The position numbers were made by a program, and so were the translations under genes. Below, in pieces: positions 1 through 64,000 of a stretch of DNA of 64,000 nucleotides (positions are counted from its first letter, which is position 1; each line of letters starts with the position of its first letter). This DNA comes from Escherichia coli (GTDB lineage Bacteria; Pseudomonadota; Gammaproteobacteria; Enterobacterales; Enterobacteriaceae). The notes below the pieces were generated by a model. It was not told where the DNA came from. It did no database searches and saw only the letters and a list, made by a program, of their open reading frames with translations. The DNA lies in the NCBI RefSeq assembly GCF_003991155.1, contig NZ_CP031294.1; one strand, given 5' to 3'.

Positions 1-1198
1 AAAGATTGTCGTTAATTACACATTTTATCTTAGAAATAAACTCAGATTCATTGTCCTTGAATGAGTCACTAAAAATATCCCAAACATTGTTAACCTCACA
101 TAAAGCCTTGTGTTCTTTATATTGTTTATTTTTTTCTTCTATTATACCTCGAATATTGCTTTCAGTAGAAAGATAACCATTCTTGAGATAAAAATCTATG
201 TCATCATCGAAAGCAATTTCCGCTCGTTCATAAATAATATCAAGACTATTAATAAATGAATATACAGAATCATCCTTTTTATCATCTAACATGTAATCAA
301 ATACATGTATGTTTTTAATTGATTCTTTAAACAAGGCATAATCAACACCTGGAACACCAGAATAGTAAACCACTGAAAACAGAACCAATCTATTGATAAA
401 ACTTTCTCTAACCTTATCCTCTGCCAAGCTTAGCTCATTCCTAAGATTAACCAGAGATGTTTTTATTTTATTTAATATACGGATATTTTTAATGCCTAAG
501 TCATTTGCTAAGACTTTTAACAAAAGAAAATCAGAATCAGTTTCATAAAAAACTTTACGTAAGTTCTTCTCAGGCGTAGGATCGTATTTTATTTCGACAT
601 CAATTACTTTTTCTCTGTACTCTAAAAACTGTTTTTTTGCAGTTTCATCATGTAAATTATCTTCATTTAAAATTAGAACAACTTTGCAACCTTTTCTTCT
701 TGCTAATTCATCAATTACCCCCATAATTTCTTTAACTTCTAGCGAATTACCTTTTCTTTCAACATCATCAATACAAACCAAATAATTATTAACAAATTTA
801 TACTCAAGAGATGACAGCAGGTTATCTGTTTTGAACCCAAAAAAATCGTTCTTTCCGAAATGTATTAAAAATTTTGACAAGGAGTTGTATTTCAACCATC
901 CCCAAAACCCATTTCTATAACGAATCATAGTTCGATCCGTTTCAGATAAAATTAGTTCTTTATATTTCTTTTCATTAATTGGTGTGGCACAATGATAAAG
1001 AGTTTTTTTAATATCACCAATAGAGTTAACCCCAAACAAAGAAACATACGAATATGCATTAAAATCTAATCCTTCAGAATGCTTAGTATAAAAACTATTC
1101 CAATAATGAGTTTTACCAACGCCCCAATCTCCTTTTATGACGGCAACCCGATGATCTGAAACTAGAAAATTTTTTAGAAATGATTCTATCGATTCCAT
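1..1198 (-). CDS. KAP-like P-loop NTPase (partial; C-terminus runs off the left window edge)
   Basis: Absent from the ORF track because there is no stop in the window. Manual reverse-strand translation from ATG 1198 is open for all 399 codons: MESIESFLKNFLVSDHRVAVIKGDWGVGKTHYW... Walker A GDWGVGKT (GxWGxGKT/S form of KAP NTPases). Walker B-like LVCIDDVER. AGGA lies 9 nt upstream. Strikingly AT-rich versus its neighbours. Confidence 0.7.
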   Translation of the reverse strand, partial: MESIESFLKNFLVSDHRVAVIKGDWGVGKTHYWNSFYTKHSEGLDFNAYSYVSLFGVNSIGDIKKTLYHCATPINEKKYKELILSETDRTMIRYRNGFWGWLKYNSLSKFLIHFGKNDFFGFKTDNLLSSLEYKFVNNYLVCIDDVERKGNSLEVKEIMGVIDELARRKGCKVVLILNEDNLHDETAKKQFLEYREKVIDVEIKYDPTPEKNLRKVFYETDSDFLLLKVLANDLGIKNIRILNKIKTSLVNLRNELSLAEDKVRESFINRLVLFSVVYYSGVPGVDYALFKESIKNIHVFDYMLDDKKDDSVYSFINSLDIIYERAEIAFDDDIDFYLKNGYLSTESNIRGIIEEKNKQYKEHKALCEVNNVWDIFSDSFKDNESEFISKIKCVINDNL

Positions 1199-1219
1199 TA
1201 GTATCAATCCTTTAATTCA

Positions 1220-1248
1220 TATATTGGGCGTAACAAACGCCCAATATA
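1220..1248 (-). terminator. perfect 12-bp-stem hairpin between the partition operon and the NTPase gene
   Basis: TATATTGGGCGT-aacaa-ACGCCCAATATA lies directly after the stop at 1250. There is no clear U-tract, so it may be an insulator or processing hairpin. Confidence 0.4.
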
Positions 1249-1249
1249 A

Positions 1250-1609
1250 TCAACCTTTCTTCATCAACTCTCGTTTAATTTCATCGGTACGCATCGTAAC
1301 GTCGGCAGCTGTGATCGCCTCGTTAAGCTTCACGATGTCCTCGATTTCCTGCGGTGACTTCTCTGCCAGATGGAAAATGGCTGCTCGAATCACGTCAGAA
1401 CGAGTGAACTTCTCGAAGCGAGGGATGAACTTCATCATCTCCAGCAGTTCGAAGTATTCGTCTTCCAGTGACATTGTGCGGCTTTTAATTTTCTCTTTGC
1501 CACGAGTCGGGCGTCCCTGTGGTCTGACTGGTTGGCGCAAAGGAGTTGTGTTCTTAGCCGGTGCATCAGGCTCTTTGCGCTTTGCTAGGTCACCCATTTT
1601 CATGGACAT
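1250..1609 (-). CDS. partition centromere-binding partner (ParG/RHH-like)
   Basis: 119 aa. Basic disordered N-terminus (KRKEPDAPAKN...RPQGRPTRGKEK) plus a helical C-terminal domain. The start overlaps the parA stop. Size and position are typical of a type Ib ParA partner. Confidence 0.55.
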   Translation of the reverse strand: MSMKMGDLAKRKEPDAPAKNTTPLRQPVRPQGRPTRGKEKIKSRTMSLEDEYFELLEMMKFIPRFEKFTRSDVIRAAIFHLAEKSPQEIEDIVKLNEAITAADVTMRTDEIKRELMKKG

Positions 1610-2277
1610 TATTCTTCTTCCTCCAGACTCAACAGATAATCTACAAATTCTTCAAACTCGGCTTCCGCCTTTTTGTCGCGCTCGTTACCGGTCATTTCAA
1701 AGATAGAACGACCAGACTCTTCCGCATCATCATAGACGTTGCGGTTATATAGATTGACTGGCGCAGACTCGATGCCAAACGTCTCAACAATCTCTTTAGC
1801 CGCCAGAATGCGAGACACTTGTGATGGCAAAGCCGGGCACTGGTTCATGACCGCGCGGACCTTCACTTTATCGTTTACATTACGAACATTGTCGATAATA
1901 GGATCAATGTCACGTAAAGATTTCAAATCACGACGCTTAGGACGCAGCGGGATAATGATAACGTCAGCCATCAGCATCGCTTGTCGCTGAATTTCGGAGT
2001 CGAAGCCACCAGCATCTACCACTACAAACTCAGCTCTACCCTGAAGCGATTTTAGGTGCTTAATGATGTCATCCTGAACGTATGCAAAAGGAATCAGCTC
2101 AAGGTCTTCGTTCTGTCGACGGTCTTCACACCAGCTCGTTGTCGTGCGCTGAATATCTATATCGGTAATATAAACCTTCTTCTTCTTTTTGACTTTCAGG
2201 CAAACGGCAATTTGCTGGGCAACGGTGGATTTGCCAGGCCCGCCCTTTGTGCCGCCAACCACAAAGATCTTGGTCAT
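1609..2277 (-). CDS. parA: ParA-family partition ATPase (small, type Ib)
   Basis: 222 aa. Deviant Walker A GGTKGGPGKST (KGGxGKS/T). ParA/ParF-like length. Confidence 0.85.
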   Translation of the reverse strand: MTKIFVVGGTKGGPGKSTVAQQIAVCLKVKKKKKVYITDIDIQRTTTSWCEDRRQNEDLELIPFAYVQDDIIKHLKSLQGRAEFVVVDAGGFDSEIQRQAMLMADVIIIPLRPKRRDLKSLRDIDPIIDNVRNVNDKVKVRAVMNQCPALPSQVSRILAAKEIVETFGIESAPVNLYNRNVYDDAEESGRSIFEMTGNERDKKAEAEFEEFVDYLLSLEEEE

Positions 2278-2312
2278 TGGAGAGTTCCCTTTGCGTATAT
2301 AATTATCGTCTG

Positions 2313-2343
2313 AAACAACTTGTTTTCTTATATGTGATATAGC
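2313..2343 (-). promoter_or_regulatory. E-type promoter/leader module (copy upstream of parA)
   Basis: The plus strand reads AAACAACTTGTTTTCTTATATGTGATATAGCC. It has the palindrome AAACAA-c-TTGTTT plus a downstream ATATC(-10-like) element on the gene strand. Confidence 0.5.
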
Positions 2344-2423
2344 CTAAATGCCTACGGCTGTGGTGTAAAGGTTAAATGGTAGGTGCTGCCTTAGAATTTT
2401 TAGGCGAGAATTAATGGCTGTTA

Positions 2424-2448
2424 ACAAAAAAGGCGACCAAAGTCGCCT
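2424..2448 (-). terminator. rho-independent terminator
   Basis: AGGCGAC-caaa-GTCGCCT followed on the minus strand by TTTTTTGTT. It sits 5 nt after the stop at 2454. Confidence 0.75.
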
Positions 2449-2453
2449 GATTT

Positions 2454-3206
2454 TTAATCTTTTAGGTATAAACCTACTGGAGTTCTTGTTTTGCGGGAGA
2501 TGATAAGTACGATAAATTTCTGAACGTTAACTTGCACTTTGTTTGGGAGCCAAGAGCTTAACTCTGCATCAAGCAACAATCCTCTGTTCCACGGCAAAAA
2601 TCCGGTTTCTTTCCCCATCCCGTACTCACCTAACACATCTTCGAACGTTTCTGTTTTGGCATTGTATATACGCACATCGCCGGTTCGCATGAGAGGCCCT
2701 GCCCAGATCTTAGCACCAGGAATGGTTTGTGTATCGTCGCAGACTAAATGCTCATACCAATGAAGAAGAAAGAGATAGGTACGGTGACACAATCCTCGCT
2801 GACGACGCTCTCTGACAGTTTCGACACCAGCTACCTGGTAACATTCGATCTCATTACCGTCTTCAACAAAACTATATTCACGCAGAGCTATCCTACCAGC
2901 GATCGTATTTTTGTTTTCGTCCAGAAGCCCGGACTGGAGCACCTCTTTGATAATCTCTTCTTCAGGGGCATCTTCATCCGCTCGATCTAAGATGAATTCG
3001 CTCAGGTCGCCTTGGTCGCGCGCACCTACACGTTCCATAGAGACATACAGGCAAATGTCATCTTCTGGTTCAATGATTTCAATTTCTGAGATTTTATAGA
3101 GGTAGGCTTCATTGATAAGAAAGCCAAAACGAACAACACGAGTCTCCCCTTTATGAGGAAACTCGCTTAGATCTTTTGAATATGCGCTATCTAGTGTAGG
3201 AGCCAT
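2454..3206 (-). CDS. hypothetical protein (250 aa)
   Basis: Long ORF overlapping the upstream gene by 16 nt and followed by a terminator. No motif recognised. Confidence 0.6.
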   Translation of the reverse strand: MAPTLDSAYSKDLSEFPHKGETRVVRFGFLINEAYLYKISEIEIIEPEDDICLYVSMERVGARDQGDLSEFILDRADEDAPEEEIIKEVLQSGLLDENKNTIAGRIALREYSFVEDGNEIECYQVAGVETVRERRQRGLCHRTYLFLLHWYEHLVCDDTQTIPGAKIWAGPLMRTGDVRIYNAKTETFEDVLGEYGMGKETGFLPWNRGLLLDAELSSWLPNKVQVNVQKFIVLIISRKTRTPVGLYLKD

Positions 3207-3574
3207 TTTGTAGCAGAATCATCAGCCTTAACCGTGCTGACAATGCTACCATGATTGCGTAAGAAGCGGCGAATAGAATGTTCAATAACCTCCGAAAAAG
3301 CCTCGATAAAACGAGACAGCTCAGGGTACTGTTTAGCTGGCTTGACTACAAAACGAACACGACCATTCAGGTAAATTGCTTCAGCTAATGGCTTCACGCT
3401 TGCACCAGCGCGCTCAACATCGTCTTTGAAGGTAACGATGAAGCGTGAGTCTTCCGGTTCAATAGCGTCATTATTGAGCTTACGTACTTCAAGCTTGTGC
3501 TGATTCAGCACATGAGTCTCGATAATACTCGTGCAATCGCGAATAGTTTGTATAGAACGTTTCTCGTTCAGCAT
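3191..3574 (-). CDS. hypothetical protein (127 aa)
   Basis: ORF with RBS AAGGTGGA 5 nt before the ATG. First gene of a 2-gene unit. Confidence 0.6.
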   Translation of the reverse strand: MLNEKRSIQTIRDCTSIIETHVLNQHKLEVRKLNNDAIEPEDSRFIVTFKDDVERAGASVKPLAEAIYLNGRVRFVVKPAKQYPELSRFIEAFSEVIEHSIRRFLRNHGSIVSTVKADDSATKWLLH

Positions 3575-3609
3575 GTGTCCACCTTAGCCGTTAACACAAG
3601 TGTCATTGC

Positions 3610-3660
3610 GGCACCCCTCTCGGGGTTGAAGGCTACGAGGATGCGTAGCCTGTATGTGCC
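3610..3660 (-). promoter_or_regulatory. structured 5' leader (two hairpins closed by GGCA/TGCC)
   Basis: Minus strand: GGCA..GGCTACG-catcct-CGTAGCC..CCCC-gaga-GGGG-TGCC, about 35 nt upstream of ATG 3574. A candidate promoter TTGAAT-N17-TAGATT lies further upstream at about 3680-3710. Confidence 0.35.
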
Positions 3661-3798
3661 CACTTACGTGGATGCCTAATAAATCTACATCAAATTACTA
3701 AATGATTCAACATGAGCTTGAGTGAACAGGCGTGTATATGAGTGAAGATGCCATCTTTAGGATAAAAGGTAAACTGAGACCACTCATCAATCATCGCC

Positions 3799-4026
3799 TC
3801 AGTTCAGGTGCCCCCACTCACACAGCCTTTCACCTATCGTATTGTGGATAAGCAACTGTCGCTCCGTTTCCTCAGTCATAAAATCCTCTCTACTCACATA
3901 GATAGGATTTGCAGCATCGCAGAATAGCACGCCTGGAGCCTGCGTCTTAATCACGCACCCATTTATCAAGCAGCTCGCGATGAACACCAGAGGCATCTTT
4001 TTGCCGCACTTCATTAACCGTTTCAT
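3799..4026 (-). CDS. o-spanin (outer-membrane lipoprotein, Rz1-like), overlapping the i-spanin gene
   Basis: Within ORF 3799..4131 the sequence MKRLMKCGKKMPLVFIASC gives a lipoprotein signal with lipobox IAS|C. The frame starts inside the 3' end of the i-spanin gene. The exact start (4026, 4014 or 3996) is uncertain. Confidence 0.6.
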   Translation of the reverse strand: MKRLMKCGKKMPLVFIASCLINGCVIKTQAPGVLFCDAANPIYVSREDFMTEETERQLLIHNTIGERLCEWGHLN

Positions 4027-4198
4027 TTTTGACATCCACTGTGCTTTGAAGTCGTTTTCTGTCTTCCTGTTTTGCCTTCTCTTCCATTGCTCGTCGCGCC
4101 GCATTTCCGCCCATCGTGTAAGCGCCGACAAGAACGAAAAGAACGGCAGCCAGCGTAATCAAAGCAACTTTTAGCTTTGTCATCAGGCTGCCTAGCAT
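3947..4198 (-). CDS. i-spanin (Rz-like)
   Basis: 83 aa. N-terminal TM helix KVALITLAAVLFVLVGAY followed by a charged coiled region. The ATG lies 2 nt after the endolysin stop. Confidence 0.65.
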   Translation of the reverse strand: MLGSLMTKLKVALITLAAVLFVLVGAYTMGGNAARRAMEEKAKQEDRKRLQSTVDVKNETVNEVRQKDASGVHRELLDKWVRD

Positions 4199-4199
4199 A

Positions 4200-4892
4200 T
4201 TAGACCATCCCTTTCTGGTGTCTTCTTACCTGCGACCAGGCGATAAATCCAGCCACAACAATAGTGGCAATACCGAAGATGATGCGTACTGTATCCCCGC
4301 TAGAGATATGACCTTGTGCTTTATCCATAGCAGCGGAAACCTGCGGCATAACATCGGCCAGCTGCGCCAGACCAATACCTGCTGTAACAGTTGCGCCAGC
4401 GGTTTCTTTAGTTACAGGAACAGCCTTCACGGTTTTCACCGGCTTAACGACGCCAGCTCGACGCAGACCTTCCTCAATAACTTCTGCCGCATACCAGGTG
4501 TTCAGCGTTTTTAGTGGACCTCGACCATTCTCGTGGCGAATGATTGCCTCAACCAAAGGTCGAAGGATGTCGTAATCATGCAGATCGATGATCATGTCTG
4601 CGGTTACACCAACGGCTTTAGACACCTCATTAATGTAGGCGTCAGTGTTGTTTTCATTCGGCGGTGCCCAACGTTCAATAACTTCACGAATGGTATCGAT
4701 ACTTGAGCCGTCTTTTGCGCGACGTTTGTCGTGGTAGGTAATTAGAGTCACCGCCAGCGCACGAATCCCCCAAACAGGGTCTTTAAACGTGCAAAAGCGC
4801 GGTTCGTCTGGATTCGCAACCAGACCTTGCCACGGTGATCCTTTATCAAGATTACCGGGGTTATTATTACGAATGCCTCTCGGAGTCTTCAT
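4200..4892 (-). CDS. putative peptidoglycan hydrolase/endolysin with a C-terminal TM anchor
   Basis: Start moved to ATG 4892 (AGGAG 7 nt upstream). N-terminal GIRNNNPGNL motif family is seen in phage lytic enzymes. C-terminal hydrophobic helix IIFGIATIVVAGFIAW. Position lies between the holin-like gene and the spanins. Confidence 0.55.
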   Translation of the reverse strand: MKTPRGIRNNNPGNLDKGSPWQGLVANPDEPRFCTFKDPVWGIRALAVTLITYHDKRRAKDGSSIDTIREVIERWAPPNENNTDAYINEVSKAVGVTADMIIDLHDYDILRPLVEAIIRHENGRGPLKTLNTWYAAEVIEEGLRRAGVVKPVKTVKAVPVTKETAGATVTAGIGLAQLADVMPQVSAAMDKAQGHISSGDTVRIIFGIATIVVAGFIAWSQVRRHQKGMV

Positions 4893-4905
4893 CCTTGATC
4901 TCCTG

Positions 4906-5241
4906 TTATTGCAGTCCACTTTTTACGCCATACGCGGCTAACCCCAAAAGCAGTGCGGTAATAATGAACGACGTTATTTTAGAAACAATGCCGCCAAAGA
5001 ACCCACTTGAGATGGAATCTAACCGGTTAAGGAGTTTGTCCAGATTGGAGTGTTGAATACTATGTTGCGCCGGGGTCATATCACCAAAGTAGGTTTTCAG
5101 CTGATCATTGACCTCCTGGCCAATTTCTTCACGTAGCTCTTTACCTAATTTGCCAACAACCTCCCGAGCAACGATCGCGGCAATACGCTCAACTTGCTCT
5201 GTTGTAACGCCCGCCATCTCGTTCGACATGTTTTCCTCCAT
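4906..5241 (-). CDS. holin-like membrane protein (uncertain)
   Basis: 111 aa, hydrophilic N-terminal part plus a single C-terminal TM (ITSFIITALLLGLAAYGV). First gene of the lysis block. Confidence 0.35.
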   Translation of the reverse strand: MEENMSNEMAGVTTEQVERIAAIVAREVVGKLGKELREEIGQEVNDQLKTYFGDMTPAQHSIQHSNLDKLLNRLDSISSGFFGGIVSKITSFIITALLLGLAAYGVKSGLQ

Positions 5242-5290
5242 GAAAAGTCAAATCGGGATGGCGGATTTATATCACACTTCTCCTTTCAAT

Positions 5291-5316
5291 TATAGGTATA
5301 TACTTACCTACCTATG
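5291..5316 (-). promoter_or_regulatory. L-type dyad motif (TAAGTA/TACTTA family)
   Basis: ATAGGTA-n10-TACCTAT with an inner GGTATATACTTACC. The gene strand reads GGTAAGTATATACCTATAAT, upstream of 5241. Confidence 0.45.
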
Positions 5317-5431
5317 CATATACCGTTTAACGGCTGTTCAAATTCGTATCTAGTAACTCACTAATATATCCCTATGATTGCGGCTGTGAGATCGCATTTT
5401 AAACCTCACAGCCATATAAATAATGTCTAAA

Positions 5432-8400
5432 TCAGTTACTTGTTGCCCCAACAGTACCTGCAAATTTCAGCCATTGACCTGACGGACTTCTATTACTACG
5501 GTAATGATAAACGAGGATTGCGTTTGTAACTCCACCGTAGTCAGCTTTATGTGACGTTGTTAAACGAATTGTATAATCACCGTTAGGTAGATTAAAAACT
5601 TCGATTATAGATTCTGCTAATTCTACAGCACCAAATCCCGTTATATTGTTGATACTGCCAGCATTGAATCCCATAGCATCGCCAAAGCCAATCCAATAAC
5701 TTTTGCTAAACGCCCCATTTGATTTTAGGTGGCTAATGAATGTGGACAAACTCATGCCCATATCCCCACCTGAAACAGAGGAAGTTCGCACAGTCATACT
5801 TGGAAGAGCACTGCTCTTCACATAGGAACTTAGAAGGTTTGTTACCTCTGTTTTCGTATAGGCATTAAGGTTAGCCGCAGTCAAAGTAATATCGGCAGAG
5901 CCATCAAACGCCACACCAGCAATTTTCCTTGCTGTCTGCAATTTTGTGGCAGTGGCAGCATTACCAGTAGTGTTCTGATTACCGGTTGTATTCACACCAG
6001 GTATTGAATCCTTAGCGGTATATACCTGCGCCCACGCAGACCATGCCGCATCAGTGGTATCTCTTCGGGAGCGAATGAAAACCGGCGCATGTGCACCGCT
6101 CGTACCACTCCAGCCAATAAGCAACTCGCCCTCACCAGCAGCACTCGCACCTTTCATGTGCAATACGTTGCCATACGTGGTCGGGTAGCTATTGCTGTAC
6201 GCCTCGTACATTTGAATGCCAGCAGTACCTTGAGCAGAACCGCTTAACGCCGTAACTCGGCCACGAGATACCAATGTATTAATGTTGATATCGCCTGAGC
6301 CATCAAACTTAACACCATTGATGTTTCTCGCTGTTTGCAACTTCGTAGCTGTTGAAGCATTACCGTTCAAACTACCATTTACGCCACCAGTCACATTTAG
6401 TCCATTACCAATTGATACAGCACCGCTGGTATTATTAATTGTAATAGGTCGCAAACCGTTCCATGAACCTAATGTGTCTCCTGATGCTGTTAGCATGAAA
6501 TATGTGTTCGATCCATCATTACGGATAAAGAACCCAAAGCTACCGTAAGCAATGCGGAAACCATTTGCATATTTTGAAATGATCTCGCCAGAAGATGTCA
6601 AACCTCCAGATAATGTACCACCGGTAAGAGGTAATGCACCGACATCAGAGGCTGTTGGTTTGTTTTTCGTGTTATATACTCTTCGCCATCCTGGAGAATA
6701 ATCTGTGCCATTAAATACATAGATAAACTCCGCATTAGTGAGAGCACCAGAGACACTCGTCGTTGTGGCCGTTGTTATACGGATCGTATAATTGTTTGAG
6801 CTACTACCGTTATTAAATACCTCTATAACAGCTCCTGCCAATGGAATAACGCCACAACCAGTTTCACTATTTGGTATGGTTGCACTATTGGCATAGGCCC
6901 ACGCACATCGAGCAATCCATGACTTTGTGTTAAATGCTCCATTATTTTGCAATAACGTCACTAACTGTGCTGTTGTTATTGCTCCGCCATTACTTCCTGT
7001 AGTTAACCAACCAGTAGGAGATGCCGGGCAACCTATATTTGCTGGCGACAAGGAAATATTTGCCGAGCCGTCAAACGACACCCCATTAATAGTACGCGCA
7101 GTCTGCAACTTCGTAGCAGTAGCCGCGTTGCCCGTTGTATTCTGATTACCAGTCGTATTAACACCTGGCAAATTAATATTCGCAGTACCATCAAAGCTCA
7201 CGCCGCCGATAGTTCTTGCCGTCTGAAGTTTTGTAGCAGTTGCAGCATTACCAGTGGTGTTCTGATTACCCGTAGTATTTACACCTGGAAGGTTGATATT
7301 TGCAGAACCGTCGAAACCAACTCCACCGATAGATCTTGCCGTCTGCAATTTCGTGGCTGTACTTGCATTACCATTCAATGAACCAGTTAATCCACCTGTA
7401 ACAGACAACGGACCTGAAACTGTTCCTCCGGTTGTTGGCAGTGCTCCAATATCTGATGGTGTAGGTTTCTGATGTGAGCTATACATCGTATAAACAACAC
7501 CATCGGTAACGCTGGAAGGCTTACTCGCTGAATATGTTGGCGAGGTATAAATAGAAACTGTCGCATTTGCAGTACAATCCCAATGGATATTTACACGAGT
7601 CGCATAATTGCCAATCTCAACGTAAATATCATATGTATCGCCGGATGTGTTGATCCAGGCGAAATTCGTTAATCCGACAGCTGTACGCTTCCACAAAGCA
7701 CCTGTAATCCCTTTGGGGTTTCCATTGCCTGCTCGTAGAACCAGTTCTGAAATGCCTGCCTGATGTGGGGAGCCGACGTTGTAACCAGCGCCACCAATCA
7801 ATGCGATGTAAACGATGGAACTCGCTTGTGGCATGGTAACCGTAGCCAGTTTGAACCACCCTGCCCCGCCAGAGAAAGACATCGTTACTGAATTTAAAGT
7901 ACCAATATCTTTCGGCGTTAATGTGATATCCGCAGTCAGTGCTTTACCGTTAACTTTTCGGTTAGATGGCACCCTGCTATTCGCATTGTCATTGGCTGCT
8001 TTAACTGCTTTTGGCGTTGCGGCCAGCGATTCACTGGTGCTGTCGACAGCACTGCTAAGTTTCACAACACCTTTAGTTGTAAGGCTTGCGTCTTCCATCG
8101 CAACTGCACCGGCAATCTCTTCAGCACGATCAGCAGCAGCTTCCGCACGGGTCGCAGCGGATTCAGCAGCAGTTTTGCTCTGAGATGCTGCCGTCGCACT
8201 GCCTGCCGCCTCTGTTGCTTTCGTGGATGCCGTCGTGGCACTGCCCTTCGCTGCTGACGCCTGTCTGGTCGCCTCATCTTTTGAAGCAGACGCAGATGAT
8301 GCCGATGACGCCGCCGAACTGGCGGACGATGCGGCAGCCGTTTTTGAGGATTCTGCGCTGGTTTCCGACGCTTTCGCGTTCGTTTCGGATGTCTTCGCTG

Positions 8401-9460
8401 CGGAAGCAGACCTCGCTGCTGCGCTGGCCTGTTCAGTGGCTTCGCCAGCCTTCGTTGTGGCTGTTGAAGCAGACGATGCGGCACTTTCTGCCGATTTTCC
8501 GGCGGCGGTGGCACTGGCTGAGGCCTGCCCGGCACTTGTTGACGCGGCACTGGCAGACGACGCAGCCGCTGTTTTTGAGCCTGCCGCAGCTGAGGCACTC
8601 TGTGCTGCTGCCGTCTCAGAAGACTTAGCGTTCGTCTCGGACGTTTTTGCCGCCTTCGCGGAATTGCCTGCCGCTGTTGCCGAGGAGGCTGCACTACTGG
8701 CGCTCAAGGATGCGTTCGTTTCTGATGATTTCGCTGCCTCTTTTGAGGCCGCCGCATCCCGGACTGAGGTGGCAGCTTCTGACGCTTTCGTGGTCGCGGT
8801 GGATGCAGAAGTGGCTGCTGATTGTTGTGACGCTGCGGCATTCGTTTCAGATTTTTTCGCAGCAGTTGCACTCGCACTTGCGGCACTTTGTGAGGATGCC
8901 GCAGCGGATGCACTTTGAGACGCTTGAGAGGCTTTTTCTCCAGCGGTATTGGCGCTTTCTGCTGCTGCGGCAGCACTGGCCGCCGCCTCACGAGCTTTGT
9001 CGCCAGCAGCATCAATCGCGTCAGTGTTATTTTTATACCACTCAACGTTTTCGTTGTGCTCGTTGACGATCTGCATTAGCGGCTTAACGGTTACTTCTGT
9101 ACCGTCTTCACGCTCGATTGTCACCTCATCCAGAGCAGTCAACCAACTGCGCATAGACTTGGAATCAGCCGACATACGCGACATTAGTGCTGTAAAGCGC
9201 GCGCTAAACTGTGTTAAGTCGCCTTCATAGGTCGTAATGATTCGGCACGGAACCTCAGACTGAGTTTCGCCGGTATAAGGTTCTGAGAGAACAATATTCG
9301 TATCGCTTATTACGCGCTTGATCTCATACAGCTTATTGTCGGGGCCAATGACGATCATCCCCGGCAACACACCATTAGCTGTTACGTTCCAGGCTGTCCC
9401 TGCCCCAACCAGAGTATTGCTACCCTGTGTAAATGTGATAGTACCTTCCCTGTACCACAT
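5432..9460 (-). CDS. side tail fibre (lambda Stf-like collar, fibre repeats, two tip-like domains)
   Basis: 1342 aa. The Ala/Ser-rich segment ...AAKTSETNAAASQQSAATSASTATTKASEAATS...KGVVKLSSAVDSTSESLAATPKAVK matches the lambda Stf collar from memory. There are 5 copies of GNA(A/S)TATKLQTAR-x-I-x-GV-x-FDGS. Confidence 0.9.
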   Translation of the reverse strand: MWYREGTITFTQGSNTLVGAGTAWNVTANGVLPGMIVIGPDNKLYEIKRVISDTNIVLSEPYTGETQSEVPCRIITTYEGDLTQFSARFTALMSRMSADSKSMRSWLTALDEVTIEREDGTEVTVKPLMQIVNEHNENVEWYKNNTDAIDAAGDKAREAAASAAAAAESANTAGEKASQASQSASAAASSQSAASASATAAKKSETNAAASQQSAATSASTATTKASEAATSVRDAAASKEAAKSSETNASLSASSAASSATAAGNSAKAAKTSETNAKSSETAAAQSASAAAGSKTAAASSASAASTSAGQASASATAAGKSAESAASSASTATTKAGEATEQASAAARSASAAKTSETNAKASETSAESSKTAAASSASSAASSASSASASKDEATRQASAAKGSATTASTKATEAAGSATAASQSKTAAESAATRAEAAADRAEEIAGAVAMEDASLTTKGVVKLSSAVDSTSESLAATPKAVKAANDNANSRVPSNRKVNGKALTADITLTPKDIGTLNSVTMSFSGGAGWFKLATVTMPQASSIVYIALIGGAGYNVGSPHQAGISELVLRAGNGNPKGITGALWKRTAVGLTNFAWINTSGDTYDIYVEIGNYATRVNIHWDCTANATVSIYTSPTYSASKPSSVTDGVVYTMYSSHQKPTPSDIGALPTTGGTVSGPLSVTGGLTGSLNGNASTATKLQTARSIGGVGFDGSANINLPGVNTTGNQNTTGNAATATKLQTARTIGGVSFDGTANINLPGVNTTGNQNTTGNAATATKLQTARTINGVSFDGSANISLSPANIGCPASPTGWLTTGSNGGAITTAQLVTLLQNNGAFNTKSWIARCAWAYANSATIPNSETGCGVIPLAGAVIEVFNNGSSSNNYTIRITTATTTSVSGALTNAEFIYVFNGTDYSPGWRRVYNTKNKPTASDVGALPLTGGTLSGGLTSSGEIISKYANGFRIAYGSFGFFIRNDGSNTYFMLTASGDTLGSWNGLRPITINNTSGAVSIGNGLNVTGGVNGSLNGNASTATKLQTARNINGVKFDGSGDININTLVSRGRVTALSGSAQGTAGIQMYEAYSNSYPTTYGNVLHMKGASAAGEGELLIGWSGTSGAHAPVFIRSRRDTTDAAWSAWAQVYTAKDSIPGVNTTGNQNTTGNAATATKLQTARKIAGVAFDGSADITLTAANLNAYTKTEVTNLLSSYVKSSALPSMTVRTSSVSGGDMGMSLSTFISHLKSNGAFSKSYWIGFGDAMGFNAGSINNITGFGAVELAESIIEVFNLPNGDYTIRLTTSHKADYGGVTNAILVYHYRSNRSPSGQWLKFAGTVGATSN

Positions 9461-9504
9461 GTTGAATATGCTCCTTGATTTGGCGGGTTATCCTTGCCCG
9501 CCAT

Positions 9505-9523
9505 TAAGTAAATACTTACCTAT
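9505..9523 (-). promoter_or_regulatory. L-type dyad motif
   Basis: TAAGTA-aa-TACTTA palindrome followed by CCTAT, upstream of the tail fibre gene. A GGCGGG/CCCGCC hairpin (9482-9502) lies between it and the ATG. Confidence 0.45.
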
Positions 9524-9553
9524 TTTTACCGATATAAAATTTTTTTTCCACCA

Positions 9554-12500
9554 TCACAGACGGCCAATTCTTACTCGTAGGACGTTGTTATCGTCATAAA
9601 CGTCAATCCGCTGACCATTTATAACCAATCTCCCATTGCCGCCGCTATTACCGTTGATCTCAAGCGTTCCATTTTTGCCGAACCGCCATCCAGATCTACC
9701 GCTAACAAAATTGGTAGATTGCAGATCGCCTACTTTTGCATTGGTGATTGTGCCATCCTTGATATACGCTCCATTCATATAGGCGATACTGTTTTCGATA
9801 ACAAATGGCGTTGTGATCTTCCCGTTAACAGAGTTGACCAAACCAAACCTGTCCGCCTGAACCAAAAACTGAGATAGCCCAGTGGTGTCAATACCAAGCG
9901 CAATACCGGCAACATACTTCTGCCCTCCGCTCGTTGAAGTCTCCATTTTCAACGTCCACGCGGTTGATACTTTTTTGTTGGTATCAGCAATAGCTGTTGC
10001 CTGCTGTTGAATTGTCGCGGTATTTCCATCCACCTCTGCTTTCAGAGTATCGATTCGCCCACTCAGAGCATTATCTGCCTGCGTTCTCGCTGTCGTTTCA
10101 GTTGTGACCGCCGCAGAAATGTTGGCTGCTGTTTGAGACTCTAAGTTTGTGATTTGAGTCGCCAATGCAGCATCTTGCTCTGTACGCGTTTTCGTTTCGG
10201 TTGCTACAGCCGCTTTAATATCCTCTTTGTATTGAGAGGTCAGCTTGGTGATCTGAGACGACAACGCCGAGTCAGCATCAGTTCGAGCCTGCGTTTCAAC
10301 TGCAACGGCCGCACTAATATCTTTCGCTGTCTGTGCTTTTAAACTTGAAACCTCTTTTGTTAAAGCGGTATCACCATCTGCACGAGCCGTTGTTTCTCTG
10401 GCAAGAGACGCCTCGAGATCATTAGCTTTTGCTGTAAGAGACGTAATCTGGGTAGACAATGCACTATCGGCATCAGTCCTTGCTTTTGTCTCTACAGCAA
10501 CCGCTGCGGCAATATCAGTTCCGGTTTGTGCTCGCAGGCTGTTAATTTCTCGTGAGAGCGCCTGGTCAGCACTTGCTCTGGCCTCCTGCTCCTGAGTGAT
10601 GGCCGCGGATATATCACCGTCAACCTTTGACTGAAGCTGGTTTATTTGTTTGGCTAACGCAGAGTCCCCGCTTGCTCGGGCCTCCTGCTCACTACGTATT
10701 GCAGCAGAAATATCATCATCAACCTTTGCCTGAAGTTGGGTGATCTGGCTTGCCAGAGCCGAATCTTCCGTTGCTCGGGCTTCTTGCTCTTCCTTAATAG
10801 CTGCGACGATATCGTTGCTTACTTTCGACTCAAGCTGAGTGATCTGTGTCGTCAGAGCTTCATCGGCAGATGTACGAGCCTCCTGCTCTGTACTAATCGC
10901 CGCGCTGATATCTCCTTCAAACTTAGATTGCAGCTGAGTGACACGCTTTGCCAACGCTTCATCGCCATCGGCACGAGCGGTGGACTCTTCCAGAATACTG
11001 GCCTTAATGTCTTCGCCAATTTCTACGCGAATTTCCTCAACCTTCGTGGCCATTGCAGACATATCATCAGCAAAGGTTTTCTGTGTTGTTGCGATCTTCG
11101 CGTTATTGACCATCTGCTTGTGCTGGTCTTCATCTTGACGAAGAGCCAGGTCAATATTTGTTTTGGCTAACGCCTCAATGTTCGTAGTCAGTTCTGCACT
11201 GGCACGATCGACCTCTGCAACCGTCTTTTTCATTTCTTCAACGGCAGCGGAGCTTTCCTCTACCGTTGACTGCAACACTTCCAGTTGTTTAGCGTTTGCA
11301 GCATCGCCTTCAACACGAGCCTCGCTTTCCTTAGCAATAAGAGCCGCCGCTTCATCTCTTGCAGCCTTTATTGCCTCGACTGTATTAGCGAGAGCTTTAT
11401 CGTGTTCAGATACGGTGTTTTCGATTTCAACAATTGCAGCATCAGTAGCATCAATTTTTTCAAACGCTTCATTGACCTTGTCGATCGTTGCCGAAACCTC
11501 ACCTTTAAGCTCGGTTTGTGCGTTCTCCAAAGCATCGCTACGCTCGTTGAATTTTATTTCAAAATCCGCGAGGTTATCGCTGAACTGCTTATCTAATTCA
11601 GCTATATCTTCCTTAACGTCGTTTACCGCCCCCTCCAAAGATTCGACGCTCTGGTTGATATGCTCATTTAACTCGTCAACTGCTTCTTGAGAGGCTTTGC
11701 TGTTGATGTCCTCAAGCAGAGCCTGACCAAGCTCGGAAGATGTAATTTTGCCAGTCAGGAACGACAGTACATCGCGAGTTGTCGCCTCTGTACCCAAGTT
11801 TGAGTTCGGAGGACTTAACATACCTCGCTTGTTCGATGCTCGAACCCAGTAATACCACGTTTCGCTATCCCCAAGACCAGCATGTGTAAAGGTGGTGCTT
11901 GCAGACTCTGCGATCAGTTTCGCCGTATCCAGATTGTTGGTCTGGGATGCGTAAACATTAATGTGATCAAGGTCTACCGAATCTGGATTAACCCAATTCA
12001 GTATCACATTACGATAGTCTCCAACGGCCGTTAATGACGTTGGGGCATCCGGCGGTGTCATTGTGCCCAACACCTGATAAACGGTACTGATAATCTCTGT
12101 TTTTTTACCGTTGAATGAAACCGCATACAGCTGGAAGTCGTAGCGTCCATTCTCCGCGACATTAACGATTTCGTATTGCTCTTCGGTTACACGCGCCGAT
12201 TGCCAGTTCGATACATTGTTTTCATCAGAACGTCGCCAACTGATCCAATACTCTGGAGATTTCCCTTCCCATGTTGCAGTCAGTTTTACTGACAGGTTGC
12301 CCGGGCTTGAGAGATAAGTCCCTTCAGTGATTTGCAGATTAGATGGCTTGGAGTAAGTTGGGTCCAATACCGTCGTATTCTGCGGGATCAGCGTTGCACC
12401 ATTGTCGATTGCCTCATATTTAGACGGATTGTTCTCAACAGCGGTGATGTCAAAGCTACCCGGCGTTTCCCCTTGCGCGATGTTAACGATGCGAACGCGC

Positions 12501-14287
12501 ATAGGTTCGAGGTCTGGTTCTGTAATAGTCCAGACGCCGTTCAAAACAGGCGTTTCAGCCGAAGACAGGGCTTTTGAAAACGTAACTTTTGTTATATTTT
12601 CGCCAGTTTCAAGAACATCGCGTTCAACGATTTTGCCTTCCTGATTCAGTATTCGAATAAAGCAGCCGCCTTTGGCTAACGACACAGGCGCATCGAGTGT
12701 GACGCTGTTTTTGGTAAACGCCACAATTCGACCTGAGTTACGTTTGCCTGCGCGATATTTGTTCTGAATCAGAACGGTTTCACCAGGCATCAGAAATGAC
12801 GCGTCTAAGCCGGCAGTAAATGTAATTACATCCGACTCCATTCTGGCGGTATATAAAAGCCACAAACCAACTCGGTGAGCCTGCCCTCGGCTTGTACAGC
12901 CAAATGCTACGACTTCTGTTTTACGCTCACCATAACGGCGCATTGCGTCCTGATCTTCGACGTACTCGATGTTTTGCTTATAACCGTCCTCCTTGTTGTT
13001 GTAGGTTACGAGCGCAACGGATGGGCGATCTTTACGCGCAGAACCTTTATAGGTAAACAATCCATCTTTGACGTTAGAGTTGGTAAACATCATTACCGGA
13101 TCTGATGGGCTATCCTGCATGATGTTAACCATCCCACCAGCCCAAAACACCATGCCGCGGAATGCTCCGGCAATATCCTGAATTAGCCGGTATGCGTCCT
13201 GTCGACTGGTGATCTGCGTATTGATTGCAAAGCGTTTCTCTTTGCCACCAAAGCCATCATCGACCTCTTCGTCACAATATCGACCAATCTGGTACAACTG
13301 GCCAAGGTCAATCATAGATTCCGACACATACTGACCAAGGCCATATCGAGCATTGGTCAGCAAATCAAAGAGAATCCACGCGGGGTTCGAAGAAGACAAC
13401 AGCTTAAAAGTGCCATCCCATACCCCAGCGTAAGTGTTACTGGACTCGTTATAGTTTGAAGGTACTCGAATTTTTAGGCCACGCACCAGATAAGAGCGAG
13501 ATGGCATGGTGCTGCCGAATTGCTCAGAGTTTACCTTCAATCCAACCAAAACAGAGTTTGGATAGTTCATCGGTGTATCGACAATTTCCCCGATTGAATC
13601 CACCCATGTATCGTTATAGAGATACTGGCTACTGTTATCATCGGTAATACGGACCACACGAACCTTGTATGCTCGTCCAGGCTTAGGCAGCTTCAGCTCA
13701 TAGCTACGGTAATAAACGCCGGTCTTCTTTGCTGTTAGCTTAATGCCAACGCTTTTTTCACCTTCAGCGACCACATCTACAAATGTTGAGTCGCCATTTG
13801 CTATCTGGAACTTGTACTCAACAGTCGTACCGTTCGTGTCACCAGTTTTTTTATCTATGCTTCGCAAAGAAGGAAACTTCATGATGACACGAACCCGATC
13901 AGCTTCATCGTTATCGATTGAAACCGTTACATAATGTGTTTTTTTTAACTGGATATTGACGGATTTAGGCGTTTCAACGAAATCAAAGCCAGACATTGGA
14001 GTCTGGTCTTGTGAACCGTCGCGAAAATCCCATGTGATTCCGCTGAAGTTGGAGGAACCGTCTTCATTTACAATCGGCAGATCGTCGATAAAAATAGATC
14101 TTGCGCCATTTACTAAGCCGCCAATTACCCCTTCCCCAAGAAGATCGAGGATAGCGGCCATTGCACGAGAATTTACGGTATCGTCGGCTTCAACCGGTGT
14201 ACGGCTGGAGCTTTTGCTGCTTTTTTTACCACCCGCACCGGCAATAAACAGCGGTAGCTTTTTCTTCTTGAACTGTTCCATGTTCAA
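9554..14287 (-). CDS. central tail fibre/host-specificity protein (lambda gpJ-like) with a long coiled-coil insertion
   Basis: 1577 aa. N-terminal two thirds are colinear with lambda J (e.g. YPNSVLVGLKVNSEQFGS, FGCTSRGQAHRVGLWLL, fibronectin-like region). The C-terminus keeps the KYVAGIALG...SQFLVQADRF block but lacks the lambda receptor-binding end. Confidence 0.9.
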   Translation of the reverse strand: MNMEQFKKKKLPLFIAGAGGKKSSKSSSRTPVEADDTVNSRAMAAILDLLGEGVIGGLVNGARSIFIDDLPIVNEDGSSNFSGITWDFRDGSQDQTPMSGFDFVETPKSVNIQLKKTHYVTVSIDNDEADRVRVIMKFPSLRSIDKKTGDTNGTTVEYKFQIANGDSTFVDVVAEGEKSVGIKLTAKKTGVYYRSYELKLPKPGRAYKVRVVRITDDNSSQYLYNDTWVDSIGEIVDTPMNYPNSVLVGLKVNSEQFGSTMPSRSYLVRGLKIRVPSNYNESSNTYAGVWDGTFKLLSSSNPAWILFDLLTNARYGLGQYVSESMIDLGQLYQIGRYCDEEVDDGFGGKEKRFAINTQITSRQDAYRLIQDIAGAFRGMVFWAGGMVNIMQDSPSDPVMMFTNSNVKDGLFTYKGSARKDRPSVALVTYNNKEDGYKQNIEYVEDQDAMRRYGERKTEVVAFGCTSRGQAHRVGLWLLYTARMESDVITFTAGLDASFLMPGETVLIQNKYRAGKRNSGRIVAFTKNSVTLDAPVSLAKGGCFIRILNQEGKIVERDVLETGENITKVTFSKALSSAETPVLNGVWTITEPDLEPMRVRIVNIAQGETPGSFDITAVENNPSKYEAIDNGATLIPQNTTVLDPTYSKPSNLQITEGTYLSSPGNLSVKLTATWEGKSPEYWISWRRSDENNVSNWQSARVTEEQYEIVNVAENGRYDFQLYAVSFNGKKTEIISTVYQVLGTMTPPDAPTSLTAVGDYRNVILNWVNPDSVDLDHINVYASQTNNLDTAKLIAESASTTFTHAGLGDSETWYYWVRASNKRGMLSPPNSNLGTEATTRDVLSFLTGKITSSELGQALLEDINSKASQEAVDELNEHINQSVESLEGAVNDVKEDIAELDKQFSDNLADFEIKFNERSDALENAQTELKGEVSATIDKVNEAFEKIDATDAAIVEIENTVSEHDKALANTVEAIKAARDEAAALIAKESEARVEGDAANAKQLEVLQSTVEESSAAVEEMKKTVAEVDRASAELTTNIEALAKTNIDLALRQDEDQHKQMVNNAKIATTQKTFADDMSAMATKVEEIRVEIGEDIKASILEESTARADGDEALAKRVTQLQSKFEGDISAAISTEQEARTSADEALTTQITQLESKVSNDIVAAIKEEQEARATEDSALASQITQLQAKVDDDISAAIRSEQEARASGDSALAKQINQLQSKVDGDISAAITQEQEARASADQALSREINSLRAQTGTDIAAAVAVETKARTDADSALSTQITSLTAKANDLEASLARETTARADGDTALTKEVSSLKAQTAKDISAAVAVETQARTDADSALSSQITKLTSQYKEDIKAAVATETKTRTEQDAALATQITNLESQTAANISAAVTTETTARTQADNALSGRIDTLKAEVDGNTATIQQQATAIADTNKKVSTAWTLKMETSTSGGQKYVAGIALGIDTTGLSQFLVQADRFGLVNSVNGKITTPFVIENSIAYMNGAYIKDGTITNAKVGDLQSTNFVSGRSGWRFGKNGTLEINGNSGGNGRLVINGQRIDVYDDNNVLRVRIGRL
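10025..11010 (-). repeat. ten in-frame tandem repeats of 99 nt (33 aa) inside the J-like gene
   Basis: Units such as DISAAISTEQEARTSADEALTTQITQLESKVSN, DIVAAIKEEQEARATEDSALASQITQLQAKVDD and DISAAVAVETQARTDADSALSSQITKLTSQYKE. Confidence 0.85.
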
Positions 14288-14298
14288 AAAATCCTTGT

Positions 14299-14892
14299 TT
14301 ACATTAGCTGGTCAATCGTGATTGAAGAACTCACAACCTGTGAGCCAACCAGAATTTCCTCGCCATAGATAAGTTGTACTGGGTTGCCCTGGTTTTCTGT
14401 ATTTTGAGGGCCGTCGAAATAATAAGAGTTCGAGTTATCTGCCTGTCTCACACTTTCGTTAGTGGCTTGCGGCGATATGATTTGTGATATGCCGCCCATC
14501 ATCAGTGACAAACCGAGAGGTGCTAAAGCAGGCATCACTACCGCCGATACAACCAACAAAGCGGCCCCTACTACCGTCTGAAACCACCCAAAAGCAGATC
14601 CACCGCTTCCTCGCGGAACAGGTGTAATGCGGATTTTGGCAATGTTGTCAGACTGCCCCATCATCTGATATTCACTTTCGTCAACAGACCACTTGTGGCC
14701 CTGTTTATTGGTGATCTGGATGTGGTAACGGTCATAGGTTTTGATATTGCGCTTCATCCATGCTTTAAACCCAGGCTTGTTGGCCTCAATTAAATCCAGA
14801 GCCTGTTTTGTATTGCGCACCTTTAGATGCCAGTGGCGGCCAAAATGTTTGGCCATAGGGCCGCCAAGCTGCACATGAACTAACTCAGACAC
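14299..14892 (-). CDS. tail assembly protein (lambda gpI-like)
   Basis: 197 aa, GTG start overlapping the gpK-like stop. A central hydrophobic Gly/Ala stretch and the C-terminal NPVQLIYGEEILVGSQVVS resemble the lambda I motif VLPVLYGEMRVGSRVVS. Confidence 0.8.
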   Translation of the reverse strand: MSELVHVQLGGPMAKHFGRHWHLKVRNTKQALDLIEANKPGFKAWMKRNIKTYDRYHIQITNKQGHKWSVDESEYQMMGQSDNIAKIRITPVPRGSGGSAFGWFQTVVGAALLVVSAVVMPALAPLGLSLMMGGISQIISPQATNESVRQADNSNSYYFDGPQNTENQGNPVQLIYGEEILVGSQVVSSSITIDQLM

Positions 14893-15677
14893 GTCTCATC
14901 TCCCTTGAGCAAGTCTCTGTGACGCAAGTGATGCGTCGTATGTTTCTGATACATTCCGCCGTAATAAGCACGACAACTAAGACGGTCGATCTGGTGATGA
15001 AGAATCATTCCATCGCCGATATAAACCGCGCAGTGATCTGGCATTTTCCCGTATTGAATAAAGAAGACGTCCCCACGTTGAGGCTCTGTTCCAGGTGCAA
15101 GCCGTACCAATCCCTCGTTTCGGTAGTTCTGGTCGAGAATGTCGTTATCGCCGGTGTACCACGATGGAATATGCAGGTGTGCGTTCGGGTTAAGCTCGAC
15201 GTTAAACTCACGCTTCAAATAGTCCCGACACAACATCCAGCAATCGAATACGCCAAATACATACGGTCTACCCAGGTATGGCATTTCGAAACCATCAGGT
15301 GTGATCACATTCATCTCGCTAAAATGGAAAGGGGCATCTCCCTCAACATTCTTGCGAATAGCCAGAATCATCCACGGAACTTCCGTCGCTTCACAGCCTG
15401 CACGATCGGCATCAGATGCTTCTGCTGATTCATCAGTATGTGAATGCCAGATTGCGATTACGTCACCTGCATCCTCTGCCGCCATAATGTCGTCAACGTG
15501 CATTACAAAAGTGTTCTGCGGGTTCTCCGAAACATTTCGCGCTTCCATAAAGCGATATTTGTCGCCATTAGTTCTCACCAGAAAGCCACACGCTTCATTA
15601 GGGTAGCGATTTATGGCGCAGAGATAGATTTGCTGCATAACATCAGAGCCAAGCTCAGGGATTGCTTTATTACCCAT
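14880..15677 (-). CDS. tail tip assembly protein (lambda gpK-like; JAB/MPN + NlpC/P60)
   Basis: JAMM motif HSHTDESAEASDAD (HxHx7SxxD) followed by a Cys-containing NlpC/P60-like half (FDCWMLCRDY). The ORF-track start is TTG; the ATG at 15677 (GGAG 9 nt upstream) overlaps the gpL-like stop. Confidence 0.8.
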   Translation of the reverse strand: MGNKAIPELGSDVMQQIYLCAINRYPNEACGFLVRTNGDKYRFMEARNVSENPQNTFVMHVDDIMAAEDAGDVIAIWHSHTDESAEASDADRAGCEATEVPWMILAIRKNVEGDAPFHFSEMNVITPDGFEMPYLGRPYVFGVFDCWMLCRDYLKREFNVELNPNAHLHIPSWYTGDNDILDQNYRNEGLVRLAPGTEPQRGDVFFIQYGKMPDHCAVYIGDGMILHHQIDRLSCRAYYGGMYQKHTTHHLRHRDLLKGDETCLS

Positions 15678-16368
15678 ATCGCGTAGCTCCAATAAACCCG
15701 CCAAAATGGATCACTCCGTTGGCAAAATAATTCCGACGCGCATTACAGGCGTCATAACGTTTTGTGCAGTAATCAGCACCAGACATAGACGTCTGCTGGT
15801 TATTTTTGTCGAAATATGGACCGGTATAGCCGCATTCTGGCCCTCGGTATTTCCACGGGCAGGTGTTTTTAATGATCTGACGATACGGCAGTTGCACCCC
15901 CATCAAATCGAACACACTGGACAATTCAAACTCGACAACCTGATGAGTTTCGAGAGTTTTCTGTTCGATAAACCACATTTCATCCGGGAAATGTTGGTTT
16001 GGATCTGCTGTTGGGTTGCCGTCTTTAAAATTAACGGCATCGAGGAAGCGAGCCAGCGTCATCTTGCGAATAATGCGGCAGCCAACAAGATCGTCGTTCG
16101 CCTGAACTTCCGCAGAGACGGTTCCGGCAAAGTTCGATACCTGAATTTTTGGACGTGGCAACGTTCCCTGGCCAGTTTTGTCAAAGCCTGATGCTTTGAT
16201 TGGCCACGGCTCGTATGTCACTCCTTGCCAGACGACCGGTTGCATCAGTTCGTTTGTTCCGGCGTGGAAGAATAACTTCCCCCCTGAAGTTGTGTTCGAC
16301 ATATCCAGTACGAACAACTCAATGAGTGCAGAGGGAGATAAGCTCTGAATATCAGCTTTAATTCCCAT
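15670..16368 (-). CDS. minor tail protein (lambda gpL-like)
   Basis: Shares ARFLDAVNF, NTCPWKYRGPECGY and a C-terminal Cys cluster with lambda L. Start set to ATG 16368 (AAGGA 7 nt upstream). Confidence 0.85.
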   Translation of the reverse strand: MGIKADIQSLSPSALIELFVLDMSNTTSGGKLFFHAGTNELMQPVVWQGVTYEPWPIKASGFDKTGQGTLPRPKIQVSNFAGTVSAEVQANDDLVGCRIIRKMTLARFLDAVNFKDGNPTADPNQHFPDEMWFIEQKTLETHQVVEFELSSVFDLMGVQLPYRQIIKNTCPWKYRGPECGYTGPYFDKNNQQTSMSGADYCTKRYDACNARRNYFANGVIHFGGFIGATRYG

Positions 16369-16418
16369 TGTTTCATCCTTGAAATAAGTAGGCGCTAACA
16401 TCCTGTCAGCGCCACAAT

Positions 16419-16445
16419 GATAGTAAATTAGTACTTACTTATCCA
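16419..16445 (-). promoter_or_regulatory. L-type dyad motif
   Basis: The gene strand reads GGATAAGTAAGTACTAATTTACTATCAT, upstream of the gpL-like gene. Confidence 0.4.
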
Positions 16446-16450
16446 GATAC

Positions 16451-16786
16451 TTAAGCCTCAAATACTTGTCTGAATGTAGCAGTTAAGACACAGTACCCCT
16501 GATATCGCTTGACCGTATGACTGTCACATACAACTACAATCCGTTTTCCTCTTGGATTAACCCAATAGAACGACTCAACGCCTGCTCGCTCAGTCAGGAA
16601 GTCATCGATTGCATTAATTTCGTTGTATGATCTGGTAAAGGTTAACGACCATTCTTCTTTAATACGATTAAGACCTTGAGCCTGTCGCTGCTCGTAGTCA
16701 TCACCAAAATTAAGTACCGTTACATTCGGTTTTACGCTTTTTTCAGATTCGTAATCTGGATACCAATTAAACGTTTGTCTTTCCAT
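16451..16786 (-). CDS. minor tail protein (lambda gpM-like)
   Basis: 111 aa. FGDDYEQRQAQGLN matches the lambda M motif FGDGYSQRAPAGLN. Confidence 0.8.
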   Translation of the reverse strand: MERQTFNWYPDYESEKSVKPNVTVLNFGDDYEQRQAQGLNRIKEEWSLTFTRSYNEINAIDDFLTERAGVESFYWVNPRGKRIVVVCDSHTVKRYQGYCVLTATFRQVFEA

Positions 16787-16828
16787 CTCACATCCTTGTG
16801 AGACTGCCCCGGTCGGGGCAGTCGATAG

Positions 16829-19800
16829 TTAGTTACGTTGAGTGTTTGGGTTGAGTGATCCGCCAGGGCGTTTCTCTTGAGCGATAGTCTCAAGCGCGAT
16901 TGCTTTCATCCGTTGAGCGGCATTGTTCCATATGCTTTCTGTATCGCCGGATTCAGTTGTGCTACCGTCACTATGGACGTTGATCTCAATTGATACAGGA
17001 GAAAGAACATTTCCTCCTCCACTCATACCATCGGTACTGAGCGTTACAGGGATTGTTCGACCATCAGGCAATGGAACATACGCCTCATTCATATCGCCTT
17101 CCCCAAACAACGCCAATTGAGGTGAGTTGGCGATACCGCCTTTCTGGTATGCCCGGAGCGGGATCACGCCGTCTTTTCCGAATATGCCACCATTTGCAAA
17201 CTTCGGAATTGCAGGAATACCATTCGTGCCATCGGCAGCAGAACTGGTCAGATTGTTGAACCCGGAAGTTGAGCCAGAAGAACCGGACATCAATCCATCG
17301 AATCCACCACCAGCCCATACTGAAACCAAACCAGATGCAACTGTCGCGCCGAAATTCAACCACTTATTACCAGAGCCGGAAGCATTAGCTCCAAGCATTG
17401 CAAACGCGGCAGACAGAGCGCCGGTAACAGAGCTGAGGTTCTGCATCGAGAAGATGGAGTCCTTCACTGCTTTTGTCTCAGCATCTTTGGCTTCGGTGCT
17501 ATTAAATAGCCCTGATACCCAGCTACCAATCGCATTTGTTGCTGTGCCAATTGCGCTGGTGGTCTGCTGTGTCGTTTGCCCCAATCCAGTTACCGAACTG
17601 GACGTCTCCTTCGTGGCTTCTCCTACCGACTTGTCGCCATTAACAGTGTTGCTTATGCGCACACCTTGATTGGCAACTGCGGAAGCAACCCCGGTGAGCA
17701 AATTACCACTCTGTGAACTACCAGCTGCGGTGGTTCCCATCCCCAACATGTTCATTAGAGGCAGCGTGATCTGCGACTTCACGACCATATTGGTGATATC
17801 TTTCAAAATGGACTGAGATAGGCTGGAGAAGCTCATCTTCCCGTTAATAACGAAATCAGTCAGGACATCAGTTAAGCCACTAAACAAATCAGTCCAGGTG
17901 CTTTCGATCTGCTCTGCCAGATTTTCGTATTCCAGTGCCAACTTCTGCGTCGCAGTCCCCGTCTCTTTAATAAGCGCGGTATTGCCAGCAGCAATCAGTT
18001 GATTGATTTTCTTTGTATAAAGCGCCACAACTTTAGGATCAGACGCCTTATCACGAAGTTCTATCAACGCTTTGAGATTGCGGTTGTAGGTGTCTTCGAA
18101 ATCAGCAACTTTCTCTTCGCGAGACGGCGTATAGCCAGCACTAATAATGGAATCCGCCTCCGGTGCCCAAGTGGAGATCATCTGCTCAACATTGCGGCGA
18201 TTAAACATCTCACGATATTCAGGTGTCGCATTTTTGAGGTCTTCAAGACGTTTTTTCGCCTTGTCGATCATCTCTTGAGTGATGAACTCGTTAGGAACCG
18301 CATTAGCCAAATCTGTCAGCGATTTCGTTGTATCGCGAAGAGACTGATCAAACGATACCGTAGCCTTAGAGCTTTCACCCATTTGCCCCATAAGCTGATC
18401 GGCTTTGTCCAGAGCCTTCTGGTATCCGGCTGCCAGTTTCTGTTGCGCTGCCTGTTCCTTCTTGGCCGCACGCTGCGAGGCGTTAGCTGATCGTTGGGCT
18501 GCTTTCTCGGCAGCTGCTGCATCCTGTTCACGAGCTTTAGTAAGTGCGGCAATGGCTGCGGCACGCTCTTCATCGCTCATTTTCTCCAGAGAGCTGGCAC
18601 TGGATGCTTTCTGCAAATTAAGCTGCGTCTTGAGTTGTTTAGGCCCAATAATCGGCTTACCTTCGAAGTCCATCATCGGAGTGCCGTCAGGCAAAGTACG
18701 CTGATAAGTCGCAGAATCCATCTGGTTTCGCATATATTGCGCCAACGCCTTCTGAGCAGCTTTATCAGTTGTACCTAACCCAAGAACAGTCCCCTGGTTT
18801 GACATTACGCCCTTACCAGTTTTGGCCGCGTTATCTCTCTCGAACTCTGCCTGAGTAAGTTCCTGAGCAACGGCTTCCAAATGCTCCTGATAACCACGAA
18901 TACTGCCTTGCAGTTTCTGGATTTGCTCGGTATTGCCATCCTTTTTGGCTTTTTCAAGCTGATCATTAAGAGTCGCGATTTGCTTCTCGGTCGCATTCTT
19001 ACGAGAAGAAAGTGAATCAACCAGTTTTTGCGCAGGCTCCAGATAGCTTTTGTTTACCGTTTCACGTAACGGTGCCAATAGCTTGTTCTTTTCGTCATCT
19101 GAAAGTGAACCGTCATCATTGATTTTCTGGATCTTATCCAGAGCCTCCTGCCGGGCTTTCACGAATGTTGCCGCGAAAATCTGGTTTTCCGCTCGAATTT
19201 TCTCAATCTGAGATTCGGCAGCCTCTTTAGCCAAACGCTTTGCTACAGCGCCGTCACCAAGAGCTATCGTGCCGGTTATCTTTTGATACTCTTCCTGATT
19301 TTTTTTCAGGCGTGCTTCGATGTCAGCCTTCGACTCTTTGTGAGTAATAACACCGGCAGAGTTAGATACGTAATTAACACCCTCACCAGTTTTTAATGCT
19401 CGTTGATCAGCAAGAATCTGCTTTTCGAGCTTTTCTGCGCGGTCGGCCATTTGTGCACGTTTGGCCGCCGTCATCGCCTCTGGTATTTTCCTAATCTCGT
19501 CAACGACCTTTGAAGTTTCGCTGCGGAGCATGGTCATGTACGTGATTAGGCCAGCAACAGCTACAGTGGCAACTGTAAATGCTGCCCCTATAGGGTTTGC
19601 TGCAATGAACGCCGTTAATCCAGCAAAAGCGCCTTTAAGCCCCGTAATCGCCCCACGGATGGCGAAAATAAGAGAGGGGATCGGAGCCAGCCCCATACGT
19701 GCCGCACGATTGAATCGGGTTACTGCTGTAGCGCCGAGGTTAAATGGAGTCTGTATGGCGGTCGCCATCGTGGCAAAGGTGCTAACCATCTGGCTGCCTG

Positions 19801-21421
19801 CGCCAACTACCCCCATGATCCCTGCTCGCATCAGTTTGAACGCAACCATCGCGGCCACGACCTTACCGAGATTAATTACCAGCTCTTGGTTCTTTGCTAA
19901 CCATTGAGCAAGCTGACGCAACCCATCGATTGCCGTCGTTAACCCCGAGCCTAAAGAATTGGCAAACGAAATCCCTTCGGCGCTATTCATGATTGAAGCC
20001 AGTTCTTTCATCCCCTTCGATAGAGAATCCAGATATCCGGCCTGACCAACCCGATCAGCAAATAACGTGAATGACGTCTGAAGTTGCGCCAGCGCACCTG
20101 TGTAGGTTTGCATCATGTCTTTCGCTGCGTTCTCATTCTCCGCACGCAGACCAACAAACATCAGAGACAACGCCTGTTTTGCCTCAACCGTACCGCTGGC
20201 AACGGCTTTAGTCAGTTCCCCCATAGTGATGCCTGCGGCGTCTGCCATTGCCTGCATCGCGTTAGGAACGGCTTCACCTAATTGCTGACGTAGCTCTTCC
20301 ATTGACACAACGCCCTTACCGGACATCTGCTGAACGGCCACAGCCGCACGTTTCAACAGCTCACTATCACCACCAAAACGAGCAACGGAGTCCACCAGCG
20401 CCTTCAGAGAACCATCGGTTGGATCTAAGCCAGCAGAACGAAACTTCACGAAGGAATCTGTTAACGCCTGCATCGCGAACGGCGCATTTTGCGCCATGTC
20501 TACGATGTACTTCATATCATCAGCGGCAGCCTGGCCCGGGTTGGACTTCTCCTTATTCAACCCTCGAAGCATCACCCGCATACGTTCCATTTCGGCCGCA
20601 GCTTCAACAATAGGCTTCTGCCACCCAAACATGATGTCAGTAACCGTTCTGGCTGCATCTCCGATCTCGCCAAGCAGGAAAATGTTGCCACGAAGGCCAG
20701 AGAACATACCTCCTTCGTTACTTTTACCGCTATGGCCAGAAGCGCCGCTACGCCGCCCGCTACCACCATCGCCACTTCCAGATGTACGAACGCGTACCGG
20801 CTTGCTAATCAGTTGCTGACGTCCGATAACTTCGTCCATCTGCTCACGAACCTTTTTCAGTCCCTCGGCAGCCTGACTCGTTGTGACACCCCAATTACTG
20901 AGTCGCTTCGTCGTGGTATTAAGGCGCGTATTCATGCCACTCACGGACGCAGAGGCTTCTTTGGCCTCCGTACCAAAGCGGCTTGCGCTTTTGCTTGCAT
21001 AGGTCGCCCAATCAGAGAAATCATTTAGCTCTGATTGCACTTTACGTAATGACGCGGTGAGTTTATCTACTGAAGAAGTTGTCGTATCGACGCGCTCAAT
21101 CAGGGCTTTAAGACCAGAATTGAGGCTGGTGATGTTGCCACGCATTTTACGCGTAGCATCTGAAGCAAGCTCAAAACCGGCAGCTACATCCTGTAGTTTA
21201 TCTGCCGTAGAATCGAGCTTGCTTTCCAGAACGCCAATGATACGGGCGACCGAACCCAAAGAGCGTTCAAAGGTTTGGATTTTTTGAGCAGGCTTTGTTA
21301 CCTGCTCACCAAATCGAGTAAGCAGTTTCCCCGCACGATCGATTGACGCTGTAAACTGTTTGTCTTCCAGCGACAGGATAAACTCTACGTTTTGTGACAT
21401 TCCCTTGTCATCCTCTGCCAA
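16829..21421 (-). CDS. tail tape measure protein
   Basis: 1530 aa, helical, with hydrophobic central segments and a Gly-rich C-terminus. Position lies between the G/GT and gpM-like genes. Confidence 0.9.
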   Translation of the reverse strand: MAEDDKGMSQNVEFILSLEDKQFTASIDRAGKLLTRFGEQVTKPAQKIQTFERSLGSVARIIGVLESKLDSTADKLQDVAAGFELASDATRKMRGNITSLNSGLKALIERVDTTTSSVDKLTASLRKVQSELNDFSDWATYASKSASRFGTEAKEASASVSGMNTRLNTTTKRLSNWGVTTSQAAEGLKKVREQMDEVIGRQQLISKPVRVRTSGSGDGGSGRRSGASGHSGKSNEGGMFSGLRGNIFLLGEIGDAARTVTDIMFGWQKPIVEAAAEMERMRVMLRGLNKEKSNPGQAAADDMKYIVDMAQNAPFAMQALTDSFVKFRSAGLDPTDGSLKALVDSVARFGGDSELLKRAAVAVQQMSGKGVVSMEELRQQLGEAVPNAMQAMADAAGITMGELTKAVASGTVEAKQALSLMFVGLRAENENAAKDMMQTYTGALAQLQTSFTLFADRVGQAGYLDSLSKGMKELASIMNSAEGISFANSLGSGLTTAIDGLRQLAQWLAKNQELVINLGKVVAAMVAFKLMRAGIMGVVGAGSQMVSTFATMATAIQTPFNLGATAVTRFNRAARMGLAPIPSLIFAIRGAITGLKGAFAGLTAFIAANPIGAAFTVATVAVAGLITYMTMLRSETSKVVDEIRKIPEAMTAAKRAQMADRAEKLEKQILADQRALKTGEGVNYVSNSAGVITHKESKADIEARLKKNQEEYQKITGTIALGDGAVAKRLAKEAAESQIEKIRAENQIFAATFVKARQEALDKIQKINDDGSLSDDEKNKLLAPLRETVNKSYLEPAQKLVDSLSSRKNATEKQIATLNDQLEKAKKDGNTEQIQKLQGSIRGYQEHLEAVAQELTQAEFERDNAAKTGKGVMSNQGTVLGLGTTDKAAQKALAQYMRNQMDSATYQRTLPDGTPMMDFEGKPIIGPKQLKTQLNLQKASSASSLEKMSDEERAAAIAALTKAREQDAAAAEKAAQRSANASQRAAKKEQAAQQKLAAGYQKALDKADQLMGQMGESSKATVSFDQSLRDTTKSLTDLANAVPNEFITQEMIDKAKKRLEDLKNATPEYREMFNRRNVEQMISTWAPEADSIISAGYTPSREEKVADFEDTYNRNLKALIELRDKASDPKVVALYTKKINQLIAAGNTALIKETGTATQKLALEYENLAEQIESTWTDLFSGLTDVLTDFVINGKMSFSSLSQSILKDITNMVVKSQITLPLMNMLGMGTTAAGSSQSGNLLTGVASAVANQGVRISNTVNGDKSVGEATKETSSSVTGLGQTTQQTTSAIGTATNAIGSWVSGLFNSTEAKDAETKAVKDSIFSMQNLSSVTGALSAAFAMLGANASGSGNKWLNFGATVASGLVSVWAGGGFDGLMSGSSGSTSGFNNLTSSAADGTNGIPAIPKFANGGIFGKDGVIPLRAYQKGGIANSPQLALFGEGDMNEAYVPLPDGRTIPVTLSTDGMSGGGNVLSPVSIEINVHSDGSTTESGDTESIWNNAAQRMKAIALETIAQEKRPGGSLNPNTQRN

Positions 21422-22075
21422 ATATTTGCATCAGTTGCTCTTTGGCGTCAGGGTCTGCCTTATCCTGGCTTGGATCGTAGACTTTATCTGTTACGACTGG
21501 TCTTCCAATCCTGAGTTGCAAACCCTCCATGAACGCCTTCACAGCCTCGCCATCCGCCTGGGACGCACGAGCGACTTGTAAGTTGCGGACATCCTCTTCC
21601 GCACGCAGACGGTCTATATTGCGACTGAGCATCCAGAACATCGTGAGAGGAACGTTCAGTAGCTCTAATGGCGACACGGCGTAGTGAGCAACTACACGAC
21701 TGAAATAGAATCCGAGATCTATTGAGACGGTCCTTGTCCCGGATTCATCGCGGGAAATTACTTTGCCCCTTCGCCAGCCGCTTTTTCGTTTTCTTCATCA
21801 ATCACTTCCATAGCGAAGGTGAAGATCTGCTGGAGTTGCGGAACAGTCAGTTTTTCAAGAACTTCGTCAGGTACTGAAGGGATAACCTTACGAACCAGAT
21901 CTGCATAAGCTGTCACTTGCTCAACAGGAGACATGTTCATGAGATCTTTGCCTTCCATCTGCTTGATGGAAACGAACAGACCTACCGTCATTTCAACGAT
22001 GGGATATTCCTGACCGCCAAATTTGATGCTTTTCTTCGGAGGCAGAATGGAATCGAGATCGAGTAATTTGGTCAT
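21408..22075 (-). CDS. tail assembly chaperone fusion (gpGT analogue) via a -1 programmed frameshift
   Basis: The -1 frame is open from about 21790 through the G stop to 21408. Candidate slip sites GAAAAAG (21781-21787) or CAAAG just before the TAA (21761-21765). Confidence 0.55.
21758..22075 (-). CDS. tail assembly chaperone (gpG analogue)
   Basis: 105 aa acidic protein immediately upstream of the tape measure gene, ending ...EENEKAAGEGAK. Confidence 0.75.
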   Translation of the reverse strand: MTKLLDLDSILPPKKSIKFGGQEYPIVEMTVGLFVSIKQMEGKDLMNMSPVEQVTAYADLVRKVIPSVPDEVLEKLTVPQLQQIFTFAMEVIDEENEKAAGEGAK

Positions 22076-22089
22076 TGGTTAAAATCCTT

Positions 22090-22118
22090 TTAAAAGAGAG
22101 GCCCATCCTGAGCCTCTG
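22090..22118 (-). terminator. attenuator hairpin after the major tail gene
   Basis: AGAGGC-n9-GCCTCT followed by CTTTTAAAA on the minus strand, 13 nt after the stop at 22131. Confidence 0.45.
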
Positions 22119-22130
22119 CTTAATTACTGA

Positions 22131-22877
22131 TTAATCTGCGGGGTTAATCGTTACTGACTTAGTTGCCTTCTTACCACCGCTATTGCTGGTGAAGGAGATA
22201 TTTGTAGAACCCTGCGCCACACCACGTACCAGACCCGTTTGATCTACCGTGGCCTTTTCCTGGTCTTCGGATTCCCAAACACCGGTTTTGTCTGCGGCAT
22301 CAGCTGGAGTGATTTCGGCTGTCAGTTGCACAGTTTCTCCAGCTTTTACGGTTGGAGATTCCGGTGAGATCGACACAGTTTTTACCGGTTTAGGACCGCT
22401 CATTTTGCCCAGAACGCCTTCATCATCCGGGTATGCGCTGAACTGAACAGAGAACACACGAACATCATCAGACTGGTAGGTCATAGTGAAGTTGCCCGCG
22501 GTTGCCGCTTTCGGGATGGTCAACACATAGTCGGTGGTGTCCTGCGGAGTCAGAACCAGCTCCTTCGCCACATCAATCAGGTTAACGCCCTGTGCAGATG
22601 TGATCGTGACAGAGTTGTCATCTTCGCTCAGAGTAGAACCAGGCATCAGGTCAACCATGTTTTGGAGTACAGACTCAGCCAGAGGCGCGGTGATGGTAAT
22701 GTTGCGCCCCTGAACTAATTCGGAAATTACGGTCTGCCCCAACTGATCGACGGTGACTTTCAGCGTTTCAGTGGCTACTTCAACCTGAACACCACCTTTG
22801 GTGTAACCCAAATCCACACCACCAAACGACACCTTACAGGCACCAAGTTTGATGTTTTTTACATGGGTATTAGACAT
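22131..22877 (-). CDS. major tail tube protein with a C-terminal Ig-like (Big_2) domain
   Basis: Start set to ATG 22877 (AAGGAG 10 nt upstream). C-terminal VSISPESPTVKAGETVQLTAEITPADA...KATVDQTGLVRGVAQGSTNISF is a Big_2-type repeat, as on lambda gpV. Confidence 0.8.
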   Translation of the reverse strand: MSNTHVKNIKLGACKVSFGGVDLGYTKGGVQVEVATETLKVTVDQLGQTVISELVQGRNITITAPLAESVLQNMVDLMPGSTLSEDDNSVTITSAQGVNLIDVAKELVLTPQDTTDYVLTIPKAATAGNFTMTYQSDDVRVFSVQFSAYPDDEGVLGKMSGPKPVKTVSISPESPTVKAGETVQLTAEITPADAADKTGVWESEDQEKATVDQTGLVRGVAQGSTNISFTSNSGGKKATKSVTINPAD

Positions 22878-22926
22878 TGATGGAAAACTCCTTTTTCCGT
22901 TAATTCTACGCATTCATTGCGCTAAT

Positions 22927-22944
22927 AGTAAGTATATACTTACT
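22927..22944. promoter_or_regulatory. L-type dyad motif, perfect 18-bp palindrome
   Basis: AGTAAGTATATACTTACT is its own reverse complement, 50 nt upstream of the tail tube ATG. Confidence 0.5.
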
Positions 22945-22951
22945 AATTGAG

Positions 22952-23335
22952 TTAATTCAATAAATAGCCAGCAAATTCAACAGGAATGCCTGCTTCTATT
23001 AATGCCCCATCATTTTTGGGATAAATGATTGGCATCGCCATCGGTCGTACAAGTCGAAAATAAACACCACCAGATTCCGTTTCCTCTACTGGAAACATCT
23101 CAATGATTTTATGGGCTTTCTCAACCGTCGTAGTAATTGACGAACCACGCACAATGATTGTGAATGATTCGTGATAAAAGCCCTGTAGCTCATGATCGAT
23201 GCTGATGCCGGTATTTGGGTTAATAAGCAGGACGCCAGATTTCACATTGGCAGGCAAGTAGTGACAGAAAATGTCAGTCCCGACCGTGCCAATCTTTGCC
23301 TTCTGCATCAAACTTGCAAACGCTTCAATAAACAC
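22952..23335 (-). CDS. tail terminator-like protein (gpU position)
   Basis: ORF trimmed to GTG 23335 (GAGAGG 5 nt upstream, 1 nt after the upstream TAA). Assigned by position only. Confidence 0.5.
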   Translation of the reverse strand: MFIEAFASLMQKAKIGTVGTDIFCHYLPANVKSGVLLINPNTGISIDHELQGFYHESFTIIVRGSSITTTVEKAHKIIEMFPVEETESGGVYFRLVRPMAMPIIYPKNDGALIEAGIPVEFAGYLLN

Positions 23336-23336
23336 A

Positions 23337-23810
23337 TTAACCTCTCGTAAATCCGGCTTTTCTGGCAGCCTCAAGAATCGCTTCTGAGAACTGCTTCTCG
23401 CTAATTTCCACCGCTCTTTCCAGAAAGTGTGGCCCAACACGGGGTTTAACACCGGCAATTGGTGGGTTTGTCACGTTCTTCATTCGAGAAAGATAACCGA
23501 GTCGGTATTTACCCAGCTCCATGTACTTAGCATAGTCACCTACTTCTACGCCCGGATGCCCCTGACGTGGTTTTGCTCCAGACACAGAAAGCTCAATACG
23601 CAGCCCTGAATAACCTTCTTTAATCACCCTGGCAAAGATGGCTGTCTCCAGAGATCCGGTTTCCAGCGGGGCCATTGCACGGCTGAGACGCTCAACCAAA
23701 CGCGCCAGCTTTTCCATGTCCCGGATAAGATATCGCTTAAATGCTTTCTGGCTGTTGTTGAGTCGATTCCCCGCACGTTTGAACTGATGCGCATCGTATT
23801 TCAGACCCAT
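23337..23810 (-). CDS. HK97 gp10-like tail/neck completion protein
   Basis: 157 aa. The motif APLETGSLETAIFARV resembles the P-x-x-TG-x-L-x-x-SI signature of the HK97 gp10 family. Confidence 0.6.
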   Translation of the reverse strand: MGLKYDAHQFKRAGNRLNNSQKAFKRYLIRDMEKLARLVERLSRAMAPLETGSLETAIFARVIKEGYSGLRIELSVSGAKPRQGHPGVEVGDYAKYMELGKYRLGYLSRMKNVTNPPIAGVKPRVGPHFLERAVEISEKQFSEAILEAARKAGFTRG

Positions 23811-24145
23811 ATATTCGCCCCTACTTCAAGATGCCCAGGTCTTCCTCGTAGCCCCCAGCGGCGATGAACACTGGACACCTTTAATTTTTGACCTTCAAGG
23901 ATCAGCACATCATCAAGTTGTACAGCCGCTTCTAAAGGGACAACTAACACAGCATCAAACAGCTCCAGACTCGCCTTACCACGACTACCAGAGCTATCAG
24001 CACGAACTGACGATTTCTCATTACTCTGTTCGAACTTAACCACGCCGACATTCGTCTTCCTGACGAATTGTAATTGCGCCTCGCCGTAAACGTTCTTTGC
24101 GCCAAAGCGGTAGATCGCAATTTCTGTTTGCCACGAAATATTCAT
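23801..24145 (-). CDS. head closure/head-tail adaptor protein
   Basis: Start set to ATG 24145 (GAGAGAGAG upstream). 114 aa. Assigned by synteny. Confidence 0.5.
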   Translation of the reverse strand: MNISWQTEIAIYRFGAKNVYGEAQLQFVRKTNVGVVKFEQSNEKSSVRADSSGSRGKASLELFDAVLVVPLEAAVQLDDVLILEGQKLKVSSVHRRWGLRGRPGHLEVGANIWV

Positions 24146-24224
24146 GCTCTCTCTCTGTTGTTGTCGGTCGCTCTCATTACTGGCCAAAAACCCTTTCGAC
24201 CAAAAGTAAATAATGCGACTGGCG

Positions 24225-25058
24225 TTACGCACGGCGAACAATCATACGGTTGTTGATGTAACTGACCAGCAAGCGCCAGGTACTGCGAGCCACATGAACG
24301 TTTGCAGCTTTACCGGTACGGTACATGTTGGTTGTTTCACCGATTGACTCTGACAAAATGCCATCCTCTCGTGCTGCGGCAACATCATTGCCATTTGCGA
24401 TCTCACACGCTTCGTTGACAACGGCAAGCATCAACGCTTCTTTGAAGTAGTCAGGGAACTCTTCAAACTTCTCCTGCGTCATCTTTTCCCAATCGACTAA
24501 ATCATGCCGGTACGCTCCATCTGCTCCCCACGGAATGTCATACACATTCAGCATATTTTGAGGGCGATCGTATCGGTCAAAGTCGATACGTAGAATTTTG
24601 CGGATTGAGAACGGTAAAGTTTTAATTCGTCTGGTAGCCTCAATGAGACGCTTGCGCATTAAGCCTTCACCATCCGACAGCAAAGTGTCCCCATTCAGCA
24701 TATCGATCGCCTGCATTTGAGCATCAGCGACAGTTGCAAACGACTGTTCTGGTATCGACAGTTCAAAACTATTCAGCAGAACATACATTTGCCGCTCTTC
24801 ATGCGTCAGACCCGATGCAACAGCCTTCACAATGACGTACCGCAGATCGCGTTCTTTCTCAGAGAGCTGGTTATATTCAGCCGACACGACAACCGGAATC
24901 GACATTTGACCGCTGGTAATTTCTAGCGGCTCGCCATCAACGAGAATAGCCCCGGTGCTGTCCTTTACTGTGTAGGTAGCAGATTCGATATCCAGCACGT
25001 TGAAGGCAAATGAAAGGGAAACAGCTTCACCGCTACGATACGAGTCGATCTGCGCCAT
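24225..25058 (-). CDS. head-tail connector/head completion protein (277 aa)
   Basis: TAATG overlap with the upstream gene. Assigned by synteny only. Confidence 0.45.
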   Translation of the reverse strand: MAQIDSYRSGEAVSLSFAFNVLDIESATYTVKDSTGAILVDGEPLEITSGQMSIPVVVSAEYNQLSEKERDLRYVIVKAVASGLTHEERQMYVLLNSFELSIPEQSFATVADAQMQAIDMLNGDTLLSDGEGLMRKRLIEATRRIKTLPFSIRKILRIDFDRYDRPQNMLNVYDIPWGADGAYRHDLVDWEKMTQEKFEEFPDYFKEALMLAVVNEACEIANGNDVAAAREDGILSESIGETTNMYRTGKAANVHVARSTWRLLVSYINNRMIVRRA

Positions 25059-25492
25059 TACTCACCGCCTTGTGCTTTCAGGATGCCTTCAATCATCTCG
25101 ACAATTCCTTTCGCTTTGACACCAACCTGATTACCAATCACACGTAGACCGGCAATGCCTTCATTGTCTGCAATTGACTCCAACTCTTCTCGTGTGAAAG
25201 TCTGGATCTGTTTGGCCGGTTCATCTGGTGTCCCACGTTTCATTGGCACAATGTCAGGTGCTGCTGGCTCGGTAATCAGGTCTGCGGTCAACTCGCCACG
25301 ATCACTGTATGCGGCAGACGGAGAAACATTTTTGCCCTCGACTGTTGATGCTCGCATTGAGGCACAAATCCTTTGCTGATCGATAAAAGGCAACTCCGCT
25401 ACGGACACCCCGTTCTCGAACTGAACGCCGCACAACATTCCCGAATAACCGGAAAATTGCGGTTCTAATAAAACAATTTTTGCTGGTTTCAT
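25058..25492 (-). CDS. structural-module protein (144 aa), paralogous N-terminus with the Big_2 protein
   Basis: The N-terminal FSGYSGMLCGVQFENGVS resembles FSDFTGHMCRAGFTNSIS of 25537..26457. Confidence 0.5.
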   Translation of the reverse strand: MKPAKIVLLEPQFSGYSGMLCGVQFENGVSVAELPFIDQQRICASMRASTVEGKNVSPSAAYSDRGELTADLITEPAAPDIVPMKRGTPDEPAKQIQTFTREELESIADNEGIAGLRVIGNQVGVKAKGIVEMIEGILKAQGGE

Positions 25493-25536
25493 AACGCATT
25501 CTCTCTACATGGGCGGCTTTCGCCGCCCAATATTGA

Positions 25537-26457
25537 TTATTCCTGTGCAGCAGTGACTTCTACGGTCGCTGTCGCTTTGTGGCTACCATCTTGGGTAGTA
25601 ACCTCGATTGTGGCAGTACCAGCCGCAACGCCAGTTACAACACCGGTTTCGCTATCCACCGTTGCAAACTCGGTATTTTTGGATTCCCAAGTAACGGTTT
25701 TATTTGTTGCTCCTGCCGGCTCGACATTTGCGGTCAGCTGAACAGTTTTGTTTGCCTCAACGGTTGTGCTATTTGGGTCGATTTCGACGCCGGTAACAGC
25801 CACAACAGGCGCAGTTACTTCCACCGTTGCAGTTCCCTTTTTGCTGCCATCTTGGGAAACGATCTCAATCGTCGCAGTGCCAACTTCTACACCAGTAACG
25901 TTCCCGCTCTGGTCTACCGTTGCCTTGTCTTCATTTTTGGAAGACCAAGTAACTGCCTTATTCGTCGCATTTGACGGCTGAACATTCGCTTTCAGACTGA
26001 CTGATTTCCCTTTCTCAACAGAGGTTGAGTCTGGCGTTACCGTTACGGATTGAACGGCTACCGGATTTACGGTGACTTCCACTGACGCGGAAAGCTGGGT
26101 TTCCTGATCAGTTGCGGTAATTTTCACTTTGCCTGGTGCTACGCCAGTTACTAATCCAGTGCCGTTGACGGTTGCAATTTGATCATTGGCTGACTTCCAG
26201 GTGAATGAACTGGCACTCTTACCCATAGTAATACCTGCACTAAGTTGAACAGTTTTCCCAACCAAAACTGACGGTGAAGCCGGGGTTATGTTTACGGATT
26301 GGGAGAAGGGAACCGCCTGCAAACAAGCAGATAGCTGACTTTGTTGTCGCTCGGTTAAAGGTTCATCGGAGATAGAATTGGTAAATCCGGCACGGCACAT
26401 ATGCCCCGTAAAATCCGAAAATGCCTCTTCCGTAATCTTCATCTTTTGTTCTGGCAT
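25537..26457 (-). CDS. Ig-like (3x Big_2) capsid decoration/accessory protein
   Basis: Three repeats of V-x-V-x-P-x-S-x-x-V-x-x-G-K-(T/S)-V-Q-L-(T/S)-A-x-V...ATVD..G.VTGV..G.A.I. Confidence 0.7.
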   Translation of the reverse strand: MPEQKMKITEEAFSDFTGHMCRAGFTNSISDEPLTERQQSQLSACLQAVPFSQSVNITPASPSVLVGKTVQLSAGITMGKSASSFTWKSANDQIATVNGTGLVTGVAPGKVKITATDQETQLSASVEVTVNPVAVQSVTVTPDSTSVEKGKSVSLKANVQPSNATNKAVTWSSKNEDKATVDQSGNVTGVEVGTATIEIVSQDGSKKGTATVEVTAPVVAVTGVEIDPNSTTVEANKTVQLTANVEPAGATNKTVTWESKNTEFATVDSETGVVTGVAAGTATIEVTTQDGSHKATATVEVTAAQE

Positions 26458-26470
26458 TTCTCGCTCCTAC

Positions 26471-26498
26471 AAAAAGGGTGGGCGTATAGCCCACCCTT
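26471..26498 (-). terminator. rho-independent attenuator after the major capsid gene
   Basis: AAGGGTGGGC-tatac-GCCCACCCTT followed by TTTTG on the minus strand. Confidence 0.7.
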
Positions 26499-26502
26499 TA
26501 AC

Positions 26503-26520
26503 ATAGATAATTACTTATCT
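26503..26520 (-). promoter_or_regulatory. L-type dyad motif
   Basis: AGATAA-ttac-TTATCT. The gene strand reads AGATAAGTAATTATCTATGTT. Confidence 0.4.
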
Positions 26521-26530
26521 ACTTCACTGA

Positions 26531-27406
26531 TTAAATTTTTACATTGGTCAGTGCAGCGATAGCCTTATCGTGCTTATTCGCCAGAGAGCAGTACCACTTC
26601 ACACGGGTACGTACTGCGTCTTTGTTCTGTACAGTACCAATGTTTTCAACAACGATACCTGCGTTGTCGCCGCCATACAGACCAGTAACGCCGTTCTCTT
26701 CTGACAGATGCAGGCAGTAGATGCTTGCTTTGCCAGAATCGGTCGGGATGAAGTCGTTGATGATGAACGGAACGCCGTTATGACACAGCATCGGACGACC
26801 GAAGTTCTCCATCATGATTTCAGACGGACCTACGTTTACTGTACGCAGCAGCGCACGGTAAGCACGCAGGTGCTCTGAACGCATCATGATGCAGTCAGCA
26901 CCAAGATCTTTCACCGCATCGACCAGTTCGTCGAACATAGAGAAAGTCATAGATGCACCGGCGATATCGATCTTCTGATCTGCGTGCATCAGGCGTGGAA
27001 TGCCGTCAAACGCCTTGTTGTTGGAGCTGGAGTCACCCAAAATCAGGTTGCGACGGAACGCACGAGCCAGACCTTTAACTTTCTGACGAACCTGAATAGC
27101 CAACTGGTTGTTGGTGTCGGCCATAGTGGTCGCCAGGAATTTATCAACGTCTACGTCACCAGCCAGAATACGCAGTTTCGCAACGCATTCTTCGAAGGTT
27201 GCTGCACCTTCAGGGATGGTGTCGTTAACGTCGATGAAGGTAGCTTCACTCAGCGTTTTTTCACGGTTGTACAGATATGCCTTTGAATTAATTTTCATAA
27301 AAGGCAGGATGGCAAACAGGTCATCGCGATCGATGATAGTTTCGATCACACCCTGTTCAAGTTCGTTGTTAGACAGCTTTTCAGCTTCTTCACGCAGTAA
27401 TGGCAT
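26531..27406 (-). CDS. major capsid protein
   Basis: 291 aa, highly biased codon usage. Follows the scaffold gene and is followed by an attenuator terminator. Confidence 0.7.
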   Translation of the reverse strand: MPLLREEAEKLSNNELEQGVIETIIDRDDLFAILPFMKINSKAYLYNREKTLSEATFIDVNDTIPEGAATFEECVAKLRILAGDVDVDKFLATTMADTNNQLAIQVRQKVKGLARAFRRNLILGDSSSNNKAFDGIPRLMHADQKIDIAGASMTFSMFDELVDAVKDLGADCIMMRSEHLRAYRALLRTVNVGPSEIMMENFGRPMLCHNGVPFIINDFIPTDSGKASIYCLHLSEENGVTGLYGGDNAGIVVENIGTVQNKDAVRTRVKWYCSLANKHDKAIAALTNVKI

Positions 27407-27431
27407 CTATCAATTCCCTTTGATTTAGATG

Positions 27432-28319
27432 TTACTTAAGTCCAATTTTCCCCAGACCGGAGGCCAACTTATCCATAGTCGACTTGTTCTTCGGTTGGGA
27501 TATTGTGTAGGTCGATTTGGAATGTGAGCCTACACCCTGCTTGGCTTCGCTACGCATCAATGCGTCAGCTTCCGGATCTGCCCGCACAATGCGTTCAATC
27601 GCGGATTCAAACGGCAACGGCTTACCTTCACCGTCAACCAGAACAGCTCGTTCTTTGTGACCTGCCGGTTTGTCATAACCCACTACGCTACCGTCTTCAC
27701 CCACTTCAAAATGAGAACCGTAGATCACGCGGGCTTTTGCCGGGGTCATCAGAACTTTGTCACGTAGGAAGAGAGAGTTACTGAAGGAAGCGCCCACGGT
27801 CATCTCGACTAATTGAGATTTCAGTGATGCGTTTTCACTTTCCAGTGCTGCATAACGTTCGTCACGCTGTGCCAGCTCTGCCTGGTGTGCTTCGATCATC
27901 TGTTTTTTAACAGCATCGAACTCACCACGACGCTCCAGTTCAGCTTGCTCCGCCTCACGACGTGCGTTTTCTGCGGCCTGTTCAGCTTCTAAAAGCTGGC
28001 GAGCACGAGCCGGATCGATATCACCGTACTGAGCAAGCTGATCGGCCAATGTGCGCTCTTTCTCTTTGCGCTTCATGTTCTCCTTCAGCAGTTCAGCACC
28101 AGCTTTCTTGGTTTTACGAAGTTCGGCCAGTAACTCTTCCTGAGTCATGCCAGCGTATTCGTCATCGCCCTTCGGCTGCTCTTTTTGTTCACCCTGTTTG
28201 TCAGGATCTTGTGTACTCTGCTCATTATCAGCAGCTACACCGCCAGCGCCTCCACGCTCATGCGCTTCAGCGACATCCATCAGACCACGACGGGCCAAAA
28301 GCATTTGCCACAGATTCAT
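27432..28319 (-). CDS. scaffolding protein
   Basis: 295 aa, Glu/Ala/Gln/Arg-rich coiled coil (EAEQAAENARREAEQAELERRGE...), between portal and capsid. Confidence 0.65.
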   Translation of the reverse strand: MNLWQMLLARRGLMDVAEAHERGGAGGVAADNEQSTQDPDKQGEQKEQPKGDDEYAGMTQEELLAELRKTKKAGAELLKENMKRKEKERTLADQLAQYGDIDPARARQLLEAEQAAENARREAEQAELERRGEFDAVKKQMIEAHQAELAQRDERYAALESENASLKSQLVEMTVGASFSNSLFLRDKVLMTPAKARVIYGSHFEVGEDGSVVGYDKPAGHKERAVLVDGEGKPLPFESAIERIVRADPEADALMRSEAKQGVGSHSKSTYTISQPKNKSTMDKLASGLGKIGLK

Positions 28320-28340
28320 AAAAATTCCTTTTGTTACTTA

Positions 28341-29915
28341 TCACTCGTTCTCTTGAGTAGATGAGTCCCCATTCCCTCGGGGTTGATCTTGCCCGCTTTC
28401 TTGGGCTGCACCACGATCATAAGTAAGTACTGACTTATTTTCAAGGGTATTTAGATCATTTTTTGGAGGAAAATTCAAGAGATCTTTATCAAATTCCTTT
28501 TTCATCGCCTCAGTAATGTTCGGGAAAATCTTCTCAATAAGCATTTCCATCTGGTGACGACGTACAGAGTCCGGTGCCTGAAGTAATGACAGTTTCTCGG
28601 CAACAGAAAATTCATCAGTAAGGCCACGAATATCGAAACTTTCTGGATATGCAATTAAAGAGTGGTCTTCGTCCAGATCTACCCCCATCCATTTCGCAAC
28701 CAGTAGCATGATTTGGCGTTCAGCCCTTTCCAGACGCTCTGCTTTTGTGACAAGCAAGCTATTTACACGCTGGAAGTCATACATTTTTGCGGCACCAGAT
28801 GAATTATCGATTCCCTGTGCGTTGTCCTGCTTCGTTCGCTCACCAGCTACACCAACTGAATGGTAGATTTCGTTAATCACCGTCTTAATCGTAGTGATGA
28901 TCATCTGAGCTTGTTTCGGGTCTGGTGACAGATAAAACGGCTGGTTTCCACCTTCAGAATCGTAGGTGAAGACTCGCTTTGTGCCCATTTCAAGCACTTT
29001 AGTGTGGTTTTCATCACCAGGTAAAAGCGACTGTACCGGTATAGCCAACTGGCTAAATGTCTGATCCTGAATAATGGCATCAAGGTTTGACAGATAGTTT
29101 GCAACCGCACGATCAAGATAAGCGATATCATCGATCAACGATGGGCTGAAATACGGTGATTCACTTTCTCCAATACAATCAACAGGAAACACAGGAACTA
29201 CGCCGAGATTATGCTCACCGCTATCCTCTAAAATAACTTTTGCCTGACGGCGACCTGCTCCACCAGCGCCCTTCTTCACTTCCTCACGGAACAGATACCA
29301 CTCGTTTTGTGTCCACAGACGATAACGTTGGTATTCCTGACCTGTAGAAGTAAAAGGATCTGCGTCATCACGAGCGACTTCCACAATTAACGCCCACAAC
29401 ATATTCCCGTCGTCGTCCCATGCCACATCCAGCATTTGCTGAGGTGAAATCCAGTAGGCGTAGGCGCGAGCATCTTTCTTTTTCTCGTCAGCTACTGACT
29501 CAACATCACCACTCATCGTGCTATCGACAACAACCCATATGCGACCGTAAATAGACGACTGCAAATCAATAGCGGCCATAAATGAGTCAATAGAGGCATT
29601 CTGGCGAGTCGCACGTTTCCAGAAATTGCGGATCTGCTCTGGTGCCTCTTCGATATTTCTATGAATGTCTTCTTTAAAGAGATATTTGTTGATGAGGTTT
29701 ACCACCTCACGAGTGTGGTTGAAGCGATAAGCACGTTCAACTCGCTCCTTAAACTCCTGATCTCCCTCTTTAAAGTAACGAAAGATATTGTCTGTAAACC
29801 AACCACGCCCGCCAGCGTAAGTGCTGGCGAGGAAGTCCCAATGTTCTTTTTTCTTTTCGTATTCCGGGTGGCGTCGCGCCACCAGATCCTTAATTTGTTT
29901 GTCGTTCAATTCCAT
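28341..29915 (-). CDS. portal protein
   Basis: 524 aa, immediately downstream of the large terminase. Assigned by size and synteny. Confidence 0.7.
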   Translation of the reverse strand: MELNDKQIKDLVARRHPEYEKKKEHWDFLASTYAGGRGWFTDNIFRYFKEGDQEFKERVERAYRFNHTREVVNLINKYLFKEDIHRNIEEAPEQIRNFWKRATRQNASIDSFMAAIDLQSSIYGRIWVVVDSTMSGDVESVADEKKKDARAYAYWISPQQMLDVAWDDDGNMLWALIVEVARDDADPFTSTGQEYQRYRLWTQNEWYLFREEVKKGAGGAGRRQAKVILEDSGEHNLGVVPVFPVDCIGESESPYFSPSLIDDIAYLDRAVANYLSNLDAIIQDQTFSQLAIPVQSLLPGDENHTKVLEMGTKRVFTYDSEGGNQPFYLSPDPKQAQMIITTIKTVINEIYHSVGVAGERTKQDNAQGIDNSSGAAKMYDFQRVNSLLVTKAERLERAERQIMLLVAKWMGVDLDEDHSLIAYPESFDIRGLTDEFSVAEKLSLLQAPDSVRRHQMEMLIEKIFPNITEAMKKEFDKDLLNFPPKNDLNTLENKSVLTYDRGAAQESGQDQPRGNGDSSTQENE

Positions 29916-29926
29916 TTGAATAACCT

Positions 29927-29945
29927 TAGATAATTACTTACCTAT
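29927..29945 (-). promoter_or_regulatory. L-type dyad motif
   Basis: The gene strand reads ATAGGTAAGTAATTATCTA. It spans the TerL stop/portal start junction. Confidence 0.4.
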
Positions 29946-31198
29946 CGAGAACCACCAAGAATAACACGGTTTTTGACTGGATACCTACGATGTACTGGAT
30001 AGCCCAATGCGTCTGCACTATGCTCAATGCCACCTGTCTTATCCATATCTCGTGTTCCAGGCTTGTAGATGACTTTTTCCAGTGAATCAATCAAATGCTT
30101 GCACTTCGGATCGATATACAGCCGGATATCTCCAGATGCGGTCATCAGCATTCGGTTAACAGCATTAACACGATCCGCAATTGGCGGGTGCTTTTTCGAA
30201 TAATCGACACGTAAGAATCCCTTCTCTTTGAATATGTCGACGTCAGACTCCCCGCGAGCATGTTGGCGATAAGCACCTGCCGGATCTGGAAATACCGTTA
30301 TCTGTGATTTCCAGCGCCAGAAGCGTCTCTCAAGCTCATCACAAACCTCTGCCGTGTTAGAGGAAAAGAGCACCAATTCATCAATTGCCCATAGCTCACC
30401 ATTTGGCTGAGGTTGCAAAATTACTGAAGACATCGGGTCAATGTTGAAGTCCTGCCCTACCCATATAGGCAACCGAGGGTTGAACTGAAGCGGTTTTACA
30501 TGCACGTTACGATCGAACGGGTAGTAAACGCGCCCGGACATGTTCTCAAAGCTCGCCAGGTACTCCTGAGCGAACGATTTCGGGTCCATATCGTTCTTAG
30601 CAGCTTCAATTTCCGCCGTAGGTACAAACGGAGAATCGGCAGTTACAAACTGCCAGCTCTTCCACTGTCCCTTTCTTTGCAGCTCTACGTTCTGGCCTAT
30701 AGTCCACAGTTTGTGAAATTCCGAGAAGCCTTTTGGCGTACCAATGATCAGTGCACCGCCGCGTGTCGATGAAAGAGTAGGTCGTAACACCTTGTACCAG
30801 GTGTCAGCCTTCATATCCTGAAATTCATCAAGCACTACAAAATGCAACGCTACGCCGCGCAGAGTGTCAGGCTTATCAGCACCTTTGAGGGCGATCTCCG
30901 AACCGTTCTTCAACACGATTGTCATCGTGGTGTCGTTCTTTTTCCTAACCCACTTACGAGGCAGAACTTCCTGTAGATCGTCCCACAAAATCTGGCGAGC
31001 CATCTGGTAAGTAGGAGCGACATACCAGACTCTTTGCTTTTTTTCCTTTGCCGCCGCACGAATAATAGTGGAGATCGACAACCGGGATTTTCCCCAGCGT
31101 CGACCAGCACAAACAACTTTAAATCGATGCGGAGACTGGAAGACTTTCATCTGTCCAGAATGCAGTTGCACAAGACTGAGCGAGGACGGGATTGCCAT
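29942..31198 (-). CDS. terminase large subunit
   Basis: 418 aa. Walker A CAGRRWGKS, Walker B HFVVLDEF, C-terminal nuclease half. Start overlaps the TerS stop. Confidence 0.85.
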   Translation of the reverse strand: MAIPSSLSLVQLHSGQMKVFQSPHRFKVVCAGRRWGKSRLSISTIIRAAAKEKKQRVWYVAPTYQMARQILWDDLQEVLPRKWVRKKNDTTMTIVLKNGSEIALKGADKPDTLRGVALHFVVLDEFQDMKADTWYKVLRPTLSSTRGGALIIGTPKGFSEFHKLWTIGQNVELQRKGQWKSWQFVTADSPFVPTAEIEAAKNDMDPKSFAQEYLASFENMSGRVYYPFDRNVHVKPLQFNPRLPIWVGQDFNIDPMSSVILQPQPNGELWAIDELVLFSSNTAEVCDELERRFWRWKSQITVFPDPAGAYRQHARGESDVDIFKEKGFLRVDYSKKHPPIADRVNAVNRMLMTASGDIRLYIDPKCKHLIDSLEKVIYKPGTRDMDKTGGIEHSADALGYPVHRRYPVKNRVILGGSR

Positions 31199-31830
31199 TA
31201 TTCGTCCTCCCCTTCACTTCCATCATCTGTCGCATCAAATTCGCTTAGAGCTTCTTCTTCCAACGTCTCAAGCAATTCGTCATCGATGATTTCAGGCTCG
31301 TCGTCTTCCTGACGTAATTTCGCCACCTGGGAAGGCGTAAGCTCACCAAATACCAGGTTCGGAATTTCTTCCTCGTCATTTTCCGCATGATCCATGCCCA
31401 ATGCTTTGGACGAAACTTCAAAGCATTTTGCAAGGGTATTACTGGCTCTCTGTAAGCTCTTGAGAGAATCCTCAATCGCCCCTAAAGGCTTACCCTCACG
31501 TTTGGCCGTAGTGACTTCGACCATCACCATCTGCCCCAACGCATACGCCCAGCCGTCATAACGTGTACGACGTTCTTCTATCTTTTCCGCACGGGCTTTA
31601 GCGCGAAGCTCTGCGTCAGATTTAAGAGACTCACGAACCATCTTCCCAACAGAGTCCGCGCCTTTCTCTAATCCTCGCTTTTTGAAATGTCTGGAGAGTG
31701 TTTCACGACGAATGCCGTACTCTTCCTCCAGCTTTGAGAGTGTATATTCGCCTGACGTCCATTTGGCTTCAGCTTCGGCCCACTCCGCTGGTGTCAGGCG
31801 AGTTTTTACCTCGTCTTTTTCGACCGTCAT
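31198..31830 (-). CDS. terminase small subunit
   Basis: 210 aa. N-terminal HTH (YTLSKLEEEYGIRRETLSRHFKKRG), acidic C-terminus, directly upstream of TerL. Confidence 0.7.
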   Translation of the reverse strand: MTVEKDEVKTRLTPAEWAEAEAKWTSGEYTLSKLEEEYGIRRETLSRHFKKRGLEKGADSVGKMVRESLKSDAELRAKARAEKIEERRTRYDGWAYALGQMVMVEVTTAKREGKPLGAIEDSLKSLQRASNTLAKCFEVSSKALGMDHAENDEEEIPNLVFGELTPSQVAKLRQEDDEPEIIDDELLETLEEEALSEFDATDDGSEGEDE

Positions 31831-31870
31831 AGATCCCTCTAAAACACACAGAGCGCGTCCATGCGCTCTA

Positions 31871-31913
31871 AAACAACTTGTTTACTGCATCTGCTAACCA
31901 ACTTGTTTTCTGG
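31871..31913 (-). promoter_or_regulatory. E-type module, two half-degenerate copies upstream of terS
   Basis: AAACAACTTGTTT at 31871-31883 and CAACTTGTTTTCTGG at about 31898-31913. Confidence 0.4.
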
Positions 31914-31945
31914 GGTGTTTAATTAGGTCTGGCATGTCTTACGAA

Positions 31946-32002
31946 GCCTGCTTCCGTATATATTTAATAAGTTACTTATTATTTATATATACAGATGCAG
32001 GT
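31946..32002. repeat. 57-bp inverted-repeat element, copy 1
   Basis: Arms GCCTGCTTCCGTATATA / TATATACAGATGCAGGT (14/17 complementary) around an AT-rich spacer that holds the palindrome AATAAGT-T-ACTTATT. The left arm is identical to copy 2 at 62239. Confidence 0.8.
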
Positions 32003-32025
32003 CTTTAAATAAGCTCCCAGACCGA

Positions 32026-32292
32026 TTACATCACCAGTAACTTCGCTTTGGCTCGACCTAAAGTGGTTAACCCAAGAGTCCGGCGGTGATAGCGATTGTC
32101 ACTGCGTTGGCGCGTATGCCCTTTCTCCACCAGCCCCTTTTTTATCAGAGCGCGAATTGAGAACTGGATACTTTGCTTGGTTGTCTTGTACGGCAAAACT
32201 TCAAGCAATTCGTCCAGGTCAAGTAGATGACCTCGCTCATAACCGAGATTGAGCGTTTTGATGATGTCCTTTTGTTTGTCGGTTAACGTCAT
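32026..32292 (-). CDS. small winged-HTH protein (operon gene 5)
   Basis: 88 aa. TKQSIQFSIRALIKKGLVEKG is a recognition helix plus wing. RBS AAGGA. Confidence 0.6.
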   Translation of the reverse strand: MTLTDKQKDIIKTLNLGYERGHLLDLDELLEVLPYKTTKQSIQFSIRALIKKGLVEKGHTRQRSDNRYHRRTLGLTTLGRAKAKLLVM

Positions 32293-32301
32293 GGCAAATC
32301 C

Positions 32302-33192
32302 TTATGCCGGTAAAGCAATTTCTAACGGTTTATCCAAAGGTTGTTTGTCGAATGCCAGCAGTGGCAGCGTGTCAGGCAGTCGACGGCCAAAGTCAGGGTT
32401 TCGGTACACACCATACAACGGAGACGTAAAGCTCAGGTTGTGAATGTCCTTGAGCAGCTTCACAATGCTGGCCTCGTCCACCAGACTGTCGGCAATGTCC
32501 TGAATCGTCGTGCCACGATTCCGCCCAGCTTTTGCCAGGGAACTGTTCTTATGGTAGTCCGCCACCAAATCGCGCAGCGCACGGCGACGACGAGACTCGC
32601 TCATAGCGAACAACTCTTTGACGATCGCCTCGTTATCACCCGGGTCGGAGCGGAAATGGCGCTGGAACACACGCAGTGCACTTTCATAGCTCTTCGGTCG
32701 CTCAGGGCGGATGAACTTAAACCCTGCTTTCATGGCGAAGGGATTGTATTTGCTCATCGAGGACTGGATCTCAATGATTGGCCGGTCATGCATCCTGCTA
32801 ACCAGGTTAATCATTCTATAAGAGACGCCTACGCCACGATACTGAGTATCCACAACTGAGCGACTGATCACCGCAAAGTTGTTATTCACGTACCGACCCC
32901 AGTACTGGTTAGCCACGGTGGTATTAGTGGTTGGTTTCAACTTAGGAAACATGCGGTGGCGAGGTGCCAACAGTAGTTTCGGGTAAGCCATAACCACGAC
33001 GCCCACCAGACGGTCATCAAGTTCGCAGCGATAGTAAGTTGGCGCGAAAGGTTTGCCGTCTGTTTTGTAGTGAAGCGACTTAAGAGCGTGCCAGTCCTCT
33101 ACAGTTCCCTTTGTAACAGTCATTCGCTCCAGAAAGTCCAGATGACGCGGAAACTCTTCAGGGCGGTAGCGTTTAATGATGATGTCCGTCAT
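32302..33192 (-). CDS. GNAT-fold acyltransferase fused to an uncharacterised C-terminal domain (operon gene 4)
   Basis: 296 aa. GNAT motif A-like VVDTQYRGVGVSYRMINL. ATGA overlap with the upstream ATPase gene. Confidence 0.6.
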   Translation of the reverse strand: MTDIIIKRYRPEEFPRHLDFLERMTVTKGTVEDWHALKSLHYKTDGKPFAPTYYRCELDDRLVGVVVMAYPKLLLAPRHRMFPKLKPTTNTTVANQYWGRYVNNNFAVISRSVVDTQYRGVGVSYRMINLVSRMHDRPIIEIQSSMSKYNPFAMKAGFKFIRPERPKSYESALRVFQRHFRSDPGDNEAIVKELFAMSESRRRRALRDLVADYHKNSSLAKAGRNRGTTIQDIADSLVDEASIVKLLKDIHNLSFTSPLYGVYRNPDFGRRLPDTLPLLAFDKQPLDKPLEIALPA

Positions 33193-33854
33193 GAATGGAC
33201 CTCATCATGACTACCATTGTGATATTCCACCTTCACGCGTTCTTTGTAGTGCTTGGTGATCTGCATATCAGGGCGCAGCGCGTTCTTCAGGTCTTCGTGA
33301 GTCGTCGCCACCATTACCGTCGCACCAACCTTTCGAGCGGCACGCTGGAGGTTAGACGCCACAACCTGAGCGGTTACACGGTCGAGAACAGCGCCGAACT
33401 CGTCAGCAGCCCATACTTTAGCGCCTGACTCAATCAGTTTGGCAATCTTGAGACGATATTTCTGGCCGTCTGACATTTCAGAAGGCTTGCGAACAAACAG
33501 ATATGCATCGTTCAGACCAGCCATAGATAACAACCCAAGCGCATCACTGGTCGTTTTGCCCAACTGATCGATGACGTTAACCTCATTATCGAAGGTAAAA
33601 TCATCGATGGAGGCTACAGACAGCCCTTCATCCTTCATCTGTCGTTGCAACTCGCGCAGCACAACGGATTTGCCGGAACCGGATTGGCCGGTGATGTACA
33701 CCACATCGCCCTGCTTCACTTCCAGCTCCAGATTGTCGTAAAGCGTCCACTCTTTTTCGTCCAGGCCAAGCCCGAACGACTCAGCGATTTCCAACGTGCG
33801 CGTGGTTTTATTTACGCGTGTCTGAAACGATACGTTGATGATGTATTTGCTCAT
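33189..33854 (-). CDS. soluble ABC-type ATPase (operon gene 3)
   Basis: 221 aa. Walker A GQSGSGKS, signature-like MSDGQKYRL, Walker B VWAADEFGAVLD, H-loop TTHE. No membrane partner. Confidence 0.8.
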   Translation of the reverse strand: MSKYIINVSFQTRVNKTTRTLEIAESFGLGLDEKEWTLYDNLELEVKQGDVVYITGQSGSGKSVVLRELQRQMKDEGLSVASIDDFTFDNEVNVIDQLGKTTSDALGLLSMAGLNDAYLFVRKPSEMSDGQKYRLKIAKLIESGAKVWAADEFGAVLDRVTAQVVASNLQRAARKVGATVMVATTHEDLKNALRPDMQITKHYKERVKVEYHNGSHDEVHS

Positions 33855-34519
33855 GCAGCCATCTCCCCGGAAGAGATCTTCTCCGCATATGCCACAAATG
33901 CGTCTACCCCGCTTTCTCCCGTCATTTCTTCCATATGGGCAAGCAAATCACCAACAACAATGGCAGAGCCAGCAGGGAGCGTTTTAAAGCCCAATACGTC
34001 GACAACACGTACTTCTTCCGCTGCAACTTCACGACTGATCTCGGTGTGTTCATCCTTCTGTCGTTTAGTTTCTTCGCCAAGATCGATAACTAGCGAGTCG
34101 GTGTCCATTTCTTCTGTCATACTGCCAACGAGAACATTCAACTCACGCTCTTCAAAGCCGAAAACCTCGATATCGTCCAGAACAAGCGACTCAAGCTCTT
34201 TCTGTAGCTTAATTGCATCGTAATCAATGCTGGCAAGTCGGTTATCTTCAAGGCGCTTCGCACGAACCTCGTCATCACTGAGATCATCGCGAACAATAAC
34301 CGGTACGCGCTCAAGTCCAGCAAAAATTGCAGCCTCACGGCGGCCGTGGCCAGTAATAATTACGTCGTTCTTATCGACCGTAATTGGCTGGTCAAATCCG
34401 CGCTTTTTAATGGCTGCGGCTAGATCTCGGATCTGCTGTTCATCATGCTTTTTGGCATTCATCTCATAGGGAATAAGATCTGCCGGGTCGCGATATACGA
34501 TTTCAAACTTTTTGGTCAT
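33851..34519 (-). CDS. ParB/Srx-like nuclease-domain protein 2 (operon gene 2)
   Basis: Start set to ATG 34519 (AAGGAG 8 nt upstream, TAATG overlap). The motif IITGHGRREAA is the ParB-box-like GxxRxxA. Acidic C-terminal half. Confidence 0.7.
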   Translation of the reverse strand: MTKKFEIVYRDPADLIPYEMNAKKHDEQQIRDLAAAIKKRGFDQPITVDKNDVIITGHGRREAAIFAGLERVPVIVRDDLSDDEVRAKRLEDNRLASIDYDAIKLQKELESLVLDDIEVFGFEERELNVLVGSMTEEMDTDSLVIDLGEETKRQKDEHTEISREVAAEEVRVVDVLGFKTLPAGSAIVVGDLLAHMEEMTGESGVDAFVAYAEKISSGEMAA

Positions 34520-35199
34520 TACATACGCTCCTTGTAGTAGTCGACCAGCCACACCAGAGCCTCACCAGCGTTCTCCATTTCATTACCGGTGTTAATAGCC
34601 TGCTCTTTGATGATGTTTTTTATGGTTTCTGCAACACGATCTGACGCATCGAAAGTTACTTTGAAGCGCATGGTCTGATGTTCCGCACCCACACGTTCGG
34701 TTTTCTCTCGTTTGTCGGTATCGACAGGCTCATCACTACCACGAGACAACGCCTCCAGTGCTTCAAGGTCGATTGCCGCCTCTTTTGCTAAAACCATCGA
34801 GATTTCGTCGTCATACGGAGCGATTTCAGACAGTTGATAGTCAAGTTCTGACTGAATTTCTTCAATGAAGCGTTGCAATGCGATTTGGTCGTCTTCACCG
34901 TATCGCTCGTTGTCCACCAGTGACATCTGTTTAGCTACGACATCGCTAATTTTGCCCACAGAAAGCACCGGAACCGTTGAAATTCCTTGCTCAATAGCAG
35001 CACGCCAGCGATGTTCGCCGCCGAGGATTTCAAAAAATCCATCTTCAAGTTCACGAGCCAAAATTGGCTTAAAAAAGCCCAATTTTTCGATAGAACCTTT
35101 CAGTTTTTCAAAATTCTGCGCACCAACCGAATTGGTGTTCCAGGTATTCGGGCGAAGGTTGGCAACATCAACCTGCAAAATCGTGATTTTTACATCCAT
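34519..35199 (-). CDS. ParB/Srx-like nuclease-domain protein 1 (operon gene 1)
   Basis: The motif ILGGEHRWRAA is the ParB GERRxRA box. The start could be ATG 35199 or GTG 35217, and neither has a strong SD. Confidence 0.7.
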   Translation of the reverse strand: MDVKITILQVDVANLRPNTWNTNSVGAQNFEKLKGSIEKLGFFKPILARELEDGFFEILGGEHRWRAAIEQGISTVPVLSVGKISDVVAKQMSLVDNERYGEDDQIALQRFIEEIQSELDYQLSEIAPYDDEISMVLAKEAAIDLEALEALSRGSDEPVDTDKREKTERVGAEHQTMRFKVTFDASDRVAETIKNIIKEQAINTGNEMENAGEALVWLVDYYKERM

Positions 35200-35216
35200 T
35201 TTATTGCTACAATCCA

Positions 35217-35236
35217 CTAAGTAATCACTTACTTAT
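35217..35236. promoter_or_regulatory. L-type dyad in the divergent control region (ParB operon / helicase)
   Basis: CTAAGTAATCACTTACTTAT is followed by TATAAT (plus strand) and overlaps TATTATAAT on the minus strand. Confidence 0.45.
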
Positions 35237-35281
35237 TATAATAGCCAAATAACATACAAAAGGCACTAAGGAAAGAGGTTT

Positions 35282-36841
35282 ATGACTGTTCGGATTGTAT
35301 CTAACGCAGTAAATGCGCTTATTTCTGGCGCAGATGACAAGGTAAAGCAACTGGTGCAGCAAATGTTGAGCTACGAAGTCGAGACTGGCGACTGGAAGGG
35401 CACAAGCACGATGTTCAACTGGAGTAAAAACTCGTTCCCTGCTGGCTTTGCCAAGCCTGTAGCGGCGAACTTGAACAAGGCGGGCATCAAATGTGTTCAT
35501 ATCCGCAAAGACAAAGCCCCGGCGCTTGGTAAACCAAATCCTGCGGTTAACCCATTCCCATACAATCCTGATTATGCGTATCAGGATCAGACTGTGGAAA
35601 CACTGGTTCGAGAGGGAATGATGATTGCGCAGATCGCTACTGGTGGCGGGAAATCTAACGTTGCCTGCAAAGCAGCTGCACGTATCGGTCGAATGACATT
35701 ATTTTTAACAACCCGCTCTGTTCTGATGTTTCAAATGGCCGAAAACTTCCAGAGATCCATCGACTACCGCGCCGAAAATGGCGAACCGTGGTTAAAAGAC
35801 CAAAAGGTTGGAGTCATTGGCTCGGGTGAGTTCCAGGTATCACGACATATCAACGTCGCTACAGTTCAAACTCTTGCAAGTTTCCTCGAAGAACCACCAC
35901 GCGATGCAACACCAGATAAGAAAAGCTACCACCTCAAACGTCGGGAGTTGGTGAAACGCTTCCTTTCAAGTGTCTCTCTTCTTATTCTGGAAGAGGCGCA
36001 TGAGTCTTCAGGCTCAAATTTCTATGACATCGCCAGATTATGTGTGAACGCAGACTATCGTCTGGCGCTTACAGCCACGCCGTTCATGAAGGATTCGACG
36101 GAAGCCAACATGCGCCTGATGGCGGTGGCCGGGCGAATTGAAATTAAAGTCACAGAAAAGTACCTGATTGATCGAGGCATTCTGGCAAAGCCGTACTTCC
36201 TTTATCATAAAGTTGCCTACAAGCCAGACGAGGCCAGAATCAAGGCCGAACTTGCCAACAAACACCTCAATTTTAGAGTTGGTATGAGCACCGCCTACCA
36301 AAAGGCTTATCAGTTGGGGATCGTGTATAATTTGGGACGTAACGAGGCCATAGTGCGCGAGGCATTGCTTTATAAGCAACATTCACTCAACTGCATGACT
36401 CTGGTTCGTCTTAAACGCCACGGGCAAATCCTGATGGAGATGATGAAGGAGTCAGGTCTTAAAGTTGATTTCATCTATGGGGAATCTAACCAGACGACAA
36501 GGCAAGCAAAGCTGAATAGTTTAGCGTCTGGTGAAATAGATGTTTTAATAGGCTCGACTATTCTGGATGTTGGTGTTGATGTGCCAAGCGTTGGTGCGGT
36601 CATTCTTGCTGGTGGTGGGAAAGCAGAAGTTGAAATGAGACAGCGTGTCGGTCGTGGCTTACGAGCCAAAAAAAATCAGGCAAACGTGTGTTTTATCACC
36701 GATTTCATTGACATTAGCAACAAATACCTGTTGTCTCACTCTTATGAGCGAAAACACATCATCGACACCACACCTGGCTTTGCAGAAGGTGTATTGCCTA
36801 TTGATGGAGCATTCGATTTTGGAGTTCTGAAACGAGATTAG
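35282..36841 (+). CDS. SF2 DEAD/DEAH-like helicase (type III restriction Res-like fold)
   Basis: 519 aa. Motif I ATGGGKSNV, motif II LILEEAHES, motif VI QRVGRGLR. Confidence 0.85.
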   Translation: MTVRIVSNAVNALISGADDKVKQLVQQMLSYEVETGDWKGTSTMFNWSKNSFPAGFAKPVAANLNKAGIKCVHIRKDKAPALGKPNPAVNPFPYNPDYAYQDQTVETLVREGMMIAQIATGGGKSNVACKAAARIGRMTLFLTTRSVLMFQMAENFQRSIDYRAENGEPWLKDQKVGVIGSGEFQVSRHINVATVQTLASFLEEPPRDATPDKKSYHLKRRELVKRFLSSVSLLILEEAHESSGSNFYDIARLCVNADYRLALTATPFMKDSTEANMRLMAVAGRIEIKVTEKYLIDRGILAKPYFLYHKVAYKPDEARIKAELANKHLNFRVGMSTAYQKAYQLGIVYNLGRNEAIVREALLYKQHSLNCMTLVRLKRHGQILMEMMKESGLKVDFIYGESNQTTRQAKLNSLASGEIDVLIGSTILDVGVDVPSVGAVILAGGGKAEVEMRQRVGRGLRAKKNQANVCFITDFIDISNKYLLSHSYERKHIIDTTPGFAEGVLPIDGAFDFGVLKRD

Positions 36842-36843
36842 TT

Positions 36844-37122
36844 ATGAGTGAAAAGAAAACAACTTACTGTCAGGTAGCATTGTCTGATAAGGCCAATGAC
36901 AAACTTGGAAAGTTTCAAGTGAAACTAAAAGAAAAAAATATCAAAATGTCTAAGGCTGAAGTCATAAATACCATTCTGGAACAATTGACAATGGCCGACT
37001 TTGACAAGGTTATATCTTCTGTCGGGGCTTCCGCTAAGACTCGTGAGAAAATCATGCGTATCTATGAGAACTCTAATATGACAAAGGAAGATCTCAAAAC
37101 GCTATTAAGCAGATTAAAATAA
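36844..37122 (+). CDS. small RHH-like protein
   Basis: 92 aa. The pattern TYCQVALSDKANDKLGKFQVKLKEKNIKMSKAEVINTILEQL fits strand-helix-helix. Confidence 0.45.
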   Translation: MSEKKTTYCQVALSDKANDKLGKFQVKLKEKNIKMSKAEVINTILEQLTMADFDKVISSVGASAKTREKIMRIYENSNMTKEDLKTLLSRLK

Positions 37123-37148
37123 TCACGCTATCAATTAGGGAGACAAAG

Positions 37149-37613
37149 ATGAAGTCTCCCATACTGTTCACTTTCTGTTCTAAAACTATCATGAAATACT
37201 CGCTTCTCCCTCTACTAACGTTACCAGTGTTGATGCTTGCCGCGTGCCAATCACACCCAATATCAATCCATGACGCCAAACCAGCACCGCAGGCCAAAGT
37301 GTTCAAGTATCAAAGCGCAGCGCCAGCTACGTTGGTGGTAATGAGAGACACAGGTTTTGTAGGAGCTGGATGTGATGCTTCCATTTTCATCAACGGCGAA
37401 ACTGTCGCAAAACTGGCTACAGGCGAAAAAGCGACTTTCCATTTAAATGCCGGAGAATTAATTGTGGGTGCATCTCTTGAAGGTGCAGGTTTATGTGCTC
37501 TAAACCCCGCTCGTCAAGAGCGAGAAACGACTCTGAAGAATGGAGACACAAAAGCGTTCAGGGTGTTTACCAGCAATTCTGGTGACATCGACATTCTGCC
37601 AACAACTCTGTGA
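37149..37613 (+). CDS. lipoprotein (possible surface/exclusion function)
   Basis: Signal with lipobox LMLAA|C (..LLPLLTLPVLMLAAC). RBS GGGAGA 5 nt upstream. An alternative start lies at 37191. Confidence 0.65.
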   Translation: MKSPILFTFCSKTIMKYSLLPLLTLPVLMLAACQSHPISIHDAKPAPQAKVFKYQSAAPATLVVMRDTGFVGAGCDASIFINGETVAKLATGEKATFHLNAGELIVGASLEGAGLCALNPARQERETTLKNGDTKAFRVFTSNSGDIDILPTTL

Positions 37614-37617
37614 TGAC

Positions 37618-38142
37618 ATGACAACCAAAGATATTACCTACGGTATCCAAGCTGAACTCTGGCCGCGAGATTACACTAACGTTGAAAAACTACTGATGTT
37701 CTGGCGCAGAGAACAAATTCCTGTAAGGGTCACTCTCGAAGATGGCCAGGCGTTTTGCATGTACGTTTATGGCCTCATGCCATCTCGTAACAAAGTTGAC
37801 CTTTGCCCAGCCCCTTTTGACAAAGAAAATCGTATAAGGCTCCCACTTGAACGCATTAGTACAATTGAATCAGGTGTGGTTGACAGTATCGCTCACGATT
37901 TCAAAGGTCGACTAACAGTTCACCCTGATTATGTCGATAATCGGCCATCACGCCGCGATTTTTTTGCAATTTGCAACCAAGCCTACAAAGCAAACAAATC
38001 TATAAGGGTGTACATGGCGGATGGCCGTGAAATTGAGGGGGTGTCAGCAGGCGCAGATGCTTGTCAGGTTACACTACGTGTCGAGAACGGTAGAAAAATA
38101 GTTGTTTTGTTCGATTGGGTTGAACGAATTTTGCCTTTTTGA
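37618..38142 (+). CDS. hypothetical protein with two Rof-like/Sm-like repeats (tentative)
   Basis: Start set to ATG 37618, 4 nt after the upstream stop. Two segments fit the pattern (I/V)xVxxxDGxxxxGxxxxxxxxxxVxLxxxxxxxxxxLxxIxxI. The Rof assignment comes from memory and is weak. Confidence 0.4.
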   Translation: MTTKDITYGIQAELWPRDYTNVEKLLMFWRREQIPVRVTLEDGQAFCMYVYGLMPSRNKVDLCPAPFDKENRIRLPLERISTIESGVVDSIAHDFKGRLTVHPDYVDNRPSRRDFFAICNQAYKANKSIRVYMADGREIEGVSAGADACQVTLRVENGRKIVVLFDWVERILPF

Positions 38143-38145
38143 GTT

Positions 38146-38454
38146 ATGAAATCGATATTGTTACCACCATTATTTTTACTTTGCTCAGTTGCGGCAAATG
38201 CAATGGACTATAAGCCTGTCATTCAGTCGCTGATGAATGACGTGTGCTCAACGTCTCAGAATGTATCAGTTTGCATGTATCAATTTTCGGCAGCCGTAAA
38301 AGCAGGAAAAGCGATAGGCGAGAATGTGGAACTGTGTAAGAAAGTGGCAAATGAAGAACGGGCAATGTTGGATTGCGAATCTAGCGAGTCATCGGCACAG
38401 TTCGTTGATGCGCTATTTGACACCAATCGTAAGGCTGTAGAGTCTGTTCAATAA
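38146..38454 (+). CDS. secreted small protein
   Basis: 102 aa. Sec signal MKSILLPPLFLLCSVAANA|M. Four Cys. Confidence 0.55.
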   Translation: MKSILLPPLFLLCSVAANAMDYKPVIQSLMNDVCSTSQNVSVCMYQFSAAVKAGKAIGENVELCKKVANEERAMLDCESSESSAQFVDALFDTNRKAVESVQ

Positions 38455-38466
38455 ATCTATAAGGTT

Positions 38467-38496
38467 AATAACCGGCTAAGTCCGGTTATTATTTTT
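38467..38496 (+). terminator. rho-independent terminator
   Basis: AATAACCGG-ctaagt-CCGGTTATT followed by ATTTTT. Confidence 0.8.
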
Positions 38497-38645
38497 CACA
38501 TCACTTCTTTATATCTACAAATCAAATAACCTAAATATATATAAGGTCTAAAGCCGCAATCAATTATTTATTTAGGGAACACCTTCGACGATCTCGCTTT
38601 TATTTCTAGGACTTTCATCCCTGCAAAAAATTTAAAAAAAAACAC

Positions 38646-38673
38646 TTGCAATCTTTTTTCGCATATCGATAAT
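38646..38673 (+). promoter_or_regulatory. sigma70-like promoter of the AT-rich three-gene cassette
   Basis: TTGCAA-N16-GATAAT, about 65 nt upstream of ATG 38739. Confidence 0.5.
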
Positions 38674-38738
38674 TGAACTCGTCGAAAGCGAAGACGCTAA
38701 CGACAATAAATTTTAAATTTACATAAGGAAAAATTATC

Positions 38739-39389
38739 ATGGCTAACATTATCATTTCTAAAAAATCCATCATTGAAGCTGCTTCCATTGTATCCGATGA
38801 ACTGCGCGAAAAAGCAGATCTGGCAACTCAAACATATAACGAACATTATAAAAATGGTACGCACACTAAAGCAGACAAAGCAAATATGCAAGCTGCGACC
38901 ACTAAACTTGCTTACTTCATCAACAACGTCGTAAACGCAGTAGAAGACGAAAAATTATGCTCTGTTTTCTACTATGCGATTAAAGCAAGCAAACAAGCGC
39001 CAGAAGTATTTTTCCGTGATGCAATGACTAATAGTTATTCTCTGGAAAAACTGGTTTATCTGGTTAAATCAATTAAATCTGGTAAATGCGTTTATTCCAT
39101 CGCTGATATGTCTGGATCTCGTGTATTCGCTTTAATCGATATGATTAACGACGAGATCGACACGTTCACTAATGGCGCTGTTTTCGATTTAATGAATGAA
39201 GCTAAAAAAGCGTGTGAAATTAAATTGGACGCTGGTTATACTCAAGCCAACCAGTTGATCAATCTTTGCGAACGTCTTGGACTTGTTGAAAAAGTCAAAG
39301 GAGCTGGGAGCGCGAAAGCTGGTACTCAGCAATATCGCTTCATTAAAAATGATTTCTACAATTATTTAGCTGATGCTTTCAAAGCGTAA
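38739..39389 (+). CDS. hypothetical protein (216 aa), possible C-terminal wHTH
   Basis: AT-rich gene with codon usage different from its neighbours. RBS AAGGAAAAA. Confidence 0.6.
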   Translation: MANIIISKKSIIEAASIVSDELREKADLATQTYNEHYKNGTHTKADKANMQAATTKLAYFINNVVNAVEDEKLCSVFYYAIKASKQAPEVFFRDAMTNSYSLEKLVYLVKSIKSGKCVYSIADMSGSRVFALIDMINDEIDTFTNGAVFDLMNEAKKACEIKLDAGYTQANQLINLCERLGLVEKVKGAGSAKAGTQQYRFIKNDFYNYLADAFKA

Positions 39390-39401
39390 TTAATGGAATC
39401 A

Positions 39402-39420
39402 AGCGCCCACTATGGGCGCT
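39402..39420 (+). terminator. hairpin AGCGCCC-actat-GGGCGCT (copy 1, weak U-tract)
   Basis: Identical hairpin sequence to 39898-39916. It sits between genes 1 and 2 of the cassette and may act as an attenuator. Confidence 0.4.
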
Positions 39421-39437
39421 TTAAAGGAGCTTTGAAA

Positions 39438-39641
39438 ATGGTCAGCTATGACAAGATCCGCGCGGAATATCGCGCAAAGTATCGCGCTTATAAACTAGAA
39501 TTAATCGATGATTTAATCGCGCAACGCGACCAATTAAATTTTACGTTTTCTGATTTGCTTAACAGCAAGCGAGATTGCAAGCGCAAACGTGAATACTTAC
39601 GTTTAAGCGCATTAATCGGAAAACTTCAAAATTCTATTTAA
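39438..39641 (+). CDS. hypothetical small protein (67 aa)
   Basis: Start set to ATG 39438 (AAAGGAGC 9 nt upstream). Basic helical protein. Confidence 0.5.
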   Translation: MVSYDKIRAEYRAKYRAYKLELIDDLIAQRDQLNFTFSDLLNSKRDCKRKREYLRLSALIGKLQNSI

Positions 39642-39661
39642 TTTTTTTAAGGAGCTTAATC

Positions 39662-39892
39662 ATGTTTGTTCTTATCGCTGGCGTTAACGTCCATAACGAA
39701 TATTATGTTAATCGCATCGCTGGGATCGCTGGTTACGCTGGGCGCGCAGTCGAGTTTATCGATGAAACAACGCGTAAAATTGATTTATTGAGCGACCAGG
39801 AGCGAAAAAAAGCAGACGTGAACGACGCTGATATATTTTTAATGTTAAAAGCGTTTGTAGAAATGGGATTTAAAATCAGTTTACACAAATAA
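39662..39892 (+). CDS. hypothetical small protein (76 aa)
   Basis: RBS TAAGGAGC has the same context as the previous gene. Confidence 0.5.
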   Translation: MFVLIAGVNVHNEYYVNRIAGIAGYAGRAVEFIDETTRKIDLLSDQERKKADVNDADIFLMLKAFVEMGFKISLHK

Positions 39893-39897
39893 AATCG

Positions 39898-39922
39898 AGC
39901 GCCCACTATGGGCGCTTTTTTC
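39898..39922 (+). terminator. rho-independent terminator
   Basis: AGCGCCC-actat-GGGCGCT followed by TTTTTT. Confidence 0.8.
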
Positions 39923-39940
39923 GTTTCCAATACTTCCACA

Positions 39941-40087
39941 ATAACGCGCCATTGATGGCGCGTTTTTTATTGTCTTTAACTCACTCCAACAACATAAAAA
40001 TAAGCGCCAAAATAACGCCATAAACGCGCTTTTATATCCTTACCAGTACATACCCATTACTTAACACATTAACGCGCTTAAAACGCG
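39941..40087. repeat. cluster of ATAA(N)CGC(G/C) repeats, including three tandem 11-mers
   Basis: aaATAAGCGCC/aaaATAACGCC/ATAAACGCGC at 39998-40029. Further copies at 39941, 40068 and 40078. Confidence 0.6.
39943..39969 (+). terminator. second tandem terminator
   Basis: AACGCGCCA-ttga-TGGCGCGTT followed by TTTTAT. Confidence 0.7.
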
Positions 40088-40210
40088 TTATATTGCGCTA
40101 TAGCGTATGGTTAATCATTGGCTTTTAGTCTTGCTATGTGATCCGCGTTTATTTGTCGGCGCGGATCGGCATTTTGTTTTGTTCCGTATCCGCTCGCGTA
40201 TTATGTGCGC

Positions 40211-40256
40211 GTGATTTTTCACATAATCACACCACTTAATCACGTATGTGATTATG
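40211..40256. repeat. operator-like set of four GTGATT/AATCAC hexamers
   Basis: GTGATT(40211) AATCAC(40225) AATCAC(40238) GTGATT(40248). The outer 9-bp inverted repeat is CATAATCAC/GTGATTATG. A GATC-bearing inverted repeat GATCCGCG-n12-CGCGGATC lies nearby at 40140-40167. Confidence 0.55.
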
Positions 40257-40380
40257 CTACGAAAGAAATCTGGATGTCTCAGGCGACGAAAGTCATCATA
40301 ATTTTCCCCGCTCGCCTGTCCGACAACCGCTGGTTGGATTCCACCAGCTTCCCGATGTTTTTTTCTACATAAAGGCGAAT

Positions 40381-40500
40381 GCAGCCGTTTCCCGAAAAAA
40401 TCCTGGCCGTTTCCCGTCGGCTCATGAATACGTTCCTCGCCGTTTCTGAAAATTTCCCTGCGGCAGCTGGTGGCTATAGAGAAAGGGCCGTTTCTGGCCC
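40381..40500 (+). repeat. iteron-like array A (core GTTTCCC / CCGTTTC)
   Basis: aGCCGTTTCCCGaaaa, gGCCGTTTCCCGtcgg, aCGTTCCTCG, CCGTTTCTGaaaa, TTTCCCTGcgg and gGCCGTTTCTGG. The first copies are spaced 22 bp apart. Confidence 0.6.
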
Positions 40501-40509
40501 TCTTCTCAG

Positions 40510-40992
40510 TTACACGCCATCAAGGATGTGGATGCGGTTGCTTGCGTATACATTCAGCATAAAGTTAGCGCAAAACAGTTTCCATGTATCAACGCCAGCG
40601 GTATACGTAATGTTTTTGCATTTAATCGCATTGTTGGCGATCCGCATCCCCTGCGATACTGCTTCATCGTCGGAAAATTTGAACGACGATTGAGTTTTAA
40701 TCCAGACAGAAATCTGCGTAGCGAACTCAATCAGCTTGGACTGGCAGAATCGCCCGGAGCGCACCGGAAAGACGAACGTTCCGAATCCAGAATTTACCAC
40801 ATATGCTTTCTCAAATACCCGCGAGTAACGACGATTGCCAATGATGTCGCGTGCAATAATGCATTTTTCTTGTGCTGACAGTTCTACCGTCTCATTGTCG
40901 CGCCATGCACCAAGTACTCGTTTTTCAATGTCAGAGAACGTTACAGCGATATTGCCATGTGCGGGTGCGTTTACAGTAGCGATAAAATTCAT
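40510..40992 (-). CDS. hypothetical protein (160 aa)
   Basis: ORF preceded by an E-type module and RBS AAGGAA. Flanked by iteron arrays. Confidence 0.6.
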   Translation of the reverse strand: MNFIATVNAPAHGNIAVTFSDIEKRVLGAWRDNETVELSAQEKCIIARDIIGNRRYSRVFEKAYVVNSGFGTFVFPVRSGRFCQSKLIEFATQISVWIKTQSSFKFSDDEAVSQGMRIANNAIKCKNITYTAGVDTWKLFCANFMLNVYASNRIHILDGV

Positions 40993-41010
40993 GATTAATT
41001 CCTTATCGTA

Positions 41011-41046
41011 AATAACAAATTGTTTTCTTGTTGGTGTTAATTATCG
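41011..41046 (-). promoter_or_regulatory. E-type promoter/leader module
   Basis: The gene strand reads CGATAATTAACACCAACAAGAAAACAATTTGTTATT...AAGGAATTAATC-ATG. Confidence 0.55.
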
Positions 41047-41077
41047 TTGTACGAATAAGGCGTCAAAGTGGAAAGTT

Positions 41078-41160
41078 GCGGTAGCCGGACGGGAACAGGT
41101 GGGTTTGTCGGTTGCCTGGAGGTAAGAGGTTGGTGTTTTTAGCCTGCGGGAAACAGGATG
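41078..41160. repeat. about 70-nt module (copy A of a duplicated segment) with two inverted GTT(T)CCCG cores
   Basis: gCGGTAGCCggaCGGGAACAGGTGGGTttgTCGGTtGCCTGgaggtaAGAGGTTGGTgTTTTT aligns at about 75% by eye with 44712-44790. CGGGAACAGG and CGGGAAACAGG are reverse complements of the iteron core. Confidence 0.55.
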
Positions 41161-41167
41161 GTCATTT

Positions 41168-41191
41168 AAGGCCACCAGCATTGGTGGCCTT
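41168..41191 (-). terminator. 10-bp-stem hairpin containing a Chi octamer
   Basis: AAGGCCACCA-gcat-TGGTGGCCTT lies just downstream of the stop at 41197. It contains CCACCAGC. Confidence 0.55.
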
Positions 41192-41196
41192 AATCT

Positions 41197-41478
41197 TTAG
41201 TGGAGCAGACCGATGTCGATGGTATCCCCTGAATCATCCACACGGATCATCAGCATGGCAAAGGCGTTTAGTGGATAGCTTGCGTGCCATTCAGGGAAGC
41301 GGTCATCTCGCATGAAGTCGGCAATGTCGTAAACGCATCCCTCAAAGTGGAAGAATCGCGTGCTTACCTGCTCGTCATAATCCACATGATCCATTTCTTG
41401 CTGTTCTGTTTCCGGCAAGTCCAGCCATGATTCAAGAAATACATTTTGTGCTTTAGGGGTAATGGTGAAATCAGTCAT
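41197..41478 (-). CDS. hypothetical acidic protein (93 aa)
   Basis: Trimmed to ATG 41478 (GAGGA 8 nt upstream), because the E-type module lies inside the longer ORF-track call. Confidence 0.6.
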   Translation of the reverse strand: MTDFTITPKAQNVFLESWLDLPETEQQEMDHVDYDEQVSTRFFHFEGCVYDIADFMRDDRFPEWHASYPLNAFAMLMIRVDDSGDTIDIGLLH

Positions 41479-41497
41479 GAGCATATCCTCACTGCGT

Positions 41498-41530
41498 AAA
41501 CATGTTGTTTTCTTGTTGGTGTAATTATCG
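41498..41530 (-). promoter_or_regulatory. E-type promoter/leader module
   Basis: The gene strand reads cTGCGATAATTACACCAACAAGAAAACAACATGTTTAC (extended -10 TGcGATAAT). Confidence 0.55.
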
Positions 41531-41638
41531 CAGTGTAGATAAGGCATAAAAGAAGTTAATACAGGCTGAATACACAAGAAAGGTTCTGGAAGTTGATAGC
41601 CAGGTTTCAAACTAACCTTCGGTTATTAAAAGTCATTT

Positions 41639-41662
41639 AAGACCACCAATGCTGGTGGCCTT
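41639..41662 (-). terminator. hairpin, sequence-related to 41168-41191, containing a Chi octamer
   Basis: AAGACCACCA-atgc-TGGTGGCCTT. It contains GCTGGTGG. Confidence 0.5.
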
Positions 41663-41667
41663 AATAA

Positions 41668-41811
41668 TTATCGCCCGATTACGCTAAGGATCTTTTCCTC
41701 AACTGATTTGTTGTTGCGACTAAACTGCCTTGCGTATCTGATGACAGAAGAGGCGTTTTGCTTTCTGACCATCTCGGCTCTTTCCTTCAGGCGTTTCTTG
41801 AAATCGCCCAT
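41668..41811 (-). CDS. small basic ORF (47 aa), below the ORF-track cutoff
   Basis: MGDFKKRLKERAEMVRKQNASSVIRYARQFSRNNKSVEEKILSVIGR. The ATG lies 2 nt after the stop of 41814..42188, so the two are coupled. Confidence 0.35.
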   Translation of the reverse strand: MGDFKKRLKERAEMVRKQNASSVIRYARQFSRNNKSVEEKILSVIGR

Positions 41812-41813
41812 AT

Positions 41814-42188
41814 TTACCACCAGGCGCAGAAGGTCAGTCTGTTATTGTGAAAGTCGTGGTTCTTAATCAGATCTTCCACAAGCTCTTTCAACTCCCCCAC
41901 ATCATGCCAGTAACCTTCATCGTACTCCTGACTGCCGAAGAAAAAACCTTCCCGGGTAGGCAAGTACTCTTCGCAATTACTTTCGTTTATGTGCATCAAA
42001 TGAGCCTTCAGAAAACAAATGTCATTCATCGTTAATTCTAAAAGCTCACAATTTTCGACTTCACCTACGTTGCGCTCCATCCACCCAACGAGCGCATTGA
42101 ACTTACGGAAGTAAGCAACCTGCTTTCTGGATGCCTCGTTATTCAGATCGTTTTTAGGCTGTGTCTCGATATAGATATCAAGTCCCAT
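41814..42188 (-). CDS. hypothetical protein (124 aa)
   Basis: Trimmed to ATG 42188 (AAGGAAACC upstream): MGLDIYIETQPK... Confidence 0.55.
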   Translation of the reverse strand: MGLDIYIETQPKNDLNNEASRKQVAYFRKFNALVGWMERNVGEVENCELLELTMNDICFLKAHLMHINESNCEEYLPTREGFFFGSQEYDEGYWHDVGELKELVEDLIKNHDFHNNRLTFCAWW

Positions 42189-42244
42189 GATGGTTTCCTT
42201 ATTAAGTTGCTTCAGTGAAATCATTTTCACAAATCAGATAAGGC

Positions 42245-42261
42245 AGAAAACAAATTGTTAT
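42245..42261. promoter_or_regulatory. E-type palindrome core (opposite orientation)
   Basis: AGAAAACAAATTGTTAT on the plus strand. The flank AAGGCAGAAAAC resembles 46311-46335. Confidence 0.4.
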
Positions 42262-42305
42262 CGGGCATAAGAAAATGGCGCGGTTTACGCGCCATTCAAA
42301 GAGGA

Positions 42306-42701
42306 TTAAGCGAATACGCTTTCAGGGATTAAGGTGTCAGCAGGAATGCCGGAGGTAATGCGCAGGCCGTACTGACCAATCCAGGTAGTGTTGGTATTCA
42401 GGCTGGAGGCGAATACGGTGTTAACCATATTCATCATGGTTTCAAACACCTCTTCATCAACCTGGCGGAAGTAGTTCTCGATTTTCAGCAGCAGCGGGTC
42501 AGTTGCATCGAAAATAGACTGGTATTGAGTCGCGTACTCGCCGCCGGAGGCATCACCTTTACGCACGATCGTACTGGCCTGGACTTCGGCACCAGTTTCG
42601 GTGTTGTACGTAACAACGGTGATTTTTGCCACATTCTTACCTTCGGCGGTTTCAGAGGCATAGTAAACATCAACTGTCAGTTTTTCGCGTTTAACGGTCA
42701 T
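42306..42701 (-). CDS. hypothetical protein (131 aa), highly expressed look
   Basis: Trimmed to ATG 42701 (GGAGAGTGAA upstream). Preceded by an L-type dyad and an upstream terminator. Confidence 0.6.
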   Translation of the reverse strand: MTVKREKLTVDVYYASETAEGKNVAKITVVTYNTETGAEVQASTIVRKGDASGGEYATQYQSIFDATDPLLLKIENYFRQVDEEVFETMMNMVNTVFASSLNTNTTWIGQYGLRITSGIPADTLIPESVFA

Positions 42702-42744
42702 TTCACTCTCCGTAGTGTTTTGGTTATTTTTATATTCTATGATC

Positions 42745-42760
42745 GTAAGTATGTACTTAC
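42745..42760. promoter_or_regulatory. L-type dyad motif
   Basis: GTAAGTA-tg-TACTTAC. Confidence 0.45.
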
Positions 42761-42763
42761 AAT

Positions 42764-42793
42764 ACAAAAAAGCCCCGTAAGGATGGCGGGGCT
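42764..42793 (-). terminator. rho-independent terminator
   Basis: AGCCCCG-n9-CGGGGCT followed by TTTTTTG on the minus strand. Confidence 0.75.
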
Positions 42794-42827
42794 GTCGTAC
42801 TGTCGACTAATTACCACTTGCACATTA

Positions 42828-43139
42828 TCAGGCTATTGCCATCACTGATGCTCTCTGAATCTCTTGCTGGGCCACGCGGTTAACTTCCATCAAAGCCAGT
42901 TCGAGCTGATGTTCCGGCCACATTCTTTGAAATGCCACCCAGCCTTTTCCACGCTGGCGACGAACATTCATTACATAACGAGTAAAGGTGTATTTATCGA
43001 AAGACACCGCTGTTTCACGGAACAGACGAATAGAGGTTCCATTGGCAACGATGTCCAGCAAAGTTAATTGAGCAACCAGCGCAGGCTTCTCTTTTCTCTT
43101 CTGGTCTTTGTCCAGACCAAGAACCAATGATTTTTTCAT
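42828..43139 (-). CDS. hypothetical protein (103 aa)
   Basis: Trimmed to ATG 43139 (ACGGAG upstream): MKKSLVLGLDKDQKRKEKPALVAQL... Confidence 0.55.
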   Translation of the reverse strand: MKKSLVLGLDKDQKRKEKPALVAQLTLLDIVANGTSIRLFRETAVSFDKYTFTRYVMNVRRQRGKGWVAFQRMWPEHQLELALMEVNRVAQQEIQRASVMAIA

Positions 43140-43150
43140 CACAACTCCGT

Positions 43151-43185
43151 AAACAACTTGTTTTCTCAATGGCGTAAATAATACC
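43151..43185 (-). promoter_or_regulatory. E-type promoter/leader module
   Basis: The gene strand reads GGTATTATTTACGCCATTGAGAAAACAAGTTGTTTACGGAG. Confidence 0.55.
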
Positions 43186-43292
43186 AGTAAGAAAACGGCT
43201 ACAAAGCATATTGATCAGGTGCATGAGCGATATGCAGGTTCTTCCCTGCGGCTATAGAGAAATTAAGCCAGCATTGCTGGCTTTGGTTAGGT

Positions 43293-43622
43293 TTACTCGA
43301 ATACTTCAAGAAACTCCTGAACGTCCCAATGCTGGACAAGGTGAAGATAGACCTTAGAAATAACATCATTCTCGCTATCGCATGTGAAGTAGTACTTCTG
43401 GCTGCGGTTGTATGTGTCCACACAAAATTCGCTCATATCCATAAAGTCAGCATCTTCACCCATGTCGCAAATCATCAAAGCAGGTGCGTCATCACGAGTC
43501 ATCAGCTCAAGCACCCACCGCGAATTGATCAGAGTGGAAGACCAACCTTCTAACTCATAAAACTGATCAAACTCTTTTTGAGTTAATTTCTTGATTTGGT
43601 TGATGTCGATATTTGCAAACAT
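43293..43622 (-). CDS. hypothetical acidic protein (109 aa)
   Basis: Trimmed to ATG 43622 (AAGGA 7 nt upstream): MFANIDINQIKKL... Confidence 0.55.
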   Translation of the reverse strand: MFANIDINQIKKLTQKEFDQFYELEGWSSTLINSRWVLELMTRDDAPALMICDMGEDADFMDMSEFCVDTYNRSQKYYFTCDSENDVISKVYLHLVQHWDVQEFLEVFE

Positions 43623-43634
43623 AAAGCAATCCTT

Positions 43635-43667
43635 AAACAACATGTTTTCTTGATGGTGTTATTATCG
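43635..43667 (-). promoter_or_regulatory. E-type promoter/leader module
   Basis: The gene strand reads TGCGATAATAACACCATCAAGAAAACATGTTGTTTAAGGA. Confidence 0.55.
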
Positions 43668-43985
43668 CAATAACGCACAGGTGAAAAAGGATTTTATTCC
43701 GGTGAATGTGGTTTTGGCAGTGAGTTTTCAGGTTCAGTACCGAGTACACTTTTTACATTATTCTGATTTAGTGGCCGAAGGTGGCTGGTGGGCAGAATAA
43801 TCCTCTCCCCGAAAACCTACTGAAATCGATTGTGACCCGTTGGCTGTCTGGCACAATTACGCTGTAACTGGGCATTCAGAGGGAATCCAGCGGTAAGTAA
43901 GTTCGCCTGCACGTGAGCGCCTCTCTTCTTCCCGCACATTACAGGTGGGTAGCCGCAACTCTCCCTCTCGCTATACCGGTACGCC

Positions 43986-44121
43986 GCCGTTCCTGAACCG
44001 GCATCGAGCCTTCTCCCGAAATCCACACAGGCAACTCGACCGTTTCCCTGAAAACCTCCAGCCGTTCCCCGAAGGCAACCCAGCCGTTTCTGTAGCGGGA
44101 TGCAACCTTTTCCCTGTATGG
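43986..44121 (+). repeat. iteron-like array B: six direct repeats at about 22-bp phasing
   Basis: GCCGTTCCTGAAcc, gCCTTCTCCCGAAAtcc, gaCCGTTTCCCTGAAAAcc, aGCCGTTCCCCGAAgg, aGCCGTTTCTGtagc and aaCCTTTTCCCTGtat. Starts at 43986, 44008, 44039, 44061, 44083 and 44105. Confidence 0.7.
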
Positions 44122-44175
44122 ACCGAAGGCTGACCGTAGGGGTGTTACGGGGGATAAAATCAGGAGTTGAATAAA

Positions 44176-44203
44176 TACGAAAAAGGAGGCGACACCCCTC
44201 CTT
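44176..44203 (-). terminator. rho-independent terminator ending the non-coding unit
   Basis: Minus strand: AAGGAGG-ggtgtcg-CCTCCTT followed by TTTCGTATTT. Confidence 0.7.
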
Positions 44204-45035
44204 CTCTCCCCACTTATACATACCTGGCTTCTTCGCTATACATGTTGTGTTTTATTCGTGTTTTATCTGTCTCAACCTCTCTATGGACGTTAATACTCAC
44301 TCCTTCCAGAACGTTCTATACGGCGACTAATTCTGTTGGTGAATTGGGTGTGTTGTTCTCTCTGTCGGTGTATGTGGTTTCGTTCGTTTTGCGGTGGTTC
44401 TTCTATGGGGTGTTCTCGTCGTTTTGGTGATTGTTCTTCTCCGTGTATGGAGTAATGGCAGGTGGGCGATTCCTTTCGTTATTGTGTTTGAGTTGTTTGT
44501 CTGGAGTGCGTGAAGGGCTTTTGTAGTTATTCGTGTGTTGGGTAATGGCGTTTCCCGTGATTGTTCTGTTTCGTGTCTTTTGGGATTGAGAGAAACCTTG
44601 CGGTTACAGGCTTCGTTGGGGTTTCAGTGATTCTGGTGTTTCTTCGCTGTTTGGGTAATGGCGTGTCGTGGGTATCGCGCGTATGGAAGTTTCGAATTGC
44701 CTGTGAAAGTTAGGTTGGTTGTCCGGTAGCCTGAGAAGAAGAGGTGGGTCTTTTCGGTAGCCTGCCATAAAGAGGTTGGTTGTTTTTGGTAATGGCATAT
44801 GTGTTATTTAGTTGTTTTGTTATGCCTGAAAATAAGTTGTTTATATGGTTATGTAACGCAACGGGAACGATTTTGAGCGTGTGTTTTTGTTGGTAGTGTG
44901 TTGGGTCGTCTGTGGTGAAAATTGGACGCTGTGGCGCTGTCTGCTGCGTAGAATTACGGGTATAAGCAGTGATGTGTGAAAACGTCAATTTTTTAGACCA
45001 AATCGGGTGAAAGCGTTGATGTTTCGTTGATCTGT
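44204..45035 (-). ncRNA. candidate about 830-850-nt A/C-rich non-coding transcript
   Basis: Bounded by an E-type module variant (45041-45069) and a terminator (44176-44203). The plus strand is about 70% G+T by eye, so the RNA would be A/C-rich and G-poor. No ORF has an SD. Internal degenerate repeats are present. Confidence 0.4.
44452..44796. repeat. dispersed GGTAATGGC repeats within degenerate 90-130-nt units, plus copy B of the 70-nt module
   Basis: G(G/A)GTAATGGC at 44452, 44541, 44654 and 44788. GTGATT(G/C)T.. recurs three times. 44549-44557 carries a GTTTCCCG core. 44712-44790 aligns with 41078-41150. Confidence 0.6.
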
Positions 45036-45040
45036 TATTC

Positions 45041-45069
45041 AGTTGTTTTCTTATTGGTATAAACAACTG
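45041..45069 (-). promoter_or_regulatory. E-type module variant with a split palindrome
   Basis: CAGTTGTTT-tcttattggtat-AAACAACTG (9-bp perfect inverted repeat). It shares TTGTTTTCTTATTGG with 59088-59119. No CDS follows. Confidence 0.4.
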
Positions 45070-45176
45070 TAACCTATTGATATTTAAGGATGTGATTCCA
45101 GGCATGGAAGGGGAGTAGTGGCGATCAACGGATTCTTATAGAAAAGAATCAAATTGTGACCGCCATTATCAATGTT

Positions 45177-45911
45177 TTACTTAGTTTTGTTTAGCAGAGA
45201 GAGAATTTCATCACTAATTTCACTCGCCTGTTTGATAGCCAATGCAGTTACCTCTTCTATGGTTGGTGACTGTTGATGCTCATATTTGGTTTCGGTTATG
45301 ACAATGTGTTCTTCACCAGAATTTGCGCATAGTGCCGCATTGACGATAAGGTTTGAGTAAGAATTTAGCAGAGCACTGTTGATGAACGCTTTCACGGTAT
45401 TACTGTCTGCACCAAATACATCTTTTCTGACCGCTTCAGCCTCACAGCGAACCCCTGCAGCAACATCGTGAAGAACATGTATGGCCTTGGAGCTTGTTTG
45501 TTCACAGTACTCAATCATTATTGTCGAATTGTTCTGTTCAACAAACGATCTGATGCCTGACGATTTACCCATAGCATCGAAGGCAGCGTGACCCGCACTA
45601 GTAGAGATATCTTCATAGAGTTCTTCATCGCTATCTTTTTCTTCAGGTGTCGAGGTGTCTTCATCGTCGTAATAGATATTGCCTTTAATCAGTGTCTTGG
45701 ACACTTGATATAAACAATAAGAAACGAGATTTAAGCATTGGATTTTAGCTGTATTGTCCTTTGTCGCCTCGCTATTCAGTTCTTTCGCTTCTTCAGTAAG
45801 GCTGTTGATAAGACTTTGTATTTTTTCCAACGCGTTAGGTGCACACTCCGCGTTGTCCATAAAGAATTTATAACCAGTCCCAGGGATTTCTAAACTTTTC
45901 AACTTTTTCAT
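45177..45911 (-). CDS. hypothetical protein (244 aa), lower GC
   Basis: Long ORF with a degenerate E-like sequence upstream (45926-45952). No motif recognised. Confidence 0.6.
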   Translation of the reverse strand: MKKLKSLEIPGTGYKFFMDNAECAPNALEKIQSLINSLTEEAKELNSEATKDNTAKIQCLNLVSYCLYQVSKTLIKGNIYYDDEDTSTPEEKDSDEELYEDISTSAGHAAFDAMGKSSGIRSFVEQNNSTIMIEYCEQTSSKAIHVLHDVAAGVRCEAEAVRKDVFGADSNTVKAFINSALLNSYSNLIVNAALCANSGEEHIVITETKYEHQQSPTIEEVTALAIKQASEISDEILSLLNKTK

Positions 45912-45956
45912 TTCTTTGATAATCCTAAAAACAAACTACCAATGCTTTAATATCTG

Positions 45957-46256
45957 TTACCAGTTCCAGCACTCAAGCCCTTCAACGACCGGCGCACCAC
46001 AATCAAAATGTACAGAGTCAAAGCCTACATCAAGTACTTTCTGAATGTTAGCAATCGCGCCTTCGGATATACCATATCGACGCAAGTCCTCTTTCCAGAC
46101 ATCATCCTGTAACCCAGCGTGGACAATACAACCGCCGTCAATTTGTGAAACCCAATCCAGCTCATTGCTTGCGATCATGAATCGGCGAGCATCTTCCTCT
46201 GATGTATGAGATGAGCTGATCAATGCCACCTGGTAGGCTTGGGTAATGTTCAACAT
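45957..46256 (-). CDS. hypothetical protein (99 aa)
   Basis: ORF with RBS CGGAG and an E-type module upstream. Ends ...PVVEGLECWNW. Confidence 0.55.
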   Translation of the reverse strand: MLNITQAYQVALISSSHTSEEDARRFMIASNELDWVSQIDGGCIVHAGLQDDVWKEDLRRYGISEGAIANIQKVLDVGFDSVHFDCGAPVVEGLECWNW

Positions 46257-46270
46257 TTCAACAACTCCGA

Positions 46271-46304
46271 AACAATTTGTTTTCTTATGTGGCTTATTAT
46301 CTCA
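46271..46304 (-). promoter_or_regulatory. E-type promoter/leader module
   Basis: The gene strand reads TGAGATAATAAGCCACATAAGAAAACAAATTGTTTCGGAG. Confidence 0.55.
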
Positions 46305-46318
46305 ATCAACAAAAGGTA

Positions 46319-46335
46319 GAAAACAAATTGTTTTA
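46319..46335. promoter_or_regulatory. E-type palindrome core (opposite orientation); last phage-type motif before metG
   Basis: AGAAAACAAATTGTTTT on the plus strand. Confidence 0.4.
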
Positions 46336-46369
46336 GGGTTTGTTAAAGTCAGAAGGGGTTGTGTCTATA

Positions 46370-46399
46370 TGAAAATGCCCAGCGTGTTGCCGGGCATTG
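46370..46399 (-). terminator. metG rho-independent terminator
   Basis: Minus strand: AATGCCCGGCA-acac-GCTGGGCATT followed by TTCATAT, 19 nt after the stop. Confidence 0.7.
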
Positions 46400-46417
46400 C
46401 GAACAGAGGTTGTTTAA

Positions 46418-48451
46418 TTACTTAACCTGGTGGCCTGGTTTAGCACCAGCATCCGGGCTTAACAGGAAGATATCTTTCCCGCCGGGGCCAGCAGCCATCA
46501 CCATGCCTTCGGAGATACCGAAGCGCATTTTACGCGGAGCCAGGTTAGCCACCATAATGGTGTGACGACCAATCAGTGCCTGTGGGTCTGGATAAGCAGA
46601 ACGGATGCCTGAGAAGACATTACGCTTTTCACCACCGAGATCCAGTGTCAGACGCAGCAGTTTGTCAGAACCTTCGACAAACTCCGCGTTTTCAATCAGC
46701 GCCACACGCAGGTCAACTTTGGCGAAGTCGTCAAAGGTGATGGTTTCCTGAATCGGGTCGTCAGCCAGTGGGCCAGTTACCGGTGCAGCTGTGGCTTTCA
46801 CTTCTTCTTTGGATGCTTCCACCAGTGCTTCCACCTGTTTCATATCGATACGGTTATACAATGCCTTGAACGGATTCACTTTATGGCCCAGCAGCGGTTG
46901 CTGGATACCATCCCAGGTCAGTTCTGTATTCAGGAATGCTTCTGCACGTTCAGTCAGTTTCGGCAGTACCGGTTTCAAGTACGTCATCAGCACGCGGAAC
47001 AGGTTAATGCCCATAGAGCAAATCGCCTGCAGATCGGCATCGCGTCCTTCCTGCTTCGCCACCACCCACGGAGCCTGTTCATCGACATATCGGTTAGCCA
47101 GGTCAGCCAATGCCATGATTTCACGGATAGCTTTACCAAATTCGCGGCTTTCCCATGCTTCGCCAATCACTTCAGCGGCATCAGTAAAGGTTTTGTACAG
47201 TTGCGGGTCAGCCAGTTCGCTTGCCAGCACGCCGTCAAAACGCTTGTTGATAAAGCCTGCATTACGGGAGGCCAGGTTAACCACTTTGTTCACGATATCG
47301 GCATTCACGCGCTGAACGAAATCCTCCAGGTTGAGATCGATATCATCAATGCGCGAAGAGAGTTTCGCAGTGTAGTAGTAACGCAGGCTGTCGGCGTCAA
47401 AATGATTCAGCCAGGTGCTGGCTTTAATAAAGGTGCCGCGAGACTTGGACATCTTCGCGCCGTTCACCGTCACATAGCCGTGAACAAACAGGTTGGTCGG
47501 CTTGCGGAAGTTGCTGCCTTCCAGCATGGCAGGCCAGAACAGGCTGTGGAAGTAAACAATATCTTTACCGATGAAGTGGTACAGCTCGGCTGTGGAGTCT
47601 TTCTTCCAGTATTCATCGAAGCTGGTGGTATCGCCGCGCTTGTCGCACAGATTCTTGAAGGAACCCATGTAGCCAATCGGCGCGTCCAGCCAGACGTAGA
47701 AATATTTGCCCGGCGCGTTCGGAATTTCAAAACCGAAGTAAGGCGCATCGCGGGAGATATCCCACTGTTGCAGGCCGGATTCAAACCACTCCTGCATTTT
47801 GTTCGCCACCTGCTCCTGCAACGCACCGCTGCGGGTCCATGCCTGCAACATTTCGCTGAAAGAGGGCAGATCAAAGAAGAAGTGTTCGGAATCACGCATT
47901 ACCGGGGTAGCGCCAGAAACCACCGATTTCGGCTCGATCAATTCAGTCGGGCTATATGTTGCGCCGCAGACTTCACAGTTATCGCCGTATTGATCTGGCG
48001 CTTTACATTTCGGGCAGGTGCCTTTCACAAAACGATCCGGCAGGAACATGCCTTTTTCCGGGTCGTACAACTGAGAGATAGTGCGGTTTTTAATAAAACC
48101 GTTCTCTTTCAGGCGAGTATAGATAAGCTCAGACAGCTGGCGGTTCTCTTCGCTGTGCGTCGAGTGATAGTTGTCATAGCTGATGTTAAAGCCTGCGAAA
48201 TCAGTCTGGTGTTCCTGACTCATTTCGCCAATCATCTGCTCCGGTGTGATACCAAGCTGCTGTGCTTTCAGCATGATCGGCGTACCGTGGGCATCGTCGG
48301 CACAGATGAAATTAACCTCGTGGCCGCGCATTCGCTGGTAACGAACCCAGACATCAGCCTGGATGTGCTCCAGCATATGGCCGAGGTGGATTGAGCCGTT
48401 AGCGTACGGCAGCGCGCACGTCACCAGAATTTTCTTCGCGACTTGGGTCAT
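46418..48451 (-). CDS. metG: methionyl-tRNA synthetase
   Basis: 677 aa from [29 protein letters not shown]. Has KMSKS and the C-terminal tRNA-binding domain. Near-identical to E. coli/Salmonella MetRS from memory. The ORF-track start at 48580 is an upstream in-frame extension. Confidence 0.97.
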
Positions 48452-48608
48452 AGTAGGCATTACTTCTTTGTAGTGAAAAGGGGCTTGATAGTAACAAAAT
48501 GGCCTTATGTCTGCCATGTGATAACAGCATTTCTCATAAATGATTAAATGTCGTAGCTGGAGTACACTACAAGGCGACAATTGCGCAAATTAAAATAAAG
48601 GAGACGGG

Positions 48609-49709
48609 ATGAGCGAGTCCAAATCGCCGGATGCCCTGAGAGCAATGGTAGCCGGTACGCTGGCTAATTTTCAGCACCCAACCCTGAAACACAACCTGAC
48701 TACGCTTAAAGCGTTACACCATGTTGCGTTGATGGATGACACACTGCATGTCGAACTAATCATGCCTTTCGTGTGGAATAAGCCTTTTGAAGACCTGAAA
48801 GAGCAATGTAGTGGTGATCTGCTCCGTATCACTGGCGCAAAGGCTATTGACTGGAAGCTGTCGTACAACATTGCCACGCTTAAGCGCGTCAAAAACCAAC
48901 CAGGCATTAATGGCGTTAAGAACATTATCGCCGTCAGCTCAGGCAAGGGCGGCGTGGGTAAATCCTCCACGGCGGTAAACCTGGCACTGGCGTTGGCTGC
49001 TGAAGGTGCGAAAGTTGGTATTTTGGATGCCGATATCTATGGTCCATCAATTCCAACCATGCTGGGCGCGGAAAACCAACGTCCAACCTCACCTGACGGT
49101 ACTCACATGGCACCTATCATGTCTCATGGCCTGGCAACCAACTCTATTGGTTATCTGGTCACCGACGACAATGCAATGGTGTGGCGTGGACCGATGGCCA
49201 GCAAGGCGCTGATGCAGATGTTGCAGGAAACTCTATGGCCTGATCTGGACTATCTCGTTCTCGATATGCCGCCGGGCACTGGTGATATTCAGTTGACGCT
49301 GGCGCAGAACATTCCTGTAACTGGTGCGGTTGTGGTAACTACGCCGCAAGACATCGCGCTGATCGATGCGAAGAAAGGCATTGTGATGTTCGAAAAAGTC
49401 GAAGTGCCGGTACTGGGTATCGTCGAAAACATGAGTGTGCATATTTGCAGTAACTGCGGTCATCACGAGCCAATTTTTGGCACCGGTGGCGCACAGAAAC
49501 TGGCCGAGAAATACAACACGCAGTTGTTAGGCCAAATGCCACTTCATATCTCTCTTCGTGAAGATCTGGATAACGGAACACCAACCGTTATTAGTCGTCC
49601 AGATAGCGAATTTACGGCTATTTATCGTGACCTCGCAGATCGCGTTGCCGCCCAAATGTATTGGCAAGGTGAAGTAATACCTGGCGAAATCGCATTCCGC
49701 GCAGTGTGA
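48609..49709 (+). CDS. apbC: Fe-S cluster carrier ATPase Mrp/ApbC
   Basis: 366 aa. P-loop SSGKGGVGKS and the CSNCGHH motif. Divergent from metG, as in enterobacterial chromosomes. Confidence 0.95.
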   Translation: MSESKSPDALRAMVAGTLANFQHPTLKHNLTTLKALHHVALMDDTLHVELIMPFVWNKPFEDLKEQCSGDLLRITGAKAIDWKLSYNIATLKRVKNQPGINGVKNIIAVSSGKGGVGKSSTAVNLALALAAEGAKVGILDADIYGPSIPTMLGAENQRPTSPDGTHMAPIMSHGLATNSIGYLVTDDNAMVWRGPMASKALMQMLQETLWPDLDYLVLDMPPGTGDIQLTLAQNIPVTGAVVVTTPQDIALIDAKKGIVMFEKVEVPVLGIVENMSVHICSNCGHHEPIFGTGGAQKLAEKYNTQLLGQMPLHISLREDLDNGTPTVISRPDSEFTAIYRDLADRVAAQMYWQGEVIPGEIAFRAV

Positions 49710-49710
49710 T

Positions 49711-49737
49711 AAAAGGCGGTGCATTGCACCGCCTAAT
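49711..49737. terminator. bidirectional hairpin between convergent apbC and humD
   Basis: AGGCGGTGCA-t-TGCACCGCCT flanked by AAAA and TAAT. Confidence 0.6.
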
Positions 49738-49745
49738 CAGTTCTC

Positions 49746-50135
49746 CTACATCACGGGACAATCATCAAACTCGCCACTTCTTGCGTCGTTGATAATGTGA
49801 GTGATCACACCAAACACGGCATTGCTGCCCGTGCATCCATCGTCATCCTTTGGCAATGCTTCCTTCTTACCGGTTCTTAAATCCTCCAGATGCTGACGTG
49901 GGTACTTCCGGTATCTTTTTACGCGATATTCCCCATCCAGAGCGCATACAAGCAGAGAACCATCAACCGGGGTAAGTGAGGAATCGACCACCAGCAATGC
50001 ACCCTGTAATATTCCCTCACGATGATGACTATCAGCTGCCCTCATGAAGTAGGTCGCTGAAGGATGTCTAATTATCTGCTGATCAAGAGAAATACGGCTC
50101 TCAGCATAATCCGCCGCAGGAGAAGGGAAGCCCAT
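49746..50135 (-). CDS. humD: pre-processed UmuD'-like protein (P1 HumD-like)
   Basis: 129 aa, starting M-GFPSPAADY. This is exactly at the residue after the UmuD Cys24/Gly25 self-cleavage site. Retains the Ser (AADS) and Lys (VKRY) region. No umuC follows. Confidence 0.8.
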   Translation of the reverse strand: MGFPSPAADYAESRISLDQQIIRHPSATYFMRAADSHHREGILQGALLVVDSSLTPVDGSLLVCALDGEYRVKRYRKYPRQHLEDLRTGKKEALPKDDDGCTGSNAVFGVITHIINDARSGEFDDCPVM

Positions 50136-50153
50136 AGCGTTTTCACCTCAGAG

Positions 50154-50173
50154 TACTGTTTATCCATACAGTA
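50154..50173. promoter_or_regulatory. LexA (SOS) box
   Basis: TACTGTTTATCCATACAGTA matches TACTG-N10-CAGTA, 19 nt upstream of the humD ATG. Confidence 0.85.
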
Positions 50174-50233
50174 TACATTAAAGATGCTTGAAGTGTGCAA
50201 TAGCGCGATGCTTTGCGCTCGTCTGGTGGCGCG

Positions 50234-50485
50234 TTATTTTTTGGCTATATCTTCTTTCTGATATACCGGATCGTTTCCTTTTGGCAGCAGGAGGCTTAAC
50301 TGCCGGTAGTGCCGTAGCCGTTCCATGAAATAGGTGCGCAGGTTCTCAGGTTGCTCACGGGCTACCTGTTCCGCTATGACGGGTATGTTCAATCGCTCTT
50401 TGTAGGCAACCCCCCTGGCAGCCAGGTCAACGTTAACTTTATTCCTTTCTTCCTGGCTTTTGGCTGCTATGTTCCAGTTGCTCAT
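50234..50485 (-). CDS. hot: DNA polymerase III theta-subunit homologue (P1 Hot-like)
   Basis: [43 protein letters not shown] aligns with the E. coli HolE segment [43 protein letters not shown], recalled from memory. Confidence 0.8.
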
Positions 50486-50487
50486 GT

Positions 50488-50676
50488 TTAAGGCTCACAT
50501 TTCCAGATGGTATTCTGAACACCCGTACCAGGCGCAAGATGAGGGTTAGCGTTCGCGCTATGCAGATATACAGCTTTAGACTTTCCGTATTGCTGACAGG
50601 CTTTATCTGCGTTTTTTGGCAGGCTATCCAAGCCAATACCAGCCATCGAACTGGATGCTAACCTTTTCACCGTCAT
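50488..50676 (-). CDS. hypothetical small protein coupled to hot
   Basis: Its stop lies 2 nt before the hot ATG. The start is uncertain (ATG 50676 or GTG 50694) and the RBS is weak. Confidence 0.35.
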
Positions 50677-50837
50677 TGTATTGCACCATCGCACACCCAG
50701 ACATAGCTAAAATCGCACCGACAATACCGCTTTTCCAAAAAGCTCTAATTAGGTCATTCGTTACCTAATGTCCGAACTGCTAAAGCATCCAAGTTGCTGT
50801 AGAATCACATCCAATTACTTAAACCTGAAATAAGTGG

Positions 50838-52396
50838 ATGAAAATGACAAGTATTCAACAACGTGCAGAGCTTCATCGCCAGATCTGGCAAATTGCTAAC
50901 GATGTCAGGGGTTCAGTCGATGGATGGGATTTTAAGCAGTACGTTTTGGGCGCGCTTTTTTACCGTTTTATCAGCGAAAATTTTTCCAGTTATATTGAAG
51001 CCGGTGATGACAGTATCTGTTATGCGAAACTGGATGACAGCGTAATTACTGATGACATTAAAGACGATGCCATCAAAACTAAAGGCTACTTCATCTACCC
51101 CAGTCAGCTTTTCTGCAACGTAGCTGCGAAAGCAAATACTAATGACAGACTGAATGCAGATTTAAACAGCATCTTCGTTGCTATCGAAAGTTCTGCTTAC
51201 GGTTATCCTTCAGAAGCTGACATCAAAGGTTTGTTTGCTGATTTCGATACCACCAGTAACCGCCTGGGTAACACCGTTAAAGATAAAAATGCCCGCTTGG
51301 CTGCGGTTCTGAAAGGGGTTGAAGGGCTAAAACTTGGTGACTTCCATGAACATCAGATTGACCTGTTCGGTGACGCCTATGAGTTCCTGATTTCTAACTA
51401 TGCGGCGAATGCCGGTAAGTCCGGCGGCGAGTTCTTTACACCGCAGCACGTCTCTAAGCTGATTGCACAACTGGCTATGCACGGGCAGACCCACGTTAAC
51501 AAAATCTACGACCCGGCAGCAGGCTCCGGTTCGCTGTTGTTGCAGGCGAAAAAACAGTTTGATGACCATATCATCGAAGAAGGTTTTTTTGGTCAGGAAA
51601 TCAACCATACGACCTATAACCTGGCGCGTATGAACATGTTTTTGCACAACATCAACTACGACAAGTTTGATATCAAGCTGGGTAATACACTGACTGAGCC
51701 GCACTTCAGAGATGAAAAACCGTTTGATGCCATCGTTTCTAACCCGCCGTATTCGGTGAAATGGATTGGCAGCGATGACCCGACGCTGATTAACGATGAA
51801 CGTTTTGCCCCGGCTGGCGTTCTGGCCCCCAAATCCAAAGCTGACTTTGCGTTTGTATTACATGCGCTGAACTATCTTTCGGCCAAAGGTCGCGCTGCGA
51901 TTGTCTGCTTCCCAGGCATTTTTTACCGTGGCGGCGCGGAGCAGAAAATCCGTCAGTATCTGGTCGACAATAACTATGTCGAAACCGTGATTTCACTGGC
52001 ACCGAATCTGTTCTTTGGCACCACTATTGCCGTCAATATTCTGGTGCTGTCTAAACATAAAACGGATACCAAAGTTCAGTTTATTGATGCCAGCGAACTG
52101 TTCAAAAAAGAGACTAACAACAACATTCTGACCGATGCTCATATCGAACAGATTATGCAGGTATTTGCCAGCAAGGAAGATGTTGCTCATCTGGCGAAAT
52201 CTGTTGCGTTTGAGACTGTTGTCGCGAATGACTATAACCTGTCGGTGAGCAGCTATGTGGAAGCGAAAGATACTCGCGAAATTATCGATATCGCTGAGCT
52301 GAATGCTGAGCTGAAAACCACGGTCAGCAAAATCGACCAGTTGCGTAAAGATATTGATGCGATTGTTGCTGAGATTGAAGGTAGCGAGGTACAGGC

Positions 52397-52400
<4 letters not shown>
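50838..52400 (+). CDS. hsdM: type I R-M methyltransferase subunit, type IC (EcoR124 family)
   Basis: 520 aa. [25 protein letters not shown]..., SAM motif DPAAGSGS, catalytic NPPYS. Essentially EcoR124I HsdM from memory. Confidence 0.95.
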
Positions 52401-53656
<1,256 letters not shown>

Positions 53657-53777
53657 TTGACCATTGCTACCGACCGGATCACCTTAACATCCGGTCTATA
53701 TAGAGACTATTTTTTACACGCCGGAAGTCGCCCTTAAAGCCCTTCCGGCCCTTGCCAGACGGCACAAAGGATGCGCT

Positions 53778-56700
53778 ATGACTCATCAGACACACACCAT
53801 TGCTGAATCCAATAACTTTATCGTTCTTGATAAGTACATCAAAGCCGAGCAAACAGGCGACAGCTACCAGAGCGAATCGGACCTGGAACGTGAACTGATT
53901 CAGGATCTGCGGAATCAGGGCTATGAATTTATTTCCGTAAAATCTCAGTCGGCGATGCTGGCCAACGTTCGGGAACAGCTTCAGAGCCTCAATGGTGTGA
54001 TGTTTAATGACAGCGAGTGGCGGCGCTTCACGGAGCAGTATCTGGACAACCCCAGCGATGGTATTCTGGATAAAACCCGTAAAATCCATATCGACTATAT
54101 CTGCGACTTTATTTTTGACGACGGGCGACTTGAGAACATCTATTTGATAGATAAAAAGAATCTCATGCGCAATAAGGTGCAGATTATCCAGCAGTTTGAA
54201 CAGACGGGTTCTCATGCTAACCGTTATGACGTCACGATCCTGGTTAATGGTTTACCGCTGGTGCAAATCGAACTAAAAAAACGCGGGGTGGCGATTCGTG
54301 AGGCTTTCAACCAGATACATCGTTACAGTAAAGAGAGTTTTAACAGCGAAAATTCCCTGTTTAAGTATCTGCAACTGTTTGTCATTTCTAACGGCACCGA
54401 TACCCGTTATTTTGCCAACACGACAAAGCGCGATAAAAACAGTTTTGACTTCACCATGAATTGGGCGAAATCAGACAACACGCTGATTAAAGACCTCAAA
54501 GACTTTACCGCTACCTTTTTCCAGAAACATACTCTGCTGAATGTTCTGGTGAACTACAGCGTTTTTGACAGTAGTCAGACGCTACTGGTGATGCGACCGT
54601 ACCAGATTGCCGCCACCGAGCGCATTCTGTGGAAAATTAAGAGTTCCTTTACAGCGAAGAACTGGTCAAAACCGGAAAGCGGTGGGTATATCTGGCATAC
54701 TACCGGTTCTGGTAAAACCCTCACCAGCTTTAAAGCCGCGCGTCTGGCAACAGAGCTGGACTTTATTGATAAAGTCTTCTTTGTGGTCGACAGGAAAGAC
54801 CTCGATTACCAGACCATGAAGGAATATCAGCGTTTTTCGCCAGACAGCGTCAACGGCTCGGAAAATACCGCAGGCCTTAAACGAAATCTGGATAAGGACG
54901 ATAACAAAATTATCGTCACTACTATTCAGAAACTCAATAACCTGATGAAAGCAGAAAGCGACCTGCCTGTATATAATCAGCAAGTGGTGTTTATATTTGA
55001 TGAATGCCACCGCAGCCAGTTTGGAGAAGCGCAGAAAAACCTGAAGAAGAAATTCAAACGCTATTATCAGTTTGGTTTTACCGGCACCCCTATTTTCCCG
55101 GAAAACGCTTTAGGCTCAGAAACGACCGCCAGCGTATTTGGTCGTGAATTGCATTCGTATGTAATTACCGATGCGATTCGTGATGAAAAAGTGCTCAAAT
55201 TCAAGGTGGACTACAACGATGTGCGGCCACAGTTTAAATCTTTAGAGACAGAAACCGACGAGAAAAAACTGAGTGCGGCTGAAAATCAGCAGGCATTTCT
55301 TCATCCCATGCGTATACAGGAAATTACGCAATATATTCTGAATAACTTCCGCCAGAAGACCCACCGTACTTTCCCAGGTTCCAAAGGCTTTAATGCCATG
55401 CTGGCAGTGAGTAGCGTGGATGCCGCGAAAGCCTATTACGCGACGTTTAAACGGTTACAAGAGGAAGCAGCTAATAAATCGGCTACCTATAAACCGCTGC
55501 GTGTTGCAACAATCTTCTCCTTTGCCGCCAATGAAGAACAAAATGCCATTGGTGAAATTTCCGATGAAACTTTTGATACCAGCGCAATGGACAGCAGTGC
55601 TAAAGAGTTTCTTGACGCTGCAATTCGTGAGTATAACAGCTATTTTAAAACTAACTTCAGCACCGACAGTAACGGTTTTCAGAACTACTATCGTGATTTA
55701 GCCCAACGGGTTAAAAATCAGGATATCGATCTGTTAATTGTCGTTGGGATGTTTTTAACCGGCTTCGACGCTCCAACATTGAACACGCTATTCGTCGATA
55801 AAAACTTGCGTTTTCACGGCCTGATGCAGGCATTCTCCCGTACCAACCGCATTTATGACGCTACTAAAACCTTCGGTAACATCGTCACTTTTCGGGATCT
55901 GGAACGCTCAACCATTGATGCCATAACGCTGTTTGGTGATAAAAATACTAAAAATGTGGTGTTAGAAAAGAGTTATGCTGAGTATATGGAAGGCTTTACA
56001 GATGCTGCCACTGGTGAAGCTAAACGCGGCTTTATGGCAGTAGTTTCAGAACTGGAACAACGGTTCCCTGACCCTGCCAGTATTGAAAGTGAAAAACAGA
56101 AGAAAGACTTCGTAAAACTGTTTGGTGAATACCTGCGTGCCGAGAACATCCTGCAAAACTATGATGAATTTGCCACGCTGAAAGCCCTGCAACAAATCGA
56201 TCTTAGCGATCCTGTTGCGGTAGAAAAATTCAAAGCAGAACATTATGTGGATGATGAAAAGTTCGCTGAATTGCAAACAATTCGTCTCCCTGCTGAACGC
56301 AAGATTCAGGATTATCGTTCTGCCTATAACGATATTCGCGACTGGCAGCGCCGTGAGAAAGAAGCTGAGAAAAAAGAGAAATCAACCACTGACTGGGATG
56401 ACGTAGTTTTTGAGGTCGATTTGCTGAAGTCTCAGGAAATAAACCTGGATTATATCCTTGGACTGATTTTCGAACACAACAGACAAAATAAAGGCAAGGG
56501 CGAAATGATCGAAGAGGTCAAACGCTTAATTCGTTCAAGCCTGGGGAACCGGGCGAAAGAGGGCCTGGTGGTCGATTTTATTCAGCAAACGAACCTGGAT
56601 GATTTACCAGACAAAGCCAGTATCATTGAGGCATTCTTTACGTTTGCTCAACGCGAACAGCAACGTGAAGCAGAAGCATTGATAAAAGAAGAAAATCTCA

Positions 56701-56894
56701 ATGAAGAGGCGGCGAAACGCTATATTCGCACGTCTTTAAAACGCGAATACGCCACCGAAAATGGCACAGAATTAAACGAGACATTACCAAAACTTAGTCC
56801 GTTAAACCCGCAATATAAAACGAAAAAACAGACCGTTTTCCAGAAAATCGTCACGTTTATTGAAAAGTTCAAAGGAGTAGGTGGGCAGATATAG
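53778..56894 (+). CDS. hsdR: type IC restriction/translocase subunit
   Basis: 1038 aa. Motor motifs TTGSGKT and FDECHRS. Has its own promoter region after a 121-bp gap, as in EcoR124. Confidence 0.95.
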
Positions 56895-56952
56895 TGTATT
56901 AATCTGAACCAGATCTGGCAGACATCTGTGCAAATTGCAGATAGCTGTCAGA

Positions 56953-57363
56953 TCAAACCATCGTAGGGATGTTTGTATCCACTTTGAACTCAGGTACACC
57001 AACGAACTCTTTAACCTTCATCTGGTAGCCGGTTCTGTCAGTTTTGATGACTTCCTGTTTGCCCTCTATAAACTGCTCACGCCACTCGTCGCGACGGGAA
57101 GCTGGCATGATCAGCAAAACGTTAGTCATATCCGTGACCTTCCTCCAGTACTCGGCCCAAATATTCTGTTTCACCCATTCCAGATCGACTTTATCCAGCC
57201 AAGCTCGATTCAAACGTGAGCGTTCTTCATCTGGTCGATGGTTTAGTCTCAGCAGGCGATTAATCATGTTGTGGCGTTCGTCGCCATAAACGAAGTCGTG
57301 TACCTGATACATGAAGGCGATCTCTTTCTCGCACTCGGCCACGATTTCGTGGATGACATTCAT
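56953..57363 (-). CDS. hypothetical protein (136 aa)
   Basis: ORF convergent with hsdR. RBS AGGAA. No motif recognised. Confidence 0.55.
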   Translation of the reverse strand: MNVIHEIVAECEKEIAFMYQVHDFVYGDERHNMINRLLRLNHRPDEERSRLNRAWLDKVDLEWVKQNIWAEYWRKVTDMTNVLLIMPASRRDEWREQFIEGKQEVIKTDRTGYQMKVKEFVGVPEFKVDTNIPTMV

Positions 57364-57370
57364 TTCCTGC

Positions 57371-57398
57371 CGATAGTCGATAGTCGATAGTCGATAGC
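57371..57398. repeat. heptanucleotide tandem repeat (CGATAGT)x3 + CGATAGC
   Basis: Direct read. It starts 8 nt upstream of ATG 57363, immediately 5' of the RBS. Confidence 0.9.
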
Positions 57399-57443
57399 AG
57401 CGTTTGAGTTGGGATCGTCGATGATGGAAAGGGCTGTATTCAT

Positions 57444-57483
57444 AATAGCACCATTAAGAAGTGATTTGTTTAATGGTGCTATT
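57444..57483. terminator. perfect 14-bp-stem hairpin
   Basis: AATAGCACCATTAA-n12-TTAATGGTGCTATT, between 57547 (stop) and 57363 (start). Confidence 0.5.
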
Positions 57484-57546
57484 ATTTCAAAAATGAAAAG
57501 GTACTAAATAGAAATAAACAGGCAATCCTTCAAATAAAGGCATTGG

Positions 57547-58161
57547 CTAATCATACTTGGAGGTATTTATCACCAGAATTTTGTTTGTATAAATCTTCTT
57601 AATATCCCATGTGACATTACCGGAATACCATTGACCGTTATATACTTGGTTTCCAGTTGCACCTGTCATTGTTACATAGACAGGTCTGTCGTAATCGGTT
57701 CGTCTATAGTTATATACTCCAACCATAGCAGGCATTACCGCACATGGATACCCCATATCTATTGTAAATTGAGGGTCAGAAATAGTGATAAGTTTCGCAT
57801 CAAGGGGCATCATCTCACCGTGATACACCATTGCGCCTGCGCTGTTATACATGGCAATGCCATAGCCAGAATGTGGTAACACCATATCAGAAAAAGCATA
57901 AACTGTTATTGTTCCGGGGCTACCATTTACCTGATGCAATCTGAGAGCATTGTATCCGTTACTATGTTCATGAATAAACATCATGTTCGCCTTATTACTG
58001 CTTTTTATGAAAAAAAAACATGATTTGTTTGATGGGATTGATGTTTGAAAAACAGAACCTTTAGATGTAGACATTGTCCCTTTATTAATCAGATTTTGCG
58101 GAGTAAATTCAGGACTCATCCACAAACTTCCATCTGATTGAGTAATTGACATCCCGAACAT
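57547..58161 (-). CDS. hypothetical protein (204 aa), AT-rich, paralogous motif with the upstream gene
   Basis: Trimmed to ATG 58161 (GGGGATAA upstream, 2 nt after the upstream TAA). Contains SGYGIAMYNSAGAMVY, compare MAYGTGIYNNKGINV. Confidence 0.55.
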   Translation of the reverse strand: MFGMSITQSDGSLWMSPEFTPQNLINKGTMSTSKGSVFQTSIPSNKSCFFFIKSSNKANMMFIHEHSNGYNALRLHQVNGSPGTITVYAFSDMVLPHSGYGIAMYNSAGAMVYHGEMMPLDAKLITISDPQFTIDMGYPCAVMPAMVGVYNYRRTDYDRPVYVTMTGATGNQVYNGQWYSGNVTWDIKKIYTNKILVINTSKYD

Positions 58162-58163
58162 AA

Positions 58164-58445
58164 TTATCCCCAGTATGTGTATATGTAAGAACCAAGCCCC
58201 GTATATAAATTTGACCAACTAACCGTATTTCCATTAATAGTAACATTTGGAACAGGTAAATTGATGTAGTTGTCGTTGTTAAGAGGCATTAATGACCACA
58301 CGGCATGTAGTGATTTACCCGGTGGCGGATTAGAGTACGTCTTAGAGCCTGATGACGCCGTAAATCGATCAAGAAAAAAAATAGGTGTAAGGAAGCCAGT
58401 AACGTTAATTCCTTTATTGTTGTAAATCCCTGTACCGTATGCCAT
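58164..58445 (-). CDS. hypothetical protein (93 aa), AT-rich
   Basis: Starts MAYGTGIYNNKGINVTGF. Coupled to the downstream gene. Confidence 0.55.
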   Translation of the reverse strand: MAYGTGIYNNKGINVTGFLTPIFFLDRFTASSGSKTYSNPPPGKSLHAVWSLMPLNNDNYINLPVPNVTINGNTVSWSNLYTGLGSYIYTYWG

Positions 58446-58499
58446 TTTTCACCCTTGTTTTTATCAACACAATATGGCCGATCATGCGGCCATATCAGA

Positions 58500-59069
58500 T
58501 CAATTAGAGCTTTGAAAGACTTTGTGTGGTTGTGTTGCGAGGTTATGTCGATGGCTTAACTCACGCATCATGTCTTCAAGGCGACTCTTTGTGTCGTCGA
58601 GTTGGTCGGCCATTGCTCCCAAAAGCTGACGAACGGCCATAGGATCATCGCTGTTTAGTGATGGCATTTTATAACCCGCCTGAGAAGACATAAGATTGAA
58701 CGCAGACATCAACATCGTTAGAGAGGATTTAAGCCCAGCAATTTCACGATCTTTGCTGGCAATAATCGTCTCACTCTTGTTAGTGTCATCAGTTCGTTGA
58801 GTCTCGCTCACCATATCCAAAGTCGCCTGCAACTTATCAGCGCGCTCTTTTTCAGCAAGATAATGAACACCGAAATGATGTGCTAAAGCTACAACCTGAG
58901 TTGGCTCTTCAAAGGTGGACTCAAAATTAAGTGCTGTAACCACTCTCTCAAATATGGAAACGTCTTCTATTCCTCGAAGAATGGCTAACATTTTGACCAG
59001 TTCATTAGCATCCATTTCTTCGAATAAGGCGTTTTGTTCATCAGCTATCGCTTTGCATTTCTTGCACAT
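58500..59069 (-). CDS. hypothetical protein (189 aa)
   Basis: ORF with an E-type module upstream. Helical/coiled. Confidence 0.55.
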   Translation of the reverse strand: MCKKCKAIADEQNALFEEMDANELVKMLAILRGIEDVSIFERVVTALNFESTFEEPTQVVALAHHFGVHYLAEKERADKLQATLDMVSETQRTDDTNKSETIIASKDREIAGLKSSLTMLMSAFNLMSSQAGYKMPSLNSDDPMAVRQLLGAMADQLDDTKSRLEDMMRELSHRHNLATQPHKVFQSSN

Positions 59070-59087
59070 GTGTTTTTCCTAATTCTT

Positions 59088-59119
59088 AAACAAGTTGTTT
59101 TCTTATTGGCTTTATTGTG
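59088..59119 (-). promoter_or_regulatory. E-type promoter/leader module (right of the metG-hsd block)
   Basis: The gene strand reads CACAATAAAGCCAATAAGAAAACAACTTGTTTAAG. Confidence 0.55.
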
Positions 59120-59208
59120 ATGTGGCATAAAAGGGGAGCAAGCTAAACGTAAAGGTGCAAACTCTCTATTTCGGTCAACGAAACACAAGGGCCATTTGGC
59201 CCTTGTTA

Positions 59209-59367
59209 TTAACACGTTGCTTTACGGACTAGCGGATAAGCGAAGTAGATCGCCAGACCAATGAGGACGCCATCAGAAATGACAGACATCATCTTTCCCG
59301 TAAAATCCACCAACACCGCCATCACCAGAAGAGCAATGACGATCACAAGCCGGAATCTCTCAAGCAT
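59209..59367 (-). CDS. small membrane protein (52 aa), below the ORF-track cutoff
   Basis: MLERFRLVIVIALLVMAVLVDFTGKMMSVISDGVLIGLAIYFAYPLVRKATC. TAATG overlap with the TerB-like stop. Two hydrophobic helices. Confidence 0.45.
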   Translation of the reverse strand: MLERFRLVIVIALLVMAVLVDFTGKMMSVISDGVLIGLAIYFAYPLVRKATC

Positions 59368-59792
59368 TAGAGATAAGCATCCAGTGACAACTGAAGCGCC
59401 TGGGCGATCTTTTTCAGTGCCTGCTCTTCTTGTTCACCAATGCCATCCTGATCGGCAATATCAAGGCACAGACACAGAACATCGACCGCCTCTGGAGTAC
59501 CCGCAATATCAGACAGCTCACGAATAGCCTGTGCATTAGCAGAACGAGGGGACGCTTCGTAACGAGCACGGATATTGGCGCTCATTTGGGCAATTTCACC
59601 AGCAAACGGAGAAAACGCAGGCAGAGCTGCAATTGTCTTCTCAAGAATGGCAATTTCTTTTGCGTCACATGTGCCGTCGGCATAGGAGATCATGTACGCG
59701 CCCCACACGGTGGCCTCAACCGCATCACGGTTCTCCATTTTTTTGACTTCGATAACTGCTTTACGAGTTTTCTTTTTGAAGAAACCTAACAT
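59367..59792 (-). CDS. TerB-family (tellurite-resistance-like) protein
   Basis: 141 aa. Architecture and motifs (ISYADGTCDAKEIAILEK..., DIADQDGIGEQEEQALKKIAQAL) resemble TerB repeats (ADG-x-x-x-x-E). Assigned from memory. Confidence 0.55.
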   Translation of the reverse strand: MLGFFKKKTRKAVIEVKKMENRDAVEATVWGAYMISYADGTCDAKEIAILEKTIAALPAFSPFAGEIAQMSANIRARYEASPRSANAQAIRELSDIAGTPEAVDVLCLCLDIADQDGIGEQEEQALKKIAQALQLSLDAYL

Positions 59793-59816
59793 GTGTTTTC
59801 CTTTTGTTATTTGTCA

Positions 59817-59847
59817 AAACAAGTTGTTTTATAGTTTCATAAATTGC
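59817..59847 (-). promoter_or_regulatory. E-type promoter/leader module
   Basis: The gene strand reads AATTTATGAAACTATAAAACAACTTGTTTTGAC. Confidence 0.5.
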
Positions 59848-59885
59848 TTACGCAAAGATGGTCAATGCATATGCACTAACAGCCG

Positions 59886-60074
59886 TCAGAAATAACCAAG
59901 TACCGAACCGACTGGAAAAACAAAAATCCCAACTACACGAGCCAAGGTCATGCCAGCCTGAAACTGGAGATCGCCAGAGCAAACAAGTTTTATAATGTTC
60001 GATACCCAACCGGCGGCCATGAGGGCAAGAATTGCCAGCCAAATTTTTCCAAAGTGATTTGAAAACCAGTTCAT
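59886..60074 (-). CDS. small membrane protein (62 aa)
   Basis: Two TM helices (IWLAILALMAAGWV, VVGIFVFPVGSVLGYF). ATGA overlap with the upstream ORF. Confidence 0.5.
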   Translation of the reverse strand: MNWFSNHFGKIWLAILALMAAGWVSNIIKLVCSGDLQFQAGMTLARVVGIFVFPVGSVLGYF

Positions 60075-60322
60075 ACAACCGCCTTAGTCACAGCATGATC
60101 CTGAGTAACCGGATGAACTTGAGGTATCGCATCCACCGTCATCCCATCCAGAGTGACAGGACGCTCTACTGGAGTGGTGGTAATTGTCGTCGACGGAGGT
60201 GTGGTGATGGATGAACCCGGCATCAAAAGGCTCTGGCCGGCTGGAACGGCTACCGTCGCCAGTGAAACTATAATGAGAACGTAGGCCATTGGTTTCAGCC
60301 TCTTTCTTTGAAAATTTTCCAT
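60071..60322 (-). CDS. secreted Thr/Pro-rich small protein
   Basis: Signal-like MENFQRKRLKPMAYVLIIVSLATVAVPAGQ. Coupled (ATGA) to the downstream membrane protein. Embedded in another frame of 60084..60578. Confidence 0.45.
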   Translation of the reverse strand: MENFQRKRLKPMAYVLIIVSLATVAVPAGQSLLMPGSSITTPPSTTITTTPVERPVTLDGMTVDAIPQVHPVTQDHAVTKAVV

Positions 60323-60578
60323 TCGAACTGTCCTTGTTGTTTTTCTCCTTCACTAAAGGCCGTGTACTTTTCGCTTCGCGTGAAGAACCAGAGGCAACAA
60401 TCGCCCCCACGTTCGCAACAACTGACGCTTGATTATCTAAACGTTCATTCAGCAACCGAACGGTAGTCTCTAGTTCATCAAGACGTGACATAACACGACC
60501 GCTAAACAATTCGGCCAAAATTTGACGTAAAGAACGAGGACGTTTAGTTGCAGAAGTGAAATAGGTTTGACGTGCCAT
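60084..60578 (-). CDS. hypothetical protein; only the N-terminal ~80 aa look protein-like
   Basis: The N-terminal part is coiled (SRLDELETTVRLLNERLDNQ). The C-terminal half (S/H/G/D-rich) overlaps the better-supported 60071..60322 frame. The true 3' end is unclear. Confidence 0.35.
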   Translation of the reverse strand: MARQTYFTSATKRPRSLRQILAELFSGRVMSRLDELETTVRLLNERLDNQASVVANVGAIVASGSSREAKSTRPLVKEKNNKDSSNGKFSKKEAETNGLRSHYSFTGDGSRSSRPEPFDAGFIHHHTSVDDNYHHSSRASCHSGWDDGGCDTSSSSGYSGSCCD

Positions 60579-60706
60579 GTGGACTCCATCCAGTGTCAGA
60601 AAGAGTTGCGGCTGGCGATTGCCAGCCGCCTTTCTCGTTCCATCCTGGAACTGTGTCTTACCGACACATTGTCATCCTGACGCTGATAAGATACATGATT
60701 TAAAAT

Positions 60707-60728
60707 GATAGGTAAACACTTACTTACC
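60707..60728 (-). promoter_or_regulatory. L-type dyad motif (right of the metG-hsd block)
   Basis: The gene strand reads GGTAAGTAAGTGTTTACCTATCAT. GGTAA/TTACC arms. Confidence 0.4.
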
Positions 60729-61317
60729 ACTTGTTATAAACAAAACCAATATCTTTCTTGTGAGGCATATCTGCTGCTGAAAAAGCTGCGATCTTCGCGA
60801 GTCGATCACATATTTCATTTTCACGATGCCCGGCGTGACCTTTAACCCACTTCCAGCGAACATTATGTCGACTTGCGGCCTCATCCAGACGTTTCCACAG
60901 ATCAACATTCTTTACCGGTTTTTTATCAGAAGTCATCCATCCATTACGTTTCCACCATTTCATCCACTGTGTCATGCCGTTTTTCAGATACTGGCTATCA
61001 GAGTACAAAATAACGTTGCATGGATATTTCAAACGCTCCAGCCCGATAAGTGCGCCCATCATCTCCATGCGGTTATTGGTGGTGCTATGAAAACCATCTG
61101 AGAACTCGCGTTCCTCACCACGATACTGGAGAACGATACCGTAACCGCCCGGGCCACCCGGATTTTTAAGGCAAGAGCCATCACTAAAGATTTTCACGGT
61201 TTTGAGCTGGGGATTGAACTCTACGACAGGCGTTGTGGGATTGGTGCGGGGAGAATTTTTGTTTTTGGCTTTTTTGCGAGTTTTTGCTTGCGATCGGGCT
61301 GGTGTCTTCGTCGTCAT
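60724..61317 (-). CDS. rnhA: RNase HI with a basic N-terminal extension
   Basis: Trimmed to ATG 61317 (CAGGAG 5 nt upstream). RNase H core FSDGSC...GGYG...TNNRMEM...SDSQY...W..H.GH..NE..D, preceded by about 45 aa rich in K/R/P/T. Confidence 0.85.
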
Positions 61318-61355
61318 ATAAACTCCTGAATCAAGCGCCGCGCCGATTTTTTCCT

Positions 61356-61380
61356 CGCGCGTGCGCACACGCGTGCGTGT
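61356..61380. repeat. 25-nt perfectly alternating pyrimidine-purine tract (Z-DNA-prone)
   Basis: CGCGCGTGCGCACACGCGTGCGTGT. Contains the 8-bp palindromes GTGCGCAC and CACGCGTG. Confidence 0.85.
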
Positions 61381-61403
61381 TAATAATTATTAAAATAAAC
61401 AAA

Positions 61404-61783
61404 TTACTTCCCAGAACAGGTTTTTTATAAACCTGAACTGAACGAACGAAGTGAGTGAAGTTCACCTCGAACGAAGTGAGAGGTTGTCTTTTCAGGTAAT
61501 ACTCTCCCAGGGAGGTGAGTATAAAATTCCTCACCAACCTGGTCGTTTCATAACCTGAAAAGCTATGGTCTAAGTCTACTGCCAGCTTAGACTTGGGAAG
61601 TTATGGATGACAGCACCCCAGAACCGAGATCTTCCCACACTTTATGAAGGGGAGTACTGGATTCAACCTCTCGAAACACCCCAGACTCGACAATCATAAA
61701 GTGACCCTTGTCTCTGCTCACTTTGGTTCCCCCTTCCCCGACACCTAAACGGCACCGGTTCTACGCTGGTAGTGAGCTTTTTT
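61404..61783 (+). ncRNA. candidate about 345-nt structured RNA (orientation tentative)
   Basis: Promoter-like TTACTT-N16-TATAAA (61404-61431). Direct repeats CGAACGAAGTGAG x2. Nested helices: GTCTAAG/CTTAGAC, GGGAAG/CTTCCC, ACTTTATGA/TCATAAAGT enclosing GGGG/CCCC, and GCTCACT/AGTGAGC followed by T6 (61778-61783). No credible ORF. Confidence 0.4.
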
Positions 61784-61882
61784 AAACCTGACGCCAGTGA
61801 CGCTTACCCCCACCCATCAGGTCGAGTCTCCAGTCTACGACTGGAAACTATCAGATCTTAGCACTTACAATTCACTTTATGA

Positions 61883-61901
61883 ATAGTTTGTACTTATCTA
61901 T
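61883..61901 (-). promoter_or_regulatory. L-type motif (degenerate)
   Basis: The gene strand reads ATAGATAAGTACAAACTAT. Confidence 0.3.
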
Positions 61902-62131
61902 CATTTCGATTGATTATTTTTTCGACCATGTAGTTGAACATTCAAGGCAAACACCTCGTTGATCAACTCACCTAAAAGCTGTTCAACAAGTTCGCGATGC
62001 TCCCCAAGATGCAAGCACTTAATTGCCCATTCGTACAAGTTGAAAGCCTGCTCACGATCTTTCATCATTTCACGAGCCTGGGCCAGAAAATCGCTCTCTA
62101 CGAGCGCAACGACATTAGTCGGATATGACAT
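61901..62131 (-). CDS. hypothetical small protein (76 aa)
   Basis: Trimmed to ATG 62131 (AAGGAAACC upstream): MSYPTNVVALVESDFLAQ... Confidence 0.5.
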   Translation of the reverse strand: MSYPTNVVALVESDFLAQAREMMKDREQAFNLYEWAIKCLHLGEHRELVEQLLGELINEVFALNVQLHGRKNNQSK

Positions 62132-62238
62132 GTTGGTTTCCTTAAAGTGGTTCATAAAATCGATTTTAAAGCGTCTGGGAAGGGGTTCTAGTGGATTCTG
62201 TAGTGGTGTTCAGGTCTGGGAGTCTCTGATATAAAACA

Positions 62239-62295
62239 GCCTGCTTCCGTATATTAATAATTAATATGTAGTTATTTATATATACAGAAGCAGGC
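62239..62295. repeat. 57-bp inverted-repeat element, copy 2
   Basis: Arms GCCTGCTTCCGTATAT / ATATACAGAAGCAGGC (15/16 complementary) around an AT-rich spacer. Same context as copy 1 (gene stop, then element, then next gene). Confidence 0.8.
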
Positions 62296-62317
62296 TAATT
62301 ACAGACGCCAGAACAAA

Positions 62318-62911
62318 CTAAGCAGCCTTCTTTGATGGTCTTTTTTTCCTGATCACATTCGCAGGATCATACCCTCCCAGACTTTTCATGACGTCCAAAG
62401 GGATCTTGCTTATAGAGTGCCCAGCGTCCTGACAGAATCCTCGAAAAACAACGAGCATACTGCCACCGGGGTTGATGTTTACTTCTACCTGACCCAAATT
62501 GACGTCAGGCTCGACAAACGCTACGCGGCCACCAGACAGAATAATCGTCTCATTCGCACACTCTGTTGCACGCTCATACCACTTTGTATCGAGGGATTGA
62601 GGAATTAGCATCACTGTTGTAACTCCGCGAGCCTGCTCACGTATAGCCGCATCAATCCAGGGGGAGATTTTGGAGTAGGGTGGATTGAGGAAGGCAATTG
62701 TACCTGGCTGTCCCCATTCAGATTTCAAAGCATCACGCTCAACGCCTATGAAATTAGGCAGCTTCGCATTGTCCTTGTTGCAGGCAACGTCAACATCAAA
62801 TGTCACTCCAAGATAACGTTGAATGGCAGAAAACAGCCAGTCAGGTGTTCTCCAGAGGTCACGAAGAGAGTTGTCGCGCTTTCGCTGTTTGATTTTTTCG
62901 GCTGCAATCAT
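62318..62911 (-). CDS. phage-type DNA N6-adenine methyltransferase
   Basis: 197 aa. WRTPDWLF...FDVDVA...AFLNPPYS layout of the phage Dam family. Confidence 0.8.
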   Translation of the reverse strand: MIAAEKIKQRKRDNSLRDLWRTPDWLFSAIQRYLGVTFDVDVACNKDNAKLPNFIGVERDALKSEWGQPGTIAFLNPPYSKISPWIDAAIREQARGVTTVMLIPQSLDTKWYERATECANETIILSGGRVAFVEPDVNLGQVEVNINPGGSMLVVFRGFCQDAGHSISKIPLDVMKSLGGYDPANVIRKKRPSKKAA

Positions 62912-62922
62912 CTTCTTTCTCG

Positions 62923-62942
62923 ATAGGTAAGTGATTACCTAT
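62923..62942. promoter_or_regulatory. L-type dyad motif, perfect 8-bp arms
   Basis: ATAGGTAA-gtga-TTACCTAT, 12 nt upstream of the methylase ATG. Confidence 0.5.
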
Positions 62943-62975
62943 TTTTGCATTTGATTTTATGTCTGACAATCAAAT

Positions 62976-63020
62976 AAAACGCGCCAGAAATGCAAACGAG
63001 AAGCTCTCTGGCGCGTTTTT
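62976..63020. terminator. bidirectional rho-independent terminator
   Basis: AAAACGCGCCAGA-n18-TCTGGCGCGTTTT with T-runs on both strands. Confidence 0.7.
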
Positions 63021-63094
63021 GTGGTGCTGGATATGTGATTGGCTTACCCAGCACTATAAAGCTCTCTATGGGCTTTATTTTCAGTAGGGGGACG

Positions 63095-63904
63095 TCATCC
63101 AATAGTGTACTCCGCTACAAACTTCTTAACGATCGGTGATTCTTCGTTCAATGTTAGATTTCCACCGTCTCTAACGGCAATTCCTGTCGCTGGAAATACA
63201 GCCATCATTTGCCCAGCCTGAGTTGACGCAGTGTTAAGCGGATACGGTTTTTCTGGATTGCTCATTAAAGCAATCTTAATACTATTACTTGTAGCCTTCT
63301 TTTCTGTGAGAAGGTGTCTCATGGAAATTACCGTGTAAACACTAATATCTGGACCTCCGCTAAACCAATTAAGAAGGTTTAATATCTTATCCTTTGCTTT
63401 GACAGGCGCGTTTTCGTAAGCGTCTAAGAAAATATCTGTTTCTAAGCCTGCTTTATTGAAAAACGAATCATCTTTATCACTTAAAGTAAAACGAGGACCT
63501 CTTGCAGTACGCGCTTTTTTATTTGTGTTGCTATCATTTGACTGTTGAACTTTTAATTCATCATTAACATCAACACACTCTTCAACCTCAATCAATCCCA
63601 ATTGTTCTGGCTCGTTTTCGGCAGATTCAACACTTTCAGCGTTAATTACGTTTATAGGCTCATGCGCTAACTCCAACTCATTTAAAGCAGAGCTGAAATC
63701 ACCTGCTTTTTCTTCATTGAACAGTTCTTCGGCAACATCATCAGAACTCATGGCTACGCCAGCATCGAGGCCGAGCAGCAGATCGTCAATATCATCAGTA
63801 TTTTCAACCTGTGCGGCTTTTTTTACTGGCTCATCAAGTGATTGCAACATGGCTGTCAGCTCGTCCAGATCATCATTTGCCATTACATTTTCAACCGAAC
63901 TCAT
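63095..63904 (-). CDS. hypothetical acidic protein (269 aa)
   Basis: Long ORF. The N-terminal half is extremely acidic (D/E-rich) and the C-terminal half is globular. No motif recognised. Confidence 0.55.
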   Translation of the reverse strand: MSSVENVMANDDLDELTAMLQSLDEPVKKAAQVENTDDIDDLLLGLDAGVAMSSDDVAEELFNEEKAGDFSSALNELELAHEPINVINAESVESAENEPEQLGLIEVEECVDVNDELKVQQSNDSNTNKKARTARGPRFTLSDKDDSFFNKAGLETDIFLDAYENAPVKAKDKILNLLNWFSGGPDISVYTVISMRHLLTEKKATSNSIKIALMSNPEKPYPLNTASTQAGQMMAVFPATGIAVRDGGNLTLNEESPIVKKFVAEYTIG

Positions 63905-64000
63905 GTAAGTCTCCTTCTGCTTGGTTACATTTGCGTTTCGATAGCTACATTTTGACTAAACCTATCAGGCGGAAAAGTATTAAATACAGGCAGGAAATGA

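Follow-up and report, generated by a model that had tools for sequence, protein, structure and literature searches.

The left edge of the 64-kb stretch of Escherichia coli DNA analyzed here (referred to as the window throughout) carries a long, AT-rich frame on its minus strand, directly beside a partition operon. This locus raises three connected questions: whether the frame is a gene at all, how it came to lie where it does, and whether its product takes part in immunity against phages or other mobile elements. An earlier note, made from the letters of the window, had taken it for a stand-alone KAP-like P-loop NTPase of recent arrival, with a possible role in anti-phage defense.

The gene and its two-module protein

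The earlier note had followed the frame from an ATG at 1198 to position 1, and translation of the window confirms that it is free of stop codons over 399 codons. It was also right that the open-reading-frame track had missed the gene: nothing is listed for 1-1198, because the lister omits frames running off an end of the source. The window covers 399 of the 564 codons, and the remainder was read from 100% identical plasmids; in NZ_OW849379.1 (locus L001, whose position 8001 is window position 1), the full-length coding sequence is intact at L001 7504-9198, and its 564-aa product (WP_000443723.1) is annotated as “P-loop NTPase fold protein.” Leftward extension through these identical plasmids therefore excludes a disruption further on, and the full-length protein belongs to no characterized non-defense family. 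The full-length gene is present in 27 of 5426 complete E. coli genomes, each time on a plasmid of ~110 kb.

That the open frame might be a decaying remnant or a chance product has next to no probability. A strongly deviant composition, such as the one described below, can go with pseudogenes, and one E. coli copy and one Shigella copy of the gene show a 1-nt length change. On the other hand, at 29% GC some 8% of random codons are stops, so that the chance of finding 399 open codons in such DNA (71% A+T) is ~1e-15; the gene is moreover full length in those 27 genomes, its catalytic motifs are invariant, its dN/dS is 0.23 and its AF2 model is confident. Length, intactness, motif invariance, dN/dS and model together rule out a remnant or chance frame.

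The positions of the gene, of its two modules and motifs, and of the neighboring elements are collected in Table 1.

Table 1. Coordinates, in window positions, of the KAP-family gene, its modules and motifs, and the adjoining elements.
Feature	Position	Strand	Basis or remark
KAP-family NTPase gene, N-terminal 399 of 564 codons	1..1198	-	ATG 1198-1196; ~497 nt more beyond the left window edge
All-helical C-terminal solenoid, first 144 residues (aa 256-399; whole module aa 256-564)	1..433	-	
NTPase module, residues 1-255, AAA+/ORC-Cdc6-like core and helical lid	434..1198	-	
Invariant NTPase residues N178, YREK 194-197, N238-I239-R240	479..667	-	Alignment of homologues and model secondary structure
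Walker B VCIDDVER, aa 141-148	755..778	-	Read directly from sequence
Walker A GDWGVGKT, aa 23-30	1109..1132	-	Read directly from sequence
Shine-Dalgarno-like AAAGGA (putative function)	1208..1213	-	9 nt upstream of ATG; read from sequence
Perfect 12-bp hairpin, 5-nt loop, arms 1220-1231 and 1237-1248 (100% complementary)	1220..1248	-	Inverted-repeat search
Backbone bounding the slot: parB-like 117-aa gene (1250-1603) and ParA/MipZ-type ATPase (1609-2277)	1250..2277	-	Annotation and Pfam

The KAP-like P-loop assignment proposed from the sequence holds. The Pfam family KAP_NTPase (PF07693; cut-off 20 bits) is matched at 25.6 bits by the 399-aa part and at 24.8 bits by the full-length protein, over profile positions 12-278 of 293, and nearly all homologues carry a precomputed PF07693 match. 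The related Pfam searches for nSTAND3 (17.3 bits vs. a cut-off of 27.2) and NACHT (11.6 vs. 26.7) both remained below threshold. Besides Pfam, the protein matches PHROG 4740, of unknown function, at 1e-135, and the PADLOC model PDC-S49 at E ~2e-22 to 5e-22, the latter aligning only residues 3-223 of the protein with positions 8-214 of the 624-position profile. The NCBIfam search of the protein matched no family, and a sequence search of the PDB with the full-length and C-terminal profiles gave nothing meaningful, its best hit being citramalate synthase (E = 0.01-0.02).

Both nucleotide-binding motifs named by the earlier note, the Walker A and the Walker B-like one, are present and prove invariant in 41 homologues (27-77% identity, aligned end to end). 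In Walker A, the invariant residues are G23, W25, G26, G28, K29, and T30; in Walker B, C142, D144, D145, E147, and R148, a block that aligns with DDLDR of PifA. Other invariant positions fall within an AYSYxSLFG block and at N238, R240, and K244. As judged from AAA+ topology, N178, at the end of strand 4, would take the sensor-1 position, YREK 194-197, ahead of strand 5, would supply the arginine finger (R195), and N238-I239-R240, at the start of a lid helix, would provide sensor 2 (R240). Structure comparison superposes the NTPase core and lid on an AAA+/ORC-Cdc6-like fold, with Cdc6/ORC initiators as the best matches and RdrA, TnsC, MuB, and plant NLRs as further ones. In the AF2 model, strand 1 begins at residue 18, and the mere 17 residues that precede it leave no room for an N-terminal effector domain; an insert of 83 residues (aa 57-139) separates strands 2 and 3, and within it aa 97-126 are poorly modeled and disordered. 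The N-terminal module is a KAP-family, AAA+/STAND-like P-loop NTPase in which none of the residues that oligomer-dependent NTP hydrolysis should require is missing.

The C-terminal module, acidic and all-helical, is a solenoid of generic helical-repeat type, without any enzyme fold, in which G341, W373, W504, and R557 are the only residues invariant among the 41 homologues. The visible 399 residues had been described as devoid of an effector domain, and this extends to the full 564 aa, in which no nuclease, protease, TIR, pore or other effector domain is found. No transmembrane segment is predicted in the 564-aa protein either (best Kyte-Doolittle 19-residue window, 1.35); such helices, which KAP-family proteins typically carry within or beside the NTPase domain although PifA does without them, are absent. 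Searched with a profile of the C-terminal domain, 1.84 billion proteins yield 1715 representative clusters. The full-length matches listed all have this domain at roughly residues 220-600 of a protein of 530-610 aa; since it always lies in the same place, the two modules form a fixed pair. When one genome per species was searched, relatives were found in 341 species, among them members of the Proteobacteria, Cyanobacteria, Verrucomicrobiota, Acidobacteriota, Bacteroidota, Chloroflexota, and Planctomycetota, and one archaeon.

A cassette slot in SSU5-like phage-plasmids

Positions 1-3000 of the window are 100% identical to several non-mobilizable E. coli plasmids of ~110 kb, the backbone of which matches Salmonella phage SSU5, the Escherichia phages Cyrano and PhiR41_1, and Klebsiella relatives; the element is therefore an SSU5-like phage-plasmid. 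The KAP gene does lie just outside the par operon, as had been claimed; on its left side come a 246-aa gene, which is conserved, and genes for a DnaB-like helicase and a primase. The window plasmid, SSU5, Cyrano and pMTY18780-3 are homologous up to the stop codon of the parB-like gene and again from ~10 nt past the stop codon of the KAP gene; in window coordinates, homology with relatives lacking the KAP gene starts at ~1243-1254. The slot has sharp boundaries, lies between the parA/parB-like operon and the replication module, and is filled here by a cassette of 1.75 kb that consists of the KAP gene alone; with its upstream hairpin, the gene takes up 31496-33250 of NZ_OW849379.1. Where the window plasmid has the KAP gene, its relatives hold unrelated cassettes: Cyrano one DUF2971 gene (PADLOC PDC-S31), SSU5 three genes, one of them also DUF2971, and pMTY18780-3 two unknown genes. 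A search for flanking repeats or att-like sites around the cassette gave only short AT-rich chance repeats, and there are no tRNA genes within the window.

Among 733 plasmids with a match to the par backbone, 22 contain the KAP cassette as judged by DNA similarity. A protein search finds a relative in 136 plasmids (75 in Klebsiella), mostly of ~110 kb among those listed; counted on backbone plasmids, a KAP-family gene is carried by ~20 of 240 in Escherichia and by 75 of 307 in Klebsiella. The versions found in Klebsiella and Salmonella phage-plasmids are 40-44% identical to that of the window, occupy exactly the same slot and have the same GC content of ~30%. On E. coli chromosomes (5426 complete genomes, within the sensitivity of blastn), no copy of the family was found except for one in an ICE.

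Two alleles exist in E. coli, WP_000443723.1 and WP_114569656.1, with 82.7% nucleotide and 76% amino-acid identity, set between flanking genes that are 97-99% identical. Their C-terminal 200 residues are 55-60% identical vs. about 90% for the N-terminus. The overall dN/dS is 0.23 and the overall dS 0.56; the latter is 0.3 for the N-terminal part and reaches 0.85-1.1 for the C-terminal one, where divergence combines this high dS with a dN/dS of 0.2-0.33. The pattern indicates purifying selection acting on a mosaic of old alleles, swapped via the conserved flanks, positive selection not being demonstrated. The lower C-terminal identity of the two alleles is also where the idea of a sensor, taken up below, was drawn from.

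The cassette stands out by its composition. GC is 0.29-0.30 over 1-1250 vs. 0.44-0.50 in the next kilobases, and bin 1-1000 has the lowest GC of the 64 one-kb bins of the window; the low-GC island coincides with the KAP gene alone and lies 16 GC points below the backbone. The earlier note had concluded from this contrast that the gene is AT-rich, recently acquired cargo. The first part stands (GC 29%, vs. 45-48% in the adjoining DNA), and so does the reading as cargo, given the 22 carriers among 733 plasmids. The recent arrival does not: low GC is no sign of recent acquisition because it is a family-wide trait: when 77 loci from different phyla were compared, the KAP-family gene had a higher A+T content than the flanking DNA in 99% of them (median difference, -12 GC points). 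An acquisition date can hence not be read from AT-richness, and this argument for a recent event was ruled out.

The perfect 12-bp hairpin described ahead of the KAP gene is found at the expected place. It begins 1 nt past the stop codon of the parB-like gene, ends 21 nt short of the KAP ATG, and marks the upstream end of the cassette; folded as RNA, it reaches -19.8 kcal/mol (z = -4.1). A hairpin at the slot edge is not peculiar to the KAP cassette, as three out of four further cassette variants that were compared form one of their own: the pMTY18780-3, Klebsiella and Salmonella cassettes each have a different hairpin directly past the parB-like stop, followed by a U-rich tail, and the Cyrano junction shows an inverted repeat there, seen in the sequence. 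The hairpin of the window has no clear U tract and was not called by the terminator scan; it would be a weak terminator at best, and may serve to end or terminate the par transcript. A consensus scan for a promoter belonging to the KAP gene itself found no more sites than in shuffled sequence. With only 21 nt between hairpin and ATG, expression by read-through is likely, transcripts of the par operon probably continuing past the hairpin into the KAP gene.

This location brings up a quite different role: the product could assist the phage-plasmid in replication or partition, for instance as a DnaC/Cdc6-like loader for the adjoining DnaB-like helicase, or as a ParA helper. Such a role would suit the position of the gene between the par operon and the 246-aa gene, helicase and primase, its probable co-transcription with par, and the structural matches, the best of which are Cdc6/ORC initiators, with TnsC and MuB found too. 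We nevertheless hold it to be very improbable. The gene is dispensable across the backbone, for which a helicase loader or partition helper was rejected: 22 of 733 par-backbone plasmids carry it, and SSU5, Cyrano, and pMTY18780-3 lack it. Its GC falls 16 points under that of the backbone; its homologues, whether in chromosomes, ICEs or P2 prophages, stand by themselves and have no helicase in the vicinity; and the acidic C-terminus makes it an unlikely DNA binder.

Genomic surroundings of the homologues and proposed function

The gene had been called stand-alone, and this is supported across 71 loci, which show no conserved neighbor. An all-against-all BLAST of the 766 neighbor ORFs of these loci yielded no family present in more than 5 of the 71, and consequently no candidate for a partner gene; in the absence of a conserved neighbor, the KAP-family gene is taken to work alone.

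The individual surroundings are varied. Three homologues (from Rahnella, Pantoea, and an enterobacterium) belong to P2-like prophages, where they occupy the interval from GpA to the GpQ portal, the main defense hotspot of P2 (PMC13586616). Two others, in Salmonella salamae and E. coli, are embedded in the conjugation gene clusters of ICEs. The Oleispira homologue adjoins IS66 and T5orf172 genes, that of Shewanella an OLD-like TOPRIM ATPase, and the one from Pragia is alone among housekeeping genes. Searched against PADLOC, 268 neighbor proteins from 43 loci matched models for JetC, DpdE, DpdF, ZorD, PsyrT, type II RM, PtuA, GajA, AriA, and DrmC, and the systems adjoining the homologues comprise Gabija, Septu, Wadjet, Zorya, Dpd, and RM genes. 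The homologues are recurrently sited in defense hotspots and islands, an association that is qualitative, having been counted without matched control genes. Among the points against a defense role, phage-plasmids of the SSU5 group have been surveyed with DefenseFinder, and that survey names other systems but neither an NTPase nor a KAP gene.

Judged by context only, the protein is most likely a single-protein NTPase sensor directed against phages or other mobile genetic elements. Genomic context and precedent, taken together, make it reasonably probable that the gene serves anti-phage or anti-mobile-element immunity, and that the phage-plasmid carries it for its host as well as for itself. Selfish or competitive cargo not aimed at phages has also to be considered; the gene could exclude rival plasmids or ICEs, act in counter-defense, or simply hitchhike in a recombination-prone slot. 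The homologues inside ICE conjugation gene clusters would agree with this, as would a slot that turns over by recombination regardless of its content. We regard it as unlikely in view of the purifying selection (dN/dS 0.23), of a two-module architecture kept across many bacterial phyla, and of the P2 GpA-GpQ hotspot and the Gabija, Septu, Wadjet, and Zorya neighbors, which fit anti-phage genes better.

For an immunity NTPase of this kind, a mechanism in three steps can be proposed. The fast-diverging solenoid would bind an invader protein; binding would free the NTPase to oligomerize and hydrolyze NTP; and the active assembly would stop the infection, be it via ATP drain or via trapping or remodeling of an invader complex. 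How a protein devoid of an effector domain would carry out this killing or blocking step is speculation. A bolder version, tentative and in our estimate unlikely, would see in it a minimal, effector-less NLR-like immune protein, in which the NTPase oligomer would itself be the weapon (by ATP depletion, or by capture of the replication or packaging complex of the invader on an ORC/TnsC-like assembly) and specificity would come from the acidic solenoid, the one-gene cassette being exchanged among phage-plasmids, P2 prophages and ICEs for use against competing elements.

Phage-plasmids of the SSU5 group are frequent among clinical E. coli, Shigella sonnei, Klebsiella, and Salmonella, and their accessory genes shape the entry of phages and plasmids into those strains. 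The slot described here is a compact cassette-exchange site, and the KAP gene within it was missed by DefenseFinder-based surveys. If active, it would extend the KAP NTPase defenses, validated only recently, by a branch that is soluble and effector-less, and would bear on the choice of therapeutic phages; in that case, the two natural alleles, with a common N-terminus and differing C-termini, could also test directly how specificity is encoded. Should the gene have no activity against phages, the slot would remain a record of modular exchange in phage-plasmids.

Comparison with known systems

Several P-loop NTPases of the KAP or KAP-like group, to which the window protein also belongs, are used in defense, among them QatA and Tmn. 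QatA, a KAP NTPase, works within the four-gene operon QatABCD, forms 7-8-mers and binds DNA; Tmn (YobI family) is a transmembrane decamer, the solenoid arm of which senses a phage protein, whereupon ATP turnover rises. The window KAP protein differs from both in being solitary and soluble, with an acidic C-terminus. From Avs/AVAST and other bacterial STAND (NLR-like) sensors it is set apart by the lack of an N-terminal effector, and by nSTAND3 and NACHT scores below cut-off.

Walker-B-dependent phage resistance has been found for KAP NTPases that continue into C-terminal regions without a known function (PMC13552941). Among them, protection by EF_KAP needed both the Walker B motif and the C-terminal region, and was not abortive (PMC13552941). 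The window gene shares with EF_KAP the organization as a single gene, in which the KAP NTPase is followed by a roughly 300-residue region without recognizable domain; on the other hand, EF_KAP has two transmembrane helices and the window protein none, and the C-terminal domains of both are unrelated by sequence. A KAP protein from an Enterococcus faecalis plasmid, which may not be EF_KAP itself, shows 25% similarity, confined to the NTPase part.

PifA of plasmid F, the founding bacterial KAP protein, excludes T7 and is without transmembrane helices. Like the window protein, it is a plasmid-borne, soluble KAP-family NTPase encoded beside maintenance genes, with GxWGxGKT and DDxxR motifs; it is, however, longer (741 aa vs. 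564 aa) and paired with the repressor PifC, whereas the window gene has no partner. Full-length homology to F PifA was not found: hhalign gave a probability of 37% over 72 columns around Walker B, and BLASTP aligned the Walker A stretch only. This resemblance raises the alternative of a PifA-like, membrane-linked abortive infection, in which recognition of a phage protein would lead to membrane permeabilization and nucleotide leakage, and not to a cytoplasmic NTPase switch. Membership in the same Pfam family, the motifs common to both, and the fact that PifA too manages without transmembrane helices speak for such a mode of action, and the aromatic-rich, unmodeled part of the insert (aa 97-126) could touch the membrane. 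It is distinctly unlikely nonetheless, given that homology is confined to the Walker regions, with the C-terminal parts of the 741-aa PifA unrelated, that the KAP protein contains no hydrophobic segment, and that EF_KAP, a KAP defense that was tested, gave the same protection whether the multiplicity of infection was low or high and was thus not abortive. The preferred reading remains that of a cytoplasmic NTPase sensor.

The PDC systems of PADLOC are candidates. One of them, PDC-S49, found by guilt-by-embedding (bioRxiv 10.1101/2024.01.29.577857) and not named in the literature searched, is likewise a single-gene candidate, of ~620 residues, and its N-terminal 210-220 positions match the window protein. 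The remaining two thirds of the profile are unmatched, so that the C-terminal module of the window protein either differs or is too diverged.

Reve is a single-gene KAP P-loop system from the P4 satellite hotspot that protects E. coli against several phage families (NAR 2026, PMC13586616). By description, and as regards the KAP domain only, the likeness is that of a single KAP P-loop gene on a mobile element in a defense hotspot, homologues of the window KAP gene occupying the sister hotspot of P2. Placed among these systems by its sequence, the window protein is a new candidate member of the recently recognized class of KAP-NTPase single-gene defenses, within which its solubility and its effector-less architecture distinguish it.

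Cassette-exchange slot beside the par operon

The interval that runs from the stop codon of the parB-like gene to the replication module serves as a site of cassette exchange. In the relatives Cyrano and SSU5 it holds a DUF2971 gene matching the PADLOC candidate PDC-S31 (E = 3e-41 and 2e-33, respectively), and in pMTY18780-3 it is occupied by two unknown genes. Of the other cassette variants compared, four in number, three fold immediately downstream of the parB-like stop codon into a GC-cored hairpin, each having its own, different one; the place of the hairpin is conserved, while its sequence differs between cassettes. The hairpins of all three other folded versions carry U-rich tails of the kind seen in intrinsic terminators.

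The 117-aa gene following parA is annotated as “RelE/ParE putative toxin” in Cyrano and as “hypothetical” in RefSeq. Its product gave no match in Pfam, and in PADLOC only a weak one to HEC-02B (E = 0.006); we assume it to be a putative ParB-like partner, by position only.

Coordinates of the features discussed, by locus and strand
Feature	Locus	Position	Strand
Slot, right boundary	window	~1250	
Slot	L001 (identical plasmid)	7496-9250	
Slot	L002 (Cyrano)	4202-5005	
Slot	L003 (SSU5)	3088-5000	
Slot	L004 (pMTY18780-3)	4849-6016	
Hairpin	window	1220-1248	
Hairpin	L004	~6030-6066	
Hairpin	L010 (relative)	4960-4982	
Hairpin	L012 (relative)	4953-4980	
117-aa gene	window	1250-1603	-
Two hypothetical genes	window	2454-3574	-
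Tail-fibre-like ORF	window	5432-9460	-
GC-rich stretch	window	8001-9000	
Low-GC stretches	window	38001-40000; 52001-54000	
KAP allele	L001	7504-9198	
Second E. coli KAP allele	L097	1501-3207	
KAP member	L005 (ICE)	8001-9779	
KAP member	L096 (ICE)	7894-9669	

Other possibly variable stretches of the window

The lysis cassette is separated from the ParA gene by two hypothetical genes, whose products (250 and 127 aa) have no match in Pfam or PADLOC. In phage Cyrano the equivalent position is occupied by a toxin-antitoxin pair of the KacT acetyltransferase type, which suggests a second variable slot here. Further on, a stretch of 59% GC with a strong AT skew (-0.33), against a backbone of ~46% GC, lies inside a long tail-fibre-like gene (1342 aa) and may be a recombined host-range segment. 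The next-lowest GC of the window (38-40%) is found in two stretches that may hold other cargo.

Composition, alleles and relatives of the KAP gene

Across 77 loci, the KAP gene has a higher A+T content than the DNA around it in 99% of cases (median difference, -12 GC points), irrespective of the GC content of the host. The two E. coli alleles are mosaic, with a dS of 0.3 over the first 120 codons and of 0.85-1.1 over the last 200, and the genes flanking them are 97-99% identical. Integrative conjugative elements of the PFGI-1/ICEclc type, one from Salmonella salamae and one from E. coli O169:H41, also carry family members (591-592 aa), which lie within the cluster of conjugation (type IV secretion) genes, at a position that differs between the two.

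Follow-up and report, generated by a model that had tools for sequence, protein, structure and literature searches.

Palindromic sites in the window

The window analyzed here (64,000 nucleotides of contig NZ_CP031294.1) derives from an SSU5-like phage-plasmid of Escherichia coli. SSU5-like phage-plasmids are common; the family includes pHCM2 of S. Typhi, pMT1 of Y. pestis, pLF82/Cyrano, and relatives in Klebsiella and Enterobacter, and some of its members carry resistance genes. About 800 PLSDB records contain the structural module and the candidate regulators considered below.

A sequence-only reading of the window had placed TAAGTA/TACTTA dyads at 12 intergenic positions and treated them as one family. 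The sequences it gave are present at all 12 coordinates, and 11 of them share a 20-bp palindrome with the consensus ATA(G/A)GTAAGT-ACTTAC(C/T)TAT. The remaining one, at 31966, was removed from the family (6.4 bits; leave-one-out score, -2.0) and is the center of a separate, 55-bp palindrome. The 18-bp perfect palindrome described at 22927-22944 exists as a sequence, in a register that is 2 bp off the family consensus. Sites were scored with a symmetric 20-bp matrix for which phage SSU5 was the only training set. Nine of the previously listed sites (5292, 9504, 16423, 22928, 26503, 29926, 35217, 60708, and 62923) score 20 to 27.5 bits, and two (42745 and 61882) are weaker members. An additional site, absent from the earlier list, was found at 28419. 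The sites and the separate palindrome are as follows.

5292..5311, minus strand: site upstream of the holin gene (4906-5229); 25.3 bits; SSU5 orthologue at 27474
9504..9523, minus strand: site upstream of the tail-fibre gene (5432-9460); 26.6 bits; SSU5 orthologue at 21937
16423..16442, minus strand: site upstream of the gene for minor tail protein L (15670-16368); 22.3 bits; SSU5 orthologue at 15589
22928..22947, minus strand: site upstream of the Ig-domain tail tube gene (22131-22877); 21.4 bits; SSU5 orthologue at 9067
26503..26522, minus strand: site between the major capsid gene and the Ig-like decoration gene (25537-26457); 22.2 bits
28419..28438, minus strand: additional site, within the 3' end of the portal gene; 27.7 bits
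29926..29945, minus strand: site filling the 26-nt gap between the terminase large subunit and portal genes; 23.9 bits
31947-32001: separate 55-bp palindrome, centered at 31966
35217..35236, no strand assigned: site in the divergent region between the ParB-ParB-ABC-wH88 operon (minus) and the helicase operon (plus); 20.0 bits
42745..42764, minus strand: weaker site upstream of a gene for a 131-aa protein (42306-42701); 14.9 bits; SSU5 orthologue at 93165, 17.3 bits
60708..60727, minus strand: site upstream of a gene for a 164-aa protein (60084-60578); 25.8 bits; SSU5 orthologue at 79904, 28.5 bits
61882..61901, minus strand: weak, one-sided site heading a CDS-poor stretch of about 1.3 kb; 14.5 bits; SSU5 orthologue at 78709
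62923..62942, minus strand: near-perfect site ATAGGTAAGTGATTACCTAT, 11 nt before the ATG of an adenine methyltransferase gene (62318-62911); 27.5 bits; SSU5 orthologue at 77651

The surroundings of the sites vary. On the gene strand, site 5292 reads GTAGGTAAGTATATACCTAT-AAT, which gives TATAAT as a -10-like box, and site 60708 reads GTAAGTAAGTGTTTACCTAT-CAT. A stem-loop lies between the palindrome and the ribosome-binding site at 9504, a terminator-like hairpin (26480-26496) follows the palindrome at 26503, and a terminator hairpin immediately precedes the one at 42745. Site 16423 has an irregular right half and is overlapped by a sigma-70-like call, TGGATA-17-TATCAT. The portal ATG is only 10 nt past the palindrome at 29926, and site 35217 adjoins the self-complementary sequence ATTATAAT.

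Over-representation of the motif

The sequence-only reading had proposed motif statistics against shuffled controls and had named the AT-rich intergenic background as a possible explanation of the motif. With the SSU5-trained matrix, 10 sites of at least 17 bits were found in the window, compared with a mean of 0.025 and a maximum of 1 in 200 dinucleotide shuffles. Intergenic DNA alone (9.9 kb shuffled) has 8 sites compared with 0.015 expected, and AT-rich intergenic composition therefore fails to explain the motif. In addition, an unbiased search for intergenic 14-mers recovered TAAGTAnnTACTTA in 13 regions, compared with at most 10 in 40 shuffles. A chance product of base composition would be consistent with two observations, namely, that the hexamer TAAGTA by itself shows no excess (14 copies on one strand and 22 on the other) and that no exact 9-mers survive multiple testing. 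However, it is refuted by the above counts, which come from an independently trained matrix, and by the conservation of site positions across lineages, and its probability is negligible. The whole plasmid contains about 22 sites and SSU5 about 25, at orthologous places, and Cyrano contains 25 sites of at least 14 bits. The outer ATAGGTA arms are the best-conserved part of the motif. Full-text literature searches for the motif returned nothing relevant; the motif is real and previously undescribed, but it is of a familiar kind.

Position of the palindrome in promoter cores

The motif is very probably a regulatory protein-binding palindrome located in promoter cores. Its register to a -10-like hexamer is fixed, and its last three bases (TAT) begin the hexamer. 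The pattern TAAGTA-N5-9-TAT(C/A)AT had been proposed from the sequence; the spacing is in fact fixed, as TAAGTA-N6-TAnnnT, because the TA is part of the palindrome. The -10 match at the sites averages 3.78 of 6 compared with a background of 1.56, whereas no conserved -35 was found (mean best match of 2.67 of 6 compared with 2.45 in the background). Region 16001-36000 has 12 sigma-70-like calls and six palindromes, and three of the calls coincide with three of the palindromes. The best of these matches is TTGAAA-17-TATGAT (28444-28416), whose 17-bp spacer is site 28419 and which lies upstream of a DUF6651/scaffold-like gene (27432-28319) and the major capsid gene. Another such promoter, TTGAAA-17-TATCAT, precedes CYRAN_56 in Cyrano and has TTGAAA-17-TATTAT at the orthologous plasmid site (record position 4224). 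Complete pairs of sigma-70-like -35 and -10 hexamers with 17-bp spacing occur at a minority of sites only, and most sites lack a -35.

We infer that the sites are promoters, although two observations count against this. The -10-like flank is almost mirrored upstream, and within a single genome, the asymmetry at +12 falls short of significance (p of 0.31 and 0.054). Several sites are just 10 to 17 nt from the start codon, and a transcription start about 7 nt past the -10 would therefore give leaderless or SD-less mRNAs. The consensus ATAGGTAAGTACTTACCTAT lacks the CTG/CAG arms of the LexA (SOS) box CTGT-N8-ACAG, and the LexA sites annotated in the P1 record are of a different class.

DNA site or RNA element

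A palindrome between genes may also act in the transcript, as a terminator, processing site, or translational operator, or, given the A-run upstream on the gene strand, as a terminator of the antisense strand. The sites are indeed located between co-directional genes, and their sequence could fold into an AU-rich hairpin of 8 to 10 bp. The A-rich upstream flank is a T-run on the opposite strand, and a homologue of the RNA-binding repressor FljA is encoded at 37618-38142. However, pairing between the two halves does not exceed that of independent columns (286 paired positions observed compared with 286.6 expected with the halves shuffled), with about two mismatched pairs per site. The mismatches show no G-U bias on either strand (29 G-U and 24 A-C). 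The halves thus vary independently, which indicates a protein-binding DNA site rather than an RNA hairpin, and conservation concerns specific bases rather than pairing. Moreover, a terminator scan left the palindrome sites uncalled, and no Rfam family matched within the window. An RNA-level role is largely refuted by the pairing test and is very improbable.

Genes headed by the motif and conservation across lineages

In the plasmid and SSU5, the motif heads structural, lysis, replication, and nucleotide metabolism operons. Beyond the window, in the remainder of the plasmid and in SSU5, sites lie before the genes for SSB, nrdA, and thymidylate synthase, the helicase/primase region, SbcCD-like genes, a tRNA cluster, and methylase genes. 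Since replication and nucleotide metabolism operons are headed by the motif as well as structural and lysis operons, it is not specific to late genes. The sequence-only reading had suggested a phage promoter class, perhaps late, or the operator of a dimeric regulator. Symmetry, the fixed -10 register, and orthologous conservation bear out a dimer-binding dyad in promoter cores, and the label "late" is not supported. The palindrome provides a direct guide to the lytic regulon and to where transcription units begin and end.

Diverged lineages have the palindrome at the same places with lineage-specific inner bases. At the terL/portal junction, it is kept in all lineages examined, with portal identities of 69% to 81%, and at the portal 3' end, it is kept in two of these lineages (L071/L069 and L081). 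The palindrome at the capsid/decoration junction is kept in L071/L069 as ATAGGTAGTC(A/G)CCTACCTAT. The portal amino acids differ by lineage (KSVLT, SLSTT, and RYVNT) to suit each lineage's own palindrome.

Proposed repression in the lysogen and a candidate XRE-type regulator

No description of lysis-lysogeny control in SSU5-like phage-plasmids was found in the literature consulted, and a 2024 review names no regulator for the group. The best reading of the motif, with about an even chance of being correct, is that the sites are dispersed prophage-repressor operators, like those of P1 C1 or RK2 KorA. A putative phage-encoded dimeric DNA-binding protein would recognize all of the approximately 22 copies, which would stand in front of almost all lytic transcription units, from replication and nucleotide metabolism to head, tail, and lysis. 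The palindrome would occupy about -29 to -10 of the lytic promoters, and its closing TAT would double as the first three bases of the -10 hexamer. While the element persists as a plasmid in the lysogen, the repressor would sit on the spacer and -10 of each promoter and block RNA polymerase, and upon induction, it would be lost and the promoters would fire.

Published RNA-seq of lysogens leans toward repression rather than activation. The data are from LB-grown LF82(Cyrano) lysogens and also include macrophage-grown lysogens, with no induced sample. Both promoters with 17-bp spacers, that before the scaffold and capsid genes and that before CYRAN_56, are at floor level in LB-grown lysogens, and genes behind strong palindromes are all at background. 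In the stressed, uninduced lysogen, a better palindrome goes with lower expression of the downstream gene (Spearman rho of -0.48, p of 0.02, n of 23), although this correlation is post hoc and weak. Operons that are expressed in lysogeny (parA, repA, and toxin-antitoxin modules) have no strong sites. At the Cyrano counterpart of site 35217, the helicase side is expressed in the lysogen (46 to 114) whereas the ParB side is silent (5.0). At the Cyrano orthologue of site 22928, expression steps up by 2.5 log2 units in macrophage-grown lysogens, and the region downstream of the weak site 61882 (CYRAN_81 in Cyrano) is at 12 times background in the lysogen.

If the sites are operators, the most plausible binder would be an XRE-type regulator whose gene adjoins that of the integrase (record 16963-17349, beyond the window). 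Upstream of its gene, the core GTAATATCGGTAAG(C/T)ACTTACCA lies directly past a TAATAT box and is conserved in E. coli and Klebsiella with diverged flanks, a position typical of autoregulatory geometry. At its own promoter, the regulator would have a conserved but weaker version of the palindrome core where transcription begins; against this candidate, no strong palindrome was found in the region of the XRE gene (best score, 10.5 bits). The gene is expressed in the Cyrano lysogen (96) and is present in about 860 related plasmids. It is absent from phage SSU5 through a recent deletion, as the flanks are 98% to 99% identical in Enterobacter plasmids that carry the gene.

Several points count against this reading. 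Most sites lack a -35, and in phages, such sites are a hallmark of activator-dependent promoters. Phages seldom have repressor operators inside their late operons; in P1, control by C1 is limited to the early genes and lpa. Against the XRE-type regulator in particular, the protein is just 56% identical between E. coli and Klebsiella lineages with the same palindrome, and a simple HTH would not be expected to need a conserved half-site as long as 10 bp.

A possible activator and its likeness to P1 Lpa

The sites may instead be -35-less, activator-dependent promoters of a middle or late class, at which a dimeric activator of the lytic phase would recruit sigma-70 RNA polymerase to the -10. This is the main rival reading, possible but less likely than repression. 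The absence of a -35 signal and the fixed register to the -10-like box both favor such an arrangement. The activator would occupy the palindrome at about -29 to -10, as P1 Lpa does at a 9-bp inverted repeat, and the candidate is encoded just upstream of terS.

32026..32292, minus strand: wH88, an 88-aa basic winged-helix protein, candidate binder

The AlphaFold model of wH88 is confident (pLDDT of 82) and contains a predicted winged helix-turn-helix DNA-binding domain. Foldseek matched it to MarR-family proteins (MepR, ZitR, AdcR, and MarR; TM of 0.71 to 0.76; E of 1e-4 to 1e-3) over the wHTH core only, wH88 having 88 aa compared with about 140 to 150 for MarR, and the TM normalized to the target is about 0.45 to 0.50. 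A Pfam search gave no match, and the N- and C-terminal helices of the MarR dimer interface are absent; wH88 resembles the minimal winged helix of the APE_0880a, AF1382, or SSV1 F-93 type. The putative recognition helix is the same in every lineage, while the wing differs, which parallels the invariant outer ATAGGTA and the variable inner bases of the motif. The protein is 84% to 89% identical across genera that share the motif, and the silence of its orthologue CYRAN_123 in the Cyrano lysogen (7.8) fits a lytic activator.

In P1, 11 late promoters are bound by Lpa (PMC10695390). The seven extracted here follow gAC-AAGT(G/T)ACTT-N4-TAnnnT, and the motif reads GGT-AAGTACTT-ACC-TAtcAT, with the same AAGT/ACTT half-sites, a likeness that speaks for an activator. 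P1 and the present element are both phage-plasmids whose transcription units are numerous and dispersed, and in both, the promoter pairs a -10 hexamer with an adjacent upstream inverted repeat that takes the place of a -35. One copy of the repeat precedes the packaging genes in both, as does a small winged-helix gene (wH88 before terS and lpa before pacA), and both proteins are modeled as winged helices. However, the palindrome is 20 bp here and 9 bp in P1, the core is 8 bp without a central base rather than 9 bp, and 3 nt rather than 4 nt separate it from the -10. The regulon here extends beyond late genes to replication and nucleotide metabolism, and the expression data lean toward repression, not activation. 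The exact Lpa-type pattern AAGTNACTT occurs just twice in the window compared with 1.28 expected. The Lpa family (PF25716) is confined to P1-like elements, and no homologue was detected among all six-frame ORFs of the plasmid and SSU5 (best HMM E of 0.95; tblastn E of at least 0.44), nor did hhalign relate wH88 to Lpa (probability of 0.6%). Comparison with P1 may reveal a convergent design among plasmid prophages.

Expression in the lysogen also weighs against an activator. Two palindrome promoters have near-consensus -35 and -10 elements with 17-bp spacing, yet they are silent in the lysogen, which calls for a repressor and not for a missing activator. In uninduced cells, weaker palindromes go with more expression, and expression of wH88 would itself depend on the palindromic promoter at 35217. 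The two proteins could also share one site, with an XRE-type repressor on the approximately 22 promoter cores and wH88 activating the same -35-less promoters after induction. The AAGT/ACTT core held in common with the P1 Lpa boxes would then be a common, hitherto unrecognized solution, or a sign of common ancestry, in two unrelated phage-plasmid families. Such a dual use is improbable.

Other candidate binders

Some other DNA-binding factor, repressive or architectural, has a similarly low probability. It could be a KorB-like silencer of the ParB family, a host factor, or a second small basic protein.

36844..37122, plus strand: 92-aa basic protein, weak candidate binder, second gene of the helicase operon

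Two genes with ParB N-terminal domains (33851-35199) lie in the operon headed by site 35217, and KorB and KorA of RK2 have dispersed palindromic operators. However, the ParB-like proteins showed no HTH or specific DNA-binding domain besides ParB_N, and their genes are silent in the lysogen (5.0 to 9.5). The orthologue of the 92-aa protein, CYRAN_117, is at 12 times background in the lysogen, which speaks for it, but profile tests gave no ribbon-helix-helix or other DNA-binding signal, and lineages with the same motif differ in its residues (just 50% to 63% identity across genera). A reading of its sequence as ribbon-helix-helix found no support in profile tests against Arc and the PDB. A conserved host factor is disfavored because the inner bases differ between plasmid lineages of the same host family.

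Resemblance to known repressor systems

As proposed here for the SSU5-like element, the P1 plasmid prophage is silenced by one repressor, C1, at many scattered operators that each overlap a promoter, with weaker sites at the repressor's own gene. Unlike the symmetric 20-mer, C1 operators are asymmetric 17-mers of the ATTGCTCTAATAAATTT type (annotated in NC_005856), C1 binds as a monomer, and the structural genes of P1 are not under direct C1 control. No C1 homologue was found by tblastn (E of at least 1.6). In RK2/RP4, many promoters of a single replicon have the short palindromic KorA operator (12 bp) in their -10 region, and KorA and KorB repress replication, maintenance, and transfer coordinately, the operator keeping a constant position in the promoter. 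Both proteins and sequences differ from those here, and the present element is a phage-plasmid. The Arc repressor of P22 acts on a palindrome of some 21 bp that separates the -35 from the -10 of the strong promoter Pant, but it does so at one operator and not across a regulon. The arc operator, ATGATAGAAGCACTCTACTAT, is similar in its outer sequence to the ATGATAG...CTATCAT found here, a resemblance that may serve as a lead only.

Palindromic motif and its sites

The 12 TAAGTA/TACTTA dyad sites listed in a sequence-only reading of the window all carry the sequences that it gave. Their alignment on the gene strand follows the pattern (A/G)ATA(G/A)G-TAAGTA-nTTAC(C/T)-TAnnnT and contains a 20-bp palindrome, ATA(G/A)GTAAGT-ACTTAC(C/T)TAT, in which conservation is lowest at the four bases in the middle. 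The 26-mer with the palindrome is ATGATAGGTAAGTACTTACCTATCAT. To avoid circularity, a symmetric matrix was trained only on the sites of the related phage-plasmid SSU5 before the window was scanned. Ten sites reached at least 17 bits; 200 dinucleotide shuffles gave 0.025 on average and never more than 1. Intergenic DNA only (9.9 kb) contained 8 sites versus 0.015 in its shuffles. The grouping of the 12 sites into one family holds for 11 of them, comprising 9 strong sites (20 to 27.5 bits) and weak members at 42745 (14.9 bits) and 61882 (14.5 bits), while the site at 31966 (6.4 bits) is not a member. One further site had been overlooked:

28419-28438, palindrome within the portal gene, 27.7 bits

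Motif discovery against shuffled controls, which the earlier reading had proposed, supports the family, since an unbiased search of intergenic 14-mers found the palindrome motif above every shuffle. The same search placed a second motif, AAGAAAACAAnTTG, also mentioned in that reading, above every shuffle. Over-representation of exact 8- to 10-mers was not significant after multiple testing, and a 10-mer search allowing one mismatch was borderline. The 9-bp sequence AAGTnACTT was rejected as a second class because it showed no enrichment. The perfect consensus had 13 scattered single matches in unrelated metagenome-assembled genomes among 185,579 species genomes, a number close to chance and hence uninformative. 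The palindrome motif is real, strongly non-random, and conserved, and literature searches found no published description of it.

A reading of the palindromes as RNA hairpins or terminators was ruled out by a pairing and strand-bias test, a terminator scan, and Rfam. In the 36 sites compared, deviations in one half are independent of those in the other, with 286 paired positions versus 286.6 expected when the right halves were shuffled, mismatched pairs numbering about two per site, and 29 G-U versus 24 A-C combinations. The terminator scan did not call the palindromes, and Rfam had no matches in the window. The palindrome is thus predicted to be bound by a DNA-binding protein that is symmetric (dimeric).

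Relation to promoters

A -10-like hexamer opens with the palindrome's last three bases; counted from the centre, positions +8 to +13 are T32 A33 T22 C15 A21 T22 (of 36 sites), and in this register the palindrome would span about -29 to -10. A -35 element was not found, the best TTGACA match at 16 to 18 bp scoring 2.67 of 6 compared with 2.45 at random positions. Within 16001-36000, 3 of 12 sigma-70-like matches lie on palindromes, including the best one, TTGAAA-17-TATGAT at 28444-28416, whose spacer is the palindrome. The -10-like flank is nearly mirrored upstream (ATGATA), and the only difference between the flanks, at +12, does not reach significance within a single genome. Several sites are just 10 to 17 nt from the start codon, so that a canonical transcription start would remove the ribosome-binding site. 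Hairpins occur downstream of some sites. Taken as a whole, the motif is very probably a regulatory protein-binding palindrome located in promoter cores.

Regulon and conservation

The window maps to positions 32001-96000 of the record for E. coli plasmid NZ_OW849379.1 (110.7 kb, IncFIB, non-mobilizable), and its 20000-44000 part is 100% identical to that plasmid and 82 to 99% identical to SSU5, Cyrano (pLF82), and other related phage-plasmids. The coding sequences of NZ_OW849379.1 are offset from the window open reading frames by +12 nt at hsdR and +19 nt for genes past 57.5 kb, with small indels beyond about 52.4 kb; the window is therefore not base-for-base NZ_OW849379.1 there, and gene coordinates in that part were taken from the open reading frame list. 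Comparisons drew on the remainder of the plasmid, on SSU5, Cyrano, and P1, and on 80 loci of relatives centred on portal.

The whole plasmid carries about 22 sites that reach or approach 20 bits, SSU5 about 25, and Cyrano about 20, positioned directly ahead of genes, on the coding strand. They precede structural and lysis genes (portal, scaffold-like/capsid, decoration, tube, gpL, fibre, and holin), DNA metabolism genes (SSB, nrdA, thymidylate synthase, SbcD-like nuclease, and the helicase/primase region), the tRNA cluster, methylases, and several small genes. Because DNA metabolism, tRNA, and methylase genes also carry sites, the suggestion of a "late" promoter class is too narrow. Lysogen-expressed operons (parA, repA, and toxin-antitoxin modules) are without strong sites. 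The palindrome would mark out the lytic regulon in a family of phage-plasmids that is very common.

In lineages with just 69 to 81% portal identity, a palindrome is retained at the terL/portal junction. It is also retained at the 3' end of portal in the diverged relatives L071/L069 and L081 and at the capsid/decoration junction in L071/L069. Contigs of the variant lineages are IMGVR_UViG_3300013669_000001 and 2751185775_000001. The outer ATAGGTA arms are unchanged in these lineages and the inner bases are different, the palindrome being ATAGGTGGTTAACTACCTAT in L071/L069 (inner-base variant GGTTAACT, L071 type) and ATAGGTATTTAAATACCTAC in L081 (inner-base variant ATTTAAAT, L081 type). The portal tail peptide differs by lineage (KSVLT, SLSTT, or RYVNT), each lineage having its own version of the palindrome, and the flanks TTGA(A/T)A and TATGAT are kept; a peptide that changes with the palindrome between preserved flanks reflects selection on DNA.

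The last 35 or so portal codons (window 28341-28500) vary between lineages and encode the promoter and palindrome, and the peptide sequence here follows the DNA motif, not the reverse. Another lone palindrome, TTAGGTCATTCGTTACCTAA (50749-50768; 11.9 bits), separates the theta-subunit/UmuD-like genes from hsdM, with outer TAGGT/ACCTA arms as in the motif and an unrelated centre.

Expression in lysogens

Per-gene RNA sequencing data are available for Cyrano in LF82 lysogens, from uninduced samples only (Supplementary Table S1, PMC9928086). In LB, all genes behind strong palindromes were at background (median background, 9.8), including portal (9.8), scaffold-like (10.9), capsid (7.4), gpL (6.9), fibre (9.6), holin (8.6), SSB (9.1), nrdA (7.6), and ParB (5.0). 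The Cyrano sequence confirms near-consensus promoters before CYRAN_4 (TTGAAA-17-TATGAT) and CYRAN_56 (TTGAAA-17-TATCAT), which were silent in LB. Promoters of this quality are expected to be active unaided. Their silence argues for repression, the spacer palindrome being the obvious candidate operator. No general step-up of expression at palindromes was found in the uninduced Cyrano samples (MB6, p 0.58), and the steps tended downward in LB and B6. After 6 h in macrophages, the level of the downstream gene dropped as the palindrome score rose (Spearman rho -0.48, p 0.02, n=23; a post hoc and modest correlation), with leakage at weak sites (CYRAN_12, 34, 56, and 60) and none at strong ones, which is the behaviour expected of an operator rather than of an activator site.

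Downstream of site 61882 (-), about 1.3 kb (60579-61881) has hardly any annotated coding sequence and no Rfam match; its Cyrano counterpart ("CYRAN_81", 44 aa) was at 12x background in the lysogen with silent neighbours, and the stretch may be a regulatory RNA. The Cyrano tRNA cluster (Asn, Thr, and Ser; 39021-39268) overlaps "CYRAN_40", whose level in the lysogen was 151. By far the strongest signal came from "CYRAN_43" (Cyrano 40268-40822), at 7084 or about 720x background.

Candidate binding proteins and comparison with P1

Three proteins were considered as binders of the palindrome:

Record 16963-17349 of NZ_OW849379.1, outside the window, XRE-type helix-turn-helix regulator beside the integrase (WP_001282576.1)
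32026-32292, wH88, 88-aa basic protein directly before terS (WP_000176292.1)
36844-37122, 92-aa protein of the helicase operon (WP_001291060.1)

The lysogen expresses the XRE regulator (95.8), and upstream of its gene TAATAT is directly followed by a weaker palindrome core, GTAATATCGGTAAG(C/T)ACTTACCA, which is the same in E. coli and Klebsiella within diverged flanks. Against it as the binder, the protein has only 56% identity between lineages having the same motif. The 92-aa protein is also expressed in the lysogen (114), and no DNA-binding signature was detected in it; a ribbon-helix-helix fold was unsupported by phmmer, a PDB profile search, and hhalign against Arc. Pfam and PHROGs searches of about 40 small proteins found only the XRE helix-turn-helix, an FljA-like protein, ParB_N domains, and a UmuD-like protein. 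Across the lineages with altered motifs, the neighbouring proteins all diverge in parallel, so that no binder is singled out. Repression by a lysogeny-expressed repressor at dispersed operators, following the logic of the P1 repressor C1 or RK2 KorA, has roughly even odds within the reading of the motif as a promoter-core palindrome.

An argument that the XRE regulator is absent from SSU5 and hence not the binder was withdrawn because SSU5, the reference phage, is a recent deletion derivative. Its 40000-44000 region is without the XRE-regulator/integrase module, which, like the regulator, is found in about 860 related plasmids, and the flanks are 98 to 99.4% identical to Enterobacter plasmids carrying the module. 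The derivative is probably clear-plaque or virulent. The FljA-like protein (37618-38142, +; 174 aa) matches Pfam PF03614 (FljA, phase-1 flagellin repressor) over its full length (E 1.5e-84) and is a copy, carried by the phage-plasmid, of a post-transcriptional flagellin repressor.

Phage-plasmid P1 has eleven late promoters, all bound by its activator Lpa (PMC10695390). Seven annotated ones follow gAC-AAGT(G/T)ACTT-N4-TAnnnT. The motif core AAGTACTT-ACC-TAtcAT has the same half-sites and likewise no -35; it is one base shorter in the centre and one shorter in the gap. Lpa is predicted from a structure model to be a winged-helix protein, and its family is confined to P1-like elements. No Lpa or C1 homologue was found in the element by tblastn, a family HMM, or hhalign, and a Foldseek search of viral structures with the Lpa model gave generic winged-helix matches only, with no SSU5-like protein. 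Given the missing Lpa homologue, the resemblance to P1 is architectural, and the motif falls outside the P1 late-promoter family by its spacing, protein, and gene set.

The wH88 model (pLDDT 82) is a minimal MarR-like winged helix (TM 0.71 to 0.76), with a putative recognition helix invariant in all lineages and a wing that varies; the protein is 84 to 89% identical across genera. It is silent in the lysogen (7.8) and could therefore act in the lytic phase only. An Lpa-like activator mechanism with wH88 is a less probable form of the promoter-core reading than repression, though a tenable one, and the likelihood left over falls to another binder or dual use of the site.

Neighbouring motifs

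The site at 31966 is the centre of a 55-bp near-perfect palindrome (31947-32001), CCTGCATCTGTATATATAAATAATAAGT-A-ACTTATTAAATATATACGGAAGCAGG, between the wH88 gene and terS. It is conserved from Escherichia-type lineages to L071, with a changed centre. Its core, which reads AAGTAACTT along the gene strand and AAGTTACTT along the + strand, agrees with the late-promoter box of P1. The 55-bp palindrome may serve as a terminator of the operon, as a pac-related site, or as a special promoter for terS.

The second motif occurs as follows:

2309, 31867, 41009, 41494, 42244, 43147, 43631, 46266, 46317, 59084, and 59813, 21-mer starts of AAGAAAACAAnTTGTTTTCTT

It lies about 9 nt past a GATAAT/TATTAT -10-like box and immediately before the ribosome-binding site. 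This spacing would place it at about +1 to +20 in a separate, sigma-70-looking promoter class, which heads small early-type genes, terS, dnaB, a cobT-like gene, and parA.

An apparent partition module at 1250-2277 (-) consists of a ParA-like ATPase (1609-2277) and then a basic protein of 117 aa (1250-1603), whose C-terminal region looks like a ribbon-helix-helix centromere-binding protein. At 43623-45176, 1.55 kb is without annotated coding sequence and has doubtful open reading frames only, and the composition of 44001-46000 is unusual (AT skew, -0.22; GC skew, +0.11).

Follow-up and report, generated by a model that had tools for sequence, protein, structure and literature searches.

The GNAT enzyme Mom modifies dsDNA; it is a late-expressed protein with a positive cleft and a helical insertion that is essential (PMC13219725). 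ParB-like proteins devoid of a DNA-binding domain activate phage thymine dioxygenases on dsDNA (PMC13229309), DpdB assists DpdA (PMC12839542), and DNA phosphorothioation involves both the ParB-like DndB and the ABC protein DndD (PMC10853773). The locus described here combines two ParB/Srx-type proteins, an ABC ATPase and a GNAT-fold protein within a single operon, and this module recurs, sometimes as one fused protein, beside the packaging genes of many unrelated phages. The activity that we tentatively favour would be the transfer of an acyl group to phage DNA at a late stage of infection, driven by ATP and assisted by ParB.

The window, i.e. the whole stretch of 64,000 nucleotides that was analysed (Escherichia coli, contig NZ_CP031294.1), represents an SSU5-like phage-plasmid with 98% identity to Escherichia phage Cyrano. 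The operon is plasmid-borne in 247 of 5,426 complete E. coli genomes, and Yersinia pestis plasmids encode a near-identical GNAT protein (99% at the amino-acid level). An earlier note, made from the sequence alone, knew of no described system with this composition; likewise, no paper describing one was found in the searchable literature, and the module matches no PADLOC model as a system. The relevant features are:

35282..36841, plus strand: SF2 (UvsW-like) helicase, 519 aa; Pfam ResIII, DEAD and Helicase_C
35200..35281, no strand: divergent control region common to the operon and the helicase; a dyad and the palindromic ATTATAAT
34519..35199, minus strand: ParB1, 226 aa; ParB/Srx fold, nucleotide-binding domain at the N-terminus, C-terminal half very acidic
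33851..34519, minus strand: ParB2, a second, different ParB/Srx-fold protein; 222 aa counted from the ATG within TAATG
33189..33854, minus strand: soluble ABC ATPase, 221 aa; transporter-NBD type, without a membrane partner
32302..33192, minus strand: GNAT-fold acyltransferase-like protein, 296 aa; strongly basic, with a helical insertion of ~90 aa before the last β-strands
32026..32292, minus strand: small basic protein, 88 aa; probably winged helix-turn-helix; final gene of the operon
31947..32001, no strand: large palindrome in the gap between operon and terS; GC-rich base, AT-rich top and central TAAGT-T-ACTTA; inverted repeats I1 and I2
31849..31870, minus strand: terminator-like hairpin ~20 nt upstream of the TerS-like start codon, from a consensus scan
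31198..31830, minus strand: TerS-like DNA-binding protein, 210 aa; first gene past the module; phrog_867, E 2e-100
29942..31198, minus strand: terminase large subunit (TerL), 418 aa; Pfam Terminase_6N, Terminase_3 and Terminase_6C

The five minus-strand reading frames (35199 to 32026) are coupled exactly as the earlier note described, and every motif that it quoted is present: ParB1 and ParB2 share a TAATG overlap, the ParB2/ABC and ABC/GNAT junctions are ATGA overlaps, and 9 nt separate the GNAT gene from that of the 88-aa protein. The operon heads a long minus-strand morphogenesis array and is co-oriented with the late genes. It was said to end just upstream of terS; a TerS-like gene does come next, with an intervening gap of 195 bp (start at 31830). 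This gene is syntenic in all related loci reaching that far, and its homologue in Cyrano is annotated as the terminase small subunit. Within the gap, the palindrome folds as single-stranded DNA with −14 kcal/mol (z −6.2); its architecture is kept in relatives with differing sequences, and the GenBank records of SSU5 and Cyrano both open inside it, making it a candidate cos/pac site or bidirectional terminator. The terminator-like hairpin is a pattern match only, the number found being equal to the chance expectation.

At the other end, the control region spans 82 bp from the ATG at 35199; the 64 bp given previously applies only with the upstream GTG at 35217. The TAAGTA dyad and back-to-back TATAAT boxes noted there earlier were both found: the dyad, TAAGTAA-TCAC-TTACTTA, occupies 35218–35235, and ATTATAAT at 35235–35242 yields TATAAT on both strands. 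A generic sigma-70 scan called no promoter in this region, because the −35 elements are weak. The dyad type is not operon-specific, with six sites across the window where chance would give 0.55 matches; a related TATAAT-AAGTAAG...CTTACT arrangement is retained in relatives as distant as Acinetobacter. The divergent gene is indeed an SF2 helicase by its Pfam matches. It occupies the same place in all sufficiently long related loci and in phage nickie, and is absent beside the module in other (non-SSU5-like) lineages; judged by this distribution, it is a conserved neighbour within the SSU5-like lineage only, outside the wider module.

Both ParB/Srx assignments lie above the curated Pfam ParB_N cut-off of 26.3 bits (ParB1, 50 bits, E 3.2e-13; ParB2, 35 bits). 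ParB1 belongs to phrog_723 (E 1e-78), and its GG-x-HR and DN-x-RYG motifs are invariant among 29 lineage members. For ParB2, the nearest counterpart is the ParB domain found in phage fusions of ParB with a methyltransferase (phrog_498, E 5e-32; PADLOC MTase_II, E 2.9e-17); the ABC–GNAT pair therefore fills the place that a DNA methylase takes there, a point in favour of DNA modification. The claim of a soluble ABC ATPase is borne out by Pfam ABC_tran (E 5.8e-13, 50 bits; cut-off 25): the Walker A (GQSGSGKS), signature ([LM]SDGQ), Walker B D-E and H-loop are all invariant. Its nearest PDB sequences are transporter NBDs, and it is of the transporter-NBD type rather than the DNA-binding SMC/MutS/UvrA type, which counts against a DNA-modifying role.

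The GNAT call stands at the level of fold only: the match to Pfam Acetyltransf_10 (E 0.037) is below threshold, whereas structure comparison gives a confident GNAT fold with a conserved motif A. In the PDB and BFVD alike, the top structural matches include Mom, with no detectable sequence relationship between the GNAT family and Mom (hhalign probability 0.2%) or any solved GNAT. Together with the invariant ABC and ParB/Srx catalytic motifs, the fold and conserved motif A suggest that this set is an enzyme, not a relic. Against a DNA substrate, it must be said that small molecules or proteins are what most GNATs act on, and that the substrate cannot be predicted from a shared fold, a point likewise made by the authors of the Mom study (PMC13219725). 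For the 88-aa protein (pI 10.2), which belongs to phrog_900 (function unknown; E 2e-45), the proposed winged helix-turn-helix is suggested by weak matches to LexA_DNA_bind (E 0.072) and Sta1/Lrs14 (E 0.003–0.004), and by a CARF-associated PADLOC model (CARF3--CARF, aligned at the C-terminal end of the model; E 4.5e-5).

Gene order is strongly retained among 30 related loci from α-, β- and γ-proteobacteria, in which GNAT identity falls to 37%: helicase, ParB1, ParB2, ABC, GNAT, (wHTH), TerS, TerL and portal are kept in all that reach that far. Leaving aside loci near-identical to the window, 26 continue beyond the GNAT gene, and 22 of these have the 88-aa gene. Among more distant homologues, ABC::GNAT fusions (the uncharacterised COG2401 architecture) predominate, with hundreds of cases; ParB::Zn-ribbon::ABC::GNAT fusions also occur, and their N-termini match the ParB2 family (hhalign 98% probability, E 2.8e-13). 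Because synteny is kept and such fusions exist, the proposal that the five genes constitute a functional unit is supported. The largest fused lineage is without ParB, which is therefore not essential to the core activity, and this counts against the favoured reading. Further fusions involve family-B DNA polymerase (DNA-polymerase-B::ABC::GNAT) and, in another case, a DnaA-like initiator domain, and these lie in replication modules far from any terminase; one module copy sits among two DNA methyltransferase genes, and one ABC domain holds an intein. TerL adjoins the ABC–GNAT gene, or is one gene away, in at least four lineages: besides the SSU5-like phages, in a metagenomic lineage the fused gene directly follows TerL in 45 of 80 loci, in L201 the order is ParB::ABC::GNAT, a 158-aa protein, TerL and portal, and in Gordonia phage Yago84 gp1 is a ParB (of the same PHROG as ParB1), gp2 an ABC-acetyltransferase and gp4 the terminase. 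Pseudomonas phage nickie (Nickievirus, predicted lytic) carries the block in full, and a Nickievirus is reported to be lytic and to have no lysogeny genes (PMC8537276); this occurrence argues that the module is not a plasmid function.

With regard to mechanism, we infer the substrate, the group transferred, the role of each subunit and the timing as follows. The operon products would form one multi-protein machine acting on phage DNA late in infection and, shortly ahead of packaging or while it proceeds, would add an acyl or aminoacyl group to the bases of that DNA. The two ParB/Srx proteins are probably a hetero-pair, whose acidic tails would make contact with partner proteins instead of DNA. 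By analogy with the ParB-like helpers of other DNA-modifying enzymes, the pair would be a loader or activator gated by NTP. Through ATP binding and hydrolysis, an ABC ATPase dimer may clamp the GNAT subunits onto duplex DNA or shift their position on it, and the basic GNAT-fold protein would there transfer the group, the activated donor being acyl-CoA or, like that of Mom, aminoacyl-tRNA; the 88-aa protein may contribute site recognition or regulate the operon. The basic character of the GNAT protein (pI 9.8), set against the acidic ParBs (pI 4.5; ParB1, 4.55), was counted in favour of DNA modification. Counting against it, no modified base in SSU5-like phages is reported in the searchable papers, and these plasmids are routinely sequenced without remark, although a prophage may not express the operon.

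Terminase adjacency fits a packaging role equally well. In this alternative, a live rival because the module repeatedly adjoins the terminase, albeit rather unlikely in our estimation, the machine acts on the packaging apparatus or the cos/pac site instead of modifying bases: nicking or marking of the DNA terminus could fall to the ParB/Srx proteins, and ABC–GNAT could acylate or remodel TerS, TerL or portal, thereby timing or licensing cleavage and translocation. ParB/Srx domains can have nicking activity (PMC5512222). The module adjoins TerS/TerL, often with translational coupling, in at least four lineages, and in the window it heads the morphogenesis array and ends at the palindrome where both phage records open, a likely terminus. 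On the other hand, the module is no substitute for TerS, since all lineages examined have a TerS-like gene, and a packaging-only role is hard to square with the polymerase-B and DnaA-like fusions in replication modules; we know of no packaging system that uses a GNAT or an ABC ATPase. Improbable, in our view, is host takeover or counter-defence, whereby an ABC-powered GNAT would inactivate a host factor in lytic growth by acylating a protein or small molecule, candidate targets being a nucleoid protein, a nuclease, a charged tRNA or a signalling nucleotide. For the GNATs of phage conflict systems, proteins are the usual predicted target (PMC5512222), and GNAT toxins, as cited in PMC13219725, acetylate aminoacyl-tRNA; moreover, soluble transporter-type ABC proteins often have an enzyme or the ribosome as their target (the NCBIfam matches include ABC-F and PhnK/L types), and the element also carries tRNAs and MetRS. 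However, the fixed terminase-side position and the ParB, polymerase-B and DnaA-like fusions point to DNA, and counter-defence genes are normally variable and located in early or accessory regions, unlike this core block.

Of the two parts of the earlier suggestion of packaging or segregation, the latter is disfavoured. Plasmid partition, in which the two ParBs are centromere-binding proteins and the ABC ATPase stands in for ParA, is the role implied by existing labels (RefSeq, PHROGs and the phage-plasmid literature call these genes partition ParBs, and SSU5 'parB' serves as a marker gene), and repeated dyads offer possible binding sites. No conserved ParA was found elsewhere in the element, which would suit such a substitution; its 366-aa 'MinD' resembles Mrp, and SSU5 itself contains no match to it. 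Nonetheless, we regard partition as highly unlikely: no ParA adjoins the operon, no canonical HTH DNA-binding domain is recognisable in the ParB2 structural model, the C-terminal halves of both ParBs are very acidic, and the block is carried not only by predicted-lytic Nickievirus but also, as the module, by Gordonia, Rhodococcus and Arthrobacter phages and integrated prophages. Y. pestis pMT1 is reported to use a P1-type parABS, which also counts against this role, and partition leaves the obligatory GNAT protein, the fusions and the terminase linkage unexplained. The least likely reading is the third of the earlier proposals, a phage-borne defence or superinfection exclusion system carried as cargo. 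ParB/Srx proteins, ABC ATPases and GNATs are each known in defence systems, and PADLOC weakly matches the ABC protein to mad3/mad8 and the helicase to PbeA; the GNAT protein is matched by no PADLOC model, however, and the composition is unlike any known system. Defence is disfavoured because the block is a fixed core beside the packaging genes, with the same place and gene content throughout a very broad lineage and outside variable hotspots, and matches no PADLOC system; it also has the orientation of the late genes, and is found in predicted-lytic phages.

Acyl transfer onto DNA, proposed in the earlier note by analogy with Mom, is, tentatively, the best-supported of these readings, in that fold, neighbours and fusion partners point to DNA, whereas a relationship to Mom in sequence is absent. 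The module resembles Mom in its GNAT fold, and it is in architecture that it is like the ParB-methylase, Dnd and Dpd systems.

In database sequence comparison, the 4.8-kb region that spans the operon and the divergent helicase gene matched three Escherichia phages (Cyrano, PhiR41_1 and CMS-2020a) at 98–99% identity, Salmonella phage SSU5 at 83% and SSU5-like elements of Klebsiella at ~80%, which places the window within a phage-plasmid of the SSU5 type, ~108 kb in size. The module stands at the head of a long minus-strand gene run, which takes in TerS, TerL, portal, capsid and tail genes and ends at around position 1600. The five open reading frames of the earlier note were all recovered from the sequence, together with their TAATG, ATGA and ATGA overlaps, the 9-nt gap and the quoted motifs, and Pfam returned the families that it had proposed: ParB_N for both ParB proteins, ABC_tran for the ATPase and SF2 helicase for the divergent gene.

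Both ParB proteins belong to the ParB/Srx superfamily, matching Pfam ParB_N (PF02195) above threshold and retaining the conserved Box-II arginine. Across 29 lineage members, ParB1 keeps GG-x-HR and DN-x-RYG, and ParB2 keeps GHGR and R-x-x-DN[RK]. The model of ParB2 (pLDDT 82.5) resembles PadC, KorB-N and sulfiredoxin in its nucleotide-binding domain but not beyond it, and structure comparison found no canonical HTH in it. Both proteins are acidic (pI 4.5), with C-terminal halves of pI ~4.2. ParB2 is closest to the ParB domain of phage ParB-methyltransferase fusions, as seen with the phage protein family phrog_498 (E 5e-32) and the PADLOC defence model MTase_II (E 2.9e-17). The ATPase that partners these proteins in the operon is an ABC protein, its signature motif being of the LSDGQ type, rather than the ParA-type ATPase expected of ParABS. 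A 366-aa protein encoded at 48609–49709 (plus strand), which carries the Cyrano annotation 'septum site-determining protein MinD', was considered as the missing ParA and rejected: its relatives are annotated as Mrp-like and it is without a match in SSU5. It is unlikely to be a conserved partition ATPase.

The ABC protein falls within the ABC ATPase superfamily (Pfam ABC_tran above cut-off) and is a compact transporter-type NBD, in which the motifs GQSGSGKS, [LM]SDGQ, AADEF, LD and TTH are invariant in 29 lineage sequences. It does not have the company of a transporter subunit: the operon holds no gene for a cognate permease or substrate-binding protein, an ORF and Pfam survey of 32026–36841 found no membrane-protein gene, and in the homologue architectures the fusion partners of the ABC domain are GNAT, ParB and DNA polymerase B, and never a permease. 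Judged by their motifs, the ABC protein, ParB1 and ParB2 look catalytically competent. The junction of the ABC and GNAT genes, which overlap by ATGA in the window, is an insertion hotspot across relatives: it holds an extra 84-aa gene in SSU5 (locus L004, 1235–1489), a 111-aa gene in Pseudomonas phage nickie (L207, 5646–5981) and three additional genes, Phage_gp49_66 and RyR-domain genes among them, in an Ectothiorhodospira relative (L002, 8961–9999).

The earlier assignment of the 296-aa protein to the GNAT superfamily stands at the level of the predicted fold but not at that of the sequence, where its best match among the curated Pfam Acetyltransf families (Acetyltransf_10, E 0.037) scores 14.4 bits, below the cut-off of 23.6. 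Pfam, NCBIfam and PADLOC gave nothing usable, and phmmer and family-profile searches of the PDB detected no sequence relationship to a solved structure; some fused homologues weakly reach Acetyltransf_1 or Acetyltransf_7. The protein was placed by structure prediction only. A search of a clustered protein database retrieved 341 homologues, and the AlphaFold2 model, made from an alignment of 51 homologues, is a confident one (pLDDT 88.7, pTM 0.81). It presents the β-sheet and the β4–α3 pyrophosphate-binding loop of the GNAT fold; the loop reads R119-G-V-G122-V-S, and both R119 and G122 are invariant in the homologue alignment. Residues ~165–255 form a helical insertion, which precedes the last conserved strands (Y260-G-x-x-x-N265-P) and is conserved in the fused relatives too. 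The protein is thus modelled as a GNAT-fold enzyme with a family-specific insertion; it is strongly basic (pI 9.8). Among predicted viral structures, a Mom homologue was the second-best match to the model; by sequence, homology to the Mom family was not found, the family profile giving an hhalign probability of 0.2% against Mu Mom, with no detectable relationship. Equating R111 and S124 by number with functional residues of Mom was dropped, having no support from any alignment. Also among the structural matches, in BFVD, is a viral protein annotated 'aspartate 1-decarboxylase' (A0A8S5PZ92), and in Rhodococcus phage Jace (L206) an aspartate 1-decarboxylase gene (7125–7550) directly follows a ParB and ABC-acetyltransferase pair. 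This enzyme makes β-alanine; these observations may hint at the donor or at CoA metabolism, or be an annotation artefact.

Thirty loci were compared across the alpha-, beta- and gamma-proteobacteria, at GNAT protein identities down to 37%; 28 of them came from a contig set with one genome per species and two from protein look-ups. The order helicase (divergent), ParB1-ParB2-ABC-(0–3 small genes)-GNAT-(wHTH)-TerS-TerL-portal is kept in every locus reaching that far. This conserved order, and the natural ParB::ABC::GNAT fusions described below, uphold the expectation that the operon genes co-occur elsewhere: they are one unit. A few genes past the helicase, and on the same strand as it, distant relatives carry a dCMP/cytidine deaminase-family gene (L001, 4695–5183; L002, 3108–3569), and Cyrano elsewhere encodes ThyX, DHFR, a MazG-like protein, RNR and an adenine methyltransferase.

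When 1.84 billion representative proteins were searched with a profile, 939 relatives of the GNAT protein emerged, among them hundreds of ABC::GNAT fusions of 450–500 aa with the same motifs, the architecture of COG2401. Homology to the COG2401 type holds for both the ABC and the GNAT parts, and the window's lineage shares the consensus motifs of the fused proteins; the families phrog_293, phrog_886 and phrog_11143 cross-match, and HMMs built from the window's lineage detected the ABC-GNAT architecture in 64 of the 148 listed representatives scanned. ParB is fused to ABC-GNAT in the homologues P0195, P0216, P0225 and P0228, and the N-termini of four ParB::Zn-ribbon::ABC::GNAT fusions align with the ParB2 family (hhalign probability 98%, E 2.8e-13). 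Moreover, a 1,260-aa fusion of family-B DNA polymerase, ABC and GNAT occurs on many contigs (e.g. L114/L115, 10001–13783), where its gene sits inside a phage replication module. In further ABC::GNAT proteins, the fused part consists of a DnaA-like P-loop and, after it, a region with a PD-(D/E)xK nuclease-like motif, the latter read by eye; the N-terminal P-loop of these 880–910-aa fusions had been taken as terminase/A32-like (Pfam E ~0.02), and this call gave way to a DnaA-like initiator in the PHROGs (one protein, E 1e-11). Among the rarer forms, the ABC::GNAT protein P0155 carries a C-terminal TFIIB repeat, which suggests archaeal or archaeal-virus members of the family, and in P0168 the ABC domain is interrupted by an intein with a LAGLIDADG domain.

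Several phage lineages, independent of one another, show the module in linkage with terminase and replication genes. In a separate lineage, represented by 80 IMG/VR loci, 45 loci have the fused gene immediately downstream of TerL and in the same orientation, and in 31 it is followed by no further gene on the contig; a ParB was not detectable near it in these loci. The order in one prophage (L117/L118) is TerL, ABC::GNAT, host genes, and in another locus (L201) it is an 88-aa ORF, ParB::ABC::GNAT, a 158-aa ORF, TerL, portal, MuF. In Gordonia phage Yago84, gene 1 encodes a ParB of the same PHROG as ParB1, gene 2 an ABC protein (phrog_11143) and gene 4 the terminase; phrog_11143 is an ABC-plus-acetyltransferase family, and the acetyltransferase-like C-terminus was detected directly in another of its members, gp86 of Jace. 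One locus of the ABC::GNAT family has two DNA methyltransferase genes. The TerL ORF itself is ~750–840 aa or split, against the usual ~420 aa, in L089 (10944–13193), L094 (11024–13540) and L103 (10709–13487), which is compatible with an intein or other insertion in the terminase.

The operon is flanked by two elements with dyad symmetry, and the dyad recurs across the window:

82 bp from ATG to ATG, between the helicase gene and the operon: control region, read from the sequence, with the dyad TAAGTAA-N4-TTACTTA and the palindromic ATTATAAT
9505–9518, 22929–22942, 28420–28437, 31968–31978, 35218–35235 and 42746–42759: dyads of the form TAAGT-N(0–10)-ACTTA
31947–32001: palindrome of 55 bp, found as inverted repeats between the operon and terS, with a dyad site in its centre

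The control region had been given as 64 bp in the earlier note, a length that applies only if the upstream GTG at 35217 is taken as the ParB1 start. The dyad family makes seven matches at the six sites, against 0.55 expected by chance; the sites are mostly intergenic, and several correspond to a 14-bp palindrome, TAAGTAnnTACTTA. In addition, TAAGTAAG(T) recurs at 16434, 43894 and 60719. Related dyad motifs occupy equivalent places in relatives as distant as Acinetobacter, and the dyads look like an operator or promoter element used across the genome. A candidate for their binder is the 88-aa basic protein. Its description as a winged-HTH protein is weakly supported, all such matches being below threshold (LexA_DNA_bind, E 0.072; Sta1/Lrs14, E 0.0025–0.004); it also makes a weak match to the C-terminal end of a CARF-associated PADLOC model (CARF3--CARF, E 4.5e-5).

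As single-stranded DNA, the 55-bp palindrome has a folding energy of −14 kcal/mol (z −6.2 relative to shuffled sequence), and an Rfam scan of 31000–37500 gave no matches. Comparable palindromes and dyads are present at the same two positions in distant relatives, with the palindromic architecture kept and the sequence different. The GenBank records of SSU5 and Cyrano were both opened within this palindrome, 1 nt apart, and it may therefore be a cos or pac site. If so, the virion DNA would have terS and terL at its left end, and the operon would lie at its right end as the final transcription unit.

The operon is present in 247 of 5,426 complete E. coli genomes (4.6%), plasmid-borne in all 247, and the GNAT protein occurs on 966 PLSDB plasmids, from Klebsiella (341), Escherichia (206), Acinetobacter (147), Enterobacter (90), Yersinia (62) and Salmonella (49) among other genera. 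On Yersinia pestis plasmids of ~100–138 kb, the size of pMT1 (records H89, H90, H93 and H94), it is 99% identical to that of the window, from which it follows that the module is retained on a virulence plasmid, one that is not known to behave as a phage. The module is not tied to a plasmid lifestyle. The whole block, including the helicase, TerS and TerL, is carried by Pseudomonas phage nickie, and one Nickievirus isolate has been described as lytic and lacking lysogeny genes, its cos ends being predicted to be of the 3′ type (PMC8537276). The module is also found in Stenotrophomonas, Rhizobium and Xanthomonas phages of ~106–120 kb, in actinobacteriophages and, as a block, in integrated prophages. 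Stenotrophomonas phage DLP3, whose DNA resists 15 restriction enzymes, is not among the listed carriers and was not used as support.

In databases and in the phage-plasmid literature, the module genes are labelled as partition ParBs or ABC transporters. The misannotation is systematic: ParB1 is a 'ParB/RepB/Spo0J family partition protein' on RefSeq E. coli plasmids; a ParB homologue is a 'DNA modification methylase' or 'DNA methyltransferase' in PhiR41_1 and nickie (gp158, the ParB2 homologue); and the GNAT protein is an 'ABC transporter ATP-binding subunit' (PHROG 886, SSU5, nickie). The Cyrano and JGI annotations already use the COG2401 name.

The analysis shows a conserved ParB/Srx, ABC ATPase and GNAT machine, whose catalytic motifs appear intact. 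We infer that it works on DNA, because its parts are fused to ParB, DNA polymerase B and DnaA-like domains, its neighbours are terminase and methylase genes, its GNAT protein is basic and its ParB2 is of the methylase-associated type. This DNA-directed context, the existence of ParB-assisted modifiers and the precedent of Mom lead us to favour, tentatively, an ATP-driven, ParB-assisted transfer of an acyl or aminoacyl group to phage DNA around the time of packaging. The wider proposition, that this would be a previously unrecognised and widespread DNA acylation or aminoacylation system, in which a ParB-activated, ABC-driven GNAT enzyme puts a non-methyl group on bases of phage DNA during its replication or packaging, is somewhat more doubtful. 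Its range would take in the SSU5-type phage-plasmids of Enterobacteriaceae, with plasmids of Y. pestis, Salmonella and Klebsiella among them, the Acinetobacter phage-plasmids, Nickievirus, rhizobiophages and actinobacteriophages, and it would have been hidden by the labels 'partition protein' and 'ABC transporter'.

The main rival to DNA acylation is a packaging accessory that acts on terminase, portal or terminus; the recurrent proximity to TerL and the candidate cos or pac palindrome suit it, a role in packaging alone would hardly account for the fusions to replication proteins, and we regard it as unlikely, if still the strongest competitor. Acylation of a host target would employ the same predicted enzyme on a substrate other than the phage DNA to which the context directs us, and seems improbable. 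Plasmid partition is the function that the annotations imply, and both proteins have the ParB N-terminal domain; against it, the canonical HTH that would be expected for parS recognition was not detected in ParB2, no ParA is adjacent, and the module is present in phages reported as lytic and in other non-plasmid phages rather than in segregating replicons only, so that partition is very improbable. A defence system appears the least probable of these explanations: the PADLOC 2.0 matches were generic only (the ParB domains to MTase_II, the P-loop to mad3/mad8 and PtuA, the helicase to PbeA, the GNAT protein to nothing), and the module proteins do not match the models of any one system. The remaining probability belongs to something else.

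If the module does modify DNA, it would represent the second GNAT-based chemistry in the phage DNA-modification repertoire, after Mom, and the first to need an ABC ATPase and ParB-like partners. It would also widen a pattern that is now emerging, in which enzymes that modify DNA are activated by proteins of the ParB fold. The module is common, and some of its carriers are phages under consideration as biocontrol or therapeutic agents; if it altered restriction evasion, transduction or sequencing signal, this would therefore matter in practice. Independently of the chemistry, the supposed 'partition ParBs' and 'ABC transporter subunits' are corrected to parts of one terminase-linked machine, and the COG2401 family gains a concrete, testable context.

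No description of this system was found in the searchable literature; an earlier in-silico mention may exist outside it. One of the closest known systems is COG2401 ('MK0520', an ABC-type ATPase fused to a predicted acetyltransferase domain), of which the ABC and GNAT proteins of the window are the split form: separate, translationally coupled genes, with two ParB/Srx proteins and a small basic protein encoded alongside. As an uncharacterized COG, the ABC::GNAT fusion has been known for long, and the searchable literature yielded no function, substrate or genomic context for it. Mu Mom is a GNAT-fold enzyme that modifies adenine in double-stranded DNA late in infection, using Gly-tRNA(Gly) as donor (PMC13219725). 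It works alone, whereas the GNAT protein of the window has both ParB and ATPase alongside. Phage ParB-methyltransferase fusions are commonly encoded just upstream of terminase genes. In these fusions (e.g. the B. cereus ParB-methylase cited in PMC5512222), the effector is a SAM-dependent methylase, whereas in the window the ParB is duplicated and unfused, and an ABC-GNAT pair takes the place of the methylase.

The same logic, in which an enzyme that modifies DNA after replication is helped by a ParB/Srx protein and in some cases also by an ABC ATPase and a small DNA-binding protein, is seen in Dnd, with ParB-like DndB, the ABC ATPase DndD and DndACE (PMC10853773), in Dpd, where DpdB assists DpdA in DNA modification (PMC12839542), and in the phage thymine dioxygenases, whose ParB-like activators are without a DNA-binding domain (PMC13229309). 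The acidic ParBs of the window, with no canonical HTH in ParB2, resemble these last activators and are unlike centromere-binding ParBs. DndD is an SMC-like ABC protein with a coiled coil, in contrast to the compact ABC protein here, and none of the three systems has as its primary enzyme a GNAT, the catalytic subunit of this module. TmcA/NAT10 couples a P-loop ATPase to a GNAT domain and acetylates N4 of cytidine, an exocyclic amine, in RNA; the pairing is alike and the comparison is by GNAT fold only, but the TmcA ATPase is helicase-like, rather than ABC, and its substrate is tRNA or rRNA. [quoted passage not shown] Overall, we place the module, tentatively, with the ParB-assisted nucleic-acid modification machinery.
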